Virus record (IMG/VR): IMGVR_UViG_3300045988_046105
Span: 1-29,037 of that record
Origin: a virus
Taxonomy: Duplodnaviria; Heunggongvirae; Uroviricota; Caudoviricetes
Strand: one strand, 5' to 3'
Length of the DNA: 29,037 nt
Part shown: positions 1-29,037 of the stretch, piece by piece
Layout of the letters: the number at the start of each line of letters is the position of its first letter
Position numbering within the stretch: the first letter of the stretch is position 1
Translations under genes and position numbers: made by a program
Notes under the pieces: model-generated
What the model was told of the DNA's origin: nothing
Seen by the model: the letters and a program-made list of their open reading frames with translations, nothing else
Databases searched by the model: none

Positions 1-282
1 ACGCTGGAAAATTGCGATGATGACCGTATTGAGGCGGTTAAGGCTGTTTTGCGTAGACTGGCTGGCAACTATCCGGTAACTCCGGATGGTTGGATAAGCT
101 GTAGTGAGCGAATGCCGGAAGAAACGGGTGACATTATTGTTGTTTCGGATGGCATTGTAATGTCAGGGATTTCTTATTCTCGTCGTGACGGGTTCTATAT
201 GGCCGCATTGGAGTACGACGACGACGAACCAATTGACGGTGTAACCCACTGGATGCCGCTGCCAGAACCGCCGCAGGGGTGA
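1..282 (+). CDS. DUF551-like phage protein, 5' partial (reading frame open from window start)
   Basis: Frame 1 is open from nt 1 with no upstream stop; the ORF-track start at 49 is only a TTG. C-terminal ...DGVTHWMPLPEPPQG resembles DUF551-type prophage proteins (recollection). Stop TGA 280-282. Confidence 0.55.
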   Translation, partial: TLENCDDDRIEAVKAVLRRLAGNYPVTPDGWISCSERMPEETGDIIVVSDGIVMSGISYSRRDGFYMAALEYDDDEPIDGVTHWMPLPEPPQG

Positions 283-283
283 A

Positions 284-409
284 ATGATGAACAAGTGCAA
301 CGCTCTGCTTTATGCCATGGTGATTGGTTTCGGCCTGGCTGCTGGTATCCGGGTTTATATTGCCTGGGAGTCATTAATCAATCTGGCGTGGAGTGCGATT
401 CGTGGCTAA
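284..409 (+). CDS. small hydrophobic protein, 41 aa (MMNKCNALLYAMVIGFGLAAGIRVYIAWESLINLAWSAIRG)
   Basis: ATG 284 lies 2 nt after the upstream stop (coupled), AGGGG SD-like element upstream, one predicted TM helix, E. coli-like codons. Below the 60-aa ORF-track cutoff; found by manual translation. Confidence 0.3.
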   Translation: MMNKCNALLYAMVIGFGLAAGIRVYIAWESLINLAWSAIRG

Positions 410-740
410 ATCCCCCGCAGAACGCAAAGCCGCGCAGCGCGCTCGGCAGTCCGCCGCCGGTGAGCGCAAAATTGAACTGGTGCTGGATAAGCAGGAGCAG
501 GAAATGCTGGCGCGGAACTGCGCCGCCCGGCGCCCTGGTCGCGATCCCTATGAAATGGTCGAGTACATCGCGCTGCTGATCCGCCAGGATGATGCACGTG
601 TGCGCGGGCGTATAAAATCGATCAGCAGAAAACTTTGCGGTAAGTGCGGCGAGAGAGTTCCCGTTAATTCATGCCCGTGTAATGGTGACTCGCAATGCTG
701 GGTGACTAAAGGCTGGCATGAAACGAAATTAATAGTGTGA
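402..740 (+). CDS. hypothetical phage protein with C-terminal Cys cluster (possible metal-binding)
   Basis: ORF 393..740; GTG at 402 has GGAG 8 nt upstream. Basic N-terminus, C-terminal CGKCG...CPC...C motif. Stop TGA 738-740 lies inside the GTGACATGTCAC palindrome. Confidence 0.5.
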   Translation: MAKSPAERKAAQRARQSAAGERKIELVLDKQEQEMLARNCAARRPGRDPYEMVEYIALLIRQDDARVRGRIKSISRKLCGKCGERVPVNSCPCNGDSQCWVTKGWHETKLIV

Positions 741-748
741 CATGTCAC
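737..748. repeat. exact palindrome GTGACATGTCAC, copy 1 (14-mer TGTGACATGTCACG)
   Basis: Read directly; overlaps stop codon of 402..740 and lies in the 17-bp gap before the next gene. Confidence 0.9.
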
Positions 749-757
749 GAAGGTGTT

Positions 758-970
758 ATGCCAAAAATACGCTACGACCTTGAAGATATGAGAGATAACT
801 CAGCAAATTTTCCGAAAGAGGTTAAATTTCTCATGCATAAGTATGGTTGCGCCAGGATGGATATAGTTATCGACAGTCAGCACCCTTGCGGCGAGGATGT
901 AATTTTCATTCGCGGTAAATGGGAAGGGTATCTTGACGAGAGTTTTTACGATGAATTTGATGGACTTTGA
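758..970 (+). CDS. hypothetical protein (70 aa)
   Basis: In-frame ATG 758 with AAGGTG SD 4 nt upstream; the track's 737 start is a GTG lying inside the palindrome. No recognisable domain. Confidence 0.45.
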   Translation: MPKIRYDLEDMRDNSANFPKEVKFLMHKYGCARMDIVIDSQHPCGEDVIFIRGKWEGYLDESFYDEFDGL

Positions 971-1011
971 ATACTGCCGCCAACTATGGCGGCTTTATTT
1001 TGCATGGTACT

Positions 1012-1028
1012 ATTACCACAACGGTAAC
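1012..1028. promoter_or_regulatory. operator-like palindrome ATTACC-ACAAC-GGTAAC (site S0) within an 11-bp direct repeat ACTATTACCAC x2 (1009-1019, 1027-1037)
   Basis: Read directly; matches the ATTACC-N5-GGTAAT motif found at five other sites. Lies 17 bp upstream of the terminase small subunit ATG. Confidence 0.35.
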
Positions 1029-1044
1029 TATTACCACGGTGGTT

Positions 1045-1641
1045 ATGATGCCTGCTGAACCTAAAACCTATAAACGCAAATCAACGCAATTTAAGCCACT
1101 AACAGCAATGCAGGAGGCTTATTGCCAGTCATACATCAAAACGCCTGAAAACCAGACTCAGGCAGCGATTAATGCAGGATTCTCCCCAAATACAGCGGCA
1201 GTTAAAGCCAGTGTCATGATGCGCGATGAACGCATTCAAAAACGGATTGCCGAGTTGATGGAGGAGCGCAACAAACGAATGCGCGTCAGTGCTGATTACG
1301 TTCTCATGCGCCTGGTGGAGATCGACCAGATGGACGTGATCGACATCCTCAACGACGATGGGAGCCTTAAGCCAATCCGCGAGTGGCCGAAAATCTGGCG
1401 CACTACGCTTAGCGGCTTTGATCTGTCATCGACCATCATGAACATGAACGAGGATTCGATAGAGACAATCCTCAAAAAAATTAAATGGCCTGACAAGGTG
1501 AAGAACCTCGAACTGATTGGTAAGCACGTCGACGTCAACGCATTCAAAGAACGCCTGGATGTTAATGTGAATGTGACAATTGCTGATCGCATAGCAGCAG
1601 CCAGGAAGCGACTCAAAGAACGTCAGGATGGTAATCAGTGA
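1045..1641 (+). CDS. terminase small subunit
   Basis: ORF 967..1641 (TTG start); a more plausible start is the ATG-ATG pair at 1045. Sequence ...AAINAGFSPNTAAVKASVMMRDERIQKRIAEL... is typical of phage small terminase families (recollection). Stop overlaps the large-subunit start. Confidence 0.7.
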   Translation: MMPAEPKTYKRKSTQFKPLTAMQEAYCQSYIKTPENQTQAAINAGFSPNTAAVKASVMMRDERIQKRIAELMEERNKRMRVSADYVLMRLVEIDQMDVIDILNDDGSLKPIREWPKIWRTTLSGFDLSSTIMNMNEDSIETILKKIKWPDKVKNLELIGKHVDVNAFKERLDVNVNVTIADRIAAARKRLKERQDGNQ

Positions 1642-3113
1642 CAGATACAGTGTTATCTCCTGAAGAGCAGTTGATCGAGGATATTGCAGGGTTCACTCAC
1701 GATCCGCTTGGCTATGCCCTCTATGCGTTCCCGTGGGGGGAAGAGGGGACTGAACTGGCACATGCTACCGGTCCACGTCAGTGGCAGGCCGATGCGTTCC
1801 GAGAGATACGTGATCACCTGCAGAATCCAGAGACGCGTTATCAGCCGCTTATGCTGGCACGTGCTTCTGGTCACGGTATTGGTAAATCCGCATTCATCTC
1901 AATGCTCATCAACTGGGGCATGTCCACTTGCGAGGATTGTAAGGTCGTGGTGACCGCCAACACCGACAACCAGCTACGAACGAAGACCTGGCCGGAAATT
2001 ATCAAGTGGTCGAACCTTGCTATCACGAAAGACTGGTTTACCTGTACCGCTACCGCGATGTACAGCAATGACCCTGGGCACGACAAGCGGTGGCGGGCTG
2101 ATGCAATACCCTGGTCTGAGCACAACACTGAGGCATTCGCCGGACTACACAACGAGCGCAAACGCATCATCGTGGTATTCGATGAAGCGTCGAACATTGC
2201 GGATCTGGTGTGGGAAGTTGCTGAGGGTGCGCTTACGGACGAAGACACTGAGATTATCTGGGTGGCGTTCGGAAACCCTACACGTAATACCGGGCGTTTT
2301 CGCGAATGTTTCCGCAAATACAAACACCGCTGGAAAACTGCGCAGATTGACAGCCGGACGGTGGAAGGTACTAACAAACAGCAGTTGCAGAAATGGGTTG
2401 ATGACTACGGGGAAGACAGCGACTTCGTTAAAATCCGTGTGCGCGGCATATTCCCTGATGCATCTGAATTGCAGTTTATCCCTACCGGTCTTACTGATGA
2501 GGCCATGAAACGGGTGGTAACCGCTGCGCAGGTTGCACATGCTCCGGTGATAATCGGCGTTGACCCGGCATACTCCGGAGTTGATGACGCTGTGATATAC
2601 CTGCGGCAGGGGCTACACAGTAAGGTGCTGTGGACTGGCAACAAGACTACCGACGATCTGATTATGGCGAAGCGTATCGCTGACTTTGAAGACCAGTATC
2701 AGGCTGACGCGGTGTTCATCGACTTCGGTTACGGAACCGGTTTGAAGTCAATCGGTGACGGCTGGGGGCGTACATGGCAACTTGTTCCGTTCGGTGGCGC
2801 GTCTACTGACCCGCAGATGCTCAACAAGCGTGGGGAGATGTTCAATTCATGCAAGACATGGCTGAGGCTTGGCGGCATGCTGGATGACCAGGAAACAGCA
2901 GACGACCTGTCGGCGGCAGAGTACAAAGTTCGAGTGGACGGTAAAATCGTTATCGAACCGAAGGAAGATATCAAGGAGCGGCTTGGGCGTTCGCCTGGTA
3001 AAGGCGATGCGCTACTGCTGACGTTTGCTTTCCCGGTGTCAAAGCGCCTGCGAATTCCCGGGCAGCAGAACCAGCAAGGCAAGGCCATTACAGATTACGA
3101 TCCCTATGCTTAA
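1638..3113 (+). CDS. terminase large subunit
   Basis: 491 aa; Walker A-like GHGIGKS, acidic ...VVFDEAS..., position and size. GTG start overlapping the upstream stop (GTGA). Confidence 0.9.
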   Translation: MTDTVLSPEEQLIEDIAGFTHDPLGYALYAFPWGEEGTELAHATGPRQWQADAFREIRDHLQNPETRYQPLMLARASGHGIGKSAFISMLINWGMSTCEDCKVVVTANTDNQLRTKTWPEIIKWSNLAITKDWFTCTATAMYSNDPGHDKRWRADAIPWSEHNTEAFAGLHNERKRIIVVFDEASNIADLVWEVAEGALTDEDTEIIWVAFGNPTRNTGRFRECFRKYKHRWKTAQIDSRTVEGTNKQQLQKWVDDYGEDSDFVKIRVRGIFPDASELQFIPTGLTDEAMKRVVTAAQVAHAPVIIGVDPAYSGVDDAVIYLRQGLHSKVLWTGNKTTDDLIMAKRIADFEDQYQADAVFIDFGYGTGLKSIGDGWGRTWQLVPFGGASTDPQMLNKRGEMFNSCKTWLRLGGMLDDQETADDLSAAEYKVRVDGKIVIEPKEDIKERLGRSPGKGDALLLTFAFPVSKRLRIPGQQNQQGKAITDYDPYA

Positions 3114-3159
3114 TCCGTTAGCGGGGATAATGACGGAGATATCCTCTGGTGAGGATAAA

Positions 3160-3190
3160 ACAAAGCCAGCTCATCGGCTGGCTGTTTGTG
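3160..3190. terminator. bidirectional intrinsic terminator between convergent terminase and accessory gene
   Basis: Hairpin AGCCAGC-TCATCG-GCTGGCT (3164-3183), A-tract upstream and GTTTGT downstream on + strand. Confidence 0.5.
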
Positions 3191-3199
3191 ACATGTCAC
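3188..3199. repeat. exact palindrome GTGACATGTCAC, copy 2 (14-mer TGTGACATGTCACG)
   Basis: Read directly; 4 bp downstream of the stop of minus-strand gene 3204..3575. Confidence 0.9.
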
Positions 3200-3203
3200 G
3201 GTG

Positions 3204-3575
3204 TTATTGCTCGCTTAACTTCTGCTTCAGCAAGTAACCTTCAAGCATCCAGATTTTGTTTACAGCATTCTGCCGGGCAATCTTCCGACCAATTCCCGCA
3301 TCAAAGTTTTCCGGGCTTGCACAGGCGCTCTCTCCGGTGACGGTGAAGCCGTTGCGCAGCACCAGAACGCAGAACGTCAGCAGAGAAAGTGATTCGTGCG
3401 GCTGGTAGTTTACCTCTCCGCCAGTATGTTTCGCTTTTATGGCTACGCCAAAGACACCATCTTCTGCTGTGAAATATGCCTCCTGAGCAATAATGCTCTC
3501 GATATGGTCTGGCGTAACGCGCGGCGCGGCTAAACCTTTAGCCTGAATTTCAGATTCAATGTCTTTGTCACTCAT
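3204..3575 (-). CDS. conserved small phage protein of unknown function (123 aa); family not confidently identified
   Basis: Strong SD AAGGTGAG 8 nt before ATG; motif ...LLTFCVLVLRNGFTVTGESACASPENFDAGIGRKIARQNAVNKIWMLEGY... recalled from many enterobacterial prophage proteins. Opposite strand to all flanking virion genes. Confidence 0.65.
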   Translation of the reverse strand: MSDKDIESEIQAKGLAAPRVTPDHIESIIAQEAYFTAEDGVFGVAIKAKHTGGEVNYQPHESLSLLTFCVLVLRNGFTVTGESACASPENFDAGIGRKIARQNAVNKIWMLEGYLLKQKLSEQ

Positions 3576-3591
3576 AGTCTAATCTCACCTT

Positions 3592-3615
3592 AAAAAAATG
3601 CCCGGCGAACCGGGC
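3592..3615 (-). terminator. terminator-like hairpin plus U7 immediately upstream of the RBS of 3204..3575
   Basis: Minus strand: GCCCGG-UUCG-CCGGGC followed by AUUUUUUUAAGGUGAG; the SD begins right after the U-tract. Confidence 0.4.
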
Positions 3616-3691
3616 GAACTGGAAGCAATGAGTTATGCCTTCCGTGGCTGTACTGGTTTACAGCATGAAGTCATCGCAATGGCGTCCTGCT

Positions 3692-3735
3692 GTAAAAAGG
3701 GCGGTGATAGTCCTTCAAGGGAAACCATCACCGCC
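3692..3735 (-). terminator. hairpin downstream of tRNA-Arg (possible tRNA terminator)
   Basis: 9-bp inverted repeat GGCGGTGAT/ATCACCGCC with 18-nt loop, followed on minus strand by CUUUUUA. Confidence 0.3.
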
Positions 3736-3778
3736 AAGCACCTGGAACTTCTGGCATCACGGTCCTTAGGCGTGATTC

Positions 3779-3855
3779 TGGCGTGGCATGCAGGATTCGA
3801 ACCTGCGACCAACCGCTTAGAAGGCGGTTGCTCTGTCCAACTGAGCTAATGCCAC
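3779..3855 (-). tRNA. tRNA-Arg (anticodon UCU), 77 nt, CCA encoded
   Basis: Hand-folded reverse complement GTGGCATTAGCTCAGTTGGACAGAGCAACCGCCTTCTAAGCGGTTGGTCGCAGGTTCGAATCCTGCATGCCACGCCA: 7-bp acceptor, 4-bp D stem, 5-bp anticodon stem, loop CUUCUAA, 5-bp T stem with TTCGAAT loop. Confidence 0.9.
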
Positions 3856-4176
3856 AACGCTGAGAGCACTTAGCCTGTTAAGGCGCCACACTTTGTCGCG
3901 GCTCCATAAATGCTCTCATCGTTGTACCCTCGTCTCTTCCGAGGCGTCACACCGAATCGCCGGGATGGTGAATCCCCGTGCGCGGAATAAAACCGCTCGA
4001 CTTGCACATTCCGGCTACCTGGTTCGTTTGCCCGAGCAAGGGAGGGTGCCCCTTAAACGTATCCAGACCGCTATCGTCGCATGTGCCATACGCCGTACTG
4101 CTCAAAATAAAAGCTCACTCCACCTGTTCAATTTAACGACAAGCCAGTCAGGTTAATAACCGGAATGAACTATTTA

Positions 4177-4193
4177 CTTACCTGAAGGGTAAT
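4177..4193. promoter_or_regulatory. operator-like palindrome CTTACC-TGAAG-GGTAAT (site S6) upstream of the portal operon
   Basis: Read directly; sits in the ~420-bp non-coding region 3856-4282 about 90 bp upstream of the first structural-operon ATG. Confidence 0.4.
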
Positions 4194-4282
4194 AATTCGT
4201 GCATTAAATGTCAACTATCTACGATAAATAAATCATATGTGGTTAAATTGGTAATAATTTAATTGCGTACGGAGTCATTGAT

Positions 4283-4489
4283 ATGTGCATGGGTAGCTCA
4301 CCATCAGTGCCTGCAACACCAGAAGTTCAGGCAGCACCACAGGAGCAGGATGCCGCCGTTGTTGATGCCCGCGACGAAGAAACACGTCGCCGTCGCGCTG
4401 CTGCTGGTCGTAGTTCTACGCTGCTTACCGGTTCTCAGGGCGACACATCAACCGCTAATACCAGCGGTAAAACGCTGCTTGGTCAGTAA
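4283..4489 (+). CDS. small hypothetical protein (68 aa)
   Basis: ATG with GGAG SD; RBS context GGAGTCATTGA-ATG is duplicated almost exactly at the portal start (4491-4506). No recognisable domain. Confidence 0.45.
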   Translation: MCMGSSPSVPATPEVQAAPQEQDAAVVDARDEETRRRRAAAGRSSTLLTGSQGDTSTANTSGKTLLGQ

Positions 4490-4503
4490 CCGGAGTCATT
4501 GAA

Positions 4504-6183
4504 ATGGCGGAAACAACTAAAGAGCGATTGAACAAACAGTTCGCACAACTTGAAAGCGAGCGTCAGTCGTTCGAGCCGCACTGGCGCGAGTTGAGTGATT
4601 ACATCAACCCGCGTGGTTCCCGCTTTCTGACTTCTGAGGTCAACCGTAACGATCGACGCAATACACGCATTATTGATTCGACCGGGACTATGGCGGCGCG
4701 CACTCTCGCCAGCGGCATGATGTCAGGCATCACAAGCCCCGCCCGTCCGTGGTTTCGCCTGGCTACGCCAGATCCTGAAATGATGGATTATGGCCCTGTT
4801 AAGTTGTGGCTTGAGGCGGTGCAGAACCGCATGAACGATATGTTCAATAAGTCGAATCTCTACCAGTCTCTTCCGCAGTTATACGGAAGCCTCGGCACAT
4901 ACAGCACTGGTGCAATGGCGGTGCTGGAGGATGACGAGGACATCATTCGCACAATGCCATTCCCTATAGGCAGTTACTACCTGGCTAACTCACCTCGTGG
5001 CAGTGTGGACACCTGTTTCCGCAAGTTCTCTATGACTGTTCGTCAGCTTGTTCAGGAGTTCGGGCTAAATAACGTCAGCGAATCCGTAAAAAGCATGTGG
5101 GAAAGCGGCACCTACGAGAAGTGGATTGAAGTGATGCATTCGGTTTACCCGAACATTGACCGCGATACATCGAAGCTGGATAGCAAGAACAAGCCATTCA
5201 AATCGGTTTATTACGAGGTTGGTGGCGATAACGACAAGTTGTTGCGTGAGTCCGGATTCGATGAGTTTCCAATTATGGCTCCGCGCTGGGAAGTTAACGG
5301 CGAAGATGTTTATGGATCATCATGCCCGGGTATGCTGGCGCTTGGACCTGTTAAGGCATTGCAGCTTCTCCAGAAGCGCAAGTCGCAGTTGATTGATAAA
5401 GCCACCAATCCGCCGATGGTTGCTCCGACTTCCCTCAAGAATCAGCGCGCCTCCCTTCTTCCTGGCGACATCACGTATATCGATCAGATTACTGGTCAGG
5501 ATGGCTTCAGGCCTGCTTATCTGGTTAACCCCAGTACAGCAGATTTGGTGGCAGACATTCAGGACACCCGTCAAATCATTAACAGCGCCTACTTTGTCGA
5601 TCTGTTCATGATGTTGCAGAACATCAATACCCGCTCGATGCCTGTTGAAGCGGTAATCGAAATGAAAGAAGAAAAACTTCTGATGTTGGGGCCGGTTCTG
5701 GAGCGTCTGAACGACGAATGTCTTAATCCTCTCATTGACCGCGCTTTCTCGATGATGGTGCGTAAAAACATGCTGCCGCCACCGCCTGACGCGATGGAAG
5801 GCATGCCCCTGAAGGTCGAATACATTTCCGTCATGGCTCAGGCGCAGAAGTCTATCGGCCTGTCCAGTCTGGCGTCCACGGTTAACTTCATTGGTCAACT
5901 TGCGCAAGCGAAACCAGAAGCTCTCGACAAACTCAACGTTGATCAGGCGATCGATGCATTCGCTGATATGTCCGGAGTGTCTCCAACCGTCATTGTTCCG
6001 CAGGAACAGGTTGAGCAGGCTCGCCAGCAACGGGCACAGCAGCAACAGCAGCAACAAATGATGGCGATGGGGATGGCGGCGGCACAGGGTGTCAAGACGC
6101 TAAGTGAAGCTAAAACTTCGGATCCGAGTGTGTTGTCAGCTATGGCGAATGCAGTTAGTGGTCAGGGTGGGCAATCACAATGA
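4504..6183 (+). CDS. portal (head-to-tail connector) protein, T7 gp8-like
   Basis: 559 aa; overall pattern and Q/M-rich C-terminus (QQQQQQQMMAMGMAAAQG) resemble T7 gp8 as recalled; position after terminase. Confidence 0.85.
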   Translation: MAETTKERLNKQFAQLESERQSFEPHWRELSDYINPRGSRFLTSEVNRNDRRNTRIIDSTGTMAARTLASGMMSGITSPARPWFRLATPDPEMMDYGPVKLWLEAVQNRMNDMFNKSNLYQSLPQLYGSLGTYSTGAMAVLEDDEDIIRTMPFPIGSYYLANSPRGSVDTCFRKFSMTVRQLVQEFGLNNVSESVKSMWESGTYEKWIEVMHSVYPNIDRDTSKLDSKNKPFKSVYYEVGGDNDKLLRESGFDEFPIMAPRWEVNGEDVYGSSCPGMLALGPVKALQLLQKRKSQLIDKATNPPMVAPTSLKNQRASLLPGDITYIDQITGQDGFRPAYLVNPSTADLVADIQDTRQIINSAYFVDLFMMLQNINTRSMPVEAVIEMKEEKLLMLGPVLERLNDECLNPLIDRAFSMMVRKNMLPPPPDAMEGMPLKVEYISVMAQAQKSIGLSSLASTVNFIGQLAQAKPEALDKLNVDQAIDAFADMSGVSPTVIVPQEQVEQARQQRAQQQQQQQMMAMGMAAAQGVKTLSEAKTSDPSVLSAMANAVSGQGGQSQ

Positions 6184-6476
6184 CAGATTACGAAGACGAT
6201 CAACTGAAAGAAGAAAACGCCCGTAAGCAACGTGACATGGCACAGCGTGAAATTGATGACATTCGCTTTGTCATGAGCAGTGAACAGGGGCGTCGCGTTG
6301 TCTGGTCGGTGCTGGAGAAAGGCCGTGTGTTTTCCGCTATCTCTCCGATGGATGCTATGGCAATGGCATTTAATGAGGGGCAACGCAATCTGGCGCTGGA
6401 ACTGTTTCAGCGCGTTATGGCGCATTGCCCTGAACAGTATTTGAAGATGGCCAAAGAGGCCAGTGAACAGGAGTGA
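6180..6476 (+). CDS. hypothetical virion-module protein (98 aa)
   Basis: ATG overlaps portal stop (ATGA); acidic small protein; no family recognised. Confidence 0.5.
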   Translation: MTDYEDDQLKEENARKQRDMAQREIDDIRFVMSSEQGRRVVWSVLEKGRVFSAISPMDAMAMAFNEGQRNLALELFQRVMAHCPEQYLKMAKEASEQE

Positions 6477-6478
6477 TC

Positions 6479-7174
6479 ATGAATTTATTTGAGCGTTTGC
6501 TGTATCGCCGTCTTTGCAATGAGCAACCAGTCGATGGTGGAGCAGCTCCGGCTGCGTCAGAACCGTCAGCGCCTGCAGGTGATAACCCTGCTCCAGTTGG
6601 TGATCCATCACAACAGGAAGGTGATAAGCCACAACCTGTTGCTGATGGCGATAAACCTGCTGATGACAAAAAGCCTGAAAACGATAAGCAGGATGAAAAA
6701 AAGGACGGCGATAAACCAGAGGGTGCGCCTGAGAAGTACGAGTTTCAGGCTGCCGAAGGCGTAGAGCTGGATACAGAAGCGTTGAAGGAATTCGAGCCGG
6801 TGGCGCGAGAACTAAACCTGACCAACGAGCAAGCGCAAAAGCTGGTTGATGCTTATCCGAAGATTCTGGCAGGTGTGCAGCAGCGCCAGGCAGAAGCCTG
6901 GCAGAAAACAACCGAGCAGTGGGCTGCTGATGTAAAAGCTGACAAAGAAATCGGTGGCGACAAGTTGATTTCTAACCTTAGCGCCGCACAGCGTGCGCTT
7001 GACCAGTTCGGGACACCTGAGCTCAAAGAATATCTGAACACCACCGGACTGGGTAATCACCCTGATCTGGTCAAAACGTTCGTGAAAATCGGAAAGGCGA
7101 TGTCTGAGGATGGCATGGTCACCGGTGGTAATGAAGGCCAGCGTAGTGCGGCCGAAGTGCTCTATGGCAAATAA
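6479..7174 (+). CDS. scaffolding protein (predicted)
   Basis: ATG 6479 with AGGAG SD (track start 6473 is GTG). Acidic low-complexity N-half (DGDKPADDKKPENDKQDEKKDGDKPE) and helical C-half; sits between portal and major capsid. Confidence 0.65.
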   Translation: MNLFERLLYRRLCNEQPVDGGAAPAASEPSAPAGDNPAPVGDPSQQEGDKPQPVADGDKPADDKKPENDKQDEKKDGDKPEGAPEKYEFQAAEGVELDTEALKEFEPVARELNLTNEQAQKLVDAYPKILAGVQQRQAEAWQKTTEQWAADVKADKEIGGDKLISNLSAAQRALDQFGTPELKEYLNTTGLGNHPDLVKTFVKIGKAMSEDGMVTGGNEGQRSAAEVLYGK

Positions 7175-7188
7175 GAGAGGAAATAACA

Positions 7189-8175
7189 ATGGCTGTTAAA
7201 GGCTTAACTGCGCTAACGCTGGCTGACTGGGGTAAGCGCGTCGATCCAGATGGGAAAGTCGATAAGATTATCGAGCTTCTCGGTCAAACTAACCCGATCC
7301 TTCAGGATATGCCTTTTGTCGAAGGGAACCTTCCTACCGGACACAAAACCACCATTCGTTCTGGTTTACCTTCAGCTACCTGGCGTTTGTTGAACTATGG
7401 CGTACAACCAAGCAAATCAACCACAGTGCAGGTCACCGATTCCATTGGTATGTTGGAAACCTATGCTGAAGTCGATAAGTCACTGGCTGATCTGAGCGGC
7501 AATACCGCCGAATTCCGCCTGTCTGAAGACCGCGCATTTATTGAAGCGATGAATCAGCAGATGGCGCAGACGCTGTTTTATGGTGATTCCAGCGTTAACC
7601 CTCAGCAGTTTATGGGACTGTCCTCCCGCTATTCCAGCCTGTCTGCGGGTAATGCTCAGAACATCATTGATGCTGGTGGCACGGGTACAGATAACACCTC
7701 AATCTGGTTAGTGGTGTGGGGCGAAAACACCGTGCATGGCATCTTCCCGAAAGGGCAGAAGGCTGGCATCCAGATGGAAGATAAAGGCCAGGTGACACTG
7801 GAAGATGCTAGTGGCGGCAAGTACGAAGGCTATCGTACCCATTACAAATGGGATAACGGACTTTCTCTGCGTGACTGGCGTTATGTTGTTCGCATTGCAA
7901 ACATCGATGTCAGCAATCTTTCAGAACCTTCCTCTGCCGCAAATATTGCGAAGTTGATGGTTAAAGCACTGCATCGCATTCCAAATCGTGGCATGGGTCG
8001 CCCGGTGTTCTACATGAACCGCACTGTAGGCCAGGCTCTTGATCTGCAATCTCTGGAGAAAACATCTCTGGCGATCAGCGTAAAAGAGACAGAAGGAGAG
8101 TGGTGGACTTCATTCCGTGGTGTACCAATCCGTGAAACTGATGCGCTTCTGGAAACAGAAGCCCGCGTGGTGTAA
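7189..8175 (+). CDS. major capsid protein
   Basis: 328 aa, strong SD GAGAGG, directly after scaffold; size and position; family not identified without a search. Confidence 0.8.
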   Translation: MAVKGLTALTLADWGKRVDPDGKVDKIIELLGQTNPILQDMPFVEGNLPTGHKTTIRSGLPSATWRLLNYGVQPSKSTTVQVTDSIGMLETYAEVDKSLADLSGNTAEFRLSEDRAFIEAMNQQMAQTLFYGDSSVNPQQFMGLSSRYSSLSAGNAQNIIDAGGTGTDNTSIWLVVWGENTVHGIFPKGQKAGIQMEDKGQVTLEDASGGKYEGYRTHYKWDNGLSLRDWRYVVRIANIDVSNLSEPSSAANIAKLMVKALHRIPNRGMGRPVFYMNRTVGQALDLQSLEKTSLAISVKETEGEWWTSFRGVPIRETDALLETEARVV

Positions 8176-8226
8176 CGCCTGTTATTAACCTGTGGGTCGT
8201 AACAGACCCACTAATGGAGAAAGAAG

Positions 8227-8664
8227 ATGATCACCGACAAACTGTTGATGTTCTCCGAAGCACAGGCGGTAATTGATACCGCGGCTTCTACTGACGTAAT
8301 CGATCTCGGTCCAATTGACGGAAAACGTCGTGATATCGGCGTTGGTTACCCGCTTGAGTTTTGGGCGCTGGTTAACACAGCCGCCGCGGCAAGCGGTGAT
8401 GCAACTGTAAACATCCAGTTGCAGACGAGTGAGAATAACAGCTCATGGACCACTATTTATGATAGTGGCGCACTGGCAAAGACCGCCCTGACAGCAGGTA
8501 AACGAGTTGTTTCTGCAAAGGTGCCTGCCGGTGTTCAGCGATATCTGCGTGTTAACTACTCCGTCGCAACTGGCCCACTAACGGCTGGCGAATTCACTGC
8601 TGGTATCAGTCTTGATGTTGATGCCAATACGCCGTATCCGATCCGCTCAAAAGTAACTGGTTAA
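8227..8664 (+). CDS. capsid decoration / structural protein (predicted)
   Basis: 145 aa, beta-rich, SD GGAGAAAG, immediately downstream of major capsid gene. Confidence 0.45.
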   Translation: MITDKLLMFSEAQAVIDTAASTDVIDLGPIDGKRRDIGVGYPLEFWALVNTAAAASGDATVNIQLQTSENNSSWTTIYDSGALAKTALTAGKRVVSAKVPAGVQRYLRVNYSVATGPLTAGEFTAGISLDVDANTPYPIRSKVTG

Positions 8665-8674
8665 GGTGATATCG

Positions 8675-9010
8675 ATGTCAGGTGAGAAACCAAGATACCG
8701 CGTTCTGCGCCTCTCTCATATCCATAACACTCTGTGGCCGGAGGGGGCAGAAATCGAATACGAAGGTGAGCCTGGTAGCGCACTGGAACCTGTTAACGAT
8801 GCAGCCAGACAGGCAAAAGCAAAAGTTGCAGGAAAAGTGTCAATGGCAGCAACCAGCACCAAAATCATCAACGATGTGTCAGATGATGGTGAACTGGATA
8901 AGCTCCGTGAAGAGTACGAATTGCTCTTTAACGAGAAGCCACACCATAACGCCAAAGCCGAAACGCTCCGCGAGAAGATCGCAGATAAGCGTAAAGAACT
9001 GGGCGTGTAA
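8675..9010 (+). CDS. hypothetical protein
   Basis: ATG 8675 with AAGGTGA SD (track start 8666 is GTG); charged C-half; followed by a terminator. Confidence 0.5.
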   Translation: MSGEKPRYRVLRLSHIHNTLWPEGAEIEYEGEPGSALEPVNDAARQAKAKVAGKVSMAATSTKIINDVSDDGELDKLREEYELLFNEKPHHNAKAETLREKIADKRKELGV

Positions 9011-9026
9011 GCCTCGCGGATCAGAC

Positions 9027-9048
9027 AAGGGGCTTCGGCCCCTTTATT
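9027..9048 (+). terminator. intrinsic terminator after capsid gene block
   Basis: AAGGGGC-TTCG-GCCCCTT followed by TTATT. Confidence 0.6.
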
Positions 9049-9054
9049 GCAGGA

Positions 9055-9384
9055 GTGTATATGGAACTCGTAAACCTCAAAACCGGCACTGACAGCTACC
9101 AGGATGAGAGCGGAGAAACCAGAACTCGCGATGAATACCCGTGGGGGCTGTGCATCACTCTTAATAACGACACATTGAATAAGCTGAAGGCGCAACCTCA
9201 GGGCGTCGGAACAGAAGTGATGATAACTGCAAAGGCTGTTATTCGAGGTCTGTCTGCCAGAGAAACTGACGATGGTGTTAATCGCAGCGCCGATCTGCAG
9301 ATCACTGATATGGCAATCGCTCCTGTTTCCGGTGATGTAGAAAAATCAGCGGCTGAAACCCTCTACGGTAACGGGGGTGAGTGA
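9055..9384 (+). CDS. hypothetical virion protein (109 aa)
   Basis: SD AGGAG; stop overlaps next start. Confidence 0.5.
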   Translation: MYMELVNLKTGTDSYQDESGETRTRDEYPWGLCITLNNDTLNKLKAQPQGVGTEVMITAKAVIRGLSARETDDGVNRSADLQITDMAIAPVSGDVEKSAAETLYGNGGE

Positions 9385-9989
9385 TGGCCTCTGTAGTAGA
9401 GATCTGTAATCGTGCGCTGTCCAATATTGGCAACAGCCGCAGCATTAACAGCCTGACGGAAGCCAGCAAGGAAGCAGGGGAATGTTCGCTGCACTTTGAG
9501 GCCTGCCGTGATGCTGTGCTTTCTGATTTTGACTGGAACTTTGCTACCAAACGCGTGGCGCTTGCAGATACGAACAATCCACCGCCTGACTGGGAATATG
9601 CGTATCAGTACCCGTCCGATTGTCTGCGCATTACTGAAATTATGCTTCCTGGTGTACGCAATCCAACAGCAGCAATGCGCGTTCAGTACGAAGTTGGTGC
9701 AGACACCAACGGAACAGGAAAGTTGATCTACACAGACCAGCCGCAGGCATGGCTCAAGTATGTCTCTCGCGTTTCAGATGTGAACATGTTTGATGCCATT
9801 TTTATGGAGGCGTTGGCCTGGCGTCTTGCGGCAGCTATTAACATGGCGCTGACTGGGAATGCAGACCTCGGTACGTTTGCCCTCAATATGTACAATCGCG
9901 TGATTCTTAGTGCTGGCTCGCATAGCCAGAATGAATCACAGGAACCACAGCCACCGGTTGATGAGTTTACCATTGCGAGGTTGTCCTGA
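9384..9989 (+). CDS. tail tubular protein A-like (adaptor/gatekeeper, T7 gp11-like)
   Basis: About 200 aa; N-terminal pattern N-AL-IG...L-E......W-F resembles T7 gp11 (recollection); precedes the gp12-like gene. Confidence 0.55.
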   Translation: MASVVEICNRALSNIGNSRSINSLTEASKEAGECSLHFEACRDAVLSDFDWNFATKRVALADTNNPPPDWEYAYQYPSDCLRITEIMLPGVRNPTAAMRVQYEVGADTNGTGKLIYTDQPQAWLKYVSRVSDVNMFDAIFMEALAWRLAAAINMALTGNADLGTFALNMYNRVILSAGSHSQNESQEPQPPVDEFTIARLS

Positions 9990-12460
9990 TGGCTATCAGT
10001 TGGATCCAGCCCAGCTTTGCCGGTGGTGAGATTGGACCGTCGTTGTACGGGCGTATTGACATGGCGAAGTACCAGGTGGCATTGCGCAAGTGCGATAACT
10101 TTATCGTGCGGCAGTATGGCGGCGTTGAGAATCGACCTGGTACGCGTTTTGTCGGTGCCGCCAAATACCCAAATCGGAAATGCCGCCTGATCCCGTTCCA
10201 GTTCTCGACGGTTCAGACCTATGCTCTGGAGTTCGGACACCAGTACATGCGCGTTATCAAAGATGGTGCGTTGGTGCTGAACAGCAGCAATGTTATTTAT
10301 GAAATTGCCACGCCATATACTGAAGCCGATCTGTTCCGAATTAAATTCACGCAAAGCGCCGACGTGCTTACGCTGGTTCATCCGGCATACCCGCCGAAAG
10401 AGTTGCGTCGCTATGCGCATGACAACTGGCAACTGGTTGATGTGGTAACGAAGAACGGGCCATTTGAAGATATCAATATTGACGAGTCAGTGACGGTTTA
10501 TGCCAGCGCCAGCACCGGGACAATTACGTTAACGGCAAGCGCCTCTATTTTTGGCGCGGAGCAGGTAGGCAAATTGTTCTATCTGGAACAGCCTGCAGTG
10601 GATTCTGTGCCGGTATGGGAAACCAGTAAGAGTACGTCGATTGGCGATATTCGCCGTGCAGACAGTAACTACTATCGCGCCGTTACAGCAGGCAAAACAG
10701 GTACTTTGCGCCCTTCGCATACAGAAGGCACATCATGGGATGGCTGGGGCGGATCCGGTGATGATGATACTGGCATTGAGTGGGAATATCTGCACAGTGG
10801 TTTTGGCATTGCCCGTATCACTGCTGCAAATGGAACTACTGCAACTGCCGAGGTGATTTCCTATATCCCTTCGCAGGTAGTTGGCGAGGATAATGCCAGC
10901 TATAAATGGGCTAAATATGCCTGGAACAGTGTTAATGGTTATCCTGGCACTGTTGTTTATTATCAACAACGTCTTTACTTCGCCGCATCGACTGCGTTCC
11001 CTCAGACTATCTGGGCCAGCCGTACCGGGGATTATAAGGATTTTGGCAAAAGCAATCCTACGCAGGATGACGACAGAATTATCTACACCTATGCCGGGCG
11101 TCAGGTTAATGAGATCCGCCACCTGATTGATGTCGGTTCGCTGGTGGCACTGACTTCCGGAGGTGAGTACGTCATCACCGGCTACCAGAACAAAGTATTA
11201 ACCCCATCATCATTTGCATTCAGCTCTCAGGGATCAAATGGCTCGAGCAATGTCCCACCAATTGCCGTGGCGAATATTGCTCTGTTCGTCCAGGAGAAAG
11301 GCAGTGTTGTCCGTGATCTGGCCTACTCATTCGATGTTGACGGCTATCAGGGGAACGACCTTACTATCCTTGCCAATCATCTTTTTCAGAAGCACAGCAT
11401 TGTTGACTGGTGCTTCTCTATTGTCCCTTACTCCAGCGCCTTCTGCATTCGTGATGACGGTAAATTACTGGTGATGACCTATTTGCGTGATCAACAGGTT
11501 TTTGCATGGGCACCACAATCCAGTACCGGAAAATATGAAAGCACATGCAGTATCAGCGAAGGCAATGAAGATGCGGTGTATTTCGTCGTTAACCGAACCG
11601 TTAACGGGCAAACAGTGAGATACATCGAGAGACTGTCCAGCCGTTTATTTACCAGCGATGAAGATGCTTTCTTTGTTGATTCTGGCCTTAGCTATGATGG
11701 AAGAAATACGTCTGACAGAACGATGACCATCACTGGTGGTTCTGGTGAATGGGATTACCGCGCGGAATATACAATCAGTGTTTCTGGTGGTGCGTACTTC
11801 ACCAGTAGTGATGTCGGTGCGCAACTACAGTTCCCTTATGCCGGAACTGATCCTGATACTGGCGATAAAGTGTCAAAAGAATTACGTTGCGACATTATTT
11901 CTGTAACCAGCAATACCGCTGTAGTGGTTCGTGCCAACAGGAACGTCCCGCCATCCCTCAGGAATGCGGCCACCACGAACTGGCAGATGGCGCGCCGGAC
12001 ATTTGGAGGCCTGTCTCATCTTGAAGGCCAGACCGTAAACATTCTCTCTGATGCGAACGTGGAACCACAGAAAGTGGTTTCCGGAGGTGCCGTCACGCTG
12101 GAATCTCCGGGGGCTGTAGTGCACATCGGCCTGCCAATAACTGCTGAATTCGAAACACTGGATGTCAACATTAACGGACAGGAAACGCTGCTGGACAAAA
12201 AACAGGTGATCCCCTCCGTTACTCTGGTTGTGAATGCCAGTCGCGGCATCTGGGCGACTACGCCCGGCGGTAAATGGTACGAATATCCACAGCGTGAATT
12301 CGAGTTCTACGATGATCCTGTTGATGATGCTACCGGAAAAGTAGAAGTGAAACTGGACAGTAACTGGGGCAAAAACGGACGTGTAAAAATCCGTCAGCTT
12401 GATCCGTTGCCGCTGTCTGTTCTTGCCGTTATTCCTCGCCTTACTGTTGGGGGATTCTGA
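9989..12460 (+). CDS. tail tubular protein B-like (nozzle, T7 gp12-like)
   Basis: 823 aa, size and position after gp11-like gene; start overlaps upstream stop (TGATG). Confidence 0.6.
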   Translation: MAISWIQPSFAGGEIGPSLYGRIDMAKYQVALRKCDNFIVRQYGGVENRPGTRFVGAAKYPNRKCRLIPFQFSTVQTYALEFGHQYMRVIKDGALVLNSSNVIYEIATPYTEADLFRIKFTQSADVLTLVHPAYPPKELRRYAHDNWQLVDVVTKNGPFEDINIDESVTVYASASTGTITLTASASIFGAEQVGKLFYLEQPAVDSVPVWETSKSTSIGDIRRADSNYYRAVTAGKTGTLRPSHTEGTSWDGWGGSGDDDTGIEWEYLHSGFGIARITAANGTTATAEVISYIPSQVVGEDNASYKWAKYAWNSVNGYPGTVVYYQQRLYFAASTAFPQTIWASRTGDYKDFGKSNPTQDDDRIIYTYAGRQVNEIRHLIDVGSLVALTSGGEYVITGYQNKVLTPSSFAFSSQGSNGSSNVPPIAVANIALFVQEKGSVVRDLAYSFDVDGYQGNDLTILANHLFQKHSIVDWCFSIVPYSSAFCIRDDGKLLVMTYLRDQQVFAWAPQSSTGKYESTCSISEGNEDAVYFVVNRTVNGQTVRYIERLSSRLFTSDEDAFFVDSGLSYDGRNTSDRTMTITGGSGEWDYRAEYTISVSGGAYFTSSDVGAQLQFPYAGTDPDTGDKVSKELRCDIISVTSNTAVVVRANRNVPPSLRNAATTNWQMARRTFGGLSHLEGQTVNILSDANVEPQKVVSGGAVTLESPGAVVHIGLPITAEFETLDVNINGQETLLDKKQVIPSVTLVVNASRGIWATTPGGKWYEYPQREFEFYDDPVDDATGKVEVKLDSNWGKNGRVKIRQLDPLPLSVLAVIPRLTVGGF

Positions 12461-12924
12461 TGATCGATGTTCGAATTATTCCCGCCACCGAAGAGCATCT
12501 TCAGATGATTTTGCCGGATGTTCGTCAGGCTGATATTGACGAACTGTATGCGGTATCGCTGATGACTACCGAAGATGCGCTGCGTGTTGGTCTTCGCACT
12601 GCGACTATGGCCTGGTCAGGGTTCGCGAACGGAGAACTGGTAACCATGTTTGGTGTATCTCCGGCGTCAATGATCGGTGGCAATGGTACACCCTGGCTGG
12701 TCGGAACCAGCCGTATTGAAAAATATCAGAAGACATTTCTTCGCCACTGCCGACCTGTATTGCAGCAGATGCTGGCAGTTTATCCGCTCCTGGAAAACTA
12801 CGTCGACGAGCGAAACCATGTTGCCAAAGCATGGCTGCACTGGCTTGGATTCAGGCTTGAAGAAGCCGCGCCTTATGGTGCTCTTGGTCTTAATTTCCAC
12901 AGATTTCACATGGAGAGAAAATAA
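12460..12924 (+). CDS. hypothetical virion protein (gp13 position)
   Basis: 154 aa; ATG overlaps upstream stop; located between tail tube B and gp14-like gene. Confidence 0.5.
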   Translation: MIDVRIIPATEEHLQMILPDVRQADIDELYAVSLMTTEDALRVGLRTATMAWSGFANGELVTMFGVSPASMIGGNGTPWLVGTSRIEKYQKTFLRHCRPVLQQMLAVYPLLENYVDERNHVAKAWLHWLGFRLEEAAPYGALGLNFHRFHMERK

Positions 12925-13463
12925 TGTGTAACCCAGCCATCGCTTTGGTTGCCGTCACAGTGGCATCCACAGCCGCGTCAATGTACAGCCAGAGCAAGCA
13001 GGCAAAATACCAGTCAGCCATAGCTGATCGGAATGCTGAAATTGCTGAAGCTCAGGCACAGGATTCAATCAATCGTGGGAATATTGAAGCGGATCAGCGT
13101 CGTCGTGAAATGCGTCAACGCTCAGGCACTGCGGCGGCCACTATGGGGGCTACCGGTGCGGAATTAAGTAGCGGAACAGCTCTTGACGTTTTTGCGGATA
13201 ATGCTCAGTTCGGCACTCTTGATGCGTTAACGACAGTGAATAATGCTCAGCGTGAGGCATATGGGTATCAGGTTCAGGGAATGAATGCTCAGGCACAGGG
13301 GGCTGCTGCTCAGTCGGCTGCTAAATCATCGATGACCAGCACTTTGTTAACGGCACCACTAAAAGCATACGGTGCATACCAGATGGGCGGCGGAACGTGG
13401 AGCCCGTTCTCTCAGAAGGCTGCGCCGATTTCTGCTGCTGTTGGCACTCCAACCGGTCGATAA
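12924..13463 (+). CDS. internal virion protein B-like (T7 gp14-like)
   Basis: N-terminus MC..AIALVAVTVAS and C-terminus ...APISAAVGTPTGR resemble T7 gp14 termini (recollection). Confidence 0.6.
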   Translation: MCNPAIALVAVTVASTAASMYSQSKQAKYQSAIADRNAEIAEAQAQDSINRGNIEADQRRREMRQRSGTAAATMGATGAELSSGTALDVFADNAQFGTLDALTTVNNAQREAYGYQVQGMNAQAQGAAAQSAAKSSMTSTLLTAPLKAYGAYQMGGGTWSPFSQKAAPISAAVGTPTGR

Positions 13464-13475
13464 GGGGATAATAAG

Positions 13476-15989
13476 ATGCCAGTTGTACCAACAACATCGG
13501 GCCGTCAGGTTCAGAGCAGAGGGATTTCGACGCAGGGATTCTCATCGTTTCAGACACCAAATGTCGGTGATGTACTTGGCGATGTTGCAGAGCAATATGC
13601 AGGTATTATTGCGCAGGCAAAACAGCGTGCGAATGTTGCTATGGCTCAGGATGCTTCTCTTAGCTTAAGCCAGATAAGCAGCGATCTGCTGAATAACCCT
13701 GAAACAGGTTTGCTTAACCTGAAAGGGAAAAATGCTATTGGAAAAGGTCAGGAGTATACGCAGCAGTTTGATGCTCAGATCGAACAACTGGCTATGTCGC
13801 TGCCGGATGAACAGGCTCGTAATGCTTTCATGCAGCAGGCGCAGCAGCAGCGCATTCAGTTCACTACGCAGGCCGGGCGGCACGAGATATGGCAAATAAA
13901 TGCCTACGAAGAAGGCCAGTTTCAGGCTACGCTGCTGAACAATGGTAAAAATGCCGCAGCATTGTATGGCGACAACGCCGCATACGTATTGGCTAATAAG
14001 CAAACTTTCCAGCAAATTGAGGATTACGGCATTGCACATGGCTGGAGTGACGAGCAAATCCAGGCCAAGAAAATCGAGTTTAAAGAAGCAACAGCAAAAG
14101 CAACTGCTCAAAATGCTATTGGAGCAAACTATCTTCAGGTAAGACAGCAAAACGGCGAGTTAAGCGATACTGCTGCTGGTTCTCGCCGTGCTGTAGCAGA
14201 TAGTGGCTCTTCCGATCGTACCCGCGGTATACGCAACAATAACCCCGGCAATCTTGAATACAGCAAAACTAATCCGTGGGTTGGGCAGACTGGTGATGAT
14301 GGTCGCTTTGCCAAATTCGAAACCCCTGAACACGGTATTCGTGCATTAGGGCGGAACCTGATGTCGTATCAGCGGCAGGGTATTGATACCGTCAGCGAGA
14401 TAATTAATCGCTGGGCACCGCCTACTGATAAAAATGACACTATGTCGTATATCAAAGCAGTGTGCGAACAACTTGGCGTTTCTGCTGATGAGCCTCTCGA
14501 TGCATCAAATCCTGATACCCTGAAGGCGCTTTGTGCAGCCATTATCCATCATGAAAACGGTAGCCAGCCATACAGTGATCAGCAGTTAACTGCAGGTGTT
14601 AGTGCTGCGCTGGGGCTTTCTCAGCTACCGACAAAAAATAAACGTTATACCGGTGTAGCCTGGTTCGATGCTTTAAGTGAATCAGATCAGGCCAGCGTGT
14701 TGCGACAGACTGATGCACTAGCCAGACAACAGCAGGCTGAATATAAAACGATGCTCGACAGCCGGGTTCGCGATGCGACGGCTGCGTATATGCGTGGCAT
14801 TGAATTTCCTAACCCACCTGGTGAGGATGATTTTATTGCAGCTTATGGAGTCAGAGAAGGAAACCTGCGATATACCGAGTTTAAGAATACGCAGATCGCC
14901 GGACAGTATATAGGCTCTTTCCGCAACATGCCGACAAGCAGCATTACAGCATATGTTGAGCAATTACGCCCGGATACTGGTGATACAGGGGAGGGGTATG
15001 CGGCACGCGCAACTCTTTATGACAACGTTGTTTCGGCTGCAAATCAGGTGATAAAGCAGCGGCAGTCGGATCCTGTGCAGTTCTCTCTTGCCTCCGGACA
15101 GGCAAAGCCTATCGACATGAGCAATAAGGATAACTTTGGACAGAGCGTTGCCTTGCGTGCCGCTCAGGTCAGTGACCTTGCTAAGTCATATGGCACTCCA
15201 CTGACGTTCTTTTCCAAAGACGAGGCCAATCAGATCGGTGTTTTCTTTCGTGATGCGCCAGTTTCCCAACAGGCAGCATATCTCGATACCATCAGGCAGA
15301 GCACTGGTGGTGGGCAGGTGTATATGTCAGCACTACAGCAGATCAGTGCCAACGCTCCATCTGCTGCCGTTGCCGGGATACTGATGGATAAGCCTGGTGG
15401 TATTTTGGCAGAAAAAAACTGGTTTAATCCGGATGTTTCCGTGTCTCCTGAAACCGCTGCGCAGACAATTCTTGCTGGCGCGGCGGCTCGTAAAGGTACT
15501 GATGATGCGAAAGGTATTCCGATGCCTAAAGATGCTGATCTTCGCCTTGAGTTTTCTGACATGGTGAAGGATGCATTTGCTGGTGACGCTCAGGGCGCAT
15601 CAATGGCATACGAGATCGCAAAGGATTATTACGCTGGTGTGATGGCGAAAAAAGGCGTGGTATCAGGCGAAATTGACAATGATGTCTGGAAACAGGCTGT
15701 TAACGTAGCTACAGGTGGCGTGCATGACTATAACGGAATGGGGAATGTCCTTTTGCCGTGGGGAATGTCTGCAGAGCAATTCGATAAGCAGGTTAATCAG
15801 GCTTGGAATGAACAAGTTGTCGGCTCCGGGATAAAAACACCGCCTGGTCAGTATGGTTTGCAAAGTTACGGCGATAGTCAGTACCTGGTGAAACTTGGTA
15901 CTGGTTATCTGCTGAAAGATGATGGTTCTCCCGTTGTTCTTAATCTGACACAGAAGCGTCAGAGATTCTCCGGAGATATTCCGCAATGA
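13476..15989 (+). CDS. internal virion / ejection protein (gp15 position) with embedded NPGN-motif domain
   Basis: 837 aa, SD AAGGGGA; contains GIRNNNPGNLEY...WAPP...IHHENG segment (nt ~14200-14600). Confidence 0.55.
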   Translation: MPVVPTTSGRQVQSRGISTQGFSSFQTPNVGDVLGDVAEQYAGIIAQAKQRANVAMAQDASLSLSQISSDLLNNPETGLLNLKGKNAIGKGQEYTQQFDAQIEQLAMSLPDEQARNAFMQQAQQQRIQFTTQAGRHEIWQINAYEEGQFQATLLNNGKNAAALYGDNAAYVLANKQTFQQIEDYGIAHGWSDEQIQAKKIEFKEATAKATAQNAIGANYLQVRQQNGELSDTAAGSRRAVADSGSSDRTRGIRNNNPGNLEYSKTNPWVGQTGDDGRFAKFETPEHGIRALGRNLMSYQRQGIDTVSEIINRWAPPTDKNDTMSYIKAVCEQLGVSADEPLDASNPDTLKALCAAIIHHENGSQPYSDQQLTAGVSAALGLSQLPTKNKRYTGVAWFDALSESDQASVLRQTDALARQQQAEYKTMLDSRVRDATAAYMRGIEFPNPPGEDDFIAAYGVREGNLRYTEFKNTQIAGQYIGSFRNMPTSSITAYVEQLRPDTGDTGEGYAARATLYDNVVSAANQVIKQRQSDPVQFSLASGQAKPIDMSNKDNFGQSVALRAAQVSDLAKSYGTPLTFFSKDEANQIGVFFRDAPVSQQAAYLDTIRQSTGGGQVYMSALQQISANAPSAAVAGILMDKPGGILAEKNWFNPDVSVSPETAAQTILAGAAARKGTDDAKGIPMPKDADLRLEFSDMVKDAFAGDAQGASMAYEIAKDYYAGVMAKKGVVSGEIDNDVWKQAVNVATGGVHDYNGMGNVLLPWGMSAEQFDKQVNQAWNEQVVGSGIKTPPGQYGLQSYGDSQYLVKLGTGYLLKDDGSPVVLNLTQKRQRFSGDIPQ

Positions 15990-17788
15990 GTTACTTTGGC
16001 CTTAATCCAGTAAACCAGAATCAGCAGCTTGACGAAGCAGCATCAAATCCAGCTGGCTTTAACAGCGATGTTGGTTTTTTCGACAATGCTGTAGGAGCGG
16101 CATTGTCTGGTTTGTACTCCGGGCTGGTGGCAAAGCCAGATCAGTTGCTATGGGCAGGGATGGATAAAATCGTATCCCCGATTGCTCAGTTTGTTAACGA
16201 AAACACCTCGATCAATGACACTTCAGTTTCATACATTGCTGAGCAGAGAAAACTAGCAGAGCAGCAGGTTAAGCGGCTGACGCCTGATGCCGCGACAACC
16301 GGAACCGCCGGGCAGGTCCTTTATGGGTTGTTCGATATGGGCGGGCAGGCTGTTGTCGGTACAACGCTCGGTGGTCCGGTCGGAGGTGCTGCGGCGGTAA
16401 CTTCTCTACAGGGTTTTTCTGAGTTTGAACGGCTTACAGCACAGGGTGTTGATTTCAGGACGGCGCAGGAAGCGGGATTAGTGCAGGGTATTACTGCTGG
16501 TGCCGGAACACTGATCCCTATGAGCCTCGGGTTACGTGCTGGTGGTGCGCTGGCGGAAGGTGTGGCGGCTCAGCTTGCGCGGACGGGTGAAAGTTCAGTG
16601 CGACGCGCCGCAGCAACAGCAGTACGTGCAACGCCAGATATTGCCTATGCCGCAGGTACAAATATTGCGTTCGGTATGGCACAGCGTGGGCTTACTGCAA
16701 AAACGCTTCGTGATGGTGGCTATAGCGAAATGGCTAACCAGTATGATGTGTTGGATCGACAGGCAATTGCTATTGATGCTGTTCTTGGGGTGGCGTTTGG
16801 TGGTGTCGGCAGATTTATTAACTCTCGCGGCGAGTCTACAAGCGCACCAAATTTTTCACCAGTTGATATCGATGCTGCACTGGCGGCGAATGCCGCTCAT
16901 CATGCTGAAATTGATATTGCTCCCGGCGTGCCGATCAACGTGCTTTCGCGTAATTCGCACATTCAGGCTCTGCGAAAAGCCATGTCTGATGTTAGCCAGG
17001 GGAGACCTGTAGACGTTGCCAGCATTGTTGAGTCTGCATCTTTCAGTGAAATTCCTGGACGCAAGAGTCTGCTGTCTCAGGCAGTTAATGAGGCTCTGTC
17101 ATCTGTAGATGATGGAGTAACGGCGCGCGCTATAGAAAATCGGTTGCTTGAAGAACAGGCCGCGCAGCTTTTGCCGCGTGGCGATAGACAGGTTTACCAG
17201 TCTGAAATCGCTAATAGCCAACGAATTATTGAAAATCTCACTGAACAGCGCGCACAAATTCTTGCAGAAGATCCAGCCGGTAGCGGTAAGGCTTTATCTC
17301 GTGCTCGATCAGATAAACAGGCCAGACTTCGCGATATTGACCAACGAATCCGGCAGGCACAAGAACGCCTGGAATTTTCTCGTAACGCGTTGGCACCGCA
17401 TGAGCCTGGCGGTCAGTTTTTTGAAGCTCGAGCAGAACTGGCTCGGAGACAACAGGCAGAAAGTGAACTTAATGCTCAGGCTGTTTCATTCTATAAAACA
17501 GCAGAGGTCAGGACGCCAGACGAAGTATCTCCTTTTGAGCCTGATAAAATATTGCAACAGGCAGAACAAAAAATGATGTCAGATCAGGCAGGAGATATTG
17601 ATTTGCGCATAGCTGAAGACTCGCTGCTTGAATCACCTGACATGATAATCACCGTGCTGGATGATGATGGTAATCCACAATCGCGCAGTGCGCGTGAAGC
17701 ACTGGATGAAGCGAACAGGGAAAGTGAGCAGGCACTACAGGATTCCAGCCTGTTTGATGTCGCTGTGGCGTGTTTCTTGAGAGGTTAA
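15986..17788 (+). CDS. internal virion / ejection protein
   Basis: 600 aa, Ala/Gly-rich with coiled-coil-like C-half; overlaps upstream stop; position in ejection-protein block. Confidence 0.5.
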   Translation: MSYFGLNPVNQNQQLDEAASNPAGFNSDVGFFDNAVGAALSGLYSGLVAKPDQLLWAGMDKIVSPIAQFVNENTSINDTSVSYIAEQRKLAEQQVKRLTPDAATTGTAGQVLYGLFDMGGQAVVGTTLGGPVGGAAAVTSLQGFSEFERLTAQGVDFRTAQEAGLVQGITAGAGTLIPMSLGLRAGGALAEGVAAQLARTGESSVRRAAATAVRATPDIAYAAGTNIAFGMAQRGLTAKTLRDGGYSEMANQYDVLDRQAIAIDAVLGVAFGGVGRFINSRGESTSAPNFSPVDIDAALAANAAHHAEIDIAPGVPINVLSRNSHIQALRKAMSDVSQGRPVDVASIVESASFSEIPGRKSLLSQAVNEALSSVDDGVTARAIENRLLEEQAAQLLPRGDRQVYQSEIANSQRIIENLTEQRAQILAEDPAGSGKALSRARSDKQARLRDIDQRIRQAQERLEFSRNALAPHEPGGQFFEARAELARRQQAESELNAQAVSFYKTAEVRTPDEVSPFEPDKILQQAEQKMMSDQAGDIDLRIAEDSLLESPDMIITVLDDDGNPQSRSAREALDEANRESEQALQDSSLFDVAVACFLRG

Positions 17789-17793
17789 ATTAA

Positions 17794-20268
17794 ATGAGAC
17801 AGGAATGTATACAAGCGGTTCAGCAGGCGGCGCAGCGCATGTTAACGGCGCGAGAAATACAGAACATTGAAGACCGCATTTATCGAAATATGCGCTCCAT
17901 TGCTCGTGATGACCCTATGTCGTGGCGACAACTTTCCGAATCAGAGCGGCTATATCGAGCAGCACAATTGGCATCTGAAGAATTACAGCGAGAAGCGGCA
18001 TTAAAGAAACGTCGTGTGGCTCTCACTATAGCCGCGCGTCAGAGATTGGATAAATTTATCAATAGCTATCAAGGGGCTGATGGGAAACTTGGCGCTCTTA
18101 ACCGTACTATAGCTTTTAATGCAGACGGTAAATCTAATTTCCTCTCTGTTGAATCCAGAACAAAAGCCACCCGTGATTATGCATTGAGTCAATTGCAGGA
18201 GGCATTCGAAGCAGTTGATCCTCGCTTTTTTGGTCTGTTTGAAGATGAAGCGGGCGTACGTGACCTGGTATATGAAATGCGGGGGCAAAATACTGGCAAT
18301 GCTAAAGCAAGAAACGGTGCTAAGGCGTGGAGAGAAGTTACAGAGCTGCTGCGCCGCCGGTTTAATGATGCTGGTGGGGACATTGGCTATCTCGAAAACT
18401 GGGGGATCCCTCAACATCATTCTATGGAAAAGGTTGGGGCAGTATCAAAGGATAAGTGGGTTAGCGATGTTATAGGTAAGCTGGATCGCAAATATTATAT
18501 CCGAGCCGATGGACAACTGATGAACGATGCCGAGTTGTCTTCATTTCTTGGAGAGGCTTATAACACGATCGCTACTGGTGGGCTGAATAAGCTTACTGAT
18601 ACCGGAATGCGAATTTCCGGCGCACGTGCTAACCGTGGTAATGCATCACGACAGATACATTTCAAAGATGCAGATTCCTATCTGCAATATCAGCAACTTT
18701 ATGGCGATCGCTCTCTATGGGAAATCATGGTCGGTCACCTGGAAGGTATCAGTAAAGATATTGCACTGGTGGAAACATATGGCCCAAACCCCGATCATGT
18801 TTTCCGCTCTCTTCTTGATCAGGTGAAGGCAGAAACGGCAACAGCTAACCCGAGTAAAACCGGTAAAGTCGAGCGGCTGGCGAACAACACAGAGAATCTG
18901 TACAACTTTATTTCCGGAAAGACACAGCCTGTAGCGAATCCGCACATCGCGCGATGGTCTGACAATATCCGCAACTGGCTGGTTGCCAGCAGACTCGGAT
19001 CCGCGTTGCTGTCATCGTTCTCTGATCTTGGAACCATGTATCTGTCTGCGAAGGTTACCAACCTTCCAATGAACCAGTTATTCCGCAACCAGCTTGAAGC
19101 TATGGACCCAACGAACCGTACAGAACTTGCGCGGGCTCGCCGCGCTGGTCTGGCGATGGAATCTCTACTTGGCAGCGTTAACCGCTGGGCGATGGATAAT
19201 ATGGGGCCGTCAGTGTCTCGTTGGGCGGCAACGGCGGTAATGCGTGCCAGTGGGCTTACAGCATGGTCAGATGCGCACAAGCGCGCCTATGGCGTAACCA
19301 TGATGGGAAGCCTGGGAGAAGTAGTGTCACGGACACCAGACCTTCGTAGCCTCGATGACTCTGATTTTCGTATCCTGAAAAGCAAAGGGATTACTGACAC
19401 AGACTGGAGCGTATGGAAGCTGGCGAAACAGGAGGACTGGGGGAACGGTAATAATACGATGCTGACACCGGAAAGCATTATGCGTATCCCTGATTCAGCA
19501 GTTAAACATCTTGGTGAGCCTGAACGCGTGAAATTTGAGGCAATGCGTAAACTGCTCGGTGCCGTAACTGAAGAAGTTGATATGGCTGTTATTACACCGG
19601 GAGCACGTGAGCAACTGATAACCGGTTCTGGTATTCAGCGTGGAACATGGAAAGGTGAATTAACGAGAAGTGTTTTCCTGTTTAAATCGTTCCCTATCTC
19701 GGTTGTTATGCGTCACTGGTCACGCGCTATGGGTATGCCGTCTGCTGGTGGGCGTGCGGCATATATTGCGACGTTTATTGCCAGTACGACCATTCTTGGC
19801 GCTTTGTCGCAGCAACTTAACGACCTTGCGTCTGGTCGTAATCCTCGAGAGATGACAGGAGAAGATGCCGCAAAATTCTGGCTTGGTGCTCTACTGAAAG
19901 GTGGTGGTCTTGGCCTTTACGGTGACTTTTTATTGTCAGATCACACTAGGTACGGAAGCGGCGCGCTGGCGTCGATGCTTGGCCCGGTAGCTGGTCTGGT
20001 TGATGACGTAGTGAAGATTGCTCAGGGCATACCGTTAAATGCTGTGGAAGGGAAGAGTGAGCAGACTGGTGGTGATCTGGTGAAGCTGGGGAAAGGTTTG
20101 ATGCCTGGTGCGAATCTCTGGTACTTGAAGGCGGCTCTCGATCACATGATCTTTAACCAGATGCAGGAGTATTTTTCACCAGGCTATTTGCGTAAAATGG
20201 AGCAACGTTCGAAGAAAGAGTTTAACCAGACATACTGGTGGCGACCACAGGATGTCACTCCGCAATAA
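17794..20268 (+). CDS. internal virion protein D-like (gp16 position)
   Basis: 824 aa, SD GAGAGG; last large gene of virion block. Confidence 0.55.
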   Translation: MRQECIQAVQQAAQRMLTAREIQNIEDRIYRNMRSIARDDPMSWRQLSESERLYRAAQLASEELQREAALKKRRVALTIAARQRLDKFINSYQGADGKLGALNRTIAFNADGKSNFLSVESRTKATRDYALSQLQEAFEAVDPRFFGLFEDEAGVRDLVYEMRGQNTGNAKARNGAKAWREVTELLRRRFNDAGGDIGYLENWGIPQHHSMEKVGAVSKDKWVSDVIGKLDRKYYIRADGQLMNDAELSSFLGEAYNTIATGGLNKLTDTGMRISGARANRGNASRQIHFKDADSYLQYQQLYGDRSLWEIMVGHLEGISKDIALVETYGPNPDHVFRSLLDQVKAETATANPSKTGKVERLANNTENLYNFISGKTQPVANPHIARWSDNIRNWLVASRLGSALLSSFSDLGTMYLSAKVTNLPMNQLFRNQLEAMDPTNRTELARARRAGLAMESLLGSVNRWAMDNMGPSVSRWAATAVMRASGLTAWSDAHKRAYGVTMMGSLGEVVSRTPDLRSLDDSDFRILKSKGITDTDWSVWKLAKQEDWGNGNNTMLTPESIMRIPDSAVKHLGEPERVKFEAMRKLLGAVTEEVDMAVITPGAREQLITGSGIQRGTWKGELTRSVFLFKSFPISVVMRHWSRAMGMPSAGGRAAYIATFIASTTILGALSQQLNDLASGRNPREMTGEDAAKFWLGALLKGGGLGLYGDFLLSDHTRYGSGALASMLGPVAGLVDDVVKIAQGIPLNAVEGKSEQTGGDLVKLGKGLMPGANLWYLKAALDHMIFNQMQEYFSPGYLRKMEQRSKKEFNQTYWWRPQDVTPQ

Positions 20269-20487
20269 AAGGAGATATGATAGTTCAAATAACTTTTATT
20301 GTACTAATATGTGCAGCGTTTTTATGCTATTCATACATTTTGATAAAAATGGGTTTCAATTGGAATCTCTGTTGCGTGCAGCGGCATGGTTCGGCTTTGT
20401 AGTATTCGGAATTGTATTGTTCGGAAGAATAATAAAATAACTAGTTAATTTGTGGATTGGTGCTGTTTTTCCATGATAGGGGTAATT

Positions 20488-20868
20488 ATGAGAAAAGTAT
20501 TTTTGATTTTTGGATTTATGCTTCTCGTTGGATGCCAGTCAGCTGCACAGTTTGAAAGAAATATGCTTACGTGGCGCGGGCAGAGTATAGACGCAATGGT
20601 TCAGCAGTGGGGGTATCCTCAGGGAGAGCTTACATCTCCAGATGGAAACAGAGTGTATGTTTACTCAAGCTCTGGTAGTTATAACGTACCACAAACCACA
20701 ACGTATAATACTACGTCTAATCTAATTGGTAATACTATATATTCAAACACATACGCAACAACTGATGGCGGTTATACACTCCATTTCAGTTGCTCTGTTT
20801 ACGTTGAGTTTGGTGCTGATAAGATTATTAAAAATGTTACATGGCGCGGTAATAATTGCGTTGCGTGA
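20488..20868 (+). CDS. lipoprotein (moron; candidate superinfection-exclusion / receptor-masking factor)
   Basis: ATG 20488 with AGGGG SD; signal peptide MRKVFLIFGFMLLVGC with lipobox LVGC; AT-rich gene unlike flanking virion genes; stop inside palindrome copy 3. Confidence 0.6.
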   Translation: MRKVFLIFGFMLLVGCQSAAQFERNMLTWRGQSIDAMVQQWGYPQGELTSPDGNRVYVYSSSGSYNVPQTTTYNTTSNLIGNTIYSNTYATTDGGYTLHFSCSVYVEFGADKIIKNVTWRGNNCVA

Positions 20869-20876
20869 CATGTCAC
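20865..20876. repeat. exact palindrome GTGACATGTCAC, copy 3 (14-mer in inverted orientation, CGTGACATGTCACA)
   Basis: Read directly; overlaps lipoprotein stop codon. Confidence 0.9.
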
Positions 20877-20901
20877 AGGCCGCTTTCGCGGCCTTGTTTT
20901 T
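20877..20901 (+). terminator. intrinsic terminator of lipoprotein gene
   Basis: AGGCCGC-TTTC-GCGGCCT followed by TGTTTTTA. Confidence 0.6.
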
Positions 20902-21061
20902 AACGAATGCCACCGCCACCCGGGCGGGAATCCGCAGAACGCCCACCGCAGCGGGAGCCGTCAGCAGCAGTGTCGCTGTCGTGCTGACAACGACCGGCAA
21001 AGGCCTGAGTTGAAGCTACCAGAGACAACAAAACGAACAGTGCAGCAAATGCTTTTTTCAT
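20900..21061 (-). CDS. small secreted Cys-containing peptide (53-aa precursor; ~31-aa mature Gly/Arg/Asp-rich peptide)
   Basis: Internal ATG 21061 gives MKKAFAALFVLLSLVASTQAFA-GRCQHDSDTAADGSRCGGRSADSRPGGGGIR: classic signal peptide with AxA site, two Cys, E. coli-like codons. SD is weak. Confidence 0.35.
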   Translation of the reverse strand: MKKAFAALFVLLSLVASTQAFAGRCQHDSDTAADGSRCGGRSADSRPGGGGIR

Positions 21062-21133
21062 TGTTAAATTTCCATCTATAAGCCACCTCAATGTGGCGTT
21101 AATGAGTGTAGCACTGACTTTTGTTTCGTCCAC

Positions 21134-21154
21134 AAAAAAGCCCGCAGCGCGGGC
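21134..21154 (-). terminator. intrinsic terminator directly after stop of 21155..21694
   Basis: Minus strand: GCCCGC-GCU-GCGGGC followed by UUUUUU. Confidence 0.6.
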
Positions 21155-21694
21155 TTACCAAAACTTGTACCACGGGGATTTATCCTTCAATGGACAATCC
21201 TTCCATCGTGTGGCCAACCATTCATATTCTTTAAAATATGTGTTTATGTTTTCTTTTTCTCTAATGGCTTGTATAAGAGGTAGCGCAATCTGATAGTTAT
21301 TTACAACGGAGCTGTAAAATACTTCCTTAATCATGGTCTCATCATAAGTTTTCCGCTTCACGCTCACAGCCATGCGTTCGTAGAAACCTAGACAGTAAAT
21401 TATTTCTCTCTTCTCTGTCTTTTCTTCATCCGTAAGATCAGCCTGCCCATTGCTTGGATACATATAAGAGCGGAATGATTTGTTCGATTCGTGAATGCGG
21501 CGCATAGTAGATAGGCCTTTCTTATAATCTACATCAAACCTGCTTTCACCAAGGAATACTGAAGTGTGTACTTTTCTCGCTGTATTTACATTATAAATAA
21601 TAGTAGCGATAGCTATGAACAAGCCAAGCGAAACCGCGACTGCACTTACGATTTGAGCCACAGCCATGGCAAATTGCATTTCTTCACTTAACAC
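21155..21694 (-). CDS. membrane-anchored protein with ~150-aa predicted cytoplasmic domain (candidate exclusion/abortive-infection factor)
   Basis: GTG 21694 with GGAGA SD 6 nt upstream (alternative ATG 21679). One long N-terminal TM helix followed by basic residues. AT-rich. No family recognised. Confidence 0.55.
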   Translation of the reverse strand: MLSEEMQFAMAVAQIVSAVAVSLGLFIAIATIIYNVNTARKVHTSVFLGESRFDVDYKKGLSTMRRIHESNKSFRSYMYPSNGQADLTDEEKTEKREIIYCLGFYERMAVSVKRKTYDETMIKEVFYSSVVNNYQIALPLIQAIREKENINTYFKEYEWLATRWKDCPLKDKSPWYKFW

Positions 21695-21711
21695 AAACTG
21701 TCTCCAGACAT

Positions 21712-21735
21712 GAAAACGGGGCCTAATGGCCCCGT
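21712..21735 (-). terminator. terminator-like hairpin (candidate attenuator) immediately upstream of RBS of 21155..21694
   Basis: Minus strand: ACGGGGCC-AUUA-GGCCCCGU then UUUCAUGU, followed 8 nt later by GGAGA and the start codon. Confidence 0.4.
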
Positions 21736-21753
21736 CATTAAACTATCCGAATG

Positions 21754-21786
21754 TTAAACGCCTTCGTACTCGTCAAATTTTCTCAT
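21754..21786 (-). CDS. candidate leader peptide MRKFDEYEGV (10 aa)
   Basis: ATG preceded by AGGAGGAG at 5-nt spacing; ends 18 nt before the attenuator-like hairpin. Could be coincidental. Confidence 0.2.
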   Translation of the reverse strand: MRKFDEYEGV

Positions 21787-21822
21787 GTGGGCTCCTCCTG
21801 TATCGGTGCCTAATCGCTATGG

Positions 21823-21839
21823 ATCACCCGTGAGGTAAT
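21823..21839. promoter_or_regulatory. operator-like palindrome ATCACC-CGTGA-GGTAAT (site S7) overlapping predicted -10/+1 of the 21155..21694 promoter
   Basis: Read directly; minus-strand promoter TGTACA-N18-TACTAT predicted by eye. Confidence 0.4.
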
Positions 21840-21870
21840 AGTAAGCTATTCACCTGCAATCTGTACAGAA

Positions 21871-21895
21871 TTATTTAAAGGCACATCCCTGTGCC
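21871..21895 (-). terminator. intrinsic terminator after Bro-N gene
   Basis: Minus strand: GGCACA-GGGA-UGUGCC followed by UUUAAAUAAUU. Confidence 0.45.
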
Positions 21896-21903
21896 GCCGC
21901 CCG

Positions 21904-22596
21904 TCAGAAGAACCCTGCTTTGTCGTTGATGTACTCCGCGTGCGTCTGGATATCACGCAGGCATTTGCTCACACCAACGATGTAGCAGAACATGGTGGTC
22001 AGCTCCGCCGCCGCGCCCGATACATCGTGCCCGTCTTCCTGTAACTGGTTCAGCAGATTCATCAGCAGTGAGTTTTCCGTCAGGCCGAGAACACCAGACG
22101 GCGAGTGAATCAGGCTGCGGTAGCCGGGCTTCAGTGGGGCGCTGTAGGTTTTGTTCTCTATCTTCATTGCCTGCATCACTGCTGATGCTGTGGCGTTGGC
22201 TACCTGGTCGGCAACCATCTTTATGCGTTCTTCCTGCGGGAGCGAGTTTTTAATGTAACTTCCGGTGCGGCGGATCTGAGGAAGAACCTCACCTGTAACC
22301 CATTCAAGAAATCTGAATGCTCTCGTTCCCTCAGTCATTGCCTCTTTGCAACGCAGAATAAGGATGTAGAGACCTGATTCTGAAACGATGGATAGTTCTT
22401 GTATTCCACCAGGGGTCTGTATTGAATACAGCCCCTTTTTGTTCCAGCCTTTTTTATCAAGTTTTCTCGCTTGTGTAACATCAATATTCAAAGCATTGCA
22501 CACATCTTTGGTGACAAACCAAGGTTCTCCGTCAATCATGAACATACGGATCTGGCAGGATGACTCAAAGGAAAAGATGGAAGGTTTGGTATTCAT
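21904..22596 (-). CDS. Bro-N domain protein with distinct ~80-aa C-terminal domain (antirepressor-like)
   Basis: ATG 22596 with AAGGTGA SD (track ORF extends to 22641 via non-ATG start). N-terminus FESSCQIRMFMIDGEPWFVTKDV...GLYILILRCKEAMTEGTRAFRFLEWVTGEVLPQIRRTG matches the Bro-N pattern (recollection); C-terminal domain is paralogous to 23743..24000. Confidence 0.75.
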   Translation of the reverse strand: MNTKPSIFSFESSCQIRMFMIDGEPWFVTKDVCNALNIDVTQARKLDKKGWNKKGLYSIQTPGGIQELSIVSESGLYILILRCKEAMTEGTRAFRFLEWVTGEVLPQIRRTGSYIKNSLPQEERIKMVADQVANATASAVMQAMKIENKTYSAPLKPGYRSLIHSPSGVLGLTENSLLMNLLNQLQEDGHDVSGAAAELTTMFCYIVGVSKCLRDIQTHAEYINDKAGFF

Positions 22597-22745
22597 GGCG
22601 ATCACCTTTGTAGTTAGGTTAATCACCACCGCTGAGACCAATCAGATGGTGGTGAACTGTGCAGAGTTGGTCTTACCGGCTACAAAGGAACCCGGCGCAC
22701 CTTTCGGTGCCCCCACACAGCCCACCATAGAATAGGTGCGCTTTA

Positions 22746-22843
22746 CACATAAAAAAACCGCTTATGCGGCATATGTGCCTCTGTAGTAATCCGGGAGACC
22801 AATCCCGGCACTGGATTTTGCCAGTGCCCGATTACTATGGCAC
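22746..22843 (-). ncRNA. structured 5' leader / candidate small RNA upstream of Bro-N gene, ending in hairpin plus U7
   Basis: Nested helices: GTGCC(22775-79)/GGCAC(22839-43) and GTAATC/GATTAC enclose two stem-loops (CCGGGA-N6-TCCCGG; GGCACTGG-N6-CCAGTGCC); then CCGC-N4-GCGG plus U7 (22751-22769). The 69-aa ORF over this region has no ATG and spans promoter elements. Confidence 0.35.
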
Positions 22844-22862
22844 AAGAGGAGTGCGATGTAAA

Positions 22863-22879
22863 TTTACCGCAAAGGTAAT
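22863..22879. promoter_or_regulatory. operator-like palindrome TTTACC-GCAAA-GGTAAT (site S1) overlapping -10/+1 of predicted Bro-N promoter
   Basis: Read directly; minus-strand promoter TTGATT-N18/19-TATCAT predicted by eye. Confidence 0.45.
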
Positions 22880-22955
22880 GATAAGCGCGGATAAATATTA
22901 AAATCAACCGTATTTGGTTGATTGCGTTTAACGCTTGATCACCTGAAAGCAAGAT

Positions 22956-22972
22956 ATTACCTTTAAGGTAAT
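22956..22972. promoter_or_regulatory. operator-like palindrome ATTACC-TTTAA-GGTAAT (site S2) just upstream of RBS of 22992..23720, plus half-site ATCACC-TGAAA at 22938-22948
   Basis: Read directly; perfect 6-5-6 dyad. Confidence 0.45.
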
Positions 22973-22991
22973 GTTATTGTGAGGAAAAGCA

Positions 22992-23720
22992 ATGGAAGTT
23001 TTCTGGATAGTTGTTGGTGTGGTTGCGGTGATTATTTACGTTATCAACCAGAACAAGACTAAGATCTCTGATCGTACGGTCGTTAATCATAACAAAACGA
23101 TAAAGACCGAAGATGGGGAGATAACGATTAATCGTACACAGGTGATAGAACACACCTCTACTCAGTTTCAAAAAACTGGAGGTAATGCGCCTAATATTTC
23201 CGCACCTCCTGCTTATGATAGTGCGGTAATCCAGACATATTATAAACAGCAGGAGTTAGCAAAAGAGAGGCAACTGATTCAGCCAAAGCCGTTTACAGCT
23301 GAGCTTCCACCTGGAGTGTCAATGCGTCCGGCATATCATGGAAGATTCCCTGGTGATGACATATCGTCTCAGTCATCTAAAAAAGCACCTCAGGCAGTAT
23401 CAGAGCCAGCAAGAATACCTTCTGTATCGCCGCCAAAAGAAGAATCAGCTAACAGAGTTTCAAGTGGTAGCAAGCAGTGCTTGCGATGCAGAATAAACCT
23501 ACCATATGAAAAATTCAGGAAATCGTCAAAAAATCCAGATGGATTGACTAAGTGGTGTGCAAGGTGTCTCGATGGCCCAAAGAATACACGCCATATGAAG
23601 TGGTGCCCAATTTGTAATGTCCGCAGAAAACGAACAAGCTTTTACCCTAATAATCAAAATGCGGATGGCTTAATGGCATGGTGCAAAACGTGCTGGGACG
23701 AGCACAAAGCGAAACGATAG
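22992..23720 (+). CDS. membrane-anchored protein with Pro-rich linker and tandem C-terminal zinc-ribbon-like repeats
   Basis: SD GAGGA 6 nt upstream; N-terminal TM helix; two repeats of C-x2-C-x17/18-(P/A)DGL-x3-WC-x2-C (CLRC...PDGLTKWCARC and CPIC...ADGLMAWCKTC). Confidence 0.6.
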   Translation: MEVFWIVVGVVAVIIYVINQNKTKISDRTVVNHNKTIKTEDGEITINRTQVIEHTSTQFQKTGGNAPNISAPPAYDSAVIQTYYKQQELAKERQLIQPKPFTAELPPGVSMRPAYHGRFPGDDISSQSSKKAPQAVSEPARIPSVSPPKEESANRVSSGSKQCLRCRINLPYEKFRKSSKNPDGLTKWCARCLDGPKNTRHMKWCPICNVRRKRTSFYPNNQNADGLMAWCKTCWDEHKAKR

Positions 23721-23744
23721 GCCGCTCTTGCGGCCTTTAAATTT
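23720..23744 (+). terminator. terminator hairpin between convergent genes
   Basis: GGCCGC-TCTT-GCGGCC followed by TTTAAATTT. Confidence 0.5.
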
Positions 23745-24000
23745 ACCGGGTTTGTTTTCGTAATTGTTCGGCACAATAGTCGAGATGTGTTTGCAGATCC
23801 CGCATAGACATCTGTGAGCTGGTGACGTAGTTAATCAGTGCAGTCAGTTCGGCAAGTGGGCCATCGACATTAAATCCATCCTTATCGAGATCCCGGAGTA
23901 ATTTCATCAAGTGCGATCCCTCCACCAGTGACCTGACGCCTCCCGGCGTGTGAATCCTTTCGGTAAATCCGTCTTCCAGTGGATAGTGATACCGCTGCAT
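23743..24000 (-). CDS. small protein (85 aa) paralogous to the C-terminal domain of the Bro-N protein; predicted SOS-inducible antirepressor-like factor
   Basis: ATG 24000 with GGAGA SD 8 nt upstream (track ORF starts further upstream at a non-ATG). Roughly 45 percent identity by eye to the Bro-N C-terminal region. LexA-box-like palindrome 22 bp upstream. Confidence 0.6.
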   Translation of the reverse strand: MQRYHYPLEDGFTERIHTPGGVRSLVEGSHLMKLLRDLDKDGFNVDGPLAELTALINYVTSSQMSMRDLQTHLDYCAEQLRKQTR

Positions 24001-24021
24001 CTTATCTTCTCCATGCAATAA

Positions 24022-24037
24022 CTGTATATTTATACAG
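24022..24037. promoter_or_regulatory. LexA (SOS) box CTGTATATTTATACAG overlapping predicted -10 of the small-gene promoter
   Basis: Matches CTGT-N8-ACAG with AT-rich spacer (consensus TACTGTATATATATACAGTA); sits on a TATAAAT -10-like element of the minus-strand promoter. Confidence 0.65.
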
Positions 24038-24075
24038 TAGCAAATAATTTGTTTGCTATCCAGCACGTTTTGCAA

Positions 24076-24092
24076 ATTACCTGAAAGGTAAT
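24076..24092. promoter_or_regulatory. operator-like palindrome ATTACC-TGAAA-GGTAAT (site S3); half-site TTTCAGGTAAT at 24132-24142
   Basis: Read directly; perfect 6-5-6 dyad between the small LexA-box gene and the tailspike gene. Confidence 0.45.
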
Positions 24093-24195
24093 ATCTATTC
24101 GTATTTACAGCCTTTTTATCCATATGTGGTTTTTCAGGTAATAGAATAACCAGATATGCGGCGCAACGGGTGCTGCGACTATCTGGAGATTTAAC

Positions 24196-26325
24196 ATGAC
24201 GGTCTCAACCGAAGTTGACCACAACGAATACACCGGTAACGGCGTTACGACATCGTTTCCGTATACTTTTCGAATTTTCAGAAAATCAGACCTGGTTGTT
24301 CAGGTGTCTGACCTGAACGGGAACGTAACAGAATTGGTCCTGGATACCGGTTATACGGTAACTGGGGCGGGCACTTATAGTGGCGGTTCTGTGGTTCTTC
24401 CGTCTCCGCTTGCTACTGGCTGGCGAATTACGATAGATCGTGTGCTTGATGTAGTGCAGGAGACAGACCTTCGCAATCAGGGAAAATTTTTCCCCGAAGT
24501 GCATGAAGATGCCTTTGACTACCTGACGATGCTGATCCAGCAATGTTTTGGGTGGTTCAGACGTGCATTGATGAAGCCCTCTCTGCTTGCAAAATATTAC
24601 GATGCAAAGCAAAACAGAATTTCTAACCTTGCAGATCCATCACTTGAGCAGGATGCTGTAAATAATCGCTCAATGCGTAATTATGTCGATGCTGCAATCG
24701 CCGGGGTTGTTGGTGGTTTTGGTTGGTTTATTCAGTATGGTTCTGGGGCTGTGTACCGAACGTTCCAGGATAAGATGAGAGACACCATTAGTGTTCGTGA
24801 TTTTGGTGCAAAAGGAGACGGCATAACAGATGATACTGTAGCAATTCAAAATGCTATTAATGCAGTACCAGAAGGGGCTATACTTGGATTTTATGGTGGT
24901 GAATTTGTTTTTGATAAGGTTGAATTGTTTAAGCCAATAACATTAGTTGGTGATGCAACGTTAATTCACAACGGATTTAGAATAAAATCTAGCAGAATCC
25001 GATCACTTTTATCTGGCGTTCAGAAATGCAAGGATTACTCCGAGTCTTCAAGAGCATTTTATTGCTATGCAAATGAAGACCAAAGAGATTATGACGATAT
25101 TCAGATTTTATTTAATAGATTTGAAGGTTTCTTTTACTCTACGGCATTTGTTGCAAAAAACTATTATTTGGAGAATGACCCTAATTCAAGAATTGTCAAA
25201 AACACAAAAGTAATAGGGTGTACATCAGTTGCTCCTGATTCTGTAAATGCCGGTCATTTTCAACATATAGGCGTTACAAATGCTGAAACATCACATAACT
25301 CAACTTATGGCGGACAAAATGCAACATCATACAACTTCATTAACCAGAATGGATTTGTAAGGATTATAGGAAATTATGACCATAACAATAGCTATGGTTC
25401 ATGTGAGCTTGAGAACTCAATGGTGAGTAACTCAGTCATATCAGGTAATACGTTTTCGTCATATTTATGGGTGGATGATACAAGTAATGTTACTATTTCT
25501 GGAAATACCGTTTCATCAAGGATCAAAGTAACATCGCAAACTGACGATGTTCATAATATAACCATATCAGCAAATACCACAAAACGGATTACTATAGAGC
25601 AATTTGGAGAATCGCCGACAGGTCTGGTATATGGTGCATTAATTTCCTGCAACACTATTACTGGCGACAGTGATGGAAGTTCAGACATTTTATGTGCGTC
25701 ACTTGTTACAGGTGAAATTTCATCAAATTATTGTCATGGATCAGAAAAAAATATATCAATTGTCCGCCTGGATTCTTCTGATATAACTGTTAGAAACAAT
25801 AAAGGAAACAAAGGATTACTTACAATAAGTAACGATGGTGGAAGGATAATTGAATATGGCAATGATTCTATGGTTCTGTCTGGAAGCATAGATAGCAGAC
25901 ATATACATAATTTATTACATCCAGACACATCGTATTTAGACCTACCGGGGAAATATCTGCACGGAACTAAATATACTGGCAGTATCCCCCCCGGTTCCAC
26001 AGGAACTGTATCACTTCAAATACCATCAGGGGCAAGCCTTGTTTTCAGGGGCGTTTCTATATGGGTTCTAATTAGAGATGTTAGCAATAACAATATATCG
26101 TCATTCAGAATTGATGGTTCATATAGAGTTGTTGGTGGAAGTGTTGGTCTTAGTTTTGCTGATGCTTATTCGAAACTCGGGGTGGATGCAAACTCTATAA
26201 CAGTGTCAAACAATAACAGCACTTCTGGCAATATCAGCATAGCAATTAAAAACACAGATTCATCAAAAACCCTTCAGGTTACTGTTATGCCGGAGGTTTC
26301 AAGCAGGTTAGGTATTGAGGAATAG
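24196..26325 (+). CDS. tailspike protein with beta-helix (pectate-lyase-like) receptor-binding/depolymerase domain
   Basis: 709 aa, SD TGGAGA; conserved-looking N-terminal module then DFGAKGDGITDDTVAIQNAI motif typical of right-handed beta-helix glycanases; C-terminal two-thirds AT-rich with Asn/Ser/Thr-rich repeats. Confidence 0.85.
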   Translation: MTVSTEVDHNEYTGNGVTTSFPYTFRIFRKSDLVVQVSDLNGNVTELVLDTGYTVTGAGTYSGGSVVLPSPLATGWRITIDRVLDVVQETDLRNQGKFFPEVHEDAFDYLTMLIQQCFGWFRRALMKPSLLAKYYDAKQNRISNLADPSLEQDAVNNRSMRNYVDAAIAGVVGGFGWFIQYGSGAVYRTFQDKMRDTISVRDFGAKGDGITDDTVAIQNAINAVPEGAILGFYGGEFVFDKVELFKPITLVGDATLIHNGFRIKSSRIRSLLSGVQKCKDYSESSRAFYCYANEDQRDYDDIQILFNRFEGFFYSTAFVAKNYYLENDPNSRIVKNTKVIGCTSVAPDSVNAGHFQHIGVTNAETSHNSTYGGQNATSYNFINQNGFVRIIGNYDHNNSYGSCELENSMVSNSVISGNTFSSYLWVDDTSNVTISGNTVSSRIKVTSQTDDVHNITISANTTKRITIEQFGESPTGLVYGALISCNTITGDSDGSSDILCASLVTGEISSNYCHGSEKNISIVRLDSSDITVRNNKGNKGLLTISNDGGRIIEYGNDSMVLSGSIDSRHIHNLLHPDTSYLDLPGKYLHGTKYTGSIPPGSTGTVSLQIPSGASLVFRGVSIWVLIRDVSNNNISSFRIDGSYRVVGGSVGLSFADAYSKLGVDANSITVSNNNSTSGNISIAIKNTDSSKTLQVTVMPEVSSRLGIEE

Positions 26326-26401
26326 CATCATATATAATTATTTTAATGTTAATGCCGTCTTCTTGTTGGCGGCTTATTTGTGAAAATCGAATGAGTTATT
26401 T

Positions 26402-26701
26402 ATGATGAATATAGAAGTTGATATAACACCAATTCTTCACGCACTTTGCGCTGTTGTCGCACAAGTTCTGGTCGGTCTTTTTACCGGAAACTGGGCTTAC
26501 GGTGCGATAGCCGGTTGTACGTTCTTCATTGCGCGTGAACACACCCAGGCAGAATATCGCTGGATAGAAAAGTTTGGGAAAGGGAAACGTATCAACATGC
26601 CGTGGTGGGGAGGTTTTGATCCGCGCGTATGGGATGTTGGAAGCCTGTTTGACTTTGTTGTTCCTGTTACTGTTTGTTTTTGTGTTTATTTCTCTATTTG
26701 A
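26402..26701 (+). CDS. small membrane protein (3 predicted TM segments)
   Basis: 99 aa, hydrophobic; weak SD; first gene after tailspike. Confidence 0.4.
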   Translation: MMNIEVDITPILHALCAVVAQVLVGLFTGNWAYGAIAGCTFFIAREHTQAEYRWIEKFGKGKRINMPWWGGFDPRVWDVGSLFDFVVPVTVCFCVYFSI

Positions 26702-26914
26702 CTGCTACCGCGCCATTTGATGGTGCGGAATTCAACTAATCCTCTATATTTTGAATCATTTCTGTACTGCAATCTCTTCAGAGTTATGTAAAAGGCAAGC
26801 CTTATTATCGACATGAAAGGAAGGGGATTGACAATACATGGGTAACAAAAAACCATAAATGGTTTATCATGCGTAATGCCTTTACTATTCAGGAGGTAGT
26901 TATGCATATAAACG

Positions 26915-27328
26915 GTGGAAAACATGTCAGCTCAACTAACCAGTGAAACTTTAAATCAGTGGCTTAGCATGAGTTCTCTGGCGGCGGTGATAGCAGGAGC
27001 TCCTCCTGAGGTTGCTTTGGGGGCTTTGGCTGGGGCGGTAATTTTTGTTACCTCTGCGGTAGAGTATCCTATTCGTCGTCGTGTACTCTTGTCGATGCTT
27101 AGCTTTCTCTGCGGCCTTCTTTTTTATAAACCAGCAGCATCAATTCTTATCGGCATAGCCAGCCTGATCCCTACCATCACGCAGGACTCTTTTGAAAAAG
27201 GGATTGTTTTCTCAGCTGGCGCATTCGTGTCAGCAATTGTTGCTGTGCGTATTGGTATATGGCTCTATCACCGTTCCGATAATCCACGCGAGTTAATTCC
27301 GGGGAGAAAAGACGATGGTAACGCATGA
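26915..27328 (+). CDS. holin-like membrane protein
   Basis: 137 aa, 3-4 predicted TM helices, charged C-terminus; two in-frame starts (GTG 26915, ATG 26924); position upstream of endolysin. Confidence 0.5.
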   Translation: MENMSAQLTSETLNQWLSMSSLAAVIAGAPPEVALGALAGAVIFVTSAVEYPIRRRVLLSMLSFLCGLLFYKPAASILIGIASLIPTITQDSFEKGIVFSAGAFVSAIVAVRIGIWLYHRSDNPRELIPGRKDDGNA

Positions 27329-27623
27329 GTTTTTTTTGCTTATCACCAATGCAGTTATTTGTACTGGCATAGCAATTCGCGTTGTCACATTCCGGCGTAA
27401 CGGCTCTCAACATCGAAGATGGGGAGGGTGGCTTGCTTATTTCCTTATTGTTGCTGCGGCCAGTATTCCTGTTCGTGTCGTCTATGCAATCTGGTTACGC
27501 ACGCCAATGGCTGTGGATTTATCTGAGGTCATTATCAACGCTGTCATGCTCGCCGCGGTTATTAAAACACGCGGTAACGTTGTTCAGATTTTCAAAATAT
27601 CGAGGTCTAAACATGGAGATTAA
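27315..27623 (+). CDS. membrane protein (second holin/antiholin-like)
   Basis: 102 aa, 3 predicted TM helices, SD GGGGAG; end overlaps endolysin start. Confidence 0.45.
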
Positions 27624-28242
27624 ACAATTCCAGCGAGCTGCTGGTATTAGCGAGTCGCTGGCCGCACGCTGGTTCTCGCATATAACTTCTGCGATGAAAG
27701 AGTTTGGTATCAGCAAAGCAGAAGATCAGGCAATGTTTATTGCTCAGGTCGGGCATGAGTCTGGGGGCTTCACCCGGTTGCAGGAGAATTTCAACTACAG
27801 CGTCAGCGGTCTGGCTAACTTTGTTCGGGCTGGGCGTCTCACTCAGGGACAGGCCAACGCATTGGGGCGACGCGCAGGCGAACCACCATTGCCACTTGAG
27901 CGCCAGAGAGCGATTGCCAATCTGGTGTACAGCAAACGCATGGGGAACAATGCCCCCGGCGATGGCTGGAATTACCGTGGCCGCGGACTTATCCAGATTA
28001 CCGGTTTGAATAACTATCGTGATTGCGGAAACGGCCTGAAAGTGGACCTGCTGGAGAATCCTGAACTGTTGGCGCAGGACGAATACGCGGCTCGTAGCGC
28101 GGCGTGGTTCTTCTCCAGCAAAGGTTGCATGAAGTATACCGGCGATATTGCACGTGTAACTCTGATTATCAATGGTGGCAGGAATGGCATCGACGACCGG
28201 CGCGCGCGGTACGTCACTGCCAGTAAGGTGCTGGCTGTATGA
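27613..28242 (+). CDS. endolysin, glycoside hydrolase family 19 (chitinase-like) type
   Basis: Internal ATG 27613 (track ORF starts upstream at 27382); motifs [12 protein letters not shown] and [15 protein letters not shown] typical of GH19-type phage endolysins (recollection). Confidence 0.8.
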
Positions 28243-28721
28243 TCTGGTCATTCGTAAAAGCATACCGTAAACAGTTGATTATCATGGCGGTGCTTGCTGT
28301 TCTGGTCATATCAGGAGTTGTTGCCTGGAATGTGCACGGCAGTCGTCAGTACGACGCTGGGTATGCACAGGCGAAAGAAGACCGCAAAACCGAAGATGAG
28401 AGAGTTCGTCAGCACTACGAACAGGAGAAATCGATCAATGAACGTGAAGCGCAGCAGAGGATCGACCAGGCGCGCAATGATGCTCTTGATGCTGCCGCTC
28501 GCGCTGGCCGGTTGCAGCAACAGCTCGTTGCCATCCGTGAGCAGCTCAGGCAGTATAACGCCACTGTCGGCGCTGGGTCGTCAGCCGCAGACACCGGAGT
28601 TTTGCTTGCCGACGTGCTCGAAAAATCTCTCGAACGAAACCGGCAACTGGCAGAATACGCTGACCGGGCAGCTGAAGCCGGAAGGGTCTGCGAAAGACAG
28701 TACGATGAACTAACCAGGTAG
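28239..28721 (+). CDS. Rz: i-spanin (Rz-like)
   Basis: ATG overlaps endolysin stop (ATGA); N-terminal TM helix then charged coiled-coil-like region; embedded +1-frame lipoprotein gene. Confidence 0.7.
28438..28713 (+). CDS. Rz1: o-spanin (Rz1-like) lipoprotein embedded in Rz in another frame
   Basis: ATG 28438 inside ORF 28294..28713 gives [26 protein letters not shown] (lipobox LAGC) followed by a Pro-rich short mature peptide. Confidence 0.6.
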   Translation: MNVKRSRGSTRRAMMLLMLPLALAGCSNSSLPSVSSSGSITPLSALGRQPQTPEFCLPTCSKNLSNETGNWQNTLTGQLKPEGSAKDSTMN

Positions 28722-28874
28722 CATGGTATTTTTCATGGTACTGTTTCCCGGTGACGGTATATAAAACGGTACGCAGAATTTATCGTTTCATAAACTTGTT
28801 TTCAGTCAATTGGTTACGAGTGCTGTAAATAATTGAGTGGGAATAATCCCCGGCGTTAGCTGAGTAAAACGAAA

Positions 28875-28901
28875 CCCTCTGTGTTTACAGAGGGTTTTTT
28901 T
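28875..28901. terminator. intrinsic terminator after lysis cassette (bidirectional-looking)
   Basis: CCCTCTGT-GTTT-ACAGAGGG followed by TTTTTTT, preceded by A-rich tract. Confidence 0.6.
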
Positions 28902-28940
28902 ATAGCTGCTACATTAAGGTCTCCCACCTGACGGCAAGCG

Positions 28941-29037
28941 CTAATCGCGCATATATTGATGCATCTGGGCCGCCGTCAGATCCCACTGGCTTCCTTCAAA
29001 CGGGGGCATATAGCTGCCATCATCTTCGCCAATCTCA
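28941..29037 (-). CDS. 3' end of a convergent ORF running off the window (C-terminus ...EIGEDDGSYMPPFEGSQWDLTAAQMHQYMRD)
   Basis: Manual translation of minus strand; open to window edge; stop TAG at 28943-28941. Identity unknown. Confidence 0.25.
   Translation of the reverse strand, partial: EIGEDDGSYMPPFEGSQWDLTAAQMHQYMRD

Follow-up and report, generated by a model that had tools for sequence, protein, structure and literature searches.

A conserved palindrome on the stop codon of a small regulator-like gene and beside intrinsic terminators in Uetakevirus-type phages, a candidate operator at transcription-unit ends

Short conserved gene-boundary sequences at which mosaic joints cluster and accessory genes are exchanged are described as module-boundary linkers in lambdoid phages and as PeSL cassettes in T4-type phages; each kind is restricted to a single phage group and consists of promoters, stem-loops or weak homologies. 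Cluster A mycobacteriophages carry stoperators, short repeated regulator sites in intergenic gaps near stop codons and away from promoters, which are thought to affect elongating polymerase. Stoperators are asymmetric and orientation-biased, number 20-35 per genome and are bound by the immunity repressor. In the lambdoid Q system, a small regulator gene whose product has a zinc-binding region ends the early operon and is followed by a DNA site (QBE) and a terminator (tR') before the late genes, QBE lying in or beside a constitutive late promoter. The nut/boxB site of lambda N combines a stable 5-bp stem and a GNRA-like pentaloop with boxA, upstream of the suppressed terminators. Integron attC sites are imperfect palindromic repeats of 57-141 bp with R and L boxes, found immediately behind each cassette gene's stop codon and recombined by IntI. 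The consensus for CRP is TGTGA-N6-TCACA. The MatP site of the E. coli Ter macrodomain, matS, has the 13-bp pattern GTGAC[AG]N[TC]GTCAC, and E. coli and Salmonella prophages have zero matS (PMC3603311). The binding site of SlmA has the consensus GTGAGTACTCAC (PMC3116907).

The stretch of DNA analysed here (29,037 nucleotides, hereafter the window) is a phiV10/epsilon15-like (Uetakevirus) prophage. In the whole window, the 12-bp palindrome GTGACATGTCAC has exact copies at 737-748, 3188-3199 and 20865-20876. The 14-mer TGTGACATGTCACG is common to 736-749 and 3187-3200, and 20864-20877 reads CGTGACATGTCACA, its reverse complement; the shared 14-mer with an inverted third copy, reported in the initial annotation, was thus borne out by reading all three sites. 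Its claim that three exact copies exceed chance also holds, as 4 matches with at most one mismatch to GTGACATGTCAC are present against 0.08 ± 0.31 expected from 100 dinucleotide-preserving shuffles of the window, none of which reached 4. The copies and their surroundings are as follows.

402-740, plus strand: p55-family gene, 112 aa, with ATG at 402 (GTG at 393 in the list of open reading frames); stop TGA inside copy 1.
736-749, no strand: palindrome copy 1 (14-mer TGTGACATGTCACG, core 737-748), overlapping the p55 stop codon.
758-970, plus strand: accessory 70-aa ORF (PHROG 1541), an insertion that separates copy 1 from the terminator.
976-993, plus strand: predicted intrinsic terminator, end of the early-right operon.
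3164-3183, minus strand: intrinsic terminator, strong on the minus strand, common to the converging terL and reverse cargo gene.
3187-3200, no strand: palindrome copy 2 (14-mer; core 3188-3199), an exact 12-mer match.
3204-3575, minus strand: Phage_gp49_66 accessory gene (PF13876, E = 1.5e-34), its 3' end adjoining copy 2.
6232-6243, no strand: near-copy GTGACATGGCAC, 11/12, within the coding ORF 6180-6476, where it encodes ...RDMAQ...
20488-20868, plus strand: lipoprotein-like accessory ORF, 126 aa (lipobox LLVGC, PHROG 3716); TGA stop inside copy 3.
20864-20877, no strand: palindrome copy 3 (14-mer; core 20865-20876), reading CGTGACATGTCACA on the plus strand, with a terminator directly after it.
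20877-20894, plus strand: predicted intrinsic terminator, end of the long late (virion) operon.

Each copy overlaps or adjoins a stop codon, as had been noted initially. The TGA of ORF 393/402-740 (738-740) is contained in copy 1 and that of ORF 20488-20868 (20866-20868) in copy 3, and copy 2 lies 75 nt past the terL stop and 4 nt from the stop (3204-3206) of the reverse gene 3204-3575. On the minus strand, the order at copy 2 is cargo stop, 4 nt, palindrome, 4 nt, terminator. Copies 2 and 3 are at accessory-gene 3' ends, 0-5 nt upstream of intrinsic terminators, and a terminator-like hairpin is found within 0-5 nt in 57 of 103 distinct box contexts versus 8 of 600 random positions. At copy 1, the intervening 70-aa ORF is missing from phiV10 and phiv142-3, where its last 8 codons alone remain. 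The 976-993 terminator is followed by two repressor-operator-like sites (1012-1046) and then by the probable true terS start (~1047), the same terminator, operator and terS arrangement as in the epsilon15 annotation. No sigma-70-like promoter was found on the plus strand at or upstream of copy 1. Two features, the tie to the upstream 112-aa gene and the close terminator adjacency, are absent from the initial annotation.

Two lesser sites listed there are present, one of them displaced, but neither appears to belong with the three copies. The 11/12 near-copy GTGACATGGCAC exists, at 6232-6243 rather than 6233-6244; as it lies in coding sequence and is more degraded in phiv142-3, it is probably chance or coding, and not part of the palindrome system. 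The half-copy GATGTCAC at 20251-20258 falls within the 3'-terminal part of the 824-aa virion gene. Outside the boxes, 3 half-plus-centre 7-mers (ATGTCAC/GTGACAT) are present where ~3.5 are expected, and this half-copy is therefore attributed to chance.

Counted in full genomes and related phages, the motif is position-specific and not random. PhiV10, phiv142-3 and epsilon15 each have exactly three sites in their complete genomes, and Salmonella phage epsilon15 (~76% nucleotide identity) carries the identical 12-mer at the same three syntenic positions. In 92 loci chosen solely by p55 homology (1.45 Mb), GTGAC-NN-GTCAC with its TGA as the p55 stop is found in 87, and a second copy past the terL terminator, 2.2-3.2 kb after p55, in ~62. 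Only 3 other occurrences are present in these loci, and none in the 10 kb upstream. An equivalent of copy 3 is seen in 71 of 80 loci chosen by the virion gene, 157-597 bp past the virion-gene stop. Across relatives, the consensus is Y-GTGAC-NN-GTCAC-R, of which the window has the form TGTGACATGTCACG. One phiv142-3 copy has the centre AC. PhiV10 copy 1 has one half-site mismatch (GTGACATGTTAC), and two of the related loci (L266 and L289) have a one-mismatch copy each; thus, single copies are dispensable. The box remains exact while the flanking coding sequence diverges to ~50% amino-acid identity, and the palindrome is under strong selection.

Physical coupling of the box to the p55 gene extends to phage types that are not related. 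If a p55 box is defined as a GTGAC-NN-GTCAC located at, or overlapping with, a PHROG 536 stop codon, window copy 1 is one. GTGACTGGTCAC lies on the stop codon of N15 gp46 and phiKO2 gp45, and TTGTGACGCGTCACAA on that of the p55 homolog in the P2-like Yersinia phage vB_YenM_201.16. Among Vibrio phages, the box is on the p55-homolog stop codon in 10N.237, 1 nt past it in VPHZ6 and 226 bp downstream of the homolog in K308. All of these homologs share 35-45% identity with p55, and the box also follows p55 homologs that adjoin xis/int instead of terS. At two distant homologs (Yersinia YenM_42.18 and an Aeromonas phage), no box is present. None of the ten half-site positions varies among the phages of Escherichia, Salmonella, Klebsiella, Pantoea, Yersinia and Vibrio, whereas the two centre bases vary (AT, CT, AG, AC, GC, TG); N15 has three copies, every one with the centre TG/CA.

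The p55 protein matches PHROG 536, 'transcriptional regulator' (E = 2e-53), and no Pfam, NCBIfam or PDB relatives were found. It has a basic N-terminal helix (ERKAAQRARQ), which is among its best-conserved segments, a helical core and a Cys-rich C-terminal tail that is a probable zinc-binding region. Its AF2 model, of mediocre confidence (pLDDT 65.6), has three helices and a disordered tail; a Foldseek search with this model found nothing, and it contains no recognisable DNA-binding fold.

Compared with the described systems, the palindrome is not itself an intrinsic terminator, as it is worth -2.7 kcal/mol and has no T-run, the terminators being separate adjacent hairpins. A CRP site is excluded by the 4-bp spacing of TGTGA-CATG-TCAC(A/G). 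The Uetakevirus repressor operator ATTACC-N5-GGTAAT (epsilon15 annotation) is a different motif, and the operator-like sites of the window (1012, 1030, 4177, 21823, 22863, 22956 and 24076) overlap none of the palindromes. The box shares with stoperators its placement near stop codons and away from promoters, but it is palindromic with three copies per genome, its motif is not that of the repressor, the true operators are other sites and the candidate binder is another protein. Copy 1 resembles the Q/QBE/tR' arrangement in its order of small regulator gene, site and terminator; however, no promoter accompanies the box, and two of the three boxes are at operon ends rather than starts. N15 has its own, separate Q gene alongside its p55 homolog, and the P2-like phage has a gene at the Ogr position that we take, from its annotation, to be its regulator; therefore, p55 is not the general late-gene switch. 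In contrast to the lambdoid linkers and PeSL cassettes, the box is a single 12-bp palindrome that recurs, together with one linked protein family, across podo-, sipho- and myoviruses.

From these comparisons, and with slightly less than even confidence, we read the box as a conserved cis-acting DNA site, a candidate target of a p55 dimer, that would modulate transcription-unit ends. The initial annotation had offered four roles without choosing among them, and these are supported in part: a regulator binding site fares best, given its physical coupling to a single small regulator-like gene in phage families that are not related, while a nuclease or methylase target is without support. Invariant half-sites around a variable centre are read as the signature of a dimer site. 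A dimer of p55, which is encoded directly upstream of copy 1, would bind the box, and when bound there, just behind a polymerase reading the terminator, it might shift stopping versus read-through at unit boundaries. Its role could be that of an insulator or roadblock, or of a local antiterminator, the direction of the effect being pure conjecture. Against a role for p55, the half-sites stay constant while the protein falls to 35% identity, so that a host factor could be the binder. It is also unusual for a regulator to have its site at the 3' end of the gene that encodes it. In the literature searched, no paper contains the palindrome sequence.

The palindrome could instead act as RNA, its transcribed hairpin, 5' of a terminator or by the next ribosome-binding site, being read by the Arg-rich N-terminus of p55 to control termination or translation, as with lambda N/boxB or Mu Com. 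All copies are in transcribed 3' regions between stop codon and terminator, a position that also fits the RNA 3' processing signal suggested initially, and the p55 N-terminus is helical and rich in Arg, Lys and Gln. On one strand, the conserved T...G flanks would extend the stem by a U-G pair, and a Shine-Dalgarno sequence and ATG lie 1-10 nt past the box at the window's 70-aa ORF, at N15 gene 47 and at three related loci (L009, L016 and L088). However, the hairpin reaches just -2.7 kcal/mol and does not persist in the minimum-energy fold when copies 1 and 3 are folded with their surroundings, and compensatory stem changes are absent from E. coli to Vibrio phages, which weakens the processing signal as well. 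All ten half-site bases are invariant instead, consistent with duplex DNA being read in a base-specific manner. Relative to transcription, the T...G flanks point one way at copy 1 and the opposite way at copies 2 and 3, and the asymmetric centre of N15 occurs in both orientations. The stem of 4 bp with a CNNG loop differs from boxB, no boxA was noticed in passing, and there is no Rfam match. An RNA element is thus considered unlikely.

We give a similarly low probability to a recombination or insertion hotspot, at which a nuclease, a recombinase or RecET-type annealing at the palindrome would shuffle cassettes between phages and slots. The copies do lie at the edges of accessory insertions, as first claimed, in comparison with phiV10, phiv142-3 and ~250 related loci, and similarity breaks exactly at the box: ungapped identity over 80 nt to its left/right is 0.99/0.36 for copy 1 versus phiV10 and 0.35/0.99 for copy 3 versus phiv142-3. 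Many unrelated cargo genes adjoin the box, with at least 10 flank clusters at copy 1 and ~17 at copy 2; by our reading, the latter represent ~10 unrelated cargo families, in which the stop codon is mostly at a fixed 4 nt from the box (GGCG-TTA). Cargo at copy 3 falls into at least 4 size classes. The slots at copies 1 and 2 both contain remnants of one 70-aa gene family (...EFDG[LF]*), inverted at copy 2, and these phages encode RecE/RecT-like proteins. However, cassettes of relatives are bounded by the motif at one edge only: the opposite edges, a virion-gene stop and the 3' end of the 70-aa ORF remnant, are box-free, leaving a single box per variable slot, and half-copies such as that at 20251 are no commoner than chance. 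The box has no consistently linked recombinase gene, and none travels with it; the only integrase is of the P4 prophage type and lies far away in the phiV10 and epsilon15 annotations. Although it follows stop codons as attC does, the box has a 12-bp core, one per slot, and no cassette integrase. It is equally conserved without an insertion, and in N15, P2-like and Vibrio phages it overlaps the p55 stop irrespective of the downstream sequence. Moreover, any conserved functional element beside a variable region must mark a limit of similarity. Thus, the breakpoints and their at least 10-17 unrelated flank classes are real, and the mosaic joints are more likely a by-product than the primary function.

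A site for a host protein, a MatP- or SlmA-like reader of GTGA...TCAC or another conserved Enterobacterales-Vibrionales factor with p55 linkage being indirect, is rather improbable. Escherichia, Salmonella, Klebsiella, Pantoea, Yersinia and Vibrio all carry MatP, and the half-sites are invariant across their phages. They are identical to those of matS, which is likewise palindromic, confined to the same host group and present in few copies per replicon. However, all copies and the variants in relatives are 12 bp with a 2-bp centre, not the 3-bp centre of matS, which rules this site out; matS is moreover absent from E. coli and Salmonella prophages (PMC3603311), whereas the box is tied to a phage gene and to terminators. 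The SlmA site GTGAGTACTCAC is likewise a 12-bp palindrome with outer GTGA...TCAC, but it is ruled out by positions 5-8, which are CATG in the box and not GTAC, the inner four bases differing symmetrically. SlmA sites are scattered on the chromosome outside Ter, and nothing ties the phage site to cell division. In phages that are otherwise unrelated, the box accompanies the p55 gene down to the very stop codon, and p55 is without detectable similarity to MatP (hhalign probability 0.1% against a provisional MatP sequence). A chance repeat or functionless passenger, suggested by short length alone, is refuted by exact conservation against diverging flanks and by recurrence in different virus families, and is scarcely credible.

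Under the p55-operator reading, palindrome and terminator would form a ~40-bp block that must be kept and is common to diverged phages. This block may double as a fixed edge for accessory-gene exchange, probably also providing a short arm of homology, which would explain why similarity breaks exactly at the palindrome. It is possible, though doubtful, that the PHROG 536 zinc-finger-like protein and GTGAC-NN-GTCAC are a new protein-site pair of podo-, sipho- and myoviruses of enterobacteria and vibrios, bounding transcription units at intrinsic terminators and serving as a dock for moron exchange. If so, the linker sequences long postulated for modular phage evolution would gain a molecular basis in this pair.

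The window shares about 97% identity with phiv142-3 and phiV10, both from Escherichia, and about 76% with epsilon15 from Salmonella, and is therefore regarded as a Uetakevirus-type temperate podovirus or prophage. Its layout was drawn from homology to the phiV10 and epsilon15 annotations, family scans, and terminator and operator scans. The palindrome, or box, is the 12-mer GTGACATGTCAC, with the general form GTGAC-NN-GTCAC (two half-sites and a two-base centre); L-numbers below denote compared loci.

Layout of the window around the three palindrome copies
402-740 (+): last gene of the early-right operon, encoding the 112-aa protein p55 (phiV10p55 / epsilon15 gp49), by homology
737-748: palindrome copy 1, overlapping the p55 stop codon
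758-970: accessory ORF of 70 aa, after copy 1
976-993: terminator downstream of the 70-aa ORF
1012-1046: two repressor-operator-like sites, from the operator scan
to 3113: terS and terL, terL ending at 3113, by homology
3164-3183: terminator after terL
3188-3199: palindrome copy 2, between the 3164-3183 terminator and the reverse accessory gene
3204-3575 (reverse): accessory gene of the Phage_gp49_66 family, from the family scan
3779-3855 (-): tRNA-Arg, anticodon tct, in the variable slot that separates terL from the portal gene
4177: operator-like site, from the operator scan
to 20268: genes from portal to 824-aa virion protein, by homology
20488-20868: lipoprotein-like ORF, one of two small accessory ORFs before copy 3
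20865-20876: palindrome copy 3, overlapping the stop of the lipoprotein-like ORF
20877-20894: terminator after copy 3

Two terminator-like hairpins follow the tRNA-Arg on its own strand (3735-3700 and 3615-3600). The terS gene of phiV10 is annotated with a TTG start (L001 41, equivalent to window 967) and that of phiv142-3 with an ATG; as a terS beginning at the TTG would contain an intrinsic terminator and two operator-like sites, the true start is probably the ATG at about 1047-1050. G+C content falls from about 0.50 to 0.36-0.45 over 20000-27000, which covers the accessory and tail-fibre genes and the region downstream, a drop that would fit recent acquisition of host-range and conversion genes.

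The exact 12-mer occurs three times in the window, and a single further match is gained when one mismatch is allowed (6232-6243, GTGACATGGCAC), giving four in total. In 100 dinucleotide-preserving shuffles searched with the same tolerance, the mean was 0.08 +/- 0.31 matches and never as many as four were seen, upholding the claim of the initial annotation that three exact copies, at these same coordinates, exceed chance. The 14-mer it described is also found, as TGTGACATGTCACG at copies 1 and 2 and as the reverse complement at copy 3. Its 11/12 near-copy exists, one base away from the position first reported (6233-6244), and lies within coding sequence (ORF 6180-6476, ...RDMAQ...). A half-copy that it singled out at 20251-20258 is present too, at no more than chance frequency, the window having three extra half-plus-centre 7-mers against about 3.5 expected. 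Contact with stop codons was likewise recovered: the TGA of the box is itself the stop at copies 1 and 3, and the stop of the reverse gene is 4 nt from copy 2. Along the transcript ending there, the order at every copy is stop codon, palindrome, terminator.

In epsilon15, the exact 12-mer is found at three syntenic places (39612, 2142 and 19517) and nowhere else, and is unmarked in an unusually detailed annotation that gives repressor, IHF, RNase III and integrase sites. phiV10 and phiv142-3 have three sites each; copy 1 of phiV10, which spans the ends of the linear record, carries one half-site mismatch (GTGACATGTTAC), and one phiv142-3 copy has the centre AC. Two samples were drawn independently of the motif. 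The first, selected by p55 homology, comprised 12 prophages from ten genera and 80 IMG/VR contigs (92 loci, 1.45 Mb). GTGAC-NN-GTCAC provides the p55 stop with its own TGA in 87 of these 92 loci, and a second copy lies 2.2-3.2 kb downstream, past the terL terminator, in about 62; there are only three other occurrences, and none in the 10 kb upstream across the 92 loci. The second sample was selected by the C-terminus of the virion protein, and here the box lies 157-597 bp past the virion-gene stop in 71 of 80 loci, with at least four cargo size classes and degenerate one-mismatch boxes in a few loci. The ten half-site bases are invariant in the sampled copies, the flanks are mostly T...G, and the central two bases vary (AT by far the commonest, then CT, AG, AC, GC and GT). 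One centre is used throughout N15 (TG, three times), epsilon15 and the window (AT, three times each), and centres are mixed in L124, L128, L209, L213 and phiv142-3. A concerted centre, considered as a sign of a specific reader, thus fails in several genomes, and the centre is probably not read.

Some other IMG/VR matches to the 14-mer appear, from their flanks, to be in-frame coding sequence in several groups (CGT GAC ATG TCA CA, RDMSQ/H). High-GC viral contigs matching the 14-mer carry GTGAC/GTCACG arrays (L068 ~1890-1960, L020 ~10770-10860, L106 ~10810-10890, L049 and L039) within ORFs that, judged by their N-terminal sequences alone, resemble phage replication organisers (DUF1376-like). These arrays probably represent origin iterons lying within an initiator gene, with no relation to the enterobacterial box. 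Neither the 12-mer nor its variants were found in a phage context in the literature searched, and the accessible part of the phage ZX5 paper does not treat the palindrome. The palindrome is real, with no earlier description in the material searched.

Homologs of p55 with 35-45% identity are found in quite different phages, with the same half-sites in the same place.

Box at p55 homologs in other phages
N15 gp46 (siphovirus, linear plasmid prophage): GTGACTGGTCAC, on the stop codon
phiKO2 gp45 (N15-like telomere phage): GTGACTGGTCAC, on the stop codon
vB_YenM_201.16 (P2-like, Yersinia): TTGTGACGCGTCACAA, on the stop codon
10N.237 (Vibrio): GTGACAGGTCAC, on the stop codon
VPHZ6 (Vibrio): GTGACAGGTCAC, 1 nt past the stop
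K308 (Vibrio): GTGACACGTCAC, 226 bp downstream

The box is absent at two p55 homologs, those of Yersinia YenM_42.18 and an Aeromonas phage. Where IMG/VR elements have xis/int instead of terS after the p55 homolog, it is still on the p55 stop codon. N15 (L219) has three GTGACTGGTCAC copies (28550, 33237 and 39269, one as reverse complement), all with centre TG/CA: one on the gp46 stop, one within repA and one between gene 33 and a terminator; none is marked in the N15 annotation. Per gene, ten fixed bases have a probability of about 1e-5 of falling by chance so close to a particular stop codon (a few bases), and the repeated co-occurrence in independent lineages shows that gene and site belong together.

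In p55, a basic N-terminal segment (AERKAAQRARQ) is followed by a helical core and then by a tail rich in Cys (CGKCG...CPC...C). The protein falls in PHROG 536 ('transcriptional regulator') and matches no Pfam, NCBIfam or PDB entry; its AlphaFold model has three helices and a disordered tail (pLDDT 65.6), with which Foldseek found nothing below E = 3.8. A Pfam scan of 13 diverse members and 10 longer relatives gave no informative domain, and apparent fusions look like gene-calling artefacts. The family is small, forming 185 clusters at 50% identity in a set of 1.84 billion proteins, and is common in E. coli, with 659 of 5,426 complete genomes (~12%) carrying it, as 'hypothetical protein' in the examples listed. 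A general role as a Q- or Ogr-type late activator is rejected, since N15 carries Q, and the P2-like Yersinia phage what we take from its annotation to be an Ogr-position regulator gene, each in addition to a p55 homolog. Given the linkage, the dimer-like architecture of the site and the conservation of the basic helix, p55 is the most parsimonious candidate binder, and on these sequence features the box may well be a DNA site for p55, although this assignment is tentative.

Terminators were examined at 103 distinct box contexts from the motif-independent samples, with 600 random positions in the same loci as control. A terminator-like hairpin starts 0-5 nt from the box in 57 contexts and 6-40 nt from it in 18 more, as against 8 of 600 control positions with a hairpin within 0-5 nt. 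The T-run of adjoining hairpins points away from the box every time. This spacing places the box about 30-40 bp behind the transcript release point, and a role in termination or read-through is proposed on that ground. A protein on the duplex box could touch the upstream face of the terminating polymerase, and the box would then modulate termination or read-through at three unit ends, those of the early-right operon, the leftward accessory unit and the late virion operon. Such an effect, in either direction, is offered as a hypothesis only. A promoter scan found none at any of the three window copies. A late promoter with the box as -35 (GTGACA with TAAATT 17 nt downstream, by eye) fits epsilon15 only, and not phiV10, the window or the other flank classes.

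The box might instead act as RNA, in the manner of N/boxB or Com, which its position and the Arg-rich N-terminus of p55 would fit. However, the RNA hairpin is weak (-2.7 kcal/mol) and not robust in context, compensatory stem changes were not seen across the compared copies, and the asymmetric flanks and the N15 centre give an orientation that is inconsistent relative to transcription, making an RNA element unlikely. The palindrome matched no Rfam family.

The initial annotation had also listed a recombination or insertion hotspot for morons among its options. The box is indeed the exact limit of similarity to relatives: when the 80 nt on either side of it are compared without gaps, the left/right identity at copy 1 is 0.99/0.36 to phiV10 and phiv142-3, and that at copy 3 is 0.35/0.99 to phiv142-3. 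In slot 1, the variable region adjoining copy 1, the p55 side is kept and the opposite side falls into at least 10 unrelated classes, among them the 70-aa ORF as well as morons in which a umuD-like gene is accompanied by a LexA-box promoter. In slot 2, beside copy 2, the terminator side is kept and the opposite side forms about 17 clusters; judged by their 3' ends, these appear to represent about 10 unrelated gene families; this cargo is mostly reverse-oriented genes with the stop codon fixed 4 nt from the box. The suspected pattern is therefore genuine. However, each slot has one box only, no recombinase co-occurs with it, and it is equally kept without insertions and in phages with other neighbours. 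Recombination as the primary function is accordingly improbable, and the joints are read as a by-product. The retained block of about 40 bp (box and terminator) would fix the slot edge, and could act as a short homology arm for RecET-type systems, which these phages encode according to annotation.

Two further observations concern slot contents. In the slot after box 1, Citrobacter and Pseudocitrobacter prophages (L123 4345-4430, L125 4351-4440) have a promoter in which CTGT-N8-ACAG resembles a LexA box, together with a gene whose product begins MGFPSPAADY; this looks like a umuD-like moron under SOS control. A mini-ORF, M[HK][DY]EFD[GR]F*, lies by box 1 in phiV10 (L001 1-45) and, inverted, by box 2 in epsilon15 (L122 ~2158-2185) and phiv142-3 (L002 ~24270-24300). 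It matches the C-terminus (...YDEFDGL*) of the 70-aa ORF (window 940-970), and seems to be what remains of that gene family in two separate slots.

Among known sites, matS (GTGAC[AG]N[TC]GTCAC, 13 bp; PMC3603311) has half-sites identical to those of the box, whose centre is one base shorter, so that the box is one base-pair deletion from matS. The SlmA site (GTGAGTACTCAC; PMC3116907) has the same length and the same outer four bases on each side, whereas the inner four differ. A host-factor site, for MatP or SlmA among others, is considered quite improbable. As matS is absent from E. coli and Salmonella prophages (PMC3603311), a near-matS kept under selection is notable. p55 shows no similarity to MatP (ribbon-helix-helix; hhalign probability 0.1% with a MatP sequence, and an empty PDB profile search). 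When the criteria of each were compared, the box was not a CRP site, nut/boxB element, QBE, attC site or stoperator.

Nor is it the prophage repressor operator, as the sites annotated as repressor binding sites in epsilon15, and eight in the window, are ATTACC-N5-GGTAAT. With up to two mismatches this motif has 8 window matches against 0.89 expected (1012-1028, 1030-1046, 4177-4193, 21823-21839, 22863-22879, 22956-22972 and 24076-24092, the eighth being a two-mismatch site at 27267). Operator-like sites stand where the terS, portal and tail-fibre units begin, and thus the prophage repressor may repress the late operons directly. Rfam C4 antisense RNA (78.6 bits) and isrK (74.7 bits) match 22645-22827 (-), directly upstream of a Bro-N antirepressor-like gene (21904-22641, -), which suggests control of the antirepressor by a small RNA, P1/P7/N15-style.

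The box is best classed, on present sequence comparisons, as a putative operator-like palindrome that would bind a protein; its location is unusual and its candidate binder uncharacterised. Its position at stop codons, a few bases before terminator hairpins, suggests control at the ends of transcription units and not at promoters; few phage systems are known to act there. If p55 binds the box, a widespread 'hypothetical' E. coli protein would gain a function and a defined, testable target. The likeness to matS points to a possible link with host chromosome organisation, and makes it fair to ask whether the DNA organisers of phage and host interact or deliberately keep apart. The same block is also the exact edge of three hypervariable slots, a concrete example for the modular evolution of phages. 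The slots hold lipoproteins and a tRNA, and those of relatives also umuD-like genes under SOS regulation; with them, the way in which conserved boundary sequences channel the transfer of accessory and virulence genes from phage to phage can be tested directly.

Follow-up and report, generated by a model that had tools for sequence, protein, structure and literature searches.

The closest known systems to the DNA described here are the Uetakevirus phages phiv142-3 (MN187550), phiV10 (NC_007804), O157 typing phages 9/10 and vB_EcoP_ZX5; the Salmonella phages epsilon15 (NC_004775) and SPC32H have the same genome architecture. The Rep tetramer/Ant mechanism of lysogeny control is summarised in PMC9638917 and LexA control of Ant in PMC7380047, and the tail of Cobetia marina phage Carin-1 and Legionella LME-1 has been described as T7-like (PMC12407071). 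The original prediction for our locus, a mosaic of T7-like virion core, lambdoid-style packaging front-end, lysis cassette and temperate-type regulation, corresponds to a relationship already published by Hardies et al. 2016 (PMC4819975).

We analysed a 29,037-nucleotide stretch of viral DNA (the window). It almost certainly derives from an integrated prophage of the genus Uetakevirus (phiV10/phiv142-3 lineage): it spans the late half, with the virion and lysis genes, together with the accessory/regulatory island, and ends at attR in the guaA 3' end. Nothing here is new: the T7-like tail, the internal proteins and the temperate controls are all already published.

Lineage, extent and host junction

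Positions 1-28848 are collinear with phiv142-3, phiV10 and O157 typing phages 9/10 at ~97% nucleotide identity. Namely, these phages show 97% identity across 80-84% of positions 1-25000, phiv142-3 reaches 98.9% over 24102-28847, and window proteins are mostly 96-100% identical to those of phiV10. Gene order from terS to Rz is identical throughout, and the att core at guaA, Ant, the LexA box and the operators are held in common. Such nucleotide matches supply the lineage that the original prediction had left unnamed, Uetakevirus (epsilon15, phiV10). At least 80% of positions 1-28848 is found in 234 complete E. coli genomes.

phiV10 has the window's C4/IsrK-BRO module but lacks accessory genes 20252-21694 and ORF 22992-23720; its tailspike receptor domain differs, and its oac gene is missing from the window. 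Epsilon15 is 94% identical in TerL, 88% in the nozzle, 85% in the adaptor, 84% in Ant and 81% in the portal, but only 35-43% in the capsid shell proteins and 28-32% in the 600-aa and 824-aa internal proteins. It shares the operator motif and placement and the LexA box before ant, lacks the C4/IsrK-BRO module, and carries O-antigen polymerase conversion genes in place of the accessory genes.

Similarity to phage stops at ~28847, within the attR core; the published attP/attB core is attgagtgggaatgatt (PMC9782041). The flank beyond (28849-29037) is 99-100% identical to K. pneumoniae ATCC 13883 and had no megablast match among 5,426 complete E. coli genomes. ATCC 13883 has a related prophage at the same site, which makes integration at Klebsiella guaA plausible. 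The flank is of Klebsiella type, yet E. coli was the isolation host of the closest phages. Of the att sites and integrase sought in flanking sequence, attR was located, whereas the integrase, like the repressor and replication genes, falls outside the window, which covers the right-hand 29 kb of a prophage of an ordinary, well-studied type.

Table 1 Features of the window in order of position, with the evidence for each.
Feature	Position	Strand	Evidence
Small terminase subunit TerS	967-1641	+	PF03592 Terminase_2, E 1.4e-29; 96% aa identity to phiV10 TerS
Terminator-like hairpin	976-993	+	GCCGCCAACTATGGCGGC then T run
Two repressor operators directly upstream of terS	1013-1045	.	TTACCACAACGGTAA 1013-1027; TTACCACGGTGGTTA 1031-1045
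Large terminase subunit TerL, PacB/'terminase B' lineage	1638-3113	+	phrog_5902, phrog_2
N4 gp49/Sf6 gp66 family protein	3204-3575	-	PF13876, E 1.5e-34
tRNA-Arg (anticodon TCT)	3779-3855	-	ARAGORN; Rfam tRNA 73.3 bits
Repressor operator upstream of gp3-portal (head) operon	4178-4192	.	Motif scan
Epsilon15 gp3 homologue, 68 aa	4283-4489	+	100% identity to phiV10p06, 88% to epsilon15 gp3
Portal protein, T7 gp8 family	4504-6183	+	PF12236, E 1.5e-187
Epsilon15 gp5 homologue, 98 aa	6180-6476	+	phrog_528; 99% identity to phiV10p08
Scaffold or protease, epsilon15 gp6 homologue	6473-7174	+	phrog_458 'protease', E 1.9e-111
Major capsid protein, epsilon15 gp7 type	7189-8175	+	PF20911 GP7, E 6e-149
Bbp16-family capsid cement protein	8227-8664	+	PF21190, E 1.5e-45
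Epsilon15 gp9 homologue	8666-9010	+	phrog_590
Capsid staple protein, epsilon15 gp10 type	9055-9384	+	PF21628, E 1.2e-51
Portal-tail adaptor, predicted T7 gp11 fold	9381-9989	+	AF2 model, pLDDT 86.6, then Foldseek
Tail nozzle, distant T7 gp12 relative	9989-12460	+	Carin-1 nozzle 8ck1_A, E 1e-216
Internal virion protein A, T7 gp13 homologue	12460-12924	+	phrog_308, E 3e-62
Internal virion protein B, T7 gp14 family	12924-13463	+	PF24072, 32.8 bits vs cut-off 27
Internal/ejection protein (837 aa), epsilon15 gp15 homologue	13476-15989	+	phrog_992, 1044, 7182
Internal/ejection protein (600 aa), epsilon15 gp16 homologue	15986-17788	+	phrog_1145
Internal/ejection protein (824 aa), epsilon15 gp17 homologue	17794-20268	+	phrog_684
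Low-GC accessory genes	20252-21694	.	Absent from phiV10 and epsilon15
62-aa membrane protein	20252-20440	+	Accessory island
138-aa putative lipoprotein	20452-20868	+	Accessory island
77-aa protein	20900-21133	-	Accessory island
DUF4760 protein	21155-21694	-	Accessory island
BRO-N::Ant fusion antirepressor	21904-22596	-	PF02498; phrog_130, phrog_450
C4 antisense RNA	22645-22732	-	Rfam RF01695, 78.6 bits vs gathering score 45
IsrK-family RNA	22751-22827	-	Rfam RF01394, 74.7 bits vs gathering score 50
Two repressor operators, divergent control region	22864-22971	.	22864-22878 and 22957-22971
242-aa protein, C-terminal zinc-ribbon-like repeats	22992-23720	+	phrog_6762
Ant, small SOS-controlled antirepressor, 85 aa	23743-24000	-	PDB 5d50_E 'Anti-repressor protein', E 3.5e-46
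LexA box over ant promoter/transcript start region	24021-24040	.	AACTGTATATTTATACAGTA
Repressor operator between ant and tailspike gene	24077-24091	.	Epsilon15 site 19895-19911 annotated 'repressor'
Tailspike	24196-26325	+	PF12708; 99.6% identity to phiv142-3 tailspike
99-aa protein downstream of tailspike	26402-26701	+	phrog_1443
Holin-family membrane protein 1	26915/26924-27328	+	Pfam, two holin-family genes: PF16931 E 2e-11, PF05449 E 2e-27
Holin-family membrane protein 2	27315-27623	+	Pfam, as above
GH19 (chitinase-like) endolysin	27613-28242	+	PF00182, E 1.5e-9; 96% identity to phiV10 endolysin
Rz i-spanin	28239-28721	+	PF10721 DUF2514, E 1e-39
Rz1 o-spanin, embedded in Rz, other frame	28438-28713	+	Lipobox LALAGC
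attR core, guaA 3' end	28832-28848	.	ATTGAGTGGGAATAATC
Host chromosome flank, Klebsiella pneumoniae type	28849-29037 (last 189 bases)	.	K. pneumoniae ATCC 13883

Packaging, virion and lysis genes

All elements listed by the original prediction were found at or near their claimed positions, and its interpretation is supported, with caveats. As proposed, terminase precedes the portal. The longest TerS ORF begins at TTG 967; the true start is probably ATG 1047, because the hairpin and both operators sit inside the TTG extension and because epsilon15 TerS begins 35 nt past its operator. The terminator-like hairpin would close the upstream early-right operon, just ahead of the late operon control region, and terminators are annotated at the corresponding end of the phiV10 and epsilon15 genomes. 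By tblastn, TerL relatives are the epsilon15 group, 'terminase B' of Clostridium, Bacillus and Streptomyces siphoviruses, and P1 PacB, a family from which headful (pac) packaging is predicted; TerL had no match in Pfam or PDB sequence searches and no similarity to T7 gp19. 'Lambdoid-style' packaging therefore holds for gene order only, as these relatives are not lambda Nu1/A.

Similarly, 'T7-like virion core' is right for the portal, tail and ejection proteins, borne out by Pfam and PHROG families and the adaptor fold, but wrong for the capsid shell and terminase, whose families differ from those of T7. T7 gp8 scores 379 bits in the Pfam family of the window portal (PF12236), with reciprocal phrog_332/449 matches; the portal also matches that of Carin-1 (PDB 8ck0, E 2e-178). 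The capsid shell is of epsilon15/BPP-1 type (gp7, gp10 staple, Bbp16 cement), and its major capsid protein is not of T7 gp10 type, T7 gp10 falling in PF21703. The gp6 homologue had no Pfam match.

From 9381 to 20268, adaptor, nozzle, gp13-like, gp14-like and three large internal proteins follow one another as in T7, in the predicted order. The modelled adaptor matches the T7 gp11 fold (Foldseek: Carin-1 8ck1_E, E 4e-16; T7 gp11 7box_M, E 8e-6, TM 0.56; KP32 tail tubular protein A 5mu4), with no link to T7 gp11 at sequence level. The nozzle joins the T7 gp12 family through intermediates, as a distant relative: a profile of 35 homologues aligned with T7 gp12 residues 350-466 (hhalign E 2e-4), and 15 of the 35 matched PF25675 Phage_nozzle (best E 1.9e-13). 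T7 gp13 matches phrog_308, the PHROG of the gp13-like protein, at E 1e-42, and T7 gp14 scores 160 bits in PF24072, the family of the gp14-like protein, which is only 64% identical to its phiV10 counterpart. The 837-aa protein has a lytic transglycosylase-like domain at residues ~248-403 (PDB 9vvp_L, E 8.6e-39; 7q47 endolysin, E 2e-17), placing this domain in the gp15-position protein, not in the gp16 counterpart as in T7. Neither the 600-aa nor the 824-aa protein had PDB sequence relatives, and their homology to T7 gp15/gp16 was undetectable here; the assignment comes from the literature, in which epsilon15 gp17 is the T7 gp16/IVP-D counterpart (PMC4819975). The closest solved portal, nozzle and adaptor structures are from Carin-1 (PDB 8CK0/8CK1; adaptor 33% identical in structural alignment) and Legionella LME-1 (9EFK); neither the marine nor the Legionella phage has nucleotide similarity to the window.

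The tailspike joins an N-terminal Uetakevirus anchor of ~190 aa (residues 1-165 72% identical to epsilon15 gp20) to a pectate-lyase-like C-terminal receptor domain that is swapped with unrelated phages: residues 194-709 are 47-52% identical to tailspikes of fBC-Eco01, St11Ph5, Vectrevirus and Aeromonas phages. GC drops to 36% at this gene. The expected lysis cassette of holins, GH19 endolysin and Rz/Rz1 is present in full (26915-28721).

Temperate control and the accessory island

Ant is ~85% identical to that of SPC32H (PDB 5D50, assigned to this Salmonella phage by the epsilon15 RefSeq note). The box upstream of ant, AACTGTATATTTATACAGTA, agrees at 18 of 20 positions with the LexA consensus TACTGTATATATATACAGTA, and CTGT-N8-ACAG boxes occupy the same position in phiV10 (20822) and epsilon15 (19841). 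Predicted LexA control thus stands as a near-consensus binding site; no LexA gene or protein is encoded in the window. Operator control is supported at sequence level: TTACC-N5-GGTAA occurs at eight sites (at most one mismatch, as in TTACCACGGTGGTTA) against 0.46 expected, and 0 of 100 shuffles reached eight. These sites share form and position with the epsilon15 RefSeq 'repressor' sites (ATTACC-N5-GGTAAT), including epsilon15 12-27 before terS (protein_bind 'repressor; lysogeny') and 2931-2947 before the head operon.

The BRO-N::Ant fusion matches the 85-aa Ant at BLASTP E 1e-20, its C-terminal residues 164-237 (numbered on the 245-aa longest ORF, 21904-22641) being 43% identical. In its leader, the C4 a1/b1 target region overlaps the IsrK-family RNA; RF03163 scored 39.9 bits there, under its gathering score of 46.7. 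One operator (22864-22878) abuts the -10 element of a promoter-like site reading into IsrK/C4/BRO, and the other (22957-22971) is found shortly before ORF 22992, whose product gave weak endonuclease VII, Lar-like and PF12898 matches. Akin to this locus are P1/P7 immI (c4 antisense RNA - icd - ant) and Gifsy-1 IsrK-anrP, where C4 RNA and an IsrK-type leader likewise stand directly upstream of an antirepressor with an operator at the promoter; the window differs in its downstream gene, a BRO-N::Ant fusion with an SPC32H-type-like Ant domain, and no icd-like ORF was identified there. The accessory genes had no PADLOC matches.

Could the window instead come from a true T7-family (Autographiviridae) lytic phage? 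T7 has the portal, gp13 and gp14 families and the adaptor's gp11 fold, and its portal-tail-ejectosome gene order agrees (gp8...gp11-gp12-gp13-gp14-large internal proteins-tail fibre). Nonetheless this reading is refuted, its probability practically nil: pairwise comparison with the T7 structural proteins gave no similarity, the capsid protein and both terminase subunits belong to other families, the terminase genes lie at the front rather than the end, and tailspikes replace fibres. Ant, the LexA box, operators and attR indicate a temperate integrated element, and the complete relatives, phiV10 and epsilon15, encode an integrase and a repressor but carry no annotated phage RNA polymerase. Those T7 affinities also tell against a P22-like (Lederbergvirus) or other lambdoid temperate podophage, equally refuted and very remote. 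The terminase-portal-head-tail-tailspike order, exchangeable receptor domain, antirepressor control, holin-endolysin-Rz/Rz1 cassette and lambda-P-like replication protein encoded by relatives would suit such a phage, but the portal is of the T7 gp8 family, P22 or Sf6 gp4 is absent among the fold matches of the gp11-fold adaptor, and the capsid, with its staple and cement proteins, is of epsilon15 gp7 type. Nucleotide matches were to Uetakevirus rather than to P22-like or lambda-like phages, and TerL relatives exclude lambda.

The window is unlikely to represent a defective prophage remnant or a chimeric assembly instead of a functional phage. It holds just part of the element, a Klebsiella-type flank adjoins phage DNA 97-99% identical to E. 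coli phages, and some relatives have frameshifted genes (for example, the FDAARGOS_1301 peptidase pseudogene); against this, the 30-odd window genes are all full length relative to isolated, plaque-forming relatives, phage and host DNA meet precisely at the known att core, and the ATCC 13883 prophage occupies the same site. We found no evidence contradicting the Uetakevirus prophage assignment.

Proposed lysogeny, induction and virion assembly

For a Uetakevirus prophage, homology and the epsilon15/SPC32H literature suggest that in lysogeny Rep, encoded beyond the window, would bind ATTACC-N5-GGTAAT where each transcription unit begins, which in the window means ahead of terS and of the portal operon, within the control region of BRO and ORF242, and in the gap separating ant from the tailspike gene. 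Upon DNA damage, LexA would leave its box over the ant promoter, and the 85-aa Ant would bind Rep and disrupt its DNA-binding tetramer, derepressing the whole genome. The second Ant domain, in the BRO-N fusion, may be expressed from an operator-gated promoter whose transcript runs through the IsrK/C4 antisense-RNA leader.

Pac-type TerS/TerL would then fill an epsilon15-type HK97-fold capsid (gp7, gp10 staple, Bbp16 cement) via the T7-type portal, with a gp11-type adaptor and gp12-type nozzle holding six tailspikes. Together with the three large internal proteins, among them the one bearing the transglycosylase domain, the gp13-like and gp14-like proteins would be packaged and, once ejected, may build a trans-envelope channel. 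Lysis would proceed through two holin-family proteins (a holin and possibly an antiholin), the GH19 endolysin and Rz/Rz1.

Lineage and integration site

The original prediction, which read a T7-like virion core joined to a lambdoid-style packaging front-end, lysis cassette and temperate regulation, was confirmed as an observation and supported in its interpretation, with caveats on the capsid, the terminase, the word 'lambdoid' and LexA. It had also proposed a genome comparison with temperate podoviruses, and this places the window among Uetakevirus phages. By megablast against GenBank phages, positions 1-25000 were collinear at ~97% identity with phiv142-3 (84% covered), E. coli O157 typing phages 9 and 10 (82%) and phiV10 (80%), and Enterobacter phage Tyrion and Salmonella phage epsilon15 matched at 76-81% identity (epsilon15 at 76% over 38%). 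Positions 24100-28847 were 98.9% identical to phiv142-3. The records of phiV10 and epsilon15 place both in Uetakevirus, and on these similarities we assign the window with confidence to a Uetakevirus prophage, a safe label. The phage type is common and already named, with at least 80% of the query present in 234 of 5,426 complete E. coli genomes.

For phiV10, epsilon15 and ZX5, the attP/attB core has been published as attgagtgggaatgatt, located at the guaA 3' end (PMC9782041). The window carries ATTGAGTGGGAATAATC, with two mismatches on the host side, and phage-genome similarity stops at this core. T7-like phages are obligately lytic and encode a single-subunit RNA polymerase; the window, judged from its sequence, is prophage DNA in integrated form, carrying Ant, a LexA box and attR, and phiV10 and epsilon15, its complete relatives, have no RNA polymerase in their annotation. 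Of the att sites and integrase that the original prediction proposed to locate, the att core was found, and the integrase lies outside the window because in these phages it occupies the other prophage end, next to guaA. Beyond the window's left end would also lie the Rep repressor and replication genes, which, like the integrase, occur in phiV10, epsilon15 and the E. coli FDAARGOS_1301 prophage.

Features of the window, with the evidence for each
Feature	Position	Strand	Evidence
115-aa protein	393-740	+	phrog_536 'transcriptional regulator'; epsilon15 gp49 homologue
tRNA-Arg (TCT)	3779-3855	-	Between terL and the portal operon; phiV10 2856-2929 (-)
T7 gp8 portal counterpart	4504-6183		PF12236: window 624 bits, T7 gp8 379 bits; reciprocal PHROG hits
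T7 gp11 adaptor counterpart	9381-9989		Fold match only
T7 gp12 nozzle counterpart	9989-12460		Nearest solved relative, Carin-1 nozzle, E 1e-216
T7 gp13 counterpart	12460-12924		phrog_308 common to both
T7 gp14 counterpart	12924-13463		PF24072 in both: window 32.8 bits (cut-off 27), T7 160 bits
T7 gp15/gp16 position	13476-20268		837, 600 and 824 aa; position and size fit
BRO-N::Ant gene	21904-22596	-	Starts 49 nt downstream of the C4 RNA
C4 antisense RNA	22645-22732	-	Rfam RF01695, 78.6 bits (gathering score 45)
IsrK-family RNA	22751-22827	-	Rfam RF01394, 74.7 bits (gathering score 50)
242-aa protein	22992-23720		Zinc-ribbon-like repeats; preceded by a predicted repressor operator
ant	23743-24000	-	85 aa; PDB 5D50 chain 5d50_E 'Anti-repressor protein', E 3.5e-46, residues 2-84
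LexA box AACTGTATATTTATACAGTA	24021-24040		Consensus 18/20; 20 nt upstream of ant ATG
Tailspike	24196-26325		Modular
Rz1	28438-28713		Embedded; lipobox present
att core	28832-28848		ATTGAGTGGGAATAATC

Virion, packaging and lysis genes

T7 itself served as the reference for a direct comparison. When 23 window proteins were searched pairwise against T7 gp8-gp19 with BLASTP and phmmer, nothing was significant, and the best hint was a match at the C-terminal end of the gp14-like protein with 10 of 13 residues identical; the T7 link therefore holds only at the profile or fold level, and by these comparisons the relationship is ancient. At that level the predicted T7-like portal, the gp14-like protein and the gp11/gp12/internal-core order as far as gp14 were borne out, through PF12236, the gp11 fold, a gp12 profile, phrog_308 and PF24072.

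Neither the adaptor nor the nozzle protein of the window by itself scored in PF17212 or PF25675. For the adaptor, hhalign of its profile against the T7 gp11 sequence gave no signal, so a fold search was needed. Its AlphaFold2 model (pLDDT 86.6) matched Carin-1 by Foldseek (E 4e-16), as well as LME-1, PhiM1 and KP32 tail tubular protein A, and matched T7 gp11 (7BOX) at E 8e-6, TM 0.56 and probability 1.00. The tails of Carin-1 and LME-1 have been described as T7-like (PMC12407071), and entry 8CK1 was identified from that paper together with the fold-search description. For the nozzle, a profile of 35 diverse homologues aligned with T7 gp12 residues 350-466 at hhalign E 2e-4 and a probability of only 46%; this is the central domain also reported by Hardies et al., for whom the gp12-type nozzle reached an HMM-HMM E<1e-10 (PMC4819975). 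Phage_nozzle (PF25675), the family of T7 gp12, was matched by 15 of these 35 homologues (best E 1.9e-13). A nozzle AlphaFold2 model, built on a shallow alignment of 82-91% identical sequences, was unusable (mean pLDDT 38).

The three large internal proteins showed no similarity to T7 gp15/gp16 by BLASTP or phmmer, and the 600-aa and 824-aa proteins had no PDB sequence relatives; the 837-aa protein carries a transglycosylase-like domain, which, like synteny and size, fits such a role. NCBIfam searches of ten structural proteins returned nothing useful. For epsilon15, Hardies et al. 2016 arrived at these same T7 relationships, and they named its gp17 as IVP-D, with gp15/16 as IVP-C candidates (PMC4819975).

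The T7-like core extends to the portal, adaptor, nozzle, gp13 and gp14 counterparts but not to the capsid. The shell is of epsilon15/BPP-1 type, with gp7 major capsid protein (PF20911), gp10 staple (PF21628) and Bbp16-like cement (PF21190) all far above cut-offs, whereas T7 gp10 belongs to PF21703. Packaging proteins also differ: TerS matches PF03592 (PF11123 in T7) and TerL phrog_5902/2 (phrog_38 and PF22530 in T7). TerL had no Pfam match and no PDB sequence match; tblastn returned the epsilon15 group, then the 'terminase B' of Clostridium, Bacillus and Streptomyces siphoviruses, then P1 PacB. Lambda-group phages were absent among the TerL matches listed and from the organism tallies over 445 matching records. 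From its relatives, TerL is neither T7-like nor lambda-like. With TerS in PF03592 and TerL allied to P1 PacB and 'terminase B', no lambda-type cos terminase (Nu1/A) was found. The terminase and capsid have been reported to map with siphoviruses, which was read as interfamily transfer (PMC4819975).

Because TerL is neither T7-like nor lambda-like, 'lambdoid' can describe gene order only: the predicted packaging front-end keeps the terminase-portal-head-tail order, followed by holin-endolysin-Rz/Rz1, but not the lambda terminase family, and the likeness is organisational. The predicted lysis cassette was recovered in full, with PF16931 and PF05449 holin-family proteins, a GH19 endolysin, a DUF2514 Rz and Rz1. 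Its position is no departure from T7, since in T7, too, the holin and spanins follow the fibre gene.

Mosaicism and annotation

Identity to epsilon15 is uneven: 94% for TerL, 88% for the nozzle, 85% for the adaptor and 81% for the portal, 35-43% for the major capsid protein, cement, gp9-like protein and staple, and 28-32% for the 600-aa and 824-aa proteins. Against phiV10 nearly all proteins are 96-100% identical; those that depart from this are the gp14-like protein, at 64%, and its neighbour of 837 aa, at 89%. Genes flanking 12924-15989, within the ejection-protein operon, are 97-99% identical to phiV10, and the interval looks like a local recombination patch within that operon.

GC content falls from ~50% to 36-45% across 20-27 kb, a stretch comprising accessory genes and an exchanged tailspike receptor domain. 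The N-terminal ~190 aa of the tailspike are the conserved Uetakevirus anchor; residues 194-709, at ~36% GC, are 47-52% identical to tailspikes of unrelated podophages (St11Ph5, which is G7C-like, Vectrevirus and fBC-Eco01) and of Aeromonas phages. Low-GC accessory genes at 20252-21694 and 22992-23720 are absent from phiV10 and epsilon15; the products include a putative lipoprotein (138 aa), a 77-aa protein and a DUF4760 protein. PADLOC gave no defence-system hits among ten accessory proteins.

Some points concern annotation. The RefSeq record of phiV10 lacks both the tRNA-Arg, over which it places a hypothetical CDS on the opposite strand (PhiV10p04, 2672-2923), and the C4/IsrK RNAs, which are the same as in the window and lie at 20278-20463 (-); part of that RNA stretch carries the label 'similar to hypothetical protein SF0880'. 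The annotated TerS start, TTG at 967 as in phiV10, reads through a terminator-like hairpin (976-993) and two predicted operators (1013-1045). This start is probably too early, and the likely one is ATG 1047, as in epsilon15. The 115-aa protein, whose gene is last but one before the terminator and late-operon operators, is a candidate late-gene regulator, situated outside the span of the original prediction (967-28721).

Antirepressor control and the host flank

Temperate regulation had been predicted from LexA and operators. The LexA box, operators and Ant are present, but the LexA protein is not encoded: profile searches found no LexA, CI-like or other repressor gene in the window. A CTGT-N8-ACAG box lies at the same place in phiV10 and epsilon15. 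Of the palindrome TTACC-N5-GGTAA, the window has 8 copies where 0.46 would be expected, and phiV10 has 14 where 0.65 would be. These predicted operators are found in intergenic control regions: upstream of terS and of the portal operon, in the gap separating ant from the tailspike gene and, in phiV10, around the repressor gene. We considered an unreported genome-wide 'stoperator-like' operator set and rejected it as novel, the epsilon15 RefSeq record already annotating the homologous ATTACC-N5-GGTAAT sites as protein_bind 'repressor; lysogeny'.

The small Ant matches a structure, 5D50, that the epsilon15 RefSeq note attributes to Salmonella phage SPC32H. PMC7380047 describes a LexA-controlled Ant that inactivates the repressor by binding it, and PMC9638917, citing Kim et al. 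2016, a tetrameric Ant that splits the DNA-binding Rep tetramer. Both the Ant homologue and the LexA box at the ant promoter are found here, and with operator binding predicted they point to an SPC32H-type Rep-Ant switch.

A second antirepressor gene, BRO-N::Ant, lies directly downstream of the C4 and IsrK RNAs (RF03163 scored 39.9, under its gathering score of 46.7). Residues 164-237 of its product, in 245-aa longest-ORF numbering, share 43% identity with the small Ant (E 1e-20); the prophage thus encodes two Ant domains under different controls. A promoter-like site (22907-22878) abuts an operator (22864-22878), and a 28-aa ORF called in related loci overlies the C4 RNA. The window has the elements of a P1 immI-type module, a C4 RNA with upstream target repeats and then an antirepressor gene, and we take the arrangement to resemble P1 immI and Gifsy-1 IsrK-anrP. 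It is a modest elaboration and no new kind of system. Epsilon15, by contrast, has neither the C4/IsrK RNAs nor the BRO gene. In the related phage ZX5, overexpression of a BRO-type antirepressor promoted lytic growth (PMC9782041).

These genes could form two tiers. The first would be the published SOS/LexA-triggered small Ant; the second, the BRO-N-fused Ant, would be transcribed only once Rep leaves the promoter operator and would be further gated by the IsrK/C4 antisense-RNA leader. Such a second tier could lock in commitment by feed-forward, or act in trans to induce other prophages.

The last 189 bases of the window (28849-29037) had no megablast match among 5,426 complete E. coli genomes; their identity to K. 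pneumoniae ATCC 13883 is 99-100%, and in that strain a prophage only ~75% identical occupies the same site. The phage part of the window, tailspike included, shares 97-99% identity with phages that were isolated on E. coli. E. coli contigs that encode an identical tailspike are flanked differently, by DUF5384 and TraT-like genes that are probably yfgI and yfgH. In E. coli FDAARGOS_1301 (NZ_CP070111.1 4833756-4883051), a related prophage looks tandemly duplicated: immediately after an integrase-to-Rz set comes another integrase, then the early genes once more, and the protein accessions are identical.

Taken together, a two-tier antirepressor circuit in E. coli-lineage uetakeviruses, this copy included, with very recent intergenus movement suggested by the Klebsiella-type guaA flank and the 97-99% identity to E. 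coli phages, is a tentative reading that we hold to be rather unlikely. Every mechanistic element of the window is already described: the literature and RefSeq annotation cover the T7-type portal-tail-ejectosome module, the epsilon15-type capsid, the pac-type terminase and the Rep/Ant/LexA switch, and the finding matters little beyond correct annotation. The occurrence of the same phage type, with an identical tailspike, beside both E. coli-type and Klebsiella-type flanks bears on host-range inference from prophages.

Follow-up and report, generated by a model that had tools for sequence, protein, structure and literature searches.

Dispersed 17-bp palindromes in the right arm of a phiV10-type E. 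coli prophage as probable operators for the repressor Rep

Judged from its sequence, the 29,037-nucleotide stretch of DNA that we analyzed (the window) belongs to an E. coli prophage of the genus Uetakevirus, where it makes up the right arm as far as attR, at guaA. The window is ~97% identical to phiV10, and >300 E. coli prophages are of the phiV10 type. An E. coli G5 prophage is 100% identical to the window over positions 20300-24300, and not elsewhere. The repressor gene, rep, is located in the attL-proximal arm, outside the window, which ends at attR. We observed rep, identical to phiV10 gp40 and flanked by sites of the motif described here, in phiV10, phiv142-3, and the E. coli G5 prophage. 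The features considered are listed below, with scores from the position weight matrix (PWM) described afterwards.

1012-1028, no strand: candidate operator, terS site 1, ATTACCacaacGGTAAC, 21.5 bits
1030-1046, no strand: candidate operator, terS site 2, weaker, ATTACCacggtGGTTAT, 11.8 bits
4177-4193, no strand: candidate operator upstream of the gp3/portal (head) operon, CTTACCtgaagGGTAAT, 21.5 bits
4234-4256, plus strand: late-promoter-like motif, not an operator, CATATGTGGTT-N5-GGTAATA, 57 bp after the operator start
21823-21839, no strand: candidate operator between the Bro-N/Ant gene and a DUF4760 gene, ATCACCcgtgaGGTAAT, 15.4 bits
21904-22596, minus strand: second antirepressor, Bro-N plus Ant-type C-terminal domain (Pfam Bro-N; phrog_130, phrog_450)
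22645-22827, minus strand: isrK sRNA (22751-22827) and C4 antisense RNA (22645-22732), from Rfam
22863-22879, no strand: candidate operator upstream of the promoter-like element of isrK-C4-Bro-N/Ant, TTTACCgcaaaGGTAAT, 20.0 bits
22956-22972, no strand: candidate operator 20 bp upstream of a 242-aa open reading frame (22992-23720), perfect, ATTACCtttaaGGTAAT, 25.9 bits
23743-24003, minus strand: small antirepressor Ant, 86 aa, 87% identical to SPC32H Ant (phrog_450)
24022-24037, no strand: LexA box upstream of small ant, perfect, CTGTATATTTATACAG
24076-24092, no strand: candidate operator in the divergent ant/tailspike intergenic region, perfect, ATTACCtgaaaGGTAAT, 27.4 bits
24121-24143, plus strand: late-promoter-like motif ahead of the tailspike gene, beginning 45 bp from the operator start

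The repeated element is a 17-bp palindrome, ATTACC-N5-GGTAAT, with an A/T-rich center. The original prediction had listed six copies, and all six are present as written (1012-1028, 4177-4193, 21823-21839, 22863-22879, 22956-22972, and 24076-24092). It had also described such matches as rare by chance. Consistent with this, TTACC-N5-GGTAA has five exact matches in the window, compared to 0.00 in 100 dinucleotide shuffles, and ATTACC-N5-GGTAAT with ≤2 mismatches has eight, compared to 0.89 expected. We scanned the window with a PWM derived from 69 sites from other genomes, with the window itself excluded, using a cutoff of ≥8 bits. There were exactly seven matches (0.4 in Markov controls), corresponding to the six listed sites and a seventh, at 1030-1046, that was absent from the earlier list. 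The match at 27267, which has two mismatches and a score of 6.3 bits, is intragenic and probably due to chance. Two proposed "half-sites," at 22938 and 24132, scored -5.6 and -7.0 bits and are not operator-like; the one at 24132 is part of a different conserved motif, the late-promoter-like motif at 24121-24143.

All seven sites lie in the noncoding 8.4% of the window (P = 3e-8), as had been claimed for the original six. This count holds because we took the conserved ATG at 1048 as the start of terS, rather than the TTG at 967. The TTG gives the longest open reading frame and is the terS start in the phiV10 RefSeq record, where it puts two operators inside coding sequence. The motif was enriched in both comparisons, that is, relative to shuffled controls and in intergenic regions. 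It is most improbable that the repeats arose by chance or are nonregulatory, for example the remnant of a mobile element or a signal for packaging or recombination, given that seven sites were observed where 0 to 0.4 are expected, that in three genomes they occur only between genes, that half-sites are conserved while flanks diverge, and that positions relative to rep are fixed across six genera. The claim that several sites overlap predicted -10/+1 positions is not supported. Promoter-like matches in a consensus promoter scan were not above the shuffle expectation, and only two were found at the sites, both on the minus strand, one overlapping and one abutting 22863-22879.

The individual sites differ in strength and setting. 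Site 1012-1028 is directly downstream of the early-right terminator (976-993), 20 bp before the terS ATG; it is conserved in six genomes and is syntenic with an epsilon15 protein_bind feature annotated "repressor" (12-27). Site 1030-1046 follows 1 bp after it and is separated by 1 bp from the terS start codon, a tandem arrangement that is kept in phiV10, epsilon15, Tyrion, and phiv142-3. At 4177-4193, the half-sites are invariant in six genomes while the upstream flank is unalignable, and the syntenic repressor site in epsilon15 is at 2931-2947. The half-sites of 24076-24092 are likewise invariant in six genomes, and its syntenic counterpart among the epsilon15 repressor sites is at 19895-19911. 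Site 21823-21839, the weakest among the six originally listed, has a variant half-site, ATCACC; it is identical in the E. coli G5 prophage, and phiv142-3 has a site in an analogous place, at 6152. Site 22863-22879 abuts the -35 hexamer TTTACA (22862-22857) of a promoter-like site with a TG extension, for which the predicted start, 22827, is also the Rfam start of isrK.

Downstream of the operator at 22863, isrK and C4 (Rfam gathering-score matches of 74.7 and 78.6 bits) occupy the leader of the Bro-N/Ant gene. The original prediction had offered a Bro-N-type DNA binder as one possible reader of the palindrome. Bro-N domains can bind DNA, and this gene lies between two of the sites. However, a tblastn search with the Bro-N domain found no match in epsilon15, SPC32H, BUCT711, or phiv142-3, and all four have the motif: epsilon15, SPC32H, and BUCT711 have 12 to 16 sites each by PWM, and phiv142-3 has 16 matches at ≤2 mismatches. 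Moreover, the C terminus of the protein is an Ant-type antirepressor domain, 43% identical to small Ant. The occurrence of the motif without Bro-N in four genomes refutes this alternative, and we consider there to be almost no chance that the Bro-N protein binds the palindrome.

The motif is instead associated with Rep (phiV10 gp40, epsilon15 gp38, and Rep of SPC32H). Kropinski et al. (2007, Virology 369:234) reportedly described binding sites for the epsilon15 repressor, gp38. The epsilon15 GenBank record (AY150271.2) has seven "protein_bind repressor" features, each of which is an ATTACC-N5-GGTAAT site, and three of the seven are syntenic with sites in the window (upstream of terS, upstream of gp3/portal, and in the ant-tailspike interval). 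Sites cluster around rep in every relative that we examined, with clusters resembling OL and OR on both sides of the gene in phiV10, epsilon15, SPC32H, Tyrion, BUCT711, and the E. coli G5 prophage. Six prophages from six enterobacterial genera encode a Rep with the recognition helix (N/T)LVNRW, and all have motif clusters, at -70 to -120, +635 to +790, and about -2300 to -3400 bp from the rep start, the last being a pair of sites about 62 bp apart. Five distant Rep homologues with a different helix had no motif clusters in the surrounding 2 to 8 kb. This co-occurrence also fits other regulators conserved in the same prophages, such as the Cro-like gp41 or a gp55-like zinc-finger protein. All residues specified in NLVNRW..G.K.IG...AR.IE are the same in Reps with only 42 to 45% overall identity.

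Two further observations connect the sites to repression. For the best early promoter candidates beside rep, the 17-mer covers the start site or the -35 hexamer; in the best sigma-70-like PL of phiV10, the operator covers the start site. In addition, overexpression in the system of ZX5, a near-identical phage, of a Rep identical to that of phiV10 abolished free phage and reduced holin mRNA by 99.97% and endolysin mRNA by 99.99% (PMC9782041). We conclude that the seven palindromes are very probably operators for the master repressor Rep, encoded outside the window. Physical binding by a phiV10-type Rep, control of a promoter by each site, and pairing or looping are predicted from the sequence comparisons. 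The original prediction had proposed a CI/Cro-like helix-turn-helix (HTH) regulator encoded outside the window. Rep is an HTH repressor encoded outside the window, but it is not λ CI-like, since it lacks an S24 autocleavage domain and is XRE/Cro-type in its HTH only: Pfam searches with the phiV10 and SPC32H Reps gave only HTH_3 and HTH-like matches and no Peptidase_S24. The phiV10 Rep can be aligned with SPC32H Rep (PDB 5D50) along its entire length (E = 4e-42) and is homologous to that tetrameric, antirepressor-inactivated protein. The C-terminal domain has diverged between the SPC32H and phiV10 types. SPC32H Rep is described as tetrameric, as binding to palindromic DNA sites, and as being taken apart by Ant.

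These comparisons suggest how the system might operate. An ATTACC half-site would be contacted by a single N-terminal HTH domain, through the (N/T)LVNRW recognition helix. Operators would tend to work in pairs, because the Rep tetramer has two DNA-binding pairs; the commonest spacing is 62 bp. In a lysogen, Rep would sit before nearly every transcription unit, so that the whole lytic program would be turned off directly rather than only through a cascade of early genes. Units under Rep would include the terminase, the head genes, the accessory antirepressor module, the 242-aa open reading frame, and ant/tailspike inside the window, and the early-left, early-right, and replication-distal genes outside it. 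The half-sites of the LexA box at 24022-24037 are conserved in six genomes, and ant of SPC32H is reportedly under LexA control (Kim and Ryu, 2013). By analogy, this box is likely the induction input of the Rep-Ant switch, and small Ant is expected to strip Rep off the operators. Following DNA damage, LexA would leave the box and Ant would be made; disassembly of the Rep tetramer by Ant would then free all operators together.

The late operons are a special case. Each genome has three copies of the late-promoter-like motif, before the head, tailspike, and lysis operons, and in every genome the operator starts 57, 45, or 48 bp upstream of it while the sequence between diverges. The late core promoter itself would retain only a GGTAAT half-site. 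The operator centers lie at roughly -79, -67, and -70, but these distances are soft, since the late start sites are only guessed from the conserved motif. On that basis, the head and tailspike operators, centered ~67 to 79 bp upstream, would not be in a classical promoter-occluding position. The genus-wide motif, CATAWRTGGTT-N5-..TAAT.., appears to be unannotated, and it is possibly read by the conserved zinc-finger regulator whose gene immediately precedes terS. As a speculation to which we give an outside chance, a tetrameric Rep anchored upstream may repress the late operons at a distance, or the site may double as an activator site; either way, the late motif would represent a new class of activator-dependent late promoter.

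In another reading, the late-operon sites (4177, 24076, and perhaps 1012/1030) would serve mainly as activator or dual-use sites rather than for simple repression, with either gp41, which is Cro-like, or the zinc-finger protein at window 402-740, which is gp55/gp49-like, as the reader, or with Rep itself acting positively from a class-I-like upstream position. The fixed distances of 57, 45, and 48 bp across divergent sequence are in keeping with such a role, as is the conserved "transcriptional regulator" (phrog_536) encoded directly upstream of terS. Cro-type proteins commonly use the operators of the repressor, as established for λ. Against this, the distances depend on guessed start sites, the 17-mer covers the start site or -35 of the best early promoter candidates beside rep, the epsilon15 late-operon sites are annotated as repressor sites, the motif tracks the Rep recognition helix, and lysis-gene mRNA is shut down by Rep overexpression (PMC9782041). 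We therefore regard a mainly activating role as improbable and favor operators for Rep at these sites also. The points of experimental interest are the silencing of late promoters by a tetrameric repressor ~70 bp upstream and the reader of the late motif.

The operator reading of the original prediction was essentially right, and the feature is already known: the operator motif, the repressor assignment, and the late-operon placement are on record for epsilon15, and the structural basis of the Rep-Ant switch has been determined in SPC32H. A practical use lies in annotation, since phiV10-type records and the >300 E. coli prophages have no operator features, and the terS start in the phiV10 RefSeq record covers two operators.

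Compared with the CI/Cro operators OL and OR of λ, the system shares 17-bp, two-fold-symmetric operators, an HTH reader, and clusters flanking the repressor gene on either side; the half-site ATCACC of λ also occurs as a variant at 21823. The proposed resemblance to the λ half-site is nonetheless superficial, with five central base pairs between ACC and GGT here and three in λ. Unlike in λ, induction here would be by an antirepressor rather than by RecA-mediated cleavage of a repressor with an S24 domain, and operators, instead of being confined to OL and OR beside the repressor gene, are dispersed over 14 to 16 intergenic positions per genome, including late operons. Sites before the terminase and portal genes, which had been called unusual, are so relative to λ but are the norm for the genus and have a precedent in C1 of phage P1. 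P1 C1 operators are dispersed over the genome, including at the immI (c4-icd-ant) operon. Both systems have many scattered operators before separate operons, including an antirepressor module with a C4 antisense RNA. However, the operator 17-mers of P1 are asymmetric and C1 is unrelated, whereas the sites here are palindromic and Rep has an XRE-type HTH, so the likeness to P1 is best viewed as a functional analogy only, with the window system outside the P1 family. Epsilon15 belongs to the same genus and has the same palindrome, likewise scattered over the genome and clustered next to the repressor gene. It differs in that gp38 is only about 42% identical to phiV10-type Rep and in that it lacks the accessory DNA carrying sites 21823, 22863, and 22956; epsilon15 and phiV10 both have a lysis-operon site, which the window does not. 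The Rep-Ant switch of SPC32H (PDB 5D50, 5D4Z; Kim and Ryu, 2013; Kim et al., 2016) lacks the additional Bro-N/Ant fusion under isrK/C4 control that is found in the window, but it has a homologous Rep, the closely similar Ant, a LexA box upstream of ant, and the same motif at the same places.

All six 17-mers listed in the original prediction as copies of the palindrome ATTACC-N5-GGTAAT (1012-1028, 4177-4193, 21823-21839, 22863-22879, 22956-22972, and 24076-24092) are present in the window, with letters exactly as quoted. The core TTACC-N5-GGTAA occurs five times, compared to 0.00 expected from 100 dinucleotide-preserving shuffles, in line with the claim that its chance rate is far below one in 29 kb. 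When up to two mismatches to ATTACC-N5-GGTAAT were allowed, we found eight matches in the window (0.89 expected). To avoid circularity, we trained a position weight matrix (PWM) without the window sites, using 69 distinct sites solely from other genomes. At a cutoff of at least 8 bits, exactly seven matches were identified in the window (0.4 in Markov controls): the six listed sites and an extra operator at 1030-1046 (ATTACCacggtGGTTAT), directly 3′ of the first site, that had been overlooked. A two-mismatch match at 27267 was not accepted as an operator; it is intragenic, scores 6.3 bits, and is probably a chance match. Two half-sites, proposed at 22938 and 24132, have negative PWM scores (-5.6 and -7.0 bits, respectively) and are therefore not operator-like, ruling them out as degenerate operators. 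The operator observation is confirmed, with one site added and the half-sites dropped.

As had been claimed, the sites are all intergenic: noncoding DNA makes up 8.4% of the window and contains 7 of 7 (P = 3e-8). phiV10, with 14 of 14 operators between genes, and epsilon15, with 15 of 16, show the same placement. For the window, the count holds only if terS begins at the ATG at 1048. This start is conserved in six genomes, and the records for epsilon15, SPC32H, Tyrion, and phiv142-3 annotate its equivalent. The phiV10 RefSeq record uses the longest-ORF start, a TTG at 967 (window 967-1048; 41-121 in comparison record L001), from which the coding sequence would extend over a rho-independent terminator (976-993) and the two terS operators. 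The ATG at 1048 is likely to be the true terS start. The early-right operon ends with the following gene, a candidate late-gene regulator:

402-740: conserved zinc-finger "transcriptional regulator" (phrog_536; phiV10 gp55, epsilon15 gp49), last early-right gene before terS

A 70-amino-acid ORF with no family match (758-970), absent from phiV10, is inserted between this gene and the terminator. It had also been suggested that several operators overlap -10/+1 positions. A sigma-70 consensus scan of the window placed no promoters at most operators, and its promoter-like matches were not enriched over shuffles; hence, we do not endorse this overlap.

The window covers the right arm of an integrated prophage belonging to Uetakevirus, the genus of epsilon15/phiV10-like podoviruses; its identity to phiv142-3, phiV10, and O157 typing phages 9 and 10 is ~97%. 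It opens with the end of the early-right operon, continues with the terminase, head, tail, accessory, and tailspike regions and the lysis cassette, and reaches the following element:

28832-28844: attachment core ATTGAGTGGGAAT (13-mer), marking attR

Beyond 28844 similarity to phiV10 ends and host DNA from downstream of guaA follows, which identifies the window as a prophage arm. Integration at guaA has been reported for the relative ZX5, in agreement with this attR (PMC9782041). Since the window ends at the guaA attR, it does not include the attL side, where the integrase, repressor, and early promoters lie. ATTGAGTGGGAAT has another exact copy inside the tail gene (10775-10787); this copy is also found in the E. 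coli G5 prophage and is absent from phiV10 and epsilon15. phiV10, phiv142-3, and G5 stood in for the complete prophage in the motif scan. Over 20300-24300, the window and the G5 prophage are 100% identical. The latter has lost everything between the end of the early-right operon and the middle of the tail gene (25177-25864 of L007, the G5 record); with the CDSs on either side of the loss flagged as partial, this prophage is probably defective. Window positions 1-4600 had no match better than ~98% among complete E. coli genomes. A tRNA-Arg(tct) gene lies at 3779-3855 (minus strand), overlapped almost entirely on the opposite strand by a phiV10p04-like ORF (3598-3849, plus strand) that is probably not a gene.

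The epsilon15 record, AY150271.2, contains seven protein_bind features labeled "repressor / lysogeny," all of which are ATTACC-N5-GGTAAT 17-mers. Three are syntenic with window operators:

12-27 in epsilon15: before terS, syntenic with window 1012-1028
2931-2947 in epsilon15: before gp3/portal, syntenic with window 4177-4193
19895-19911 in epsilon15: between gp19 and the tailspike gene, syntenic with window 24076-24092

When these three regions were aligned for six genomes (hosts Escherichia, Salmonella, Enterobacter, and Klebsiella), the half-sites were invariant and the flanks were divergent or unalignable. Complete relatives have 12 to 16 copies of the motif per genome, essentially confined to gaps between genes; sites cluster on either side of the repressor gene, and most other transcription units are preceded by one site or a pair. 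Beside rep in phiV10, the start site of the best sigma-70-like leftward promoter is covered by one operator, with another 62 bp upstream; at the rightward promoter candidate, one operator covers the -35 and spacer and another lies 48 bp upstream. A spacing of 62 bp is the commonest across genomes (11 of 29 pairs). Neither the motif strings nor Uetakevirus promoters yielded informative matches in full-text literature searches. We concluded that these operators are already known for the genus and do not represent a new feature.

Two kinds of binding protein had been proposed: an HTH repressor encoded beyond the window or a Bro-N-type protein. Using tblastn, we found no match to the Bro-N domain in epsilon15, SPC32H, BUCT711, or phiv142-3. 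All four phages carry the motif, which refutes Bro-N as the binder. The HTH repressor is supported by the prior repressor annotation of the operators and by the location of rep on the attL side. The phiV10 Rep (gp40, 194 amino acids) is a full-length homologue of SPC32H Rep (PDB 5D50; E = 4e-42) with HTH_3-type matches; no S24 autocleavage domain was found in it. Between the phiV10, Tyrion, Klebsiella, and epsilon15/SPC32H lineages, Rep identity is only 42 to 78%. An N-terminal stretch, NLVNRW..G.K.IG...AR.IE, is invariant across these four lineages, as would fit one operator common to these phages. Eleven loci emerged when Rep homologues were sought in a single genome of each bacterial species. 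All six enterobacterial prophages with a full-length Rep and an (N/T)LVNRW helix (from Superficieibacter, Erwinia, Klebsiella, two Citrobacter, and Scandinavium) have motif clusters, at ~-70 to -120, +635 to +790, and ~-2300 to -3400 bp from the rep start, the last being a pair ~62 bp apart. No motif clusters were detected within the surrounding 2 to 8 kb for the five distant N-terminal homologues with another helix (Paraburkholderia, Hydrogenovibrio, and Thiomicrospira). For SPC32H, Rep has been described as forming a tetramer, which recognizes palindromic sites and is dismantled by Ant. Kim et al. in 2016 reportedly found for SPC32H that pairs of N-terminal domains from different dimers bind DNA and that Ant is tetrameric. 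The Rep of the G5 prophage is identical to phiV10 gp40 and has operators on both sides. In the ZX5 system, overexpression of a Rep with the phiV10 gp40 sequence left no free phage and lowered holin and endolysin mRNA levels by 99.97% and 99.99%, respectively (PMC9782041). Together, these data support the seven sites as operators of an HTH repressor encoded outside the window.

The window also carries the following elements between positions 21904 and 24037:

21904-22596, minus strand: second antirepressor, with a Bro-N domain and an Ant-type C-terminal domain
22645-22827, minus strand: isrK small RNA and C4 antisense RNA in tandem (Rfam, 74.7 and 78.6 bits), leader of the Bro-N antirepressor gene
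22992-23720: 242-amino-acid ORF, phrog_6762, unknown function
23743-24003, minus strand: small Ant, 86 amino acids
24022-24037: perfect LexA box (CTGTATATTTATACAG), upstream of the small ant gene

Small Ant is 87% identical to SPC32H Ant, although the cognate Reps are only ~42% identical. The CTGT and ACAG halves of the LexA box are conserved in 6 of 6 genomes. With the small ant gene and its LexA box, the window holds the induction half of the Rep-Ant switch. A LexA box considered near 21823, in CTGTACAG...CAGG, was rejected, as it does not fit CTGT-N8-ACAG. The Ant-type domain of the second antirepressor (C-terminal 80 residues) is 43% identical to small Ant and matches phrog_450. Adjoining the operator at 22863-22879 is the -35 of a promoter-like element, and the start predicted for this element is also the isrK start. 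The best-scoring operator pair of the accessory region precedes the 242-amino-acid ORF, which is hydrophobic in an N-terminal segment and carries repeated Cys motifs at its C terminus that match endonuclease VII and Lar-like zinc-ribbon families.

A further motif, CATAWRTGGTT-N5-(G/T)G(T/C)..TAAT.., is present three times per genome in most genomes, on the sense strand, preceding the head (gp3/portal), tailspike, and lysis operons. None of the records examined annotates it. Its positions in the window are as follows:

4234-4256: CATAWRTGGTT motif
24121-24143: CATAWRTGGTT motif
26854-26880: CATAWRTGGTT motif, degenerate

The motif looks like an activator-dependent late promoter. On inspection of the sequence, a sigma-54 -24/-12 promoter was rejected, there being no TGC at -12. 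The distance from the start of the Rep operator to the motif is a constant 57, 45, or 48 bp, with the operator upstream in every genome. If the hexamer that contains TAAT is the -10, the strong operator would be centered near -79, -67, or -70, and the core promoter would contain only a GGTAAT half-site. The gp3 pseudo-site lies exactly 62 bp from the operator. This geometry is compatible with a Rep tetramer that is anchored upstream and reaches the promoter, and also with dual use of the operator in activation; both possibilities are speculative because the start sites are only assumed from the motif. A Rep operator at the lysis operon is present in phiV10, epsilon15, SPC32H, and Tyrion and absent from phiv142-3 and the window (26326-26914). 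The same region, upstream of the lysis cassette, contains a 99-amino-acid ORF (26402-26701) common to the window and phiv142-3.

The likeness to λ that had been suggested goes no further than a symmetric site of 17 bp and, occasionally, an ATCACC half-site. The window system differs from λ in spacing, repressor architecture, and induction route. Operators before the terminase and portal operons, previously described as unusual, are so relative to λ but are normal within this genus, and P1 C1 is a functional precedent. The arrangement of isrK, C4, and antirepressor with a Rep operator recalls P1 immI, which is under C1 control. Similarly, the isrK-C4-Bro-N antirepressor unit resembles the Gifsy-1 isrK-anrP module, here placed under a Rep operator.

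Follow-up and report, generated by a model that had tools for sequence, protein, structure and literature searches.

The founding member of the Acb4 family, from Bacillus phage SPO1, has been solved as a tetrameric 3'3'-cGAMP sponge (PDB 9E4W; Chang et al., bioRxiv 10.1101/2024.12.30.630793). In SPO1 Acb4, four identical protomers form a pinwheel, with a total of four ligand pockets located where protomers meet; eight homologs were assayed, of which all eight bind 3'3'-cGAMP and all eight were modelled as tetramers, and CBASS ligand binding together with phage rescue was shown for SPO1 Acb4 and the eight homologs (bioRxiv 10.1101/2024.12.30.630793). The ligands shown for the family are 3'3'-cGAMP and cUA, and also 3'3'-c-di-AMP for members from Gram-negative phages. 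Gp49 of phage N4 (N4 Acb4) binds 3'3'-c-di-AMP at 111 nM, and it is necessary and sufficient for triggering PanDA counter-defence (bioRxiv 10.64898/2026.08.10.743972). Moreover, temperate phages possess variable accessory ('moron'/anti-defence) slots, in which a fixed regulatory platform with its own promoter and terminator serves swappable small genes counter to the late-operon flow. Structured leader RNAs have also been described, namely putL/putR of HK022 (~70 nt) and the putL-like RNA of HK639 (126 nt), which are promoter-proximal and lie on the sense strand of repressor-controlled early operons, with terminators downstream. These put RNAs are processive antiterminators: acting in cis, they render RNA polymerase resistant to terminators, and mutations in the zinc-binding domain of rpoC block the effect.

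We focused our attention on positions 3114-4282 of the window (the whole stretch of 29,037 nucleotides that was analyzed), from a phiV10-like (Uetakevirus) phage. The large terminase and portal genes are separated here by a true gap of 1,390 bp, in and around which the following features were located (coordinates, strand, feature and its basis):

1638-3113, plus strand: large terminase
3164..3183: bidirectional intrinsic terminator, AGCCAGCCGATGAGCTGGCT then TTGTTTT on the minus strand (terminator scan; annotated as rho-independent in phiV10)
3575..3204, minus strand: acb4, a 123-aa ORF between terminase and portal
3584..3591, minus strand: Shine-Dalgarno AAGGTGAG, 8 nt before the ATG at 3575 (read from the sequence)
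3615..3600, minus strand: hairpin GCCCGG-TTCG-CCGGGC, then A and T7 (3598..3592), resembling an intrinsic terminator (terminator scan)
3735..3691, minus strand: 14-bp hairpin and CTTTTT, the hairpin being placed at 3735..3700, the first terminator-like structure beyond the tRNA (terminator scan)
3855..3779, minus strand: tRNA-Arg, anticodon tct (ARAGORN; Rfam RF00005, 73.3 bits)
3857..3925, minus strand: closing stem-loop of the structured RNA, CAACGaTGAGAGCA ... TGCTCTCAgCGTTG (compensatory changes across phages, alignment A3; present in the MFE fold)
3922..4098, minus strand: conserved core of the pseudoknotted RNA (alignment A4, 37 copies; covariance model R1)
4178-4192: operator palindrome 'S6', TTACCTGAAGGGTAA, covering the -10 of the minus-strand promoter
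4213..4208 and 4190..4185, minus strand: probable sigma-70 promoter, -35 TTGACA and -10 TACCCT with a 17-nt spacer (read from the sequence)
4283-4489: 68-aa ORF, like epsilon15 gp3, the next ORF beyond the tRNA
4504-6183, plus strand: portal (PF12236, 624 bits)

The minus-strand 123-aa ORF, the tRNA-Arg(UCU) gene and the terminator placed before a ribosome-binding site, all of which a first-pass annotation had described, were each found where it had placed them. That annotation regarded the block as inserted between terminase and portal; a recent insertion here does not fit, as the Uetakevirus relatives examined share the interruption, and what varies among them is the cargo gene. Likewise, the roughly 420 bp of DNA that it took as non-coding do exist, with 427 bp (3856-4282) separating the tRNA from the 68-aa ORF, and they contain an operator-overlapped promoter and a conserved structured RNA. 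Overall, window 3164-4213 is probably a single minus-strand accessory transcription unit, this being the best explanation of the whole. The unit would run against the grain in the terminase-portal interval of a phiV10/epsilon15-like temperate podophage, and would comprise, in order, an operator-covered sigma-70 promoter, a leader RNA of ~245 nt, tRNA-Arg(UCU), two hairpins, acb4 and the bidirectional terminator, which is common to the two convergent genes, terminase and acb4.

The Acb4-family protein

The first-pass annotation had proposed that the small protein is an anti-defence signal sponge of the anti-Thoeris type. The kind of protein was correctly anticipated; the defence system is probably CBASS rather than Thoeris. 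The profile search proposed with that idea gave a clear match to PF13876 (Phage_gp49_66) at 118.8 bits (E 1.5e-34; gathering score 27), spanning profile positions 1-82 of 82, and a profile of homologs matched PDB 9e4w (Acb4) with an E of 1.3e-5 (94.6% in hhalign). In addition, the proposed structural comparison to sponge proteins was carried out with an AF2 monomer model (pLDDT 83.9), in which residues 29-36, 67-73 and 78-83 form strands and residues 93-122 a helix. When this model was searched against the PDB with Foldseek, the best 13 matches were all chains of 9E4W, with probabilities of 0.99-1.0 and target TM scores of 0.52-0.67, and the next-ranked match had a probability of 0.16, so that nothing else was convincing. 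By its sequence, the window protein is almost certainly a member of the Acb4 family. The gene itself is not new, because its phiV10 ortholog (Q287B5, with 2 substitutions relative to the window protein, E94 for G94 and A105 for V105) is already among the 1,331 Acb4 homologs catalogued in Table S3 of the Acb4 paper (bioRxiv 10.1101/2024.12.30.630793). The protein part of the locus is ordinary, a further catalogued Acb4 sponge encoded by a temperate phage of the O157 type.

SPO1 Acb4 and the window protein are both small, single-domain, phage-encoded members of PF13876, and they have the same core fold, made of three antiparallel strands, N-terminal helices and a long C-terminal helix, SPO1 Acb4 being the sole convincing fold match in the PDB. 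They differ in several respects: only ~20% of residues are identical, the window protein exceeds SPO1 Acb4 by 27 residues, its N-terminal helical region is extended, its loop at 45-60 is variable, and its polar, base-specific contacts are different. The SPO1 contact set used for comparison consisted of K36, F48, E49, V56, Y57, F62, N63, I66, T70 and K81. In the HMMER alignment, the contacts retained in the window protein are hydrophobic or stacking ones only (F48 as F77, F62 as F91, I66 as I95), and polar ones are altered (E49 to T78, Y57 to A86, T70 to I99); furthermore, V56 is replaced by C85 and N63, a backbone contact, by D92, while K36 and K81 have no counterpart. As the polar contacts differ, the ligand preference cannot be read off the window sequence; the changes are consistent with the altered specificity of homologs from Gram-negative phages (bioRxiv 10.1101/2024.12.30.630793). 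N4 gp49, the name-giving member of 'Phage_gp49_66', is closer, with 45% identity to the window protein over 107 residues (E 7e-29), and is likewise from an E. coli phage. N4 differs in being a lytic schitovirus, in the Cys-rich C-terminal tail of its protein, absent from the window protein, and in the genomic context of the gene. The window Acb4 is expected to behave like N4 Acb4. It is probably a functional cyclic-dinucleotide sponge that, by homology, would form a homotetramer sequestering CBASS cyclic dinucleotides and would thereby keep the host CBASS effector inactive. Consequently, phiV10-like phages are predicted to evade CBASS and to be vulnerable to systems that sense sponges, PanDA among them.

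Two other readings of the protein were weighed against the anti-CBASS one. An anti-Thoeris role, as a sponge of the Tad1, Tad2 or Sequestin kind, is highly improbable, even though Tad2-like genes fill the same slot in relatives, Acb4 is often fused to Tad2 or Sequestin domains (bioRxiv 10.1101/2025.07.12.664507), and one homolog match, P0052, has both PF21825 and PF13876. The window protein is single-domain and gave no Pfam match to PF11195 (Tad2-like, DUF2829) or PF21825 at E <= 10, in a search that does recover PF11195, at 72.5 bits, from cargo at related loci, and its fold search yielded Acb4 alone, with no Tad1, Tad2 or Sequestin match; identity with any of these was thus rejected. Moreover, Acb4 is reported to be structurally unrelated to Tad1, Tad2 and Acb2 (bioRxiv 10.1101/2024.12.30.630793), and the ligands shown for its family are CBASS cyclic dinucleotides, not the Thoeris signal gcADPR. 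It is also improbable, if a little less so, that acb4 is a decaying or silent passenger, in which case an E94G change and the two terminators ahead of the gene would leave hardly any functional protein, or none. Residue 94 is indeed G in the window Acb4 and E in at least 90% of 26 aligned close homologs, and the interval from terminator to gene has no promoter; against this, the ORF is intact and its Shine-Dalgarno good, many prophage copies of full length match the protein at 96-97% identity, the SPO1-like Acb4 proteins SPO1L1 and SPO1L2 also have G at the equivalent position, and the hairpin-then-RBS layout is found in all cargo variants of the slot. The preferred reading is therefore still that of an Acb4 sponge directed at CBASS. 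As a side observation, the Tad2-like genes in the same slot of relatives may be where the anti-Thoeris idea came from.

Regulatory signals and the cargo slot

The operator S6 that had been reported in the upstream DNA is present. Its motif, TTACC-N5-GGTAA, occurs 8 times in the window, where 0.46 matches would be expected. In phiV10 it occurs 11 times (0.5 expected), with sites between the repressor and cro genes and at the remaining early promoters, whose layout is the same. Judged by position only, the palindrome is a probable binding site of the prophage repressor. The promoter that it overlaps falls below the threshold of a standard scan, as its -10 TACCCT fits just 3 of 6 positions; the hexamers TTGACA and TACCYT are conserved in the comparison with Salmonella phage SPN1S, where the spacer has diverged, and in many relatives TTGACA-17-TACCTT precedes the RNA. 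With its -10 under the operator, the unit would be shut off in a lysogen and switched on as soon as infection or induction begins, which is the timing that an anti-defence gene requires. We consider it rather likely, on balance, that this is a repressor-controlled early unit.

Downstream of the promoter, the conserved block encodes the tRNA, which reads AGA and would supply decoding for the AGA-rich tailspike gene, in which AGA accounts for 15 of the 32 Arg codons and is absent from the head genes (0). No extra tRNA genes or pseudogenes were found in the gap, ARAGORN giving a single tRNA and Rfam no second match at E <= 1. Between the tRNA and acb4 (3778..3576; MFE fold z = -3.56) lie the two hairpins. 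The T7 run of the second one stops 0-2 nt short of the Shine-Dalgarno, in agreement with the claim that a terminator directly precedes the ribosome-binding site, and the ATG follows the T-run at a distance of only ~17 nt. This hairpin is not a chance match, because in SPN1S its stem halves have changed together (GCCCAC/GTGGGC); on its left side, moreover, the block conserved in Uetakevirus ends exactly at this hairpin (alignment A2). The 14-bp hairpin is kept in relatives too, and shows compensating changes in SPN1S. The resemblance noted earlier to the membrane-protein gene at 21694..21155 was borne out, as hairpin CGGGGCC-atta-GGCCCCG and TTTT stand directly before GGAGA and a GTG start there. 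Neither the stretch from the tRNA to the T7 hairpin nor that from this hairpin to acb4 gave a promoter in the scan. The T7 run and the Shine-Dalgarno leave no room for one between them, so that acb4 can be made only from transcripts that pass both hairpins.

Among the relatives compared, the tRNA and the block upstream of it are kept genus-wide and exchange is limited to the gene behind the tRNA, where either Tad2-like genes (PF11195, 72.5 bits; 22 related loci) or unrelated small genes are found. The slot that follows the tRNA is a site at which cargo is exchanged. It has in common with the accessory slots of temperate phages the fixed regulatory platform with swappable small genes, the transcription from an own promoter to an own terminator counter to the late operon, and the known sponges, here Acb4 and Tad2-like, as cargo. 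It differs in that the platform consists of an RNA and a tRNA, and in that the cargo begins after a terminator-like hairpin and not after a promoter. The slot is a fixed address for the swapping of sponge genes among related phages, which makes its uncharacterised cargo (phrog_3163, phrog_4780 and phrog_11227) a cheap source of candidates for new anti-defence proteins.

The structured RNA and its distribution

The whole RNA is ~245 nt long (4098..3857), pseudoknotted and strongly covarying, and its closing stem-loop stops 1-2 nt short of the 5' end of the tRNA. The covariance model R1 scores the window RNA at 138.6 bits (E 7e-42). In alignment A4, pairing cells amount to 98.9%, compared with 92.3% in shuffles and 25-46% with the partners slid, and double changes occur at ten pairs. 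The modelled structure includes a helix P5 (CCTCG/CGAGG) and a CACC/GGTG pseudoknot. The single-sequence fold was uninformative (z = -1.43). An RNAalifold consensus, in which the invariant GGCACAT pairs with ATGTGC and the local hairpin P1 is absent, was set aside; the local hairpin was used because its column pair 8/20 covaries perfectly (GC 19, AU 18), and the alternative GGCACAT/ATGTGC pairing is possibly a pseudoknot. A4 also contains an invariant 19-mer, whose invariance is partly by construction, since most copies were fetched by an exact match to it; the 19-mer is present as well in copies found by blastn, namely in phages P1 and mEp390, in Klebsiella phages and in a Stenotrophomonas phage.

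Rfam 15 gave nothing for the RNA over 3840-4120 at E <= 10, and over 3000-4600 at E <= 1 the only matches were the tRNA and an antisense Plastid-ycf2 match overlapping it (26.4 bits, against a gathering score of 65.7). The RNA is without a name in any database and is unannotated. A protein-coding explanation of 3856-4282 was rejected: the ORFs (3893-4156 and 3978-4136 on the plus strand, 3947-4105 and 3870-4007 on the minus strand) are short and start with TTG or GTG, and the conservation consists of compensatory pairs. ORFs annotated at the homologous site of other phages disagree in length. A phiV10p04-like ORF (3598-3849, plus strand) was taken as spurious because it runs antisense over the tRNA and the hairpins.

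The RNA was found in 1,840 of 5,426 complete E. coli genomes (about a third), with one copy per genome. It heads early operons of Uetakeviruses, of P1 and of lambdoid phages without an annotated N gene; in the last of these it occupies the N/nutL position (the annotations of phages cdtI and 2H10 contain no N-like gene). It is present in P1-type phage-plasmids; in 48 contexts it comes directly after cI. A promoter-like site lies at most 160 nt upstream of 68 of 131 copies, as compared with 3 and 0 in control windows. Downstream, terminator-like sites were detected on the sense strand for 82 of 102 copies and on the antisense strand for 29, and they cluster ~100-300 nt past the core (200-400 nt past the 19-mer), ahead of any ORF. 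Moreover, a tRNA adjoins the RNA in 43 of 126 contexts, 27 times downstream (1-2 nt gap) and 16 times upstream (~14 nt). The P1 copy lies 2.3 kb from Pban, with ban directly behind it and no close terminator.

Possible roles of the RNA

The leader RNA may make the polymerase terminator-resistant and so allow read-through of both hairpins into acb4, which would render it a functional analogue of HK022 put. Antitermination by the RNA is a tentative reading and, above ligand and timing, its read-through mechanism is the most conjectural step of the scheme. The window RNA resembles the put RNAs of HK022 and HK639 in being a promoter-proximal, sense-strand structured RNA of repressor-controlled early operons, in its N/nutL position in lambdoid phages without an annotated N gene, and in the terminators downstream. 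It differs from them in its size and pseudoknots, in being single-copy per genome and often fused to a tRNA, and in lacking sequence or structure similarity. Homology to put RNA was ruled out by the covariance model and the motif search: model R1 had no match when the genomes of HK022 and HK639 were searched whole, turning the filters off over the stretch annotated as putL in HK639 brought up none either, and the 19-mer is absent with up to 3 mismatches. Given no R1 match in the HK022 and HK639 put RNAs, the antitermination role draws on positional analogy, not homology. The distance of the P1 copy from Pban, and the lack of a terminator close behind it, also speak against an antiterminator.

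A stand-alone small-RNA gene would account equally well for a terminator that lies 100-300 nt beyond a promoter-proximal RNA. Promoter, RNA and tRNA could then form a self-contained small-RNA/tRNA gene ending at the two terminators, from which RNase P and RNase E would release an RNA acting in trans (a decoy or regulator, possibly anti-defence), the RNA being unrelated to Acb4 expression and Acb4 arising from leak-through only. We regard this as somewhat unlikely. The terminator-like sites ahead of any ORF agree with it, as do the single copy per genome and the lack of similarity to put RNA, and where a tRNA adjoins the RNA, RNase P and 3' processing would excise the latter precisely. On the other hand, a sponge must be abundant, so expression by leakage only fits badly; the sole early-left operon of lambdoid members begins with the RNA, and its genes would stay unexpressed behind a dead-end transcript; and in the P1 type ban follows directly, with no close terminator. 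Returning to antitermination, the RNA might be the first representative of a class of phage leaders that has not been described before: a put-like processive antiterminator without put homology, which would license early expression of the cargo, replace N/nut in lambdoid phages without an annotated N, and serve as the platform of the Uetakevirus anti-defence slot. If the RNA does carry polymerase through terminators, it would explain how the early-left operon is expressed in N-less lambdoid phages. Finally, HK639 putL and the window RNA were seen to have a few short strings in common (CGGCG...CGTCG, GGAAGAG), which did not score.

Anatomy of the terminase–portal interval

Over 3000-4600 the sequence shares 99.1% identity with Escherichia phage phiV10, a member of Uetakevirus, the genus of epsilon15-like temperate podophages, and phiV10-type phages match the whole window at ~97% identity across ~80% of its length. 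All the features described for 3114-4282 in the first-pass annotation (a minus-strand ORF, a tRNA-Arg, a gap, a hairpin with a T7 run before the RBS, and an operator motif) are present.

Features of the terminase–portal region
967-1641, small terminase (PF03592)
1638-3113, large terminase
3183..3164, bidirectional terminator, annotated in phiV10
3575..3204, minus strand, acb4 ORF, 123 aa
3615..3600, minus strand, T7 hairpin GCCCGG-TTCG-CCGGGC, then A and T7, directly followed by AAGGTGAG, with the ATG 8 nt further
3735..3700, larger 14-bp hairpin, then CTTTTT
3855..3779, tRNA-Arg(tct) (Rfam tRNA, 73.3 bits), separated from the next ORF by 427 bp
4283-4489, epsilon15 gp3-like ORF (phrog_831)
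4504-6183, portal (PF12236, 624 bits)

In the tailspike gene (24196-26325, 709 aa) 15 of the 32 arginine codons are AGA, whereas none of the terminase, portal, scaffold, capsid and acb4 genes uses this codon (967-8175 compared); this provides an ordinary rationale for a phage tRNA-Arg(UCU) and points to acquisition of the tailspike from a source richer in AT. An 83-aa plus-strand ORF at 3598-3849 (PhiV10p04 in the phiV10 annotation) runs antisense across the tRNA gene and both hairpins, and is probably not a gene. Moreover, two adjacent operator-type palindromes (1013-1045) fall within the annotated TTG-start small-terminase ORF, directly before an in-frame ATG-ATG at 1045-1050; this may be the true start, with the operators upstream of it. 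The 14-bp palindrome TGTGACATGTCAC(G/A) occurs four times in the window against 0.11 expected (736-749, 3187-3200, 20864-20877, and 6231-6244 with two mismatches), one copy placed between the stop codon of acb4 and the bidirectional terminator, and another at the end of the Zn-finger regulator gene that immediately precedes the small terminase.

The acb4 product as a member of the Acb4 family

The acb4 product matches the Pfam family PF13876, 'Phage protein (N4 Gp49/phage Sf6 gene 66) family' (118.8 bits, E 1.5e-34), and has thousands of homologs, labelled 'Gp49 family protein', in enterobacterial prophages. Acb4 of Bacillus phage SPO1 has been assigned to the same family by Chang et al. (bioRxiv 10.1101/2024.12.30.630793), who described it as a 96-aa protein forming a tetrameric pinwheel that binds four 3'3'-cGAMP molecules (Kd ~157 nM), as well as 3'2'-cGAMP, 2'3'-cGAMP and cUA, prevents the Cap5 effector from being activated, and protects a T4 mutant against a CBASS operon. 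In the same study, all eight further purified homologs bound 3'3'-cGAMP and none bound c-di-GMP, while 3'3'-c-di-AMP was bound only by those from phages of Gram-negative hosts. Its Table S3 includes the phiV10 protein Q287B5, from which the window protein differs by two residues (E94G and A105V). In addition, N4 gp49, 45% identical to the window protein, binds c-di-AMP at 111 nM, and is necessary and sufficient to trigger the sponge-sensing PanDA system (bioRxiv 10.64898/2026.08.10.743972).

Sequence and fold comparisons with the PDB led to the same family. With the window protein as phmmer query, the Acb4 structure 9e4w was the sole match among PDB sequences (E 0.064), improving to E 1.3e-5 with a profile of 26 homologs (hhalign probability 94.6%). 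An AlphaFold2 model (pLDDT 83.9) gave as best Foldseek matches in the PDB 13 chains of 9E4W (probability 0.99-1.0, target-normalised TM 0.52-0.67), the first other match falling to probability 0.16. The gene is thus shown to be an Acb4-family member. The first-pass annotation had guessed at an anti-defence signal sponge, perhaps of the anti-Thoeris kind; the sponge idea is upheld by family membership, while the anti-Thoeris (Tad2) assignment is rejected, as the protein has no PF11195 match even at E <= 10.

The window protein retains the stacking and hydrophobic contacts that SPO1 Acb4 makes with its ligand (F77, F91, I95) but lacks the polar, base-reading contacts, and the exact ligand can therefore not be inferred. 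Position 94 (codon at 3294-3296) is G in the window protein, whereas at least 90% of 26 aligned close homologs carry E (motif ENFDAEIGRK); G is also found in SPO1L1 and SPO1L2 Acb4. Residue 94 adjoins the adenine-pocket residue I95, and G94 could tune ligand preference. Overall, acb4 is a further member of a published family, its phiV10 ortholog already catalogued, and by itself of modest significance. The part worth following is the exchangeable sponge slot behind the tRNA, together with the widespread, unannotated, covarying RNA that heads the unit.

A structured RNA upstream of the tRNA

The stretch of about 420 bp initially regarded as non-coding does measure 427 bp and carry an operator motif, but it also holds a covarying structured RNA of ~245 nt (3857-4098, minus strand), whose long closing stem (3925..3857) stops 1-2 nt short of the tRNA 5' end. 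Besides tRNAs, a distant blastn search with 3590-4290 retrieved PhiR63_1 of E. coli and BUCT709 of Stenotrophomonas, both of them temperate phages unrelated to this one, the match lying directly downstream of the cI gene in each. Aligned with Salmonella and Klebsiella Uetakeviruses, they revealed conserved blocks with compensatory changes (CCTCG/CGAGG, CCTGG/CCAGG, CCCGG/CCGGG, and TGAGAGCA/TGCTCTCA versus GTAGCTCA/TGAGCTAC). In alignment A4, which holds 37 diverse copies, a structure of six helices including two pseudoknots pairs in 98.9% of cells, the figure being 92.3% for column shuffles and 25-46% for slid partners; changes on both sides occur in ten pairs (67 cells), and none of 500 shuffles reached the observed pairing and double-change values. 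The CACC/GGTG pseudoknot also covaries, four sequences having AU in place of CG. When the core was made into a covariance model (R1), it found exactly one copy each in the window, P1 and mEp390.

Locations of the RNA (R1 score where given; L-numbers denote loci of other phages)
Window, 4098..3922, 138.6 bits
P1, L131 3499-3681, between trnI and ban in the C1-controlled ban operon, 131 bits
mEp390, L132 2438-2597, after the repressor gene, 155 bits
PhiR63_1, L007 2501-2746

The RNA has no match in Rfam 15 at E <= 10. Its core 19-mer, GGTAGCCGGAATGTGCAAG, is found exactly in at least 120 IMG/VR contigs and, among species-representative genomes, in 24, almost all of them from Enterobacteriaceae, and blastn located the RNA in 1,840 of 5,426 complete E. 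coli genomes, at 2,471 places, 554 of them on plasmids, presumably P1-type phage-plasmids. None of 25 sampled E. coli rows carried an annotation of it.

Among 126 distinct copies, a CI/LexA-type repressor gene lies directly upstream on the same strand, the PL-leader position, in 48; a tRNA-Arg(tct) directly follows in 27 and a tRNA(cat) directly precedes in 16, always on the same strand. Of 131 copies, 68 have a sigma-70-like site <=160 nt upstream; control windows gave 3 and 0, and the antisense strand 6. Moreover, a sense-strand hairpin with a T-run occurs <=700 nt downstream in 82 of 102 copies, compared with 44 upstream and 29 antisense. These downstream hairpins peak 200-400 nt past the 19-mer, usually ahead of the first ORF. 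The RNA usually has a promoter-like site close upstream, and the terminator-like hairpin usually lies 100-300 nt downstream of it.

The cargo slot and its expression

In an alignment of other Uetakeviruses (A2), a conserved block made up of the hairpins, the tRNA gene and the 427 bp upstream of that gene runs rightwards from the T7 hairpin, and unrelated DNA lies to the left of this hairpin. The terminase–portal interruption noticed at first reading is real, and is therefore old and genus-wide rather than peculiar to this phage, only the cargo being exchangeable. In SPN1S both sides of the T7 hairpin stem are changed (GCCCGG/CCGGGC to GCCCAC/GTGGGC), and this hairpin is therefore maintained as a structure.

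Cargo of the slot in other Uetakeviruses (all slot cargo on the minus strand)
SPN1S, L002 2080-2274, 64-aa phrog_11227 protein
TL-2011b, L004 1700-2047, 115-aa phrog_3163 protein
EC.W1-9, L005 2332-2937, 201-aa phrog_4780 protein
Tyrion, L003 1247-2705, DUF551 protein and two others; tRNA absent

A Tad2-like domain protein (PF11195, 72.5 bits) follows the RNA in 22 of the 126 distinct viral-contig copies, and a second Tad2-like type (38.6 bits) in five more. The position of acb4 is thus held by a Tad2-like gene in 27 loci in all (L082, L071 and ~25 other viral-contig loci). The exchangeable part is the cargo position, repeatedly occupied by known immune-signal sponges, and Acb4-Tad2 fusions are known (bioRxiv 10.1101/2025.07.12.664507). 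The uncharacterised slot proteins (phrog_11227, phrog_3163, phrog_4780, DUF551) are, by position, anti-defence candidates.

The palindrome TTACC-N5-GGTAA occurs eight times in the window (0.46 expected), including 4178-4192, and 11 times in 20.6 kb of phiV10 (0.5 expected), where the sites include two in the interval separating repressor gene p40 from the cro-like p41, two where the leftward early operon starts, and two ahead of p45. These early promoters of phiV10 share a layout of operator, ~19 nt, 'atcta' with TTGACA/TTGATT, 17 nt, AATTAT/TTTAAT, and a second operator beginning with the last T of the -10. On the minus strand of the window, a 17-nt spacer separates TTGACA (4213..4208) from TACCCT (4190..4185), the latter within the palindrome 4192..4178. 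SPN1S retains the hexamers TTGACA and TACCTT with a diverged spacer, and in many relatives a relaxed scan detected TTGACA-17-TACCTT ahead of the RNA. The candidate -10 matches at three of six positions, and a standard scan did not call a promoter at 4213..4185. From position, we infer a repressor-controlled promoter for a minus-strand unit starting near 4178.

The acb4 gene is shown to stand at the 3' end of a unit in which a candidate promoter/operator, the structured RNA, the tRNA and a pair of terminator-like hairpins precede it; a limited literature search found no description of this surrounding architecture. Judging from its position, the unit would be an early, repressor-controlled transcript, off in the lysogen and switched on immediately upon infection or induction. 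Acb4 would be translated only from RNA passing both hairpins, as nothing promoter-like fits between them and the gene, and would then sequester CBASS cyclic dinucleotides. Read-through may tentatively be ascribed to the leader RNA acting on polymerase, by analogy with HK022 put, which acts in this way (PMC9378689). The main alternative, rated only slightly less probable, is that the element is a separate RNA, processed and acting in trans, and that acb4 is made through leaky termination. Put-like read-through is favoured; it fits the position and orientation of the RNA, its closeness to a promoter, the terminators behind it and its occupation of the N/nutL place. The RNA directly follows cI in lambdoid phages that have no annotated N gene; in cdtI and 2H10, the interval from cI to the early-left genes contains no annotated N-like gene. 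According to a recent survey, such N-less lambdoids are presumed to use an RNA mechanism (PMC12315714). R1 shows no similarity to the put sequences of HK022 and HK639, and the relation is therefore one of analogy, not membership.

Two further layouts were observed. After an operator palindrome, 4220-4282 (plus strand) and 24100-24147 share CATATGTGGTT-N5-GGTAATA, preceding the gp3-like/portal genes and the tailspike gene, respectively. These sites look like a degenerate early-promoter layout with poor -35 and -10; being nearly invariant between E. coli and Salmonella phages, they may be an activator-dependent late promoter. The terminator-before-RBS arrangement of acb4 recurs, as had been proposed, at 21694..21155, with a GC hairpin and TTTT just ahead of the RBS of that gene. 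Upstream of it (21700-21840, minus strand), an operator-like site TTACCTCACGGGTGA is followed by an RBS with a 10-codon ORF (MRKFDEYEGV), the hairpin and the gene RBS, a layout that resembles a leader-peptide attenuator.

Follow-up and report, generated by a model that had tools for sequence, protein, structure and literature searches.

Why should a temperate phage hold a lone tRNA gene among its packaging and head genes, on the strand opposite to them? The DNA that raises the question (29,037 nucleotides in all, referred to below as the window) belongs to a phiV10/epsilon15-like temperate podovirus of the genus Uetakevirus, most of the window being 97% identical to phiV10-like genomes. Carriage of rare-codon tRNAs is frequent among temperate coliphages, and the tRNA-Arg(UCU) of this phage is, taken alone, ordinary, being of a common type and already annotated. 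A tRNA-Arg is given in the records of O157 typing phages 9 and 10, phiv142-3, SPN9TCW, SPC32H/N and a Klebsiella phage, as well as in PGAP-annotated RefSeq E. coli prophages, and 'one tRNA' is reported for vB_EcoP_ZX5 (PMC9782041). Over the 1.6 kb round the gene, identity is 99.1% with Escherichia phage phiV10 and the two typing phages, and 97-99% with many E. coli prophages. The RefSeq record of phiV10 is itself without the tRNA, and has a hypothetical plus-strand ORF, PhiV10p04, drawn across it. Other Uetakevirus copies occupy the same terL/portal interval, are 94-100% identical, and show no difference of substance. The tRNA-Arg(UCU) gene is thus already known, and the initial annotation of the window was correct in calling it and half right in interpreting it. 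What is unusual is the context of the tRNA, that is, its location on the opposite strand, as a swappable module of a conserved and unannotated structured RNA, and under control of the phage repressor, as predicted from an operator described below.

The identity of the gene is close to certain. ARAGORN finds a single tRNA in the window, a tRNA-Arg with anticodon tct, and the Rfam tRNA model (RF00005) matches positions 3782-3855 with full model coverage at 73.3 bits (gathering score 29; E = 1.8e-14), with zero non-canonical pairs flagged in the alignment. Both programs therefore agree with the canonical fold and encoded CCA that had been claimed for this position, and the proposed check by tRNA prediction tools ends in acceptance of the fold. 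On the minus strand the 3' end reads ...AUGCCAC-G-CCA, which encodes both the discriminator G73 and the CCA. The gene had also been described as differing from host argU (dnaY), and alignment to the K-12 gene bears this out, with 64 of 77 positions identical and 13 different. Three pairs of the acceptor stem and two of the anticodon stem differ, all of them compensated, as do one base in the D loop and two in the variable loop. Both tRNAs have the same anticodon loop (CUUCUAA), D stem and T arm, and they also share their anticodon, length, encoded CCA and G73. A20, C35, U36 and G or A at position 73 are the identity positions for ArgRS, and A20, C35, U36 and G73 are all kept in the phage tRNA. 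Copies in Salmonella and Klebsiella phages differ at few positions and preserve acceptor-stem pairing via G-U, the gene stays 94-100% identical among phages of E. coli, Salmonella and Klebsiella although the inserts that flank it diverge, and all 32 copies among the viral-contig matches listed are still called tRNA-Arg(tct). Since every copy stays tRNA-Arg(tct) and the acceptor variants keep their pairing, comparison of the sequences indicates that the tRNA is probably functional and under purifying selection. It is an intact elongator tRNA-Arg(UCU), carried as phage cargo.

Whereas argU stands behind a simple sigma-70 promoter, the phage tRNA stands behind a structured RNA. The initial annotation had placed the gene inside the late region, leaving its orientation unstated. 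It does have terL (1638-3113) on one side and the portal gene (4504-6183) on the other, but it is antisense to the surrounding packaging and head genes and has its own putative promoter with a predicted operator, so that it is not a late-operon gene. The leftward unit to which it appears to belong (Table 1) diverges from the gp3/portal operon. Its putative promoter has a perfect -35 element and a -10 that matches at 3 of 6 positions, and a consensus promoter scan of positions 3000-4600 called no sigma-70 site. Because the -10 is weak and uncalled by the scan, we infer the promoter and start site from conservation and from the overlap with the operator, TTGACA and the operator being unchanged across the window, epsilon15 and Tyrion. 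The operator motif has 8 matches in the window against 0.46 expected, with other copies next to the C4/isrK/antirepressor region and, near the tailspike region, on its upstream side. The same motif, as ATTACC-N5-GGTAAT, is annotated in the GenBank record of epsilon15 as repressor binding sites, of which three flank the repressor gene and one is at the position equivalent to the operator of the window; the literature on the operator sequence of SPC32H/ZX5 yielded nothing usable. It would follow from these features that the tRNA is transcribed as part of a repressor-controlled leftward unit, and not with the rightward packaging/head operon, and the unit is probably early.

Downstream of the tRNA, the putative transcript would run through three further hairpins into a short accessory gene. 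The hairpin immediately 3' of the tRNA is kept whatever fills the place of the tRNA, including the non-tRNA RNAs of five loci considered below, and the terminator-like hairpin t1 is conserved in relatives and in lambdoid versions of the unit. The second, t2, directly precedes the ribosome-binding site of the accessory gene and is recorded in epsilon15 as a rho-independent terminator. The gp49-family gene in the window falls in the PHROGs category unknown, and its position is swappable, being taken in two relatives by a Tad2-like gene (PF11195; Thoeris anti-defence) and elsewhere by unrelated small or unknown genes. Two plus-strand ORFs, at 3598-3849 (that is, PhiV10p04) and 3893-4156, were rejected as genes on three grounds: Pfam gives no match for them, they run across the tRNA or the covarying RNA, and indels in homologues break their frames.

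Table 1. Features of the putative leftward unit and its immediate surroundings (positions are those of the window)
Feature	Position	Strand	Basis or remark
Putative leftward promoter: -35 TTGACA (4214-4209), 17-nt spacer, -10-like TACCCT (4191-4186)	4178..4214	minus	Read from sequence
Palindromic operator TTACC-N5-GGTAA, overlapping the -10 region	4178-4192		Predicted repressor operator
Variable 5' leader, operator to structured domain	4097..4177	minus	Length and content vary; insertions in epsilon15, L046 and L015
Conserved structured RNA domain, ~170 nt	3928..4096	minus	Covariation in 39 homologues
Hairpin CAAC-GAU-GAGAGCAUU...(variable insert)...AAGUGCUCUC-AGC-GUUG	3856..3924	minus	
tRNA-Arg(UCU), 77 nt, CCA encoded	3779-3855	minus	ARAGORN, Rfam, alignment to argU and phage homologues
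Conserved hairpin AUCACG-CCUAAGGAC-CGUGAU, starting 2 nt 3' of the tRNA	3756..3776	minus	
Terminator-like hairpin t1, 14-bp stem, then CUUUUUACA	3691..3735 (hairpin 3735-3700)	minus	Terminator scan
Terminator-like hairpin t2, GCCCGGUUCGCCGGGC + U7	3592..3615 (hairpin 3615-3600)	minus	Terminator scan
Accessory gene, N4 gp49 / Sf6 gp66 family, 123 aa	3204..3575	minus	Pfam PF13876, E = 1.5e-34
Bidirectional terminator separating terL from the leftward unit	3164..3183	minus by terminator scan; plus in phiV10 annotation	

The RNA that precedes the tRNA contains a domain with a 5' hairpin P1, a long-range helix P2, an H-type pseudoknot, a hairpin P5 (CCUCG-GAAGAGA-CGAGG) and the core GGUAGCCGGAAUGUGCAAG (4019-4001); a further pairing, of 4086-4081 with 3994-3989, is proposed. 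The structure was derived by eye and scored on 39 non-redundant homologues, which were gathered through exact identity to the 19-mer core, so that sameness of the core among them follows from the way they were gathered. Across these homologues, standard pairs occur in 96.3% of cells as against 28-42% when the partners are slid, 14 pairs show changes on both sides (106 cells), and the observed pairing values are reached by 0 of 500 shuffles. The frequent G-U pairs imply that the RNA strand of the domain is the strand of the tRNA, and the indels among homologues are not multiples of three. Folding of the leader as a single sequence is uninformative (z = -1.2), the structure being revealed only by comparative analysis. 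The ~240 nt that precede the tRNA have no match in Rfam 15 at E <= 1, nor have positions 3580-4230 at E <= 10, a full-text search of papers for the core sequence found no match, and PGAP annotation places nothing at the domain. It is thus a conserved and strongly covarying RNA that is apparently unannotated.

The domain is shared well beyond the relatives of phiV10. The ~240 nt 5' of the tRNA show about 80% identity to unannotated DNA of unrelated temperate phages. In P1, P7, D6 and SJ46 the domain lies between trnI and ban, in mEp460, 2H10 and Stx2a/Stx2c phages it is just downstream of a CI-like repressor gene, and domain-like sequence is also present in phages of Klebsiella, Enterobacter and Stenotrophomonas. 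The 19-mer core occurs in at least 120 IMG/VR contigs and in 24 stretches of species-representative genomes, two or three of which resemble chance matches in coding sequence. All 24 stretches are from genera of the Enterobacteriaceae or Erwiniaceae, except those of two MAGs labelled Bacillota/Oscillospiraceae.

Contexts were surveyed for 129 listed occurrences of the domain (127 in viral contigs, together with the window and mEp460). In 32 of these, which are Uetakevirus-like and have the portal gene divergent upstream, a tRNA-Arg(UCU) starts 145-211 nt downstream of the core. In 17, which are P1-like, a tRNA-Ile2(CAU) ends ~95 nt upstream of the core and ban follows, and the other 80 lack any tRNA up to 700 nt from the domain. 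Among the viral-contig matches listed, all 50 tRNAs within 700 nt of the domain are on its strand, and the only other tRNA to neighbour it is the tRNA-Ile2(CAU), which reads AUA. AUA is the other very rare codon of E. coli. At the loci that have no tRNA, the usual place of the domain is 120-150 nt downstream of a gene for a CI-like repressor of 218-239 aa, on the same strand and ahead of early-left genes that include no N gene. This is the position of nutL or putL.

Between the domain and the tRNA lies a hairpin whose 3' arm abuts position 1 of the tRNA and contains a boxA-like UGCUCUC (3868-3862). In generalised form the hairpin follows the domain as GAGAGCAYU...AGUGCUCUC and then AGC-GUUGUGG, and YGCUCUY together with GUUGUGG is found at the hairpin position in 92 of 128 loci. 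One locus (L091) has at the same position a true rrn spacer boxA, TTTGCTCTTTAACAATCTGGAT, identical at 21 of 22 positions to that of K-12 rrnH. The boxA-like motif of the window is short, agreeing with boxA over no more than its first 6-7 nt, and lies within a helix arm, so that it is at most a putative boxA.

Behind the hairpin is a slot, which in the window is filled by tRNA-Arg(UCU) and in other loci by a range of other RNAs, as judged by direct reading and by Rfam matches. In five otherwise near-identical Uetakevirus-like loci (L046, L070, L087, L106 and L126), non-tRNA RNAs are set between GUUGUGG...CCACAACCA and are followed by the same 3' hairpin. Elsewhere the slot contains a divergent tRNA with a 64-nt insert (L100; 43.9 bits), a mimic of 16S rRNA positions 237-283 (L075 and L102; 31.5-36.7 bits, with 26 of 29 positions identical to K-12 16S), or a full-length STnc100-like RNA (L119; 45.8 bits, gathering score 47). 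In a further locus (L064) it is the insert of the hairpin, not the slot, that resembles a known RNA, in this case a near-complete type I hammerhead with a full catalytic core (28.7 bits; gathering score 34). A hairpin with a tRNA-Lys-type loop, CUUUUAA, was seen in one related slot. Comparison of the loci shows the slot to be a hot spot for swaps and deletions, and the presence of non-tRNA RNAs in the slot of close loci means that it may be selected for something besides decoding.

It is nevertheless decoding that the initial annotation had proposed, on the grounds that AGA and AGG are rare in enterobacteria and are used visibly by the AT-rich genes of the phage. The codon counts support the premise. 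Per 1000 codons, AGA and AGG stand at 7.9 and 3.5 in all curated window genes, at 1.6 and 1.6 in packaging and head genes, at 7.6 and 2.3 in tail and internal-virion genes, at 11.8 and 6.7 in accessory, immunity and lysis genes, and at 21.2 and 7.1 in the tailspike, the values for 42 annotated core genes of K-12 being 1.2 and 0.7. Taken together (AGR), the two codons amount to 11.3 per 1000 in the curated window genes versus 1.9 in the 42 core genes (odds ratio 6.0, p = 1e-20), an enrichment of about six-fold over this K-12 sample that agrees with the expected elevation in phage genes, and they make up 19% of the Arg codons of the window. There is a gradient in AGR from head (3.1) through tail and internal-virion (10.0) and accessory genes (18.4) to the tailspike (28.2). 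Tail, internal-virion, tailspike and accessory genes use these codons ~5 to 15 times as often as host core genes, and the capsid, portal and protease, which are the most abundant virion proteins, use hardly any. The tailspike, singled out beforehand for its AGA codons, is the extreme case, with 15 AGA and 5 AGG among its 32 Arg codons.

The step from codon usage to the presence of the tRNA holds less well. With one gene-calling method applied to every genome, the tRNA-bearing window and SPN1S have 11.1 and 10.4 AGR per 1000, and Tyrion and epsilon15, tRNA-less by ARAGORN, have 11.9 and 8.7. These differences are not significant, and among these four close relatives the carriage of a tRNA does not track codon demand. 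AUA is equally enriched, at 10.6 per 1000 overall and 32 in the tailspike, and the window has no phage tRNA to read it, the tRNA-Arg being the only one called by ARAGORN. The absence of the tRNA from epsilon15 is accounted for by a deletion between two copies of TTCCCTTGATGCT, by which the tRNA was lost together with most of the RNA upstream of it. Since epsilon15 is viable, and well studied, it amounts to a viable natural deletion of both the tRNA and the RNA core. The AGR usage of tRNA-less relatives, the epsilon15 deletion and the enrichment of AUA together imply that the AGR bias is a feature common to AT-rich mosaic genes. A translational benefit from the tRNA is plausible, but is not required by the codon bias; of the proposal that the tRNA supports translation, what stands is that its cognate codons are enriched, and what does not is the tie between carriage and demand. 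Given tRNA-less relatives with similar usage and a natural deletion, high AGA/AGG usage is insufficient to explain the presence of the tRNA, which is a caveat for claims of codon compensation generally.

The explanation that we consider probable is nonetheless that the locus yields a working tRNA-Arg(UCU). It starts from what is observed, namely the gene with its fold, retained identity positions and context, together with the codon bias, and would lead by way of a transcription start, processing and charging to a benefit in fitness. The leftward unit would be turned on by lifting of the repressor or by infection, the 5' end of the tRNA would be cut by RNase P and the 3' end trimmed by the host down to the encoded CCA, and host ArgRS would charge the product. 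This tRNA may then add decoding of AGA, and by wobble of some AGG, to that provided by the scarce argU tRNA of the host, easing translation of the tail, internal-virion, tailspike and accessory genes. The main alternative is that the tRNA serves the leader RNA, chiefly as a module for processing or as a payload, and that decoding is a secondary bonus. The cloverleaf would on this account recruit RNase P and the 3' enzymes, whose cuts at fixed points of the transcript would free the upstream RNA and/or uncouple the accessory mRNA. It is consistent with this that the tRNA starts exactly at the end of the conserved hairpin (GUUG followed directly by UGGCAU), that in P1-like phages the tRNA ends about 10 nt before the domain, that the 50 tRNAs counted above all share the strand of the domain, and that related slots hold either tRNA-like RNAs that have an acceptor-like stem (GUUGUGG...CCACAACCA) or the divergent tRNA of 43.9 bits. 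The hammerhead-like insert of L064 would be another self-contained cutting device, although the match scores under the Rfam gathering score. However, a UCU loop, the ArgRS identity positions and an encoded CCA are needless in a processing handle, yet they are kept in every copy, and a role mainly in processing is in our estimation rather unlikely.

A supply of tRNA against defence systems, in replacement of tRNA-Arg cut by nucleases of the colicin D or PrrC/PARIS/retron type, has precedents in the neutralisation of PARIS by the tRNA-Lys of T5 (PMC11464382) and of retron effectors via a phage tRNA-Tyr (PMC11555353), and in the general hypothesis that phage tRNAs counter tRNA-cleaving defences, colicin D included (PMC10264068). 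The unit in the window is predicted to be early and repressor-controlled, the next gene is swappable and in two relatives is the Tad2-like Thoeris anti-defence gene, and the tRNA-Lys-type loop of one related slot could be read in the same sense. The signature proposed for nuclease-evading phage tRNAs is substitution in the anticodon loop relative to the host tRNA, whereas the loop in the window is identical to that of argU, which leaves the anti-defence role without specific support, and the neighbouring gp49-family gene has no known function. We know of no defence system aimed specifically at tRNA-Arg(UCU) in these hosts, and consider the explanation improbable. A neutral presence, in which recombination brought a host-derived or phage-derived tRNA into a swap-prone slot and linkage, not a function of its own, has kept it there as a hitch-hiker, is decidedly improbable. 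It would fit with the swaps and deletions at the slot and with the viability and similar codon usage of tRNA-less relatives, but not with the conservation of the tRNA across phages of three host genera beside diverging flanks, nor with the canonical cloverleaf and anticodon kept in every copy. Finally, tRNA genes serve many integrases as targets, argU being the DLP12 site in K-12, and the gene might on that precedent be a remnant of attP or attB or a target for satellites. This is barely credible, as the tRNA is complete, lies between terL and portal with no integrase close by, and occupies the same position in free phage genomes and, likewise, between terL and portal in prophages. The close relative vB_EcoP_ZX5 has its attB at the 3' end of guaA (PMC9782041), and an attachment or integration site is therefore rejected in favour of cargo, as the initial annotation had it. 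A working tRNA that adds decoding capacity thus remains the preferred account of the gene.

The preferred account of the tRNA leaves the role of the domain to be considered, for which known systems offer partial parallels. One is the rrn leader or spacer (boxB-boxA-boxC antitermination, with tRNA genes embedded), with which, along with boxA-protected CRISPR arrays, the putative transcript of the window was compared. As in an rrn leader, a long untranslated and tRNA-bearing transcript has a hairpin, after which come UGCUCU (boxA-like) and GUUGUGG (GU-rich), and the downstream genes lie beyond terminator-like hairpins that it would have to pass. In rrn, boxA is single-stranded (GCUCUUUAACAA-like), after the hairpin and upstream of terminators; the UGCUCUC of the window is base-paired in a helix arm, and rrn leaders contain nothing that corresponds to the ~170-nt pseudoknotted domain. 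The position of HK022 putL, at the start of the early-left transcript, is where the domain stands in N-less lambdoid phages. The put RNA has about 70 nt and two stem-loops (PMC9378689), in contrast to the ~170 nt and pseudoknot of the domain, and the PL/PR immunity region of HK022 contains no match to the core at up to 3 mismatches and no shared motifs. Homology to put was rejected, there being no sequence match and both size and architecture being different.

Among phage tRNAs, a parallel is trnI of P1, a rare-codon tRNA (tRNA-Ile2 CAU) beside the same domain and on the same strand; there the tRNA precedes the domain and the unit runs on into ban, whereas in the window the tRNA follows the domain. 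Stx phage 933W carries ileZ-argN-argO, with tRNAs for AGA/AGG and AUA, and the tRNAs of Stx phages sit downstream of Q in the late operon. STnc100 and PasD (RF02076), the family to which the RNA in the slot of L119 is similar, are prophage sRNAs described as base-pairing (bioRxiv 10.64898/2026.05.13.724894). Within positions 3580-4230 of the window, RF02076 has no match even at E <= 10. GOLLD and ROOL are phage-borne structured non-coding RNAs found beside or around tRNA genes, mainly in Gram-positive hosts, and are much larger; Rfam gives no GOLLD or ROOL match for the region.

On account of its position, the boxA-like motif and the downstream terminators, the role favoured for the domain is an rrn-like or put-like one, in which it would carry RNA polymerase through the untranslated region and the terminator-like hairpins. 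A wider proposal, which we put forward tentatively, is that the tRNA is an interchangeable payload in the slot of a widespread and undescribed family of modular early leader RNAs. The order of the family would be a ~170-nt pseudoknotted domain, a boxA-like hairpin, the slot, terminator-like hairpins and a swappable accessory gene, and it would belong without exception to early units under repressor control, its range taking in Uetakevirus, P1-like and N-less lambdoid phages. Such a leader may be an rrn-like scaffold, made of RNA, for both antitermination and processing, by which small RNAs (tRNA, tRNA-like RNAs, a 16S-helix mimic and STnc100-like sRNAs) are driven and released and the accessory or anti-defence genes downstream are allowed to be expressed.

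The significance of the locus therefore lies not in the tRNA alone, but in its being embedded in a covarying RNA that is common to three unrelated groups of temperate phage and stands at the start of repressor-controlled early transcripts. Should the domain prove to serve in antitermination or as a scaffold for processing, this would account for the reading-through of early terminators in lambdoid phages that have no N, and for the deployment of small RNAs and accessory genes right after derepression.

Immediately on the 5′ side of the tRNA-Arg(UCU) gene is a pseudoknotted RNA domain, conserved and strongly covarying, which has no match in Rfam and carries no annotation. The domain is common to temperate phages of several kinds, P1-like and N-less lambdoid ones among them, being present in more than 120 viral contigs. 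In P1 (AF234172.1, 71023-71191) it occupies the unannotated gap between trnI, which encodes tRNA-Ile2 CAU, and ban, within the C1-controlled ban operon.

The contents of the slot 3′ of the domain were compared across homologous loci from other phage genomes and viral contigs (L046, L070, L087, L106, L126, L100, L075, L102, L119, L064, L018 and L079), and in relatives other RNAs take the position held in the window by tRNA-Arg. These include tRNA-like RNAs with GUUGUGG...CCACAACCA ends and a mimic of a 16S rRNA helix (positions 237-283), as well as a divergent tRNA with an insert and an STnc100-like RNA. Also present in the 3′ regions of relatives are a T-arm-like hairpin and a hairpin whose loop, CUUUUAA, is of the tRNA-Lys type, and at L064 a hammerhead-like ribozyme lies in a hairpin insert adjoining the slot. 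In epsilon15 (2583-3036, against window 3560-4290) a deletion has removed the tRNA together with most of the RNA domain. It runs between two copies of TTCCCTTGATGCT, of which one lies in a domain loop and the other in that of the first terminator-like hairpin. The 'RNaseIII' site annotated in the epsilon15 record falls within the remnant left by this deletion. The phiV10 record (NC_007804.2) has no tRNA feature, and lists at 2672-2923 (window 3598-3849), on the plus strand, a hypothetical protein, PhiV10p04, that covers the tRNA together with the hairpins on its 3′ side; this is probably a mis-annotation.

Features of the window discussed in the text
Feature	Position	Strand	Remarks
Pseudoknotted RNA domain	3928-4096	minus	leader to 4177, hairpin to 3856; conservation and strong covariation
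Accessory gene behind tRNA unit	3204-3575	minus	N4 gp49/Sf6 gp66 family
C4 antisense RNA and isrK	22645-22732 and 22751-22827	minus	side by side
245-aa ORF	21904-22641	minus	
TTACC-N5-GGTAA copies	1013-1027, 4178-4192, 22864-22878, 22957-22971, 24077-24091		
Tailspike gene	24196-26325		

Several repressor-controlled units are predicted from copies of the palindrome TTACC-N5-GGTAA, which matches the window eight times against 0.46 expected and is identical to epsilon15 sites annotated as repressor operators; among these predicted units is one that lies within the small terminase gene or in front of it. The C4 antisense RNA scores 78.6 bits and isrK 74.7. This pair, also present in lambdoid loci L025, L031 and L042, is encoded just upstream of the 245-aa ORF, whose counterparts in relatives carry an antirepressor annotation. 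This arrangement looks like RNA control of an antirepressor's expression after the manner of P1 immI.

The tailspike gene is far more AT-rich than the rest of the window (GC 0.36-0.42 versus about 0.51) and its use of rare codons is extreme (AGA 21 and AUA 32 per 1000), a composition that fits horizontal transfer of the receptor-binding module in the recent past. Behind the tRNA unit, the accessory gene is swappable, its place being taken in a Klebsiella phage (L006, 1968-2489) and in two viral contigs (L096 and L107) by a Tad2-like domain of Thoeris anti-defence type, and in other relatives by several small proteins of unknown kind. These differences in content suggest that the site is an accessory or anti-defence hot spot.

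Follow-up and report, generated by a model that had tools for sequence, protein, structure and literature searches.

The window analyzed here, a stretch of phage DNA of 29,037 nucleotides, encodes an 837-aa protein in whose interior the initial annotation placed a discrete conserved domain. The question that this locus raises is what the domain is and at which step of infection it may act. By sequence and predicted fold, the segment is a separately folded catalytic domain of the Enc34-type (PHA02564) endolysin family. It is probable that the domain is a peptidoglycan glycosidase of this type, carried as a linker-delimited cassette in a gp15-like virion protein, that cleaves murein at entry. 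The features on which this reading draws are collected in Table 1.

Table 1. Coordinates of the gp15-position gene, its domains and residues, and the neighboring virion genes in the window.
Feature	Position	Strand	Evidence or remark
T7 gp14-family internal virion protein gene, directly 5', defines the gp15 position	12924..13463	+	PF24072 T7_gp14; phrog_418
gp15-position virion protein gene, 837 aa	13476..15989	+	ORF list; ortholog of epsilon15 gp15
N-terminal helical scaffold module, aa 37-226	13584..14153	+	AlphaFold helices, pLDDT >90
Flexible linker 1, aa 230-246, G/S/D-rich; bounds the cassette on its 5' side	14163..14213	+	pLDDT <50
Enc34-type (PHA02564) predicted muralytic domain, aa 247-378	14214..14609	+	segment flagged by the initial annotation
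NPGN motif N256-P257-G258-N259, N-terminal loop of the domain	14241..14252	+	conserved in Enc34 too
W313, equivalent of Enc34 Trp79, in RWAPP	14412..14414	+	aromatic in 70/71 copies
Y325, equivalent of Enc34 Tyr95	14448..14450	+	invariant in alignment A1; 64/71 virion-type copies
E360 in HHENG, equivalent of Enc34 Glu131 (proposed catalytic)	14553..14555	+	71/71 copies
Linker 2, aa 379-394; bounds the cassette on its 3' side	14610..14657	+	pLDDT ~70 dip at aa 381-390
C-terminal scaffold module, mainly helical, aa 395-830	14658..15965	+	shared more widely across the family than any other part
epsilon15 gp16 ortholog, large virion protein	15986-17788	+	phrog 'virion structural protein'; synteny
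epsilon15 gp17 ortholog, large virion protein	17794-20268	+	phrog 'virion structural protein'; synteny

The phage is a Uetakevirus, an epsilon15/phiV10-like temperate podophage of E. coli, rather than a T7-like phage in the strict sense, as had first been assumed. The gene order matches epsilon15 genes 11-17, and the gene itself shares 92-99% DNA identity with phiV10-like phages. A Shine-Dalgarno sequence (AAGGGG) is read 8 nt 5' of its ATG, and on the minus strand of 14200-14600 the ORF list contains no frame of 80 aa or more competing with it. The product matches phrog_992 over its full length and is 56% identical, also over its full length, to epsilon15 gp15 (AAO06078.1), its direct ortholog at the same genome position. 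The gp15 position named in the initial annotation is borne out by the gene directly upstream, which matches Pfam PF24072 T7_gp14 (E=8.2e-8; 32.8 bits, cutoff 27) and whose phrog is described as 'internal virion protein'; a phrog_308 gene of the same description also precedes the gp15-position gene. The genes across 15986..20268 match phrog_1145 and phrog_684 ('virion structural protein'), and their products are presumed to be partners in an ejection or tail-hub apparatus.

In the full-length AlphaFold model (pLDDT 89.7), a compact globule at aa 250-378 lies between two low-confidence linkers. Both flanking modules are A/Q-rich, helical and confidently folded, which does not fit the earlier description of the carrier as otherwise low-complexity. 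All motifs first quoted for the segment fall within the same ORF: RTRGIRNNNPGNLEY (aa 248-262, nt 14217-14261), WVGQ (aa 268-271), RALGRNLMSYQRQGIDTVSEIINRWAPP (aa 289-316, nt 14340-14423) and IHHENG (aa 357-362, nt 14544-14561). Together with homology and the compact predicted globule, this upholds a discrete conserved domain at 14200-14600. The possibility of a coding or low-complexity artefact was rejected on the grounds of homology and the high-confidence fold. The domain is also the best-conserved part of the protein relative to epsilon15 gp15, at 86% identity; for the C-terminal third the figure is only about 25%, and the proteins are therefore mosaic.

The identity of the domain is established by comparison with solved structures. 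In a PDB sequence search, it matched Gp29 of a Kayfunavirus (9vvp) with E=8.6e-39 and 52% identity over 159 aa, and phmmer aligned aa 248-368 with chain residues 6-140 of the Enc34 endolysin in the PDB (7q47, E=2.1e-17). A profile search of the PDB gave 1e-45 for 9vvp and 1.2e-30 for 7q47. At the sequence level, the similarity to both is far beyond chance. The predicted fold is helical and alpha-lobe-like, as in 7q47, so that a wall-active fold, the point on which the initial annotation had staked its proposal, is indicated by both sequence and predicted-fold homology to the Enc34/M4Lys catalytic domain. With the domain as query, 2213 homologs were recovered from 5.8 billion proteins, and some belong to families named 'tail length tape measure protein' and 'tail injection transglycosylase'; the full-length protein retrieved only near-identical E. 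coli prophage copies from the same collection. No family, SLT (PF01464) included, was found by Pfam at E<=1 in the 837-aa protein, and scans with Pfam and NCBIfam gave no match for the whole protein or for the domain alone, because the family has no model in those libraries. Literature searches returned nothing relevant on an 'NNPGN' motif and no mention of 9VVP.

Conservation of the predicted active site was assessed in 71 diverged copies of the domain from large virion-type proteins. Enc34 Trp79, Tyr95 and Glu131 map by alignment to W313, Y325 and E360, the last of which lies toward the C-terminus of the domain, on the helix that corresponds to alpha5 of Enc34. In the N-terminal loop, N256 and P257 are retained in all 71 copies, G258 in 70 and N259 in 69. 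In Enc34, the aromatic Trp79 is proposed to position the substrate, and the catalytic role of Glu131 is a proposal from superposition on GH73 and GH23 enzymes (PMC8943055). The Enc34 engineering paper mentions neither Glu131/E131 nor a mutation, and no mutant of the proposed catalytic Glu of the family was found in the literature. Homologs of the domain are nevertheless active enzymes: Enc34 ORF39deltaC and M4LysdeltaTMD have muralytic activity on Gram-negative peptidoglycan (PMC8943055, PMC7143992), and the Enc34 domain lysed E. coli, P. aeruginosa and H. alvei whose outer membrane had been permeabilised (PMC8943055). For epsilon15-like gp15 proteins, this one included, a literature search found no activity assay. 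The domain might instead be non-catalytic, with its enzymatic activity lost and only a peptidoglycan-binding or purely structural role retained. Its location inside a large structural protein would be consistent with this, as would the fact that bound sugar was not visible in Enc34 crystals (PMC8943055). Yet the diverged copies all retain the proposed catalytic Glu, the Tyr and Trp are strongly conserved, the domain is more conserved than any other part of the protein and, as described below, the alternatives found in its slot are catalytic families. Loss of activity is accordingly very improbable.

If the domain is an enzyme, the bond that it cuts has to be considered. M4Lys releases N-acetylglucosaminidase-type products from muropeptides, with apparent endopeptidase products as well (PMC7143992), and the Enc34 domain is a glucosaminidase according to its authors (PMC8943055). 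It is speculation, prompted by the M4Lys products, that the Enc34-type domain could be bifunctional, combining a glycosidase with a D-Glu-mDAP endopeptidase. Alternatively, the domain may act at entry as a lytic transglycosylase in the manner of T7 gp16, cutting the MurNAc-GlcNAc bond to yield 1,6-anhydro-MurNAc, rather than as a hydrolytic N-acetylglucosaminidase. The GenBank record of epsilon15 gp15 reads 'putative lytic transglycosylase', from an HHpred match to SltB (4anr), a different enzyme class from that suggested by the closest solved homolog; a literature search on Uetakevirus and transglycosylase found nothing relevant. In favor of a transglycosylase, the Enc34 fold has a Glu/Tyr/aromatic signature common to GH23 lytic transglycosylases and GH73, its domain is described without the beta-lobe of the lysozyme fold (PMC8943055), and true SLT domains occupy the same slot in scaffold homologs. 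However, Pfam SLT does not match this domain, though it is readily detected in those homologs, and the Glu-bearing helix of Enc34 has a circularly permuted position compared with GH23 and GH73 (PMC8943055). Moreover, the only product analysis in the family, that of M4Lys, points to cleavage of the N-acetylglucosaminidase type (PMC7143992), as does the conclusion of the Enc34 authors (PMC8943055). A transglycosylase is thus an unlikely reading, and a glycosidase of the Enc34 type remains preferred.

A comparison with T7 gp16 shows likenesses and differences. Its SLT (GH23) domain has the job proposed here, in which a muralytic domain carried by an ejection protein makes an opening in the murein for a DNA conduit (PMC8954989); T7 mutants in this transglycosylase show their defect at 20 °C or lower and on stationary-phase cells. 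Both domains place a single catalytic Glu, predicted in the present case, on a lysozyme-like alpha-lobe. They nevertheless belong to different families: the core helices follow a permuted order, the carrier here is gp15-like, and the bond specificity is probably different. The catalytic Glu of T7 gp16 (E37) lies in the N-terminal part of the SLT domain, whereas here it is near the C-terminal end. The initial annotation had anticipated a module analogous to the T7 gp16 transglycosylase yet different from it, which agrees with the Enc34-type homology and the unmatched Pfam SLT.

The family members characterised so far, Enc34 ORF39 and BSPM4 M4Lys (PHA02564; 7q47), are endolysins, and the domain could in principle act late in infection to lyse the host, as it does in Enc34 and Chivirus phages, and not at entry. 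Those lysis proteins are of about 230-260 aa and consist of an N-terminal domain followed by a two-helix transmembrane anchor. In contrast, the domain here is internal to an 837-aa protein of the structural module, in which a Kyte-Doolittle scan found no strongly hydrophobic 19-residue segment comparable to the C-terminal TM domain of Enc34, and lysis is assigned to a separate GH19 enzyme. The window contains a complete lysis cassette at ~26.9-28.7 kb, comprising two holins, a GH19 endolysin and an Rz-like spanin, with the GH19 gene between holin and spanin genes. Because the phage has this cassette of its own, the domain is not the lysis enzyme; that reading was rejected, and a role in host lysis is extremely improbable. 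The arrangement is that of a virion-associated peptidoglycan hydrolase, with a predicted muralytic domain on a structural-module protein, separate from the lysis endolysin.

The domain most likely breaches the cell wall during DNA injection. We infer the activity of this copy, its bond specificity, its periplasmic delivery and its role in entry along the following steps. The 837-aa protein would be assembled into the particle alongside the gp14-like, gp16-like and gp17-like proteins and would arrive in the periplasm on infection. There, the domain would cut murein glycan strands locally, with E360 as the general acid and W313 and Y325 placing the substrate. The bond cleaved would probably be GlcNAc-MurNAc, by analogy with the homolog M4Lys, and the trans-envelope DNA conduit could then be built through the resulting hole in the murein.

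Precedents for a wall-degrading module on such a protein, as envisaged in the initial annotation, come from several phages. The closest solved relative of the domain is found in the gp16 equivalent of Kayfunavirus (K1F/PE3-1/ST31-like), Gp29 of 9vvp, a protein of 1295 aa annotated as 'internal virion protein with endolysin domain'. The likeness lies in the same domain, in a podophage of Enterobacteriaceae, and in the virion-internal nature of Gp29. In Kayfunavirus, a T7-like lytic phage, the gp16-position protein begins with the domain, in the place that SLT has in T7. The present phage is temperate and epsilon15-like, and its domain is found midway along the gp15-position protein; outside the domain, the two proteins are unrelated. 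The gp15-like ejection proteins of K1E, K1-5 and SP6 have lysozyme activity and, as described, offer a precedent for a lytic module on a gp15-position protein (PMC8954989). Further precedents are the SLT and GH108 domains in the same slot of the scaffold.

Whether the carrier is itself ejected is a separate issue. It may be a component of the external or central tail hub (tail tube), with the lytic domain displayed at or through the tail tip like tail-associated lysins, and no ejection taking place. Neither the N- nor the C-terminal module resembled T7 gp15 or any other solved ejection protein in sequence or fold, so the label 'ejection protein' draws on gene position and literature. Genetic work on epsilon15 by Guichard et al. 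in 2013 reportedly placed gp15 in the central tail tube or hub and not in the internal core, with gp17 likewise assigned to the central tail tube. PMC12391199 summarises Guichard et al. (2013) as assigning gp15 and gp17/16 to the packaging/injection device. The occurrence of the domain in the tape measure and tail injection families noted above also fits a tail hub. On the other hand, the gene lies directly 3' of the T7_gp14-family and phrog_308 'internal virion protein' genes, epsilon15 is among the podophages with identified gp14/gp15/gp16 homologs and a core stack has been noted (PMC8954989), and the Kayfunavirus homolog is in a gp16-like core protein, present as four chains in 9vvp. A tail-hub location without ejection is therefore a minority reading, and delivery as part of an entry apparatus is favored.

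A single podophage ejection-protein scaffold takes at least three muralytic families (Enc34-type, SLT and GH108) in one slot. Among 50 scaffold homologs without an Enc34-type domain, 29 carry SLT and 15 carry GH108, placed at aa ~233-400, and the contigs of these homologs have the same gene order. Homology of the query to the SLT- and GH108-bearing proteins is broken at aa 219-394 and restarts at aa 392-395. In one SLT-bearing homolog (P0249), aa 24-218 are 34% identical to the N-terminal module, and homology ends at aa 218, ahead of an SLT cassette at aa 219-374 of P0249. A broader proposal holds that the epsilon15-like gp15-like scaffold has a linker-delimited socket (aa ~220-395), that at least three muralytic families are swapped there by recombination and that the choice among them is adaptive. 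The exchange of families is shown by the comparison above; the proposal as a whole is improbable. One may speculate that murein modifications that stop muramidases and lytic transglycosylases might be no obstacle to a GlcNAc-cleaving Enc34-type cassette.

Among 5426 complete E. coli genomes, 340 have this DNA segment, whose product is a 'hypothetical protein' or 'bacteriophage protein' in the records listed; in phage records it appears as 'head protein', 'virion protein' or 'structural protein P5'. The domain is thus an ordinary, though poorly annotated, feature of a known family of phage cell-wall enzymes, and the current understanding of podophage entry is unchanged by the finding. It suggests that the label 'lytic transglycosylase' on epsilon15 gp15 be corrected. 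Virion-borne Enc34-type domains are predicted to act on Gram-negative murein without a membrane anchor and are therefore candidate building blocks for engineered lysins. A scaffold that accepts three wall-degrading domains extends the idea of the 'mosaic ejection protein', and a common prophage gene acquires a specific, testable function through its link to the Enc34 family, whose structure and biochemistry have been characterised.

Every motif quoted for the flagged segment lies in one 837-aa protein encoded by window ORF 13476..15989 (+). Its ATG is preceded by an AAGGGG ribosome-binding site, and the opposite strand has no ORF of at least 80 aa over 14200-14600. The gene shares 92-99% DNA identity with phiV10-like Escherichia phages and ~73-75% with Salmonella phages epsilon15 and PAT1, all Uetakevirus, that is, temperate podophages. 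The ortholog in epsilon15 is gp15 (56% identity, full length), and the gene neighbourhood parallels epsilon15 genes 11-17. The label 'gp15 position' is justified, because this gene order, including a T7_gp14-family gene directly upstream, matches that of epsilon15. The phage itself belongs to the epsilon15-like group and is not T7-like in the strict sense. A tRNA-Arg gene (anticodon TCT; window 3779-3855, -) has the terminase-region ORFs on one side and the portal gene on the other.

Features of the window and of the gp15-like protein (nt, window; aa, 837-aa protein)
Feature	nt	aa	Strand	Remark
Tail protein, 823 aa	9989-12460			phrog_376
Internal virion protein, 154 aa	12460-12924			phrog_308; epsilon15 ortholog annotated acetyltransferase-like
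179-aa protein	12924-13463			Pfam T7_gp14, PF24072, E=8e-8, 32.8 bits vs cutoff 27
gp15-like protein with flagged domain, 837 aa	13476-15989		+	
Disordered N-terminus		7-42		pLDDT <50
Long-helix module		37-226		AlphaFold2 prediction
Linker		230-246		pLDDT <50
Motif RTRGIRNNNPGNLEY	14217-14261	248-262	+	
Compact globule (the domain)		250-378		AlphaFold2 prediction
N256		256		71/71 diverged copies
P257		257		71/71 diverged copies
Motif WVGQ		268-271	+	
Motif RALGRNLMSYQRQGIDTVSEIINRWAPP		289-316	+	
W313		313		aromatic in 70/71 diverged copies
Y325		325		64/71 diverged copies
Motif IHHENG	14544-14561	357-362	+	
E360		360		71/71 diverged copies
pLDDT dip		near 381-390		AlphaFold2 prediction
Large, mainly helical module		395-830		AlphaFold2 prediction
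Large virion protein	15986-17788			phrog_1145
Large virion protein	17794-20268			phrog_684
Ant-like anti-repressor gene	21904-22641		-	
242-aa protein	22992-23720			zinc-finger/endonuclease VII/Lar-like repeats
Tailspike, 709 aa	24196-26325			
Holin-family gene	26915-27328			phrog_198
Holin-family gene	27315-27623			phrog_217
GH19 (chitinase class I-like) endolysin	~27613-28242			overlaps end of second holin gene
Rz-like spanin	28239-28721			

The initial annotation described a discrete domain between low-complexity flanks. AlphaFold2 modelling of the full-length protein (88-sequence alignment; mean pLDDT 89.7, pTM 0.62) agrees with the first part, predicting a discrete globule between the linker and the pLDDT dip; the flanks are A/Q-rich, not low-complexity, and confidently folded. 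With a model of aa 235-395 (42-sequence alignment; pLDDT 88.8, pTM 0.81), the sole significant Foldseek match is the wall-active 7q47 (E=8e-11, TM 0.72), the catalytic domain of the Hafnia phage Enc34 endolysin. A PDB sequence search matched two proteins, 7q47 (E=2.1e-17) and 9vvp 'Gp29' (1295 aa; chain residues 3-151, E=8.6e-39). The Enc34 domain belongs to family PHA02564 and can lyse E. coli, P. aeruginosa and H. alvei cells whose outer membrane has been permeabilised. Its fold is all-helical, like the lysozyme alpha-lobe. Compared with GH73 and GH23 enzymes, the core helices show a circular permutation, and Glu131, Trp79 and Tyr95 superpose on the catalytic and substrate-positioning residues of these enzymes (PMC8943055).

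Alignment maps Enc34 Trp79/Tyr95/Glu131 to W313/Y325/E360. Conservation at these positions in 71 diverged domain copies (50%-identity cluster representatives, mostly large virion-type proteins) indicates that the putative active site is under selection in the virion context. Enc34-family homology and fold, together with the lack of a Pfam SLT match, uphold the proposal of a wall-degrading module different from the T7 gp16 transglycosylase. The domain could nevertheless, though less probably, be a lytic transglycosylase rather than a glucosaminidase; in GenBank, epsilon15 gp15 is annotated as a 'putative lytic transglycosylase' (HHpred match to SltB). Against this stand the Pfam result and the sole product data in the family: the homolog M4Lys yielded N-acetylglucosaminidase-type and possibly also endopeptidase products in HPLC-MS (PMC7143992).

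As a lytic module the Enc34-type domain has spread widely, under product names that do not agree with one another, and PHROGs with the same stretch include 'endolysin', 'tail injection transglycosylase' and 'tail length tape measure protein' families. Matches to the domain occur in 747 phage records of very different virus types, among them small Microviridae genomes ('P5-like structural protein'; for example MG945180, Microviridae sp.), Vibrio phage records of 10-14 kb (for example PQ189306, Vibrio phage 10N.239.311.D05_PE001), Pseudomonas JBD5-like phages (for example NC_020202, Pseudomonas phage JBD5), Burkholderia phage Bp-AMP3 (HG796220) and Chivirus endolysins.

When 1.84 billion representative proteins were searched exhaustively with phmmer, 12,852 relatives reached E<=1e-3, of which 6,729 reached E<=1e-10. 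Among the best 150, 119 have at least 650 aa; the Enc34-type domain is present in 58 of these (nearly always at aa ~235-480) and absent from 61, proportions that are not representative because the list is skewed to the query's own domain. A Pfam scan of 50 of the 61 domain-less homologs detected SLT in 29 of them and Glyco_hydro_108 in 15, at aa ~233-400. An SLT-bearing homolog (P0249) aligns with query aa 29-218 at 34% and 395-837 at 49% identity, leaving aa 219-394 uncovered, and the alignment of a GH108-bearing homolog (P0284) starts at query aa 392 and continues onwards. Contigs of such homologs encode a large tail protein, a ~145-aa protein (with an acetyltransferase match on one contig), a ~172-aa protein and then the scaffold gene, the same order as in the window. 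Together, the alignments, Pfam matches and gene order indicate that three muralytic families, Enc34-type, SLT and GH108, occupy one slot of one scaffold, the helical modules flanking the domain. This is strong comparative evidence that the slot serves murein cleavage. A non-catalytic domain is unlikely, given this exchange, the presence of E360 in all 71 copies and the strong retention of Y325 and the W313 position. Other arrangements occur: P0386 (1337 aa) has two Enc34-type copies (aa 87-203 and 700-814), and in P0300 (869 aa) the domain forms the very C-terminal end (aa 736-866) and does not occupy the slot in mid-protein where it is usually found.

The scaffold itself is mosaic. Relative to epsilon15 gp15, aa 37-540 show 69-86% identity, the domain being best conserved (86%) and the adjoining modules reaching 69-73%; the last ~300 residues (aa 541-837, window 15096-15989) show ~25%. 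With a 935-aa variant that is common in E. coli prophages, the query has only ~70% of its length in common, at 95-97% identity. This unevenness places a recombination boundary near aa 540-580.

Action of the domain in lysis is unlikely, since the window has a complete separate lysis cassette (26915-28721) of holin, GH19 endolysin and spanin genes. Moreover, Enc34-type endolysins are membrane-anchored, whereas a Kyte-Doolittle scan of the 837-aa protein finds no strongly hydrophobic 19-residue segment. Action at entry is favored by the shared slot, by the domain being the segment best conserved against epsilon15 gp15 and by the comparison with 9vvp Gp29, to which the domain is 52% identical and nearer than to the Enc34 endolysin. 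Gp29 is the counterpart of the Kayfunavirus (K1F-like Autographiviridae) gp16-position protein, also of 1295 aa and labelled 'internal virion protein with endolysin domain', 'internal virion protein D' or 'DNA ejectosome component', which begins with the Enc34-type domain, in the place that the SLT domain takes in T7 gp16.

We infer the activity, bond specificity, delivery route and timing of this copy as follows. The gp15-like protein would be built into the virion alongside gp14-like, gp16-like and gp17-like proteins and arrive in the periplasm upon infection. There the linker-tethered domain would cut glycan strands, probably at the GlcNAc-MurNAc bond; E360 would serve as the general acid, and W313 and Y325 would hold the substrate in position. 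The resulting opening in the murein would admit the DNA conduit. A parallel role has been described for the N-domain of T7 gp16. The protein may alternatively sit in the central tail tube or hub, to which genetic work on epsilon15 reportedly assigned gp15; the absence of detectable similarity between the scaffold and T7 gp15 or any solved protein is consistent with that location. Against it, a review lists epsilon15 among podophages having gp14/gp15/gp16 homologs and a core stack (PMC8954989). From either location the enzyme could be brought to the murein.

Window 20000-27000 has a G+C of 0.36-0.47, compared with ~0.50 elsewhere. Many tail fibre and tailspike families match the first ~166-230 residues of the tailspike (the extent depends on the family); few match the rest, a pectate-lyase-like beta-helix. 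The lowest G+C, 0.358, is reached distally within the tailspike gene, which suggests horizontal acquisition of the receptor-binding part.

The family, fold and activity of the Enc34 domain are known from publications, annotations and a deposited structure (9vvp) already document the domain on podophage internal virion proteins, and the literature treats muralytic modules carried by gp15-position proteins as a theme. The sources searched appear not to record that the epsilon15/phiV10 gp15 domain belongs to the Enc34 family and not to SLT, nor the Enc34-type/SLT/GH108 exchange in this scaffold. The initial interpretation is correct, and its interest lies mainly in annotation and modularity. Segment 14200-14600 is found in 340 of 5426 complete E. 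coli genomes at 80-100% identity, almost always on the chromosome (prophage), and the listed records name the product 'hypothetical protein' or 'bacteriophage protein'. The Enc34-type domain is modelled in neither Pfam nor NCBIfam, hence the annotation gap in E. coli prophages for what is a structurally characterised enzyme family.

What the first reader, a model, noticed from the sequence alone, without database searches (positions are those of the whole stretch)
20488..20868. Lipoprotein moron directly after the ejection-protein genes
Clear lipoprotein signal (lipobox LVGC), own SD, own terminator, AT-rich composition. Phage lipoproteins at this position often mask receptors or block DNA entry (Llp and Cor are known examples), but I see no sequence similarity to those I can recall, so the function is open.
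Basis: partly seen in the sequence, partly recalled or inferred. Interest (0 to 1): 0.5.

Follow-up and report, generated by a model that had tools for sequence, protein, structure and literature searches.

The report
BamE-like lipoprotein ending a phage ejection operon
This is a real gene for a small outer-membrane lipoprotein of unknown function that phiV10/epsilon15-like phages carry as the last gene of the operon for their DNA-ejection proteins; it most likely blocks entry of other phages, but that has not been tested.

Summary
Window 20488..20868 (+) is an intact 126-codon ORF with a canonical lipoprotein signal peptide, a Shine-Dalgarno-like AGGGG, low GC (0.40 against 0.49 next door) and a downstream terminator hairpin.

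The window is a phiV10/epsilon15-like (Uetakevirus) prophage. The gene follows the IVP-D-like ejection protein.

"Moron" is only partly right:
- The terminator is the late-operon terminator, also present in phiV10, which lacks the gene.
- No promoter stands out above chance.
- In Salmonella, Enterobacter, Klebsiella and Raoultella relatives the gene lies 0-11 nt after the last ejection gene or overlaps a small membrane ORF there. In distant phage contigs it is nested between two ejection genes.

The protein belongs to a large family with no Pfam, NCBIfam or PADLOC model (3,705 clusters at 50% identity), mostly chromosomal outside this phage lineage. The AlphaFold model (pLDDT 84) has a BamE/BLIP-like fold. 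It is unrelated to Llp or Cor and is not the spanin.

Best guess (about 0.4): a periplasm-facing outer-membrane lipoprotein that binds a conserved envelope or ejection-conduit protein and blocks phage entry. Function is inferred, not shown. Interest is moderate.

The parts
20488..20868 (+). Lipoprotein gene: 126 aa, signal peptide residues 1-15, lipobox LVGC with Cys16, mature domain about 110 aa with a BamE/BLIP-like fold and conserved Cys102 and Cys124
20478..20482 (+). Shine-Dalgarno-like AGGGG, five nt upstream of the ATG
   Evidence: read directly from the sequence
20269..20863 (+). Variable cassette (GC 0.375) that replaces phiV10 gp21 between the stop codon of the last ejection gene and the operon terminator
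   Evidence: The flanks are 97-99% identical to phiV10, HEMP4 and phiv142-3; the interior is unrelated.
20277..20402 (+). Candidate 41-aa hydrophobic ORF with an AAGGAG ribosome site at 20269-20274. An overlapping 62-aa ORF (20252..20440) in another frame carries a second hydrophobic segment. Neither is annotated in RefSeq or in ZX5, so its coding status is uncertain.
   Evidence: phiV10 and phiv142-3 have unrelated small two-transmembrane ORFs in the same slot.
20865..20876 (.). Perfect palindrome GTGACATGTCAC that overlaps the stop codon. It is conserved at the right edge of the variable slot in all relatives examined.
20877..20894 (+). Terminator hairpin plus T-run. This is the terminator of the structural/ejection operon and is shared with phages that lack the lipoprotein.
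17794..20268 (+). Last large internal virion (ejection) protein, 824 aa. It is the phiV10 gp20 / epsilon15 gp17 (IVP-D-like) homologue and is the gene the lipoprotein follows in all enterobacterial relatives.
   Evidence: PMC4819975

Best explanation
The gene encodes a small lipoprotein. It is exported by Sec, lipid-modified at Cys16 and, because residue +2 is Gln rather than Asp, sorted by Lol to the outer membrane, most simply facing the periplasm. Its mature part is a compact BamE/BLIP-like protein-binding domain extended by T/N/Y-rich beta-hairpins, probably pinned by a Cys102-Cys124 disulfide.

It is an accessory, dispensable gene of the epsilon15/phiV10-like podovirus lineage. It occupies the 3' end of the internal-virion-protein (ejection conduit) operon, so it is at least co-transcribed with late genes.

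The most likely job is protection of the infected or lysogenic cell, and of progeny phage, against further phage entry. The lipoprotein would bind, from the periplasmic side of the outer membrane, either a conserved host envelope protein used during entry or the incoming ejection conduit.

- Shown: the gene, the signal, the family, the fold class and the synteny.
- Inferred: localisation, the disulfide, expression timing, the binding partner and the exclusion phenotype.
For: **Signal and sorting.** The lipobox and signal are conserved family-wide. Residue +2 is Gln or Ala, never Asp, in all sequences read.

**Synteny.** In every enterobacterial phage or prophage locus examined the gene lies on the same strand after the last ejection gene. 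That covers 24 IMG/VR contigs plus Salmonella, Klebsiella, Raoultella, Enterobacter and metagenomic contigs. It is nested between the p600-like and p824-like genes in L066 and L068. A 28%-identical homologue sits at the same junction in Burkholderia phage vB_E332, but convergently, on the opposite strand.

**Accessory character.** Presence/absence among close relatives and GC 10-16 points below the neighbouring gene in every lineage.

**Retention without the phage.** An Enterobacter prophage remnant next to guaA keeps an intact lipoprotein gene and terminator beside a decayed fragment of the ejection gene.

**Precedent.** P22 SieA blocks the ejection-protein conduit; escape mutations map to the ejection proteins gp16 and gp20 (PMC10883804). 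From my own knowledge, not checked in that paper here, sieA lies just after the P22 ejection genes. T5 Llp is an inner-leaflet outer-membrane lipoprotein that binds the receptor FhuA (abstracts).

**Target probably conserved.** Lipoprotein identity does not track the adjacent ejection protein (Klebsiella: 79% against 28%). This favours a conserved target such as a host protein or a conserved virion part.
Against: - No experiment or expression data exists.
- No promoter stands out, and most relatives leave no room for one. Expression in lysogens, where exclusion is most useful, is therefore unproven.
- There is no similarity to any known exclusion protein and no PADLOC hit.
- Most of the family is chromosomal and non-viral, so the ancestral role is some cellular envelope function.
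- Of the 34 E. coli genomes with the cassette, 2 still hold a second phiV10-like locus, about the background rate. This test has low power and the order of acquisition is unknown.
Confidence: 0.4

Rival explanations
1. A host-envelope fitness or lysogenic-conversion factor. The lipoprotein would do for the lysogen what its chromosomal relatives do for their hosts, an envelope maintenance or stress role in the manner of OsmE, YfeY, Bor or TraT, with no direct effect on phage entry.
For: The family is huge and mostly chromosomal. In gut alphaproteobacterial MAGs it sits in a conserved neighbourhood next to an FtsB/DivIC-like gene and an M23 peptidase. An intact copy is retained in a decayed Enterobacter prophage. 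Carriers include extra-intestinal pathogenic strains such as APEC O1, IAI39 and CE10. Fold neighbours include OsmE and YfeY.
Against: The strict linkage to the ejection operon over large evolutionary distance, including nesting between ejection genes, is not expected for a generic host-benefit cargo gene. No promoter for lysogenic expression is evident.
Confidence: 0.2
2. A periplasmic inhibitor of a cell-wall enzyme, BLIP-like or Spackle-like. It would bind and inhibit a peptidoglycan hydrolase. The target could be the transglycosylase-like part of an incoming ejection protein, which would stop wall penetration by a second phage, or a host or phage lytic enzyme, which would tune lysis.
For: Fold neighbours include BLIP, a putative BLIP and a T6SS immunity protein. 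The 837-aa internal virion protein matches PHROGs annotated as endolysin or tail-injection transglycosylase. The Burkholderia relative has a lytic-transglycosylase-domain protein in the same operon. Alphaproteobacterial homologues lie beside an M23 peptidase.
Confidence: 0.15
3. A lysis or release accessory: an o-spanin-like or outer-membrane-destabilising lipoprotein made late to help cell disruption.
For: It is an outer-membrane lipoprotein, probably co-transcribed with late genes.
Against: The lysis cassette is complete: two holin-like genes, a GH19 endolysin and a DUF2514 Rz-like gene with an embedded Rz1-like lipoprotein ORF at about 28477..28713. The protein is a folded globular domain, unlike short proline-rich o-spanins. 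Many functional relatives, phiV10 among them, lack it.
Confidence: 0.04
4. A passenger with no current function in the phage.
For: It is dispensable: most relatives lack it.
Against: The ORF is intact, with 18 invariant residues, across homologues 33-79% identical to it in several genera, always in the same slot.
Confidence: 0.05

Closest known systems
BamE / SmpA-OmlA and the wider BLIP-like fold class (OsmE, YfeY, BLIP, YjgB/DUF4309, CAP-associated N-terminal domain of 4ifa/4h0a, T6SS immunity protein BtiO)
   Different: No sequence-level match to Pfam SmpA_OmlA or any other Pfam model, and only 10-20% identity in the structural alignments. It has extra long T/N/Y-rich hairpins and its own signature (WGYP, GN-VYVY, C...GNNC). 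Only about 60-77 of the roughly 110 mature residues superpose.
T5 Llp and the Cor proteins (phage outer-membrane lipoproteins that inactivate the receptor FhuA)
   Same: A small phage-encoded outer-membrane lipoprotein with conserved cysteines. The proposed action from the periplasmic side is the same as described for Llp (abstracts).
   Different: No sequence or fold match. The genomic position differs: here the gene ends the ejection operon. From my own knowledge, not checked here, llp lies next to the T5 receptor-binding gene and cor lies in lambdoid tail regions. The target here is unknown.
P22 SieA
   Same: SieA is an accessory envelope protein that blocks the ejection-protein conduit; escape mutations map to the ejection proteins gp16 and gp20 (PMC10883804). 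From my own knowledge, not confirmed in the passages read, sieA is encoded immediately after the P22 ejection genes, as this gene is after its own.
   Different: SieA is an integral inner-membrane protein with its own promoter and is expressed from the prophage. This protein is an outer-membrane lipoprotein with no evident promoter, and the two are not homologous.
Ltp of Streptococcus thermophilus phage TP-J34
   Same: A lipoprotein that blocks DNA injection by binding a phage channel-forming protein, the tape measure (PMC3952083 abstract; reference 9).
   Different: Ltp comes from a Gram-positive host, has a different (helical repeat) fold according to my own knowledge, and is not homologous.
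PHROG 3716
   Same: The protein is a full-length member (E 5e-64).
   Different: That PHROG has no annotated function, so membership names the protein without explaining it.

Membership tests
Bacterial lipoproteins (Lgt/LspA substrates) | N-terminal signal peptide with a positive n-region, a hydrophobic h-region and a lipobox [LVI][ASTVI][GAS]C | tested here: met
   MRK-VFLIFGFMLLV-LVGC. Cys16 is invariant in A1 and at least 90% conserved in A3. There is a weak LPAM_1 hit.
Bacterial lipoproteins (Lgt/LspA substrates) | Actual lipid modification, and outer-membrane sorting (no Asp at +2) | not testable with these tools
   Residue +2 is Gln, which predicts Lol export in E. coli (a rule from established knowledge). 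Globomycin sensitivity, palmitate labelling or fractionation would be needed.
BamE / SmpA_OmlA (Pfam PF04355) | Significant match to the family profile | tested here: not met
   No SmpA_OmlA hit at E <= 1 for the window protein or for 10 distant homologues.
BamE / SmpA_OmlA (Pfam PF04355) | The alpha-alpha-beta-beta-beta fold | tested here: met
BamE / SmpA_OmlA (Pfam PF04355) | Binding to BamA/BamD in the BAM complex | not testable with these tools
   Needs pull-down or cross-linking.
Llp / Cor receptor-blocking lipoproteins | Sequence or fold similarity to Llp or Cor | tested here: not met
Llp / Cor receptor-blocking lipoproteins | Blocks adsorption or DNA entry through an outer-membrane receptor | not testable with these tools
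   Needs expression in a naive host with adsorption and plating assays.
Moron (autonomous promoter-gene-terminator insert, expressed from the prophage) | Present or absent between otherwise near-identical genomes, with deviant composition | tested here: met
   The cassette 20269-20863 is absent from phiV10, HEMP4 and phiv142-3, whose flanks are 97-99% identical. GC is 0.375 against 0.49. 34 of 557 E. coli genomes with this phage type carry it.
Moron (autonomous promoter-gene-terminator insert, expressed from the prophage) | Own promoter and own terminator | tested here: not met
   The terminator is shared with phages that lack the gene. Promoter-like sites are at chance level. Gaps of 0-11 nt, or overlap with upstream genes, in most relatives. 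A promoter inside the upstream coding sequence cannot be excluded.
Two-component spanin, o-spanin (Rz1-like) | A short outer-membrane lipoprotein paired with an i-spanin in the lysis cassette | tested here: not met
   The lysis cassette at 26915-28721 has its own DUF2514 Rz-like gene with an embedded lipobox ORF at about 28477..28713. The finding lies about 6 kb (6,047 nt) upstream of the first lysis gene at 26915.
Known anti-phage defence systems (PADLOC-DB 2.0) | Match to any defence protein model | tested here: not met
   No hit for the lipoprotein or for six neighbouring ORFs.

The most novel reading that the evidence does not exclude
The lipoprotein is a BamE-like mimic made by the phage. 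From the inner leaflet of the outer membrane it would dock onto a conserved outer-membrane machine or receptor (for example BamA), or onto the outer-membrane end of the T7-gp14-like ejection pore, and so stop assembly of the trans-envelope DNA conduit.

That would be an outer-membrane-side counterpart of the inner-membrane protein SieA. It would make this a new family of entry-exclusion proteins, one recruited from a very large and wholly uncharacterised family of bacterial envelope lipoproteins, and would give that family its first function.
Probability: 0.15. Interest if true: 0.7.

Novelty: new variant of a known kind. Interest (0 to 1): 0.4.

Why it matters
Phage-encoded envelope proteins that stop further infection shape which phages can coexist in a strain and how well phage therapy works. 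Few have a known mechanism, and for short-tailed phages the only well-described case acting on the ejection conduit is the inner-membrane protein SieA.

This lipoprotein is common. The exact protein is recorded on at least 1,000 Escherichia contigs, and close homologues on hundreds of Salmonella and Klebsiella contigs. It is locked to the ejection operon across genera, and it belongs to a family of 3,705 clusters at 50% identity that has no Pfam model.

A phenotype would annotate a large blind spot in envelope biology. It could also identify the still unknown outer-membrane partner used by epsilon15-like phages. If no phenotype appears, it is one more accessory lipoprotein of unknown role.

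Tried and rejected
**Family libraries**
- Pfam, NCBIfam and PADLOC gave nothing for the protein. Pfam also gave nothing for 10 distant homologues.
- Domain fusions in family members (SHOCT, MORN variant, bacterial SH3) gave no clear functional pointer.

**Known roles**
- Llp/Cor membership is rejected: no sequence or fold match.
- The o-spanin role is rejected: the lysis cassette has its own Rz/Rz1-like pair.
- "Own terminator" is rejected: the hairpin is shared with phiV10 and phiv142-3.
- "Phage-only family" is rejected: distant homologues lie in non-viral neighbourhoods. Among 150 neighbouring ORFs from 17 loci the only phage-related families were two integrase families (two ORFs each) and one terminase (details).

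**Tests that did not discriminate**
- Co-variation with the neighbouring ejection protein, as a sign of a cognate target, was not seen.
- Depletion of second phiV10-like prophages in carriers was not seen, but power is low (2 of 34).

**Searches that found nothing or were unavailable**
- A tblastn search of GenBank phages for the nested variant found nothing beyond the three records already known to carry the family.
- Literature searches found no paper on this protein. The vB_EcoP_ZX5 genome paper, whose phage carries an identical copy, lists the ORFs in that region only as hypothetical proteins.
- The AFDB Foldseek library was unavailable.
- The model's coordinates are not returned, so the Cys102-Cys124 distance could not be measured.

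Full report
**1. What is in the sequence**

Window 20488..20868 (+) is an uninterrupted ORF of 126 codons plus TGA. The N-terminus MRKVFLIFGFMLLVGC has a positive n-region, an 11-residue hydrophobic core and the lipobox L-V-G-C. AGGGG lies five nt before the ATG.

A 7-pair (6 G-C) hairpin at 20877-20894 is followed by TGTTTTT. GC is 0.402 for the gene and 0.375 for the whole insert, against 0.494 for the gene upstream and 0.487 for the window. A regex scan of both strands found this ORF as the only one in the window with that signal pattern. A looser scan of 28000-29037 also picked up the Rz1-like ORF.

**2. Where it is**

The window is a phiV10/epsilon15-like podovirus (genus Uetakevirus). 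The flanks are 97-99% identical to phiV10, vB_EcoP_ZX5, HEMP4 and phiv142-3.

Upstream, on the same strand, lies this series:
- a tail protein of 823 aa;
- two small internal virion proteins, one of them T7 gp14-like;
- an 837-aa protein that matches PHROGs annotated as head protein, endolysin or injection transglycosylase;
- a 600-aa protein;
- the 824-aa protein, 99% identical to phiV10 gp20.

phiV10 gp20 is annotated as similar to BcepC6B gp17. A published analysis lists both epsilon15 gp17 and BcepC6B gp17 as homologues of T7 internal virion protein D (PMC4819975). "Directly after the ejection-protein genes" is correct.

Downstream, on the opposite strand, come:
- a 53-aa secreted or membrane peptide (phrog_14503);
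- a DUF4760 membrane protein;
- a Bro-N protein.

The tailspike follows on the + strand, then a lysis cassette with its own Rz and an embedded Rz1-like lipoprotein. The finding is therefore not the spanin.

**3. Is it a moron?**

Partly. The segment 20269-20863 is replaced by unrelated short membrane-protein genes in phiV10 (gp21, 46 aa) and in phiv142-3. The sequence on both sides stays nearly identical. Only 34 of 557 complete E. coli genomes with this type of ejection-gene end carry the cassette. Its GC is low.

Other features do not fit an autonomous unit. The terminator hairpin, and a perfect palindrome GTGACATGTCAC just before it, are present after the variable slot in phiV10 and phiv142-3. 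In a Salmonella prophage only the palindrome and the 5' arm of the hairpin are conserved. The terminator therefore belongs to the operon, not to the gene. No terminator-like site lies between the 824-aa gene and the lipoprotein gene. Promoter-like matches in the region are at the level of shuffled sequence (5 found, 4.4 expected).

**4. Relatives in phages**

The exact protein is on at least 1,000 Escherichia contigs. Homologues 68-79% identical are on hundreds of Salmonella and Klebsiella contigs.

In every enterobacterial phage or prophage locus examined, the gene follows the last large ejection gene on the same strand. That covers 24 IMG/VR contigs, Klebsiella phage ST11-OXA245phi3.2, and prophages of Salmonella, Raoultella and Enterobacter kobei, plus an unidentified assembly (L009) and two metagenomic contigs.
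- The gap is 0-11 nt in Salmonella, Enterobacter and several metagenomic contigs.
- There is a 4-nt overlap with a roughly 100-aa two-transmembrane ORF in Raoultella and in L009.
- The gap is 145-219 nt only in the Klebsiella and E. coli lineages.

In more distant viral contigs (30-39% identity) the gene lies between the 600-aa-like and 824-aa-like genes (L066, L068). In Burkholderia phage vB_E332 a 28%-identical homologue with the same lipobox, LGYP motif and cysteine pair sits at the same junction, but convergently.

In all these lineages the gene's GC is 10-16 points below that of its neighbour. Lipoprotein identity does not follow the neighbouring ejection protein. The Klebsiella copies are 79% identical while the 824-aa protein is 28% identical.

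One Enterobacter genome has, next to guaA, a decayed 3' fragment of the ejection gene followed by an intact lipoprotein gene and the terminator.

**5. The wider family**

A profile of 22 close relatives, run against 1.84 billion representative proteins, finds 3,705 clusters at E <= 0.001 and 1,089 at E <= 1e-10. Nearly all are proteins of about 120-140 aa.

Across 73 diverse members:
- Cys102, Gly121 and Cys124 are invariant.
- The lipobox Cys, Gly31, Gly42, Pro44, Gly53 and Asn122 are at least 90% conserved.
- The resulting signature is W-G...WGYP...P-GN-VY-Y...C-T-FE...GN-C.

Neither the window protein nor ten distant members match any Pfam family. The window protein also has no NCBIfam or PADLOC hit.

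Distant members (25-37% identity) occur in Alteromonadaceae, Campylobacterota, Alphaproteobacteria, Nitrospirota, Bdellovibrionota, Desulfobacterota and Planctomycetota, where the domain is fused behind an extra N-terminal region.

Their neighbourhoods are mostly non-viral. Gut alphaproteobacterial MAGs share a conserved arrangement with a deaminase, an FtsB/DivIC-like gene and an M23 peptidase. Others lie next to transporters, glutamate synthase or HSP20. Some are in islands with integrases, a resolvase or PIN genes. Among 150 neighbouring ORFs from 17 loci the only phage-related families were two integrase families (two ORFs each) and one terminase.

The phage copies are thus one small branch of a large bacterial lipoprotein family of unknown function.

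**6. Structure**

AlphaFold2 with the 22-sequence alignment gives mean pLDDT 84 and pTM 0.61. The model has two helices (residues 19-27 and 34-41), then a short strand and five long antiparallel strands.

| Search | Match | Score |
|---|---|---|
| Foldseek, PDB | BamE chains rank first | probability 0.95-0.99, target-normalised TM about 0.5, E 0.2-1 |
| Family profile, PDB sequences | 4h0a N-terminal domain | E 3.7e-5 |
| Foldseek, viral models | uncultured-phage protein | E 2e-5 |
| | SmpA/OmlA lipoproteins of Pseudomonas phages PP9W2 and B3 | E 0.02 and 0.27 |

The protein therefore belongs to the BamE/BLIP-like fold class but not to the BamE sequence family. That class consists of small modules that bind other proteins.

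**7. Mechanism**

Shown:
- It is a conserved lipoprotein gene.
- It has a BamE/BLIP-like predicted fold.
- It is an accessory gene.
- It is locked to the 3' end, or the interior, of the ejection operon.

Inferred:
- Outer-membrane location, from the Lol +2 rule (Gln at +2).
- A Cys102-Cys124 disulfide, from invariance of both cysteines.
- Late co-transcription, from the absence of an intervening terminator and the tight packing in relatives.

The best-supported function is an envelope-level block to phage entry, acting by protein binding at the inner face of the outer membrane. Two precedents carry this. The inner-membrane protein SieA of P22 blocks the ejection conduit (PMC10883804). T5 Llp is an inner-leaflet outer-membrane lipoprotein that binds the receptor FhuA. 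From my own knowledge, not confirmed in the passages read, sieA lies right after the P22 ejection genes. The lack of co-variation with the adjacent ejection protein suggests a conserved target, either a host protein or a conserved virion part. I put this at about 0.4.

Rivals:
- a host-envelope fitness role inherited from the chromosomal family (0.2);
- a BLIP- or Spackle-like inhibitor of a wall hydrolase (0.15), which overlaps with exclusion;
- a lysis accessory (0.04);
- a functionless passenger (0.05).

Against the exclusion reading stand the absence of an evident promoter for lysogenic expression, and the fact that 2 of 34 carrier genomes still hold a second phiV10-like locus. That last point is weak.

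**8. Novelty and verdict**

No paper in the searched library deals with this protein. The ZX5 genome paper lists the ORFs in that region only as hypothetical proteins. A phage accessory lipoprotein is a known kind of thing. This one is a different protein family with a different fold and a distinctive, conserved link to the ejection operon, so I rate it a new variant of a known kind. Interest is moderate (0.4).

Noticed in passing
window 737-748, 3188-3199, 20865-20876: The perfect 12-bp palindrome GTGACATGTCAC occurs three times exactly, each time between genes at the end of a gene block. By my own estimate an exact 12-mer is expected about 0.003 times in 29 kb. The tool's shuffle control, which allows up to 2 mismatches, gave 4 matches against a mean of 1.1, with 3 of 100 shuffles reaching 4. 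The copy at 20865 overlaps the lipoprotein stop codon. It is conserved at the right edge of the variable slot in phiV10, phiv142-3 and a Salmonella prophage, and with one mismatch in an Enterobacter remnant. ATGTCAC also lies at the left edge (20253-20259). It could be a regulator-binding site or a recombination boundary for cassette exchange.
   Followed up: partly
window 20252-20440: The 219-nt spacer upstream of the lipoprotein gene holds two overlapping small hydrophobic ORFs in different frames. One is 41 aa (20277..20402) with a strong AAGGAG ribosome site. The other is 62 aa (20252..20440). Each has one transmembrane-like segment. Together they resemble a frame-split version of the small two-transmembrane proteins found at this spot in phiV10 (gp21) and phiv142-3. 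Neither is annotated in RefSeq or ZX5.
   Followed up: partly
L007 7675-8004; L009 7705-8004: In Raoultella and in another enterobacterial prophage, a 99-109-aa two-transmembrane ORF sits between the last ejection gene and the lipoprotein gene. It overlaps both by 4 nt, so it is translationally coupled. It has no PHROG match. It may be a partner of the lipoprotein.
   Followed up: partly
L012 8112-9450 (Enterobacter quasihormaechei, next to guaA): This is a prophage remnant. About 400 nt of a decayed ejection-gene 3' end (72% identical to the Klebsiella phage) is followed by an intact lipoprotein gene and the terminator hairpin, with no other phage genes within 9 kb. A 40-nt stretch just after guaA matches window 28873-28910, probably the attachment-site region.
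   Followed up: partly
window 20903-21061 (-): A convergent 53-aa ORF has a cleavable-looking signal peptide and two cysteines. It matches phrog_14503 ("membrane associated protein", moron category) and has GC 0.57. It ends 8 nt from the terminator hairpin. It is annotated as a transmembrane anchored protein in some E. coli genomes and as a putative transmembrane anchored protein in phage TL-2011b.
   Followed up: no
window 21155-21694 (-); L076 7417-7941 (-): An AT-rich (GC 0.39) DUF4760 membrane protein has its own terminator-like hairpin at 21156-21138 (- strand). A DUF4760 gene also lies immediately downstream of the lipoprotein homologue, on the opposite strand, in an unrelated metagenomic contig. 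In Salmonella prophages a DUF2335 gene occupies that place. It looks like a second variable accessory slot.
   Followed up: no
window 22992-23720 (+): A 242-aa protein has a C-terminal zinc-finger-like region that matches endonuclease VII, HNH and Lar-like restriction-alleviation PHROGs, and weakly Pfam Stc1. It lies between the Bro-N gene and the tailspike.
   Followed up: no
window 13476-15989 (+): The 837-aa internal virion protein has no Pfam domain. It matches PHROGs annotated as endolysin and, over residues 244-364, tail-injection transglycosylase. It may be the wall-degrading component of the ejection apparatus.
   Followed up: no
L003 5856-6000 (Klebsiella phage ST11-OXA245phi3.2): In the spacer before the Klebsiella lipoprotein gene, the opposite strand appears to carry a 39-aa hydrophobic ORF (MKSKMITFF...). 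I read this by eye from the sequence and did not verify it by translation. It is not annotated.
   Followed up: no
L026-L033 (gut alphaproteobacterial MAGs): Distant homologues of the lipoprotein sit in a conserved chromosomal arrangement: a TadA-like deaminase, a 168-aa unknown, the lipoprotein, an FtsB/DivIC-like protein and an M23 peptidase. This hints at a cell-envelope or division link for the family.
   Followed up: partly
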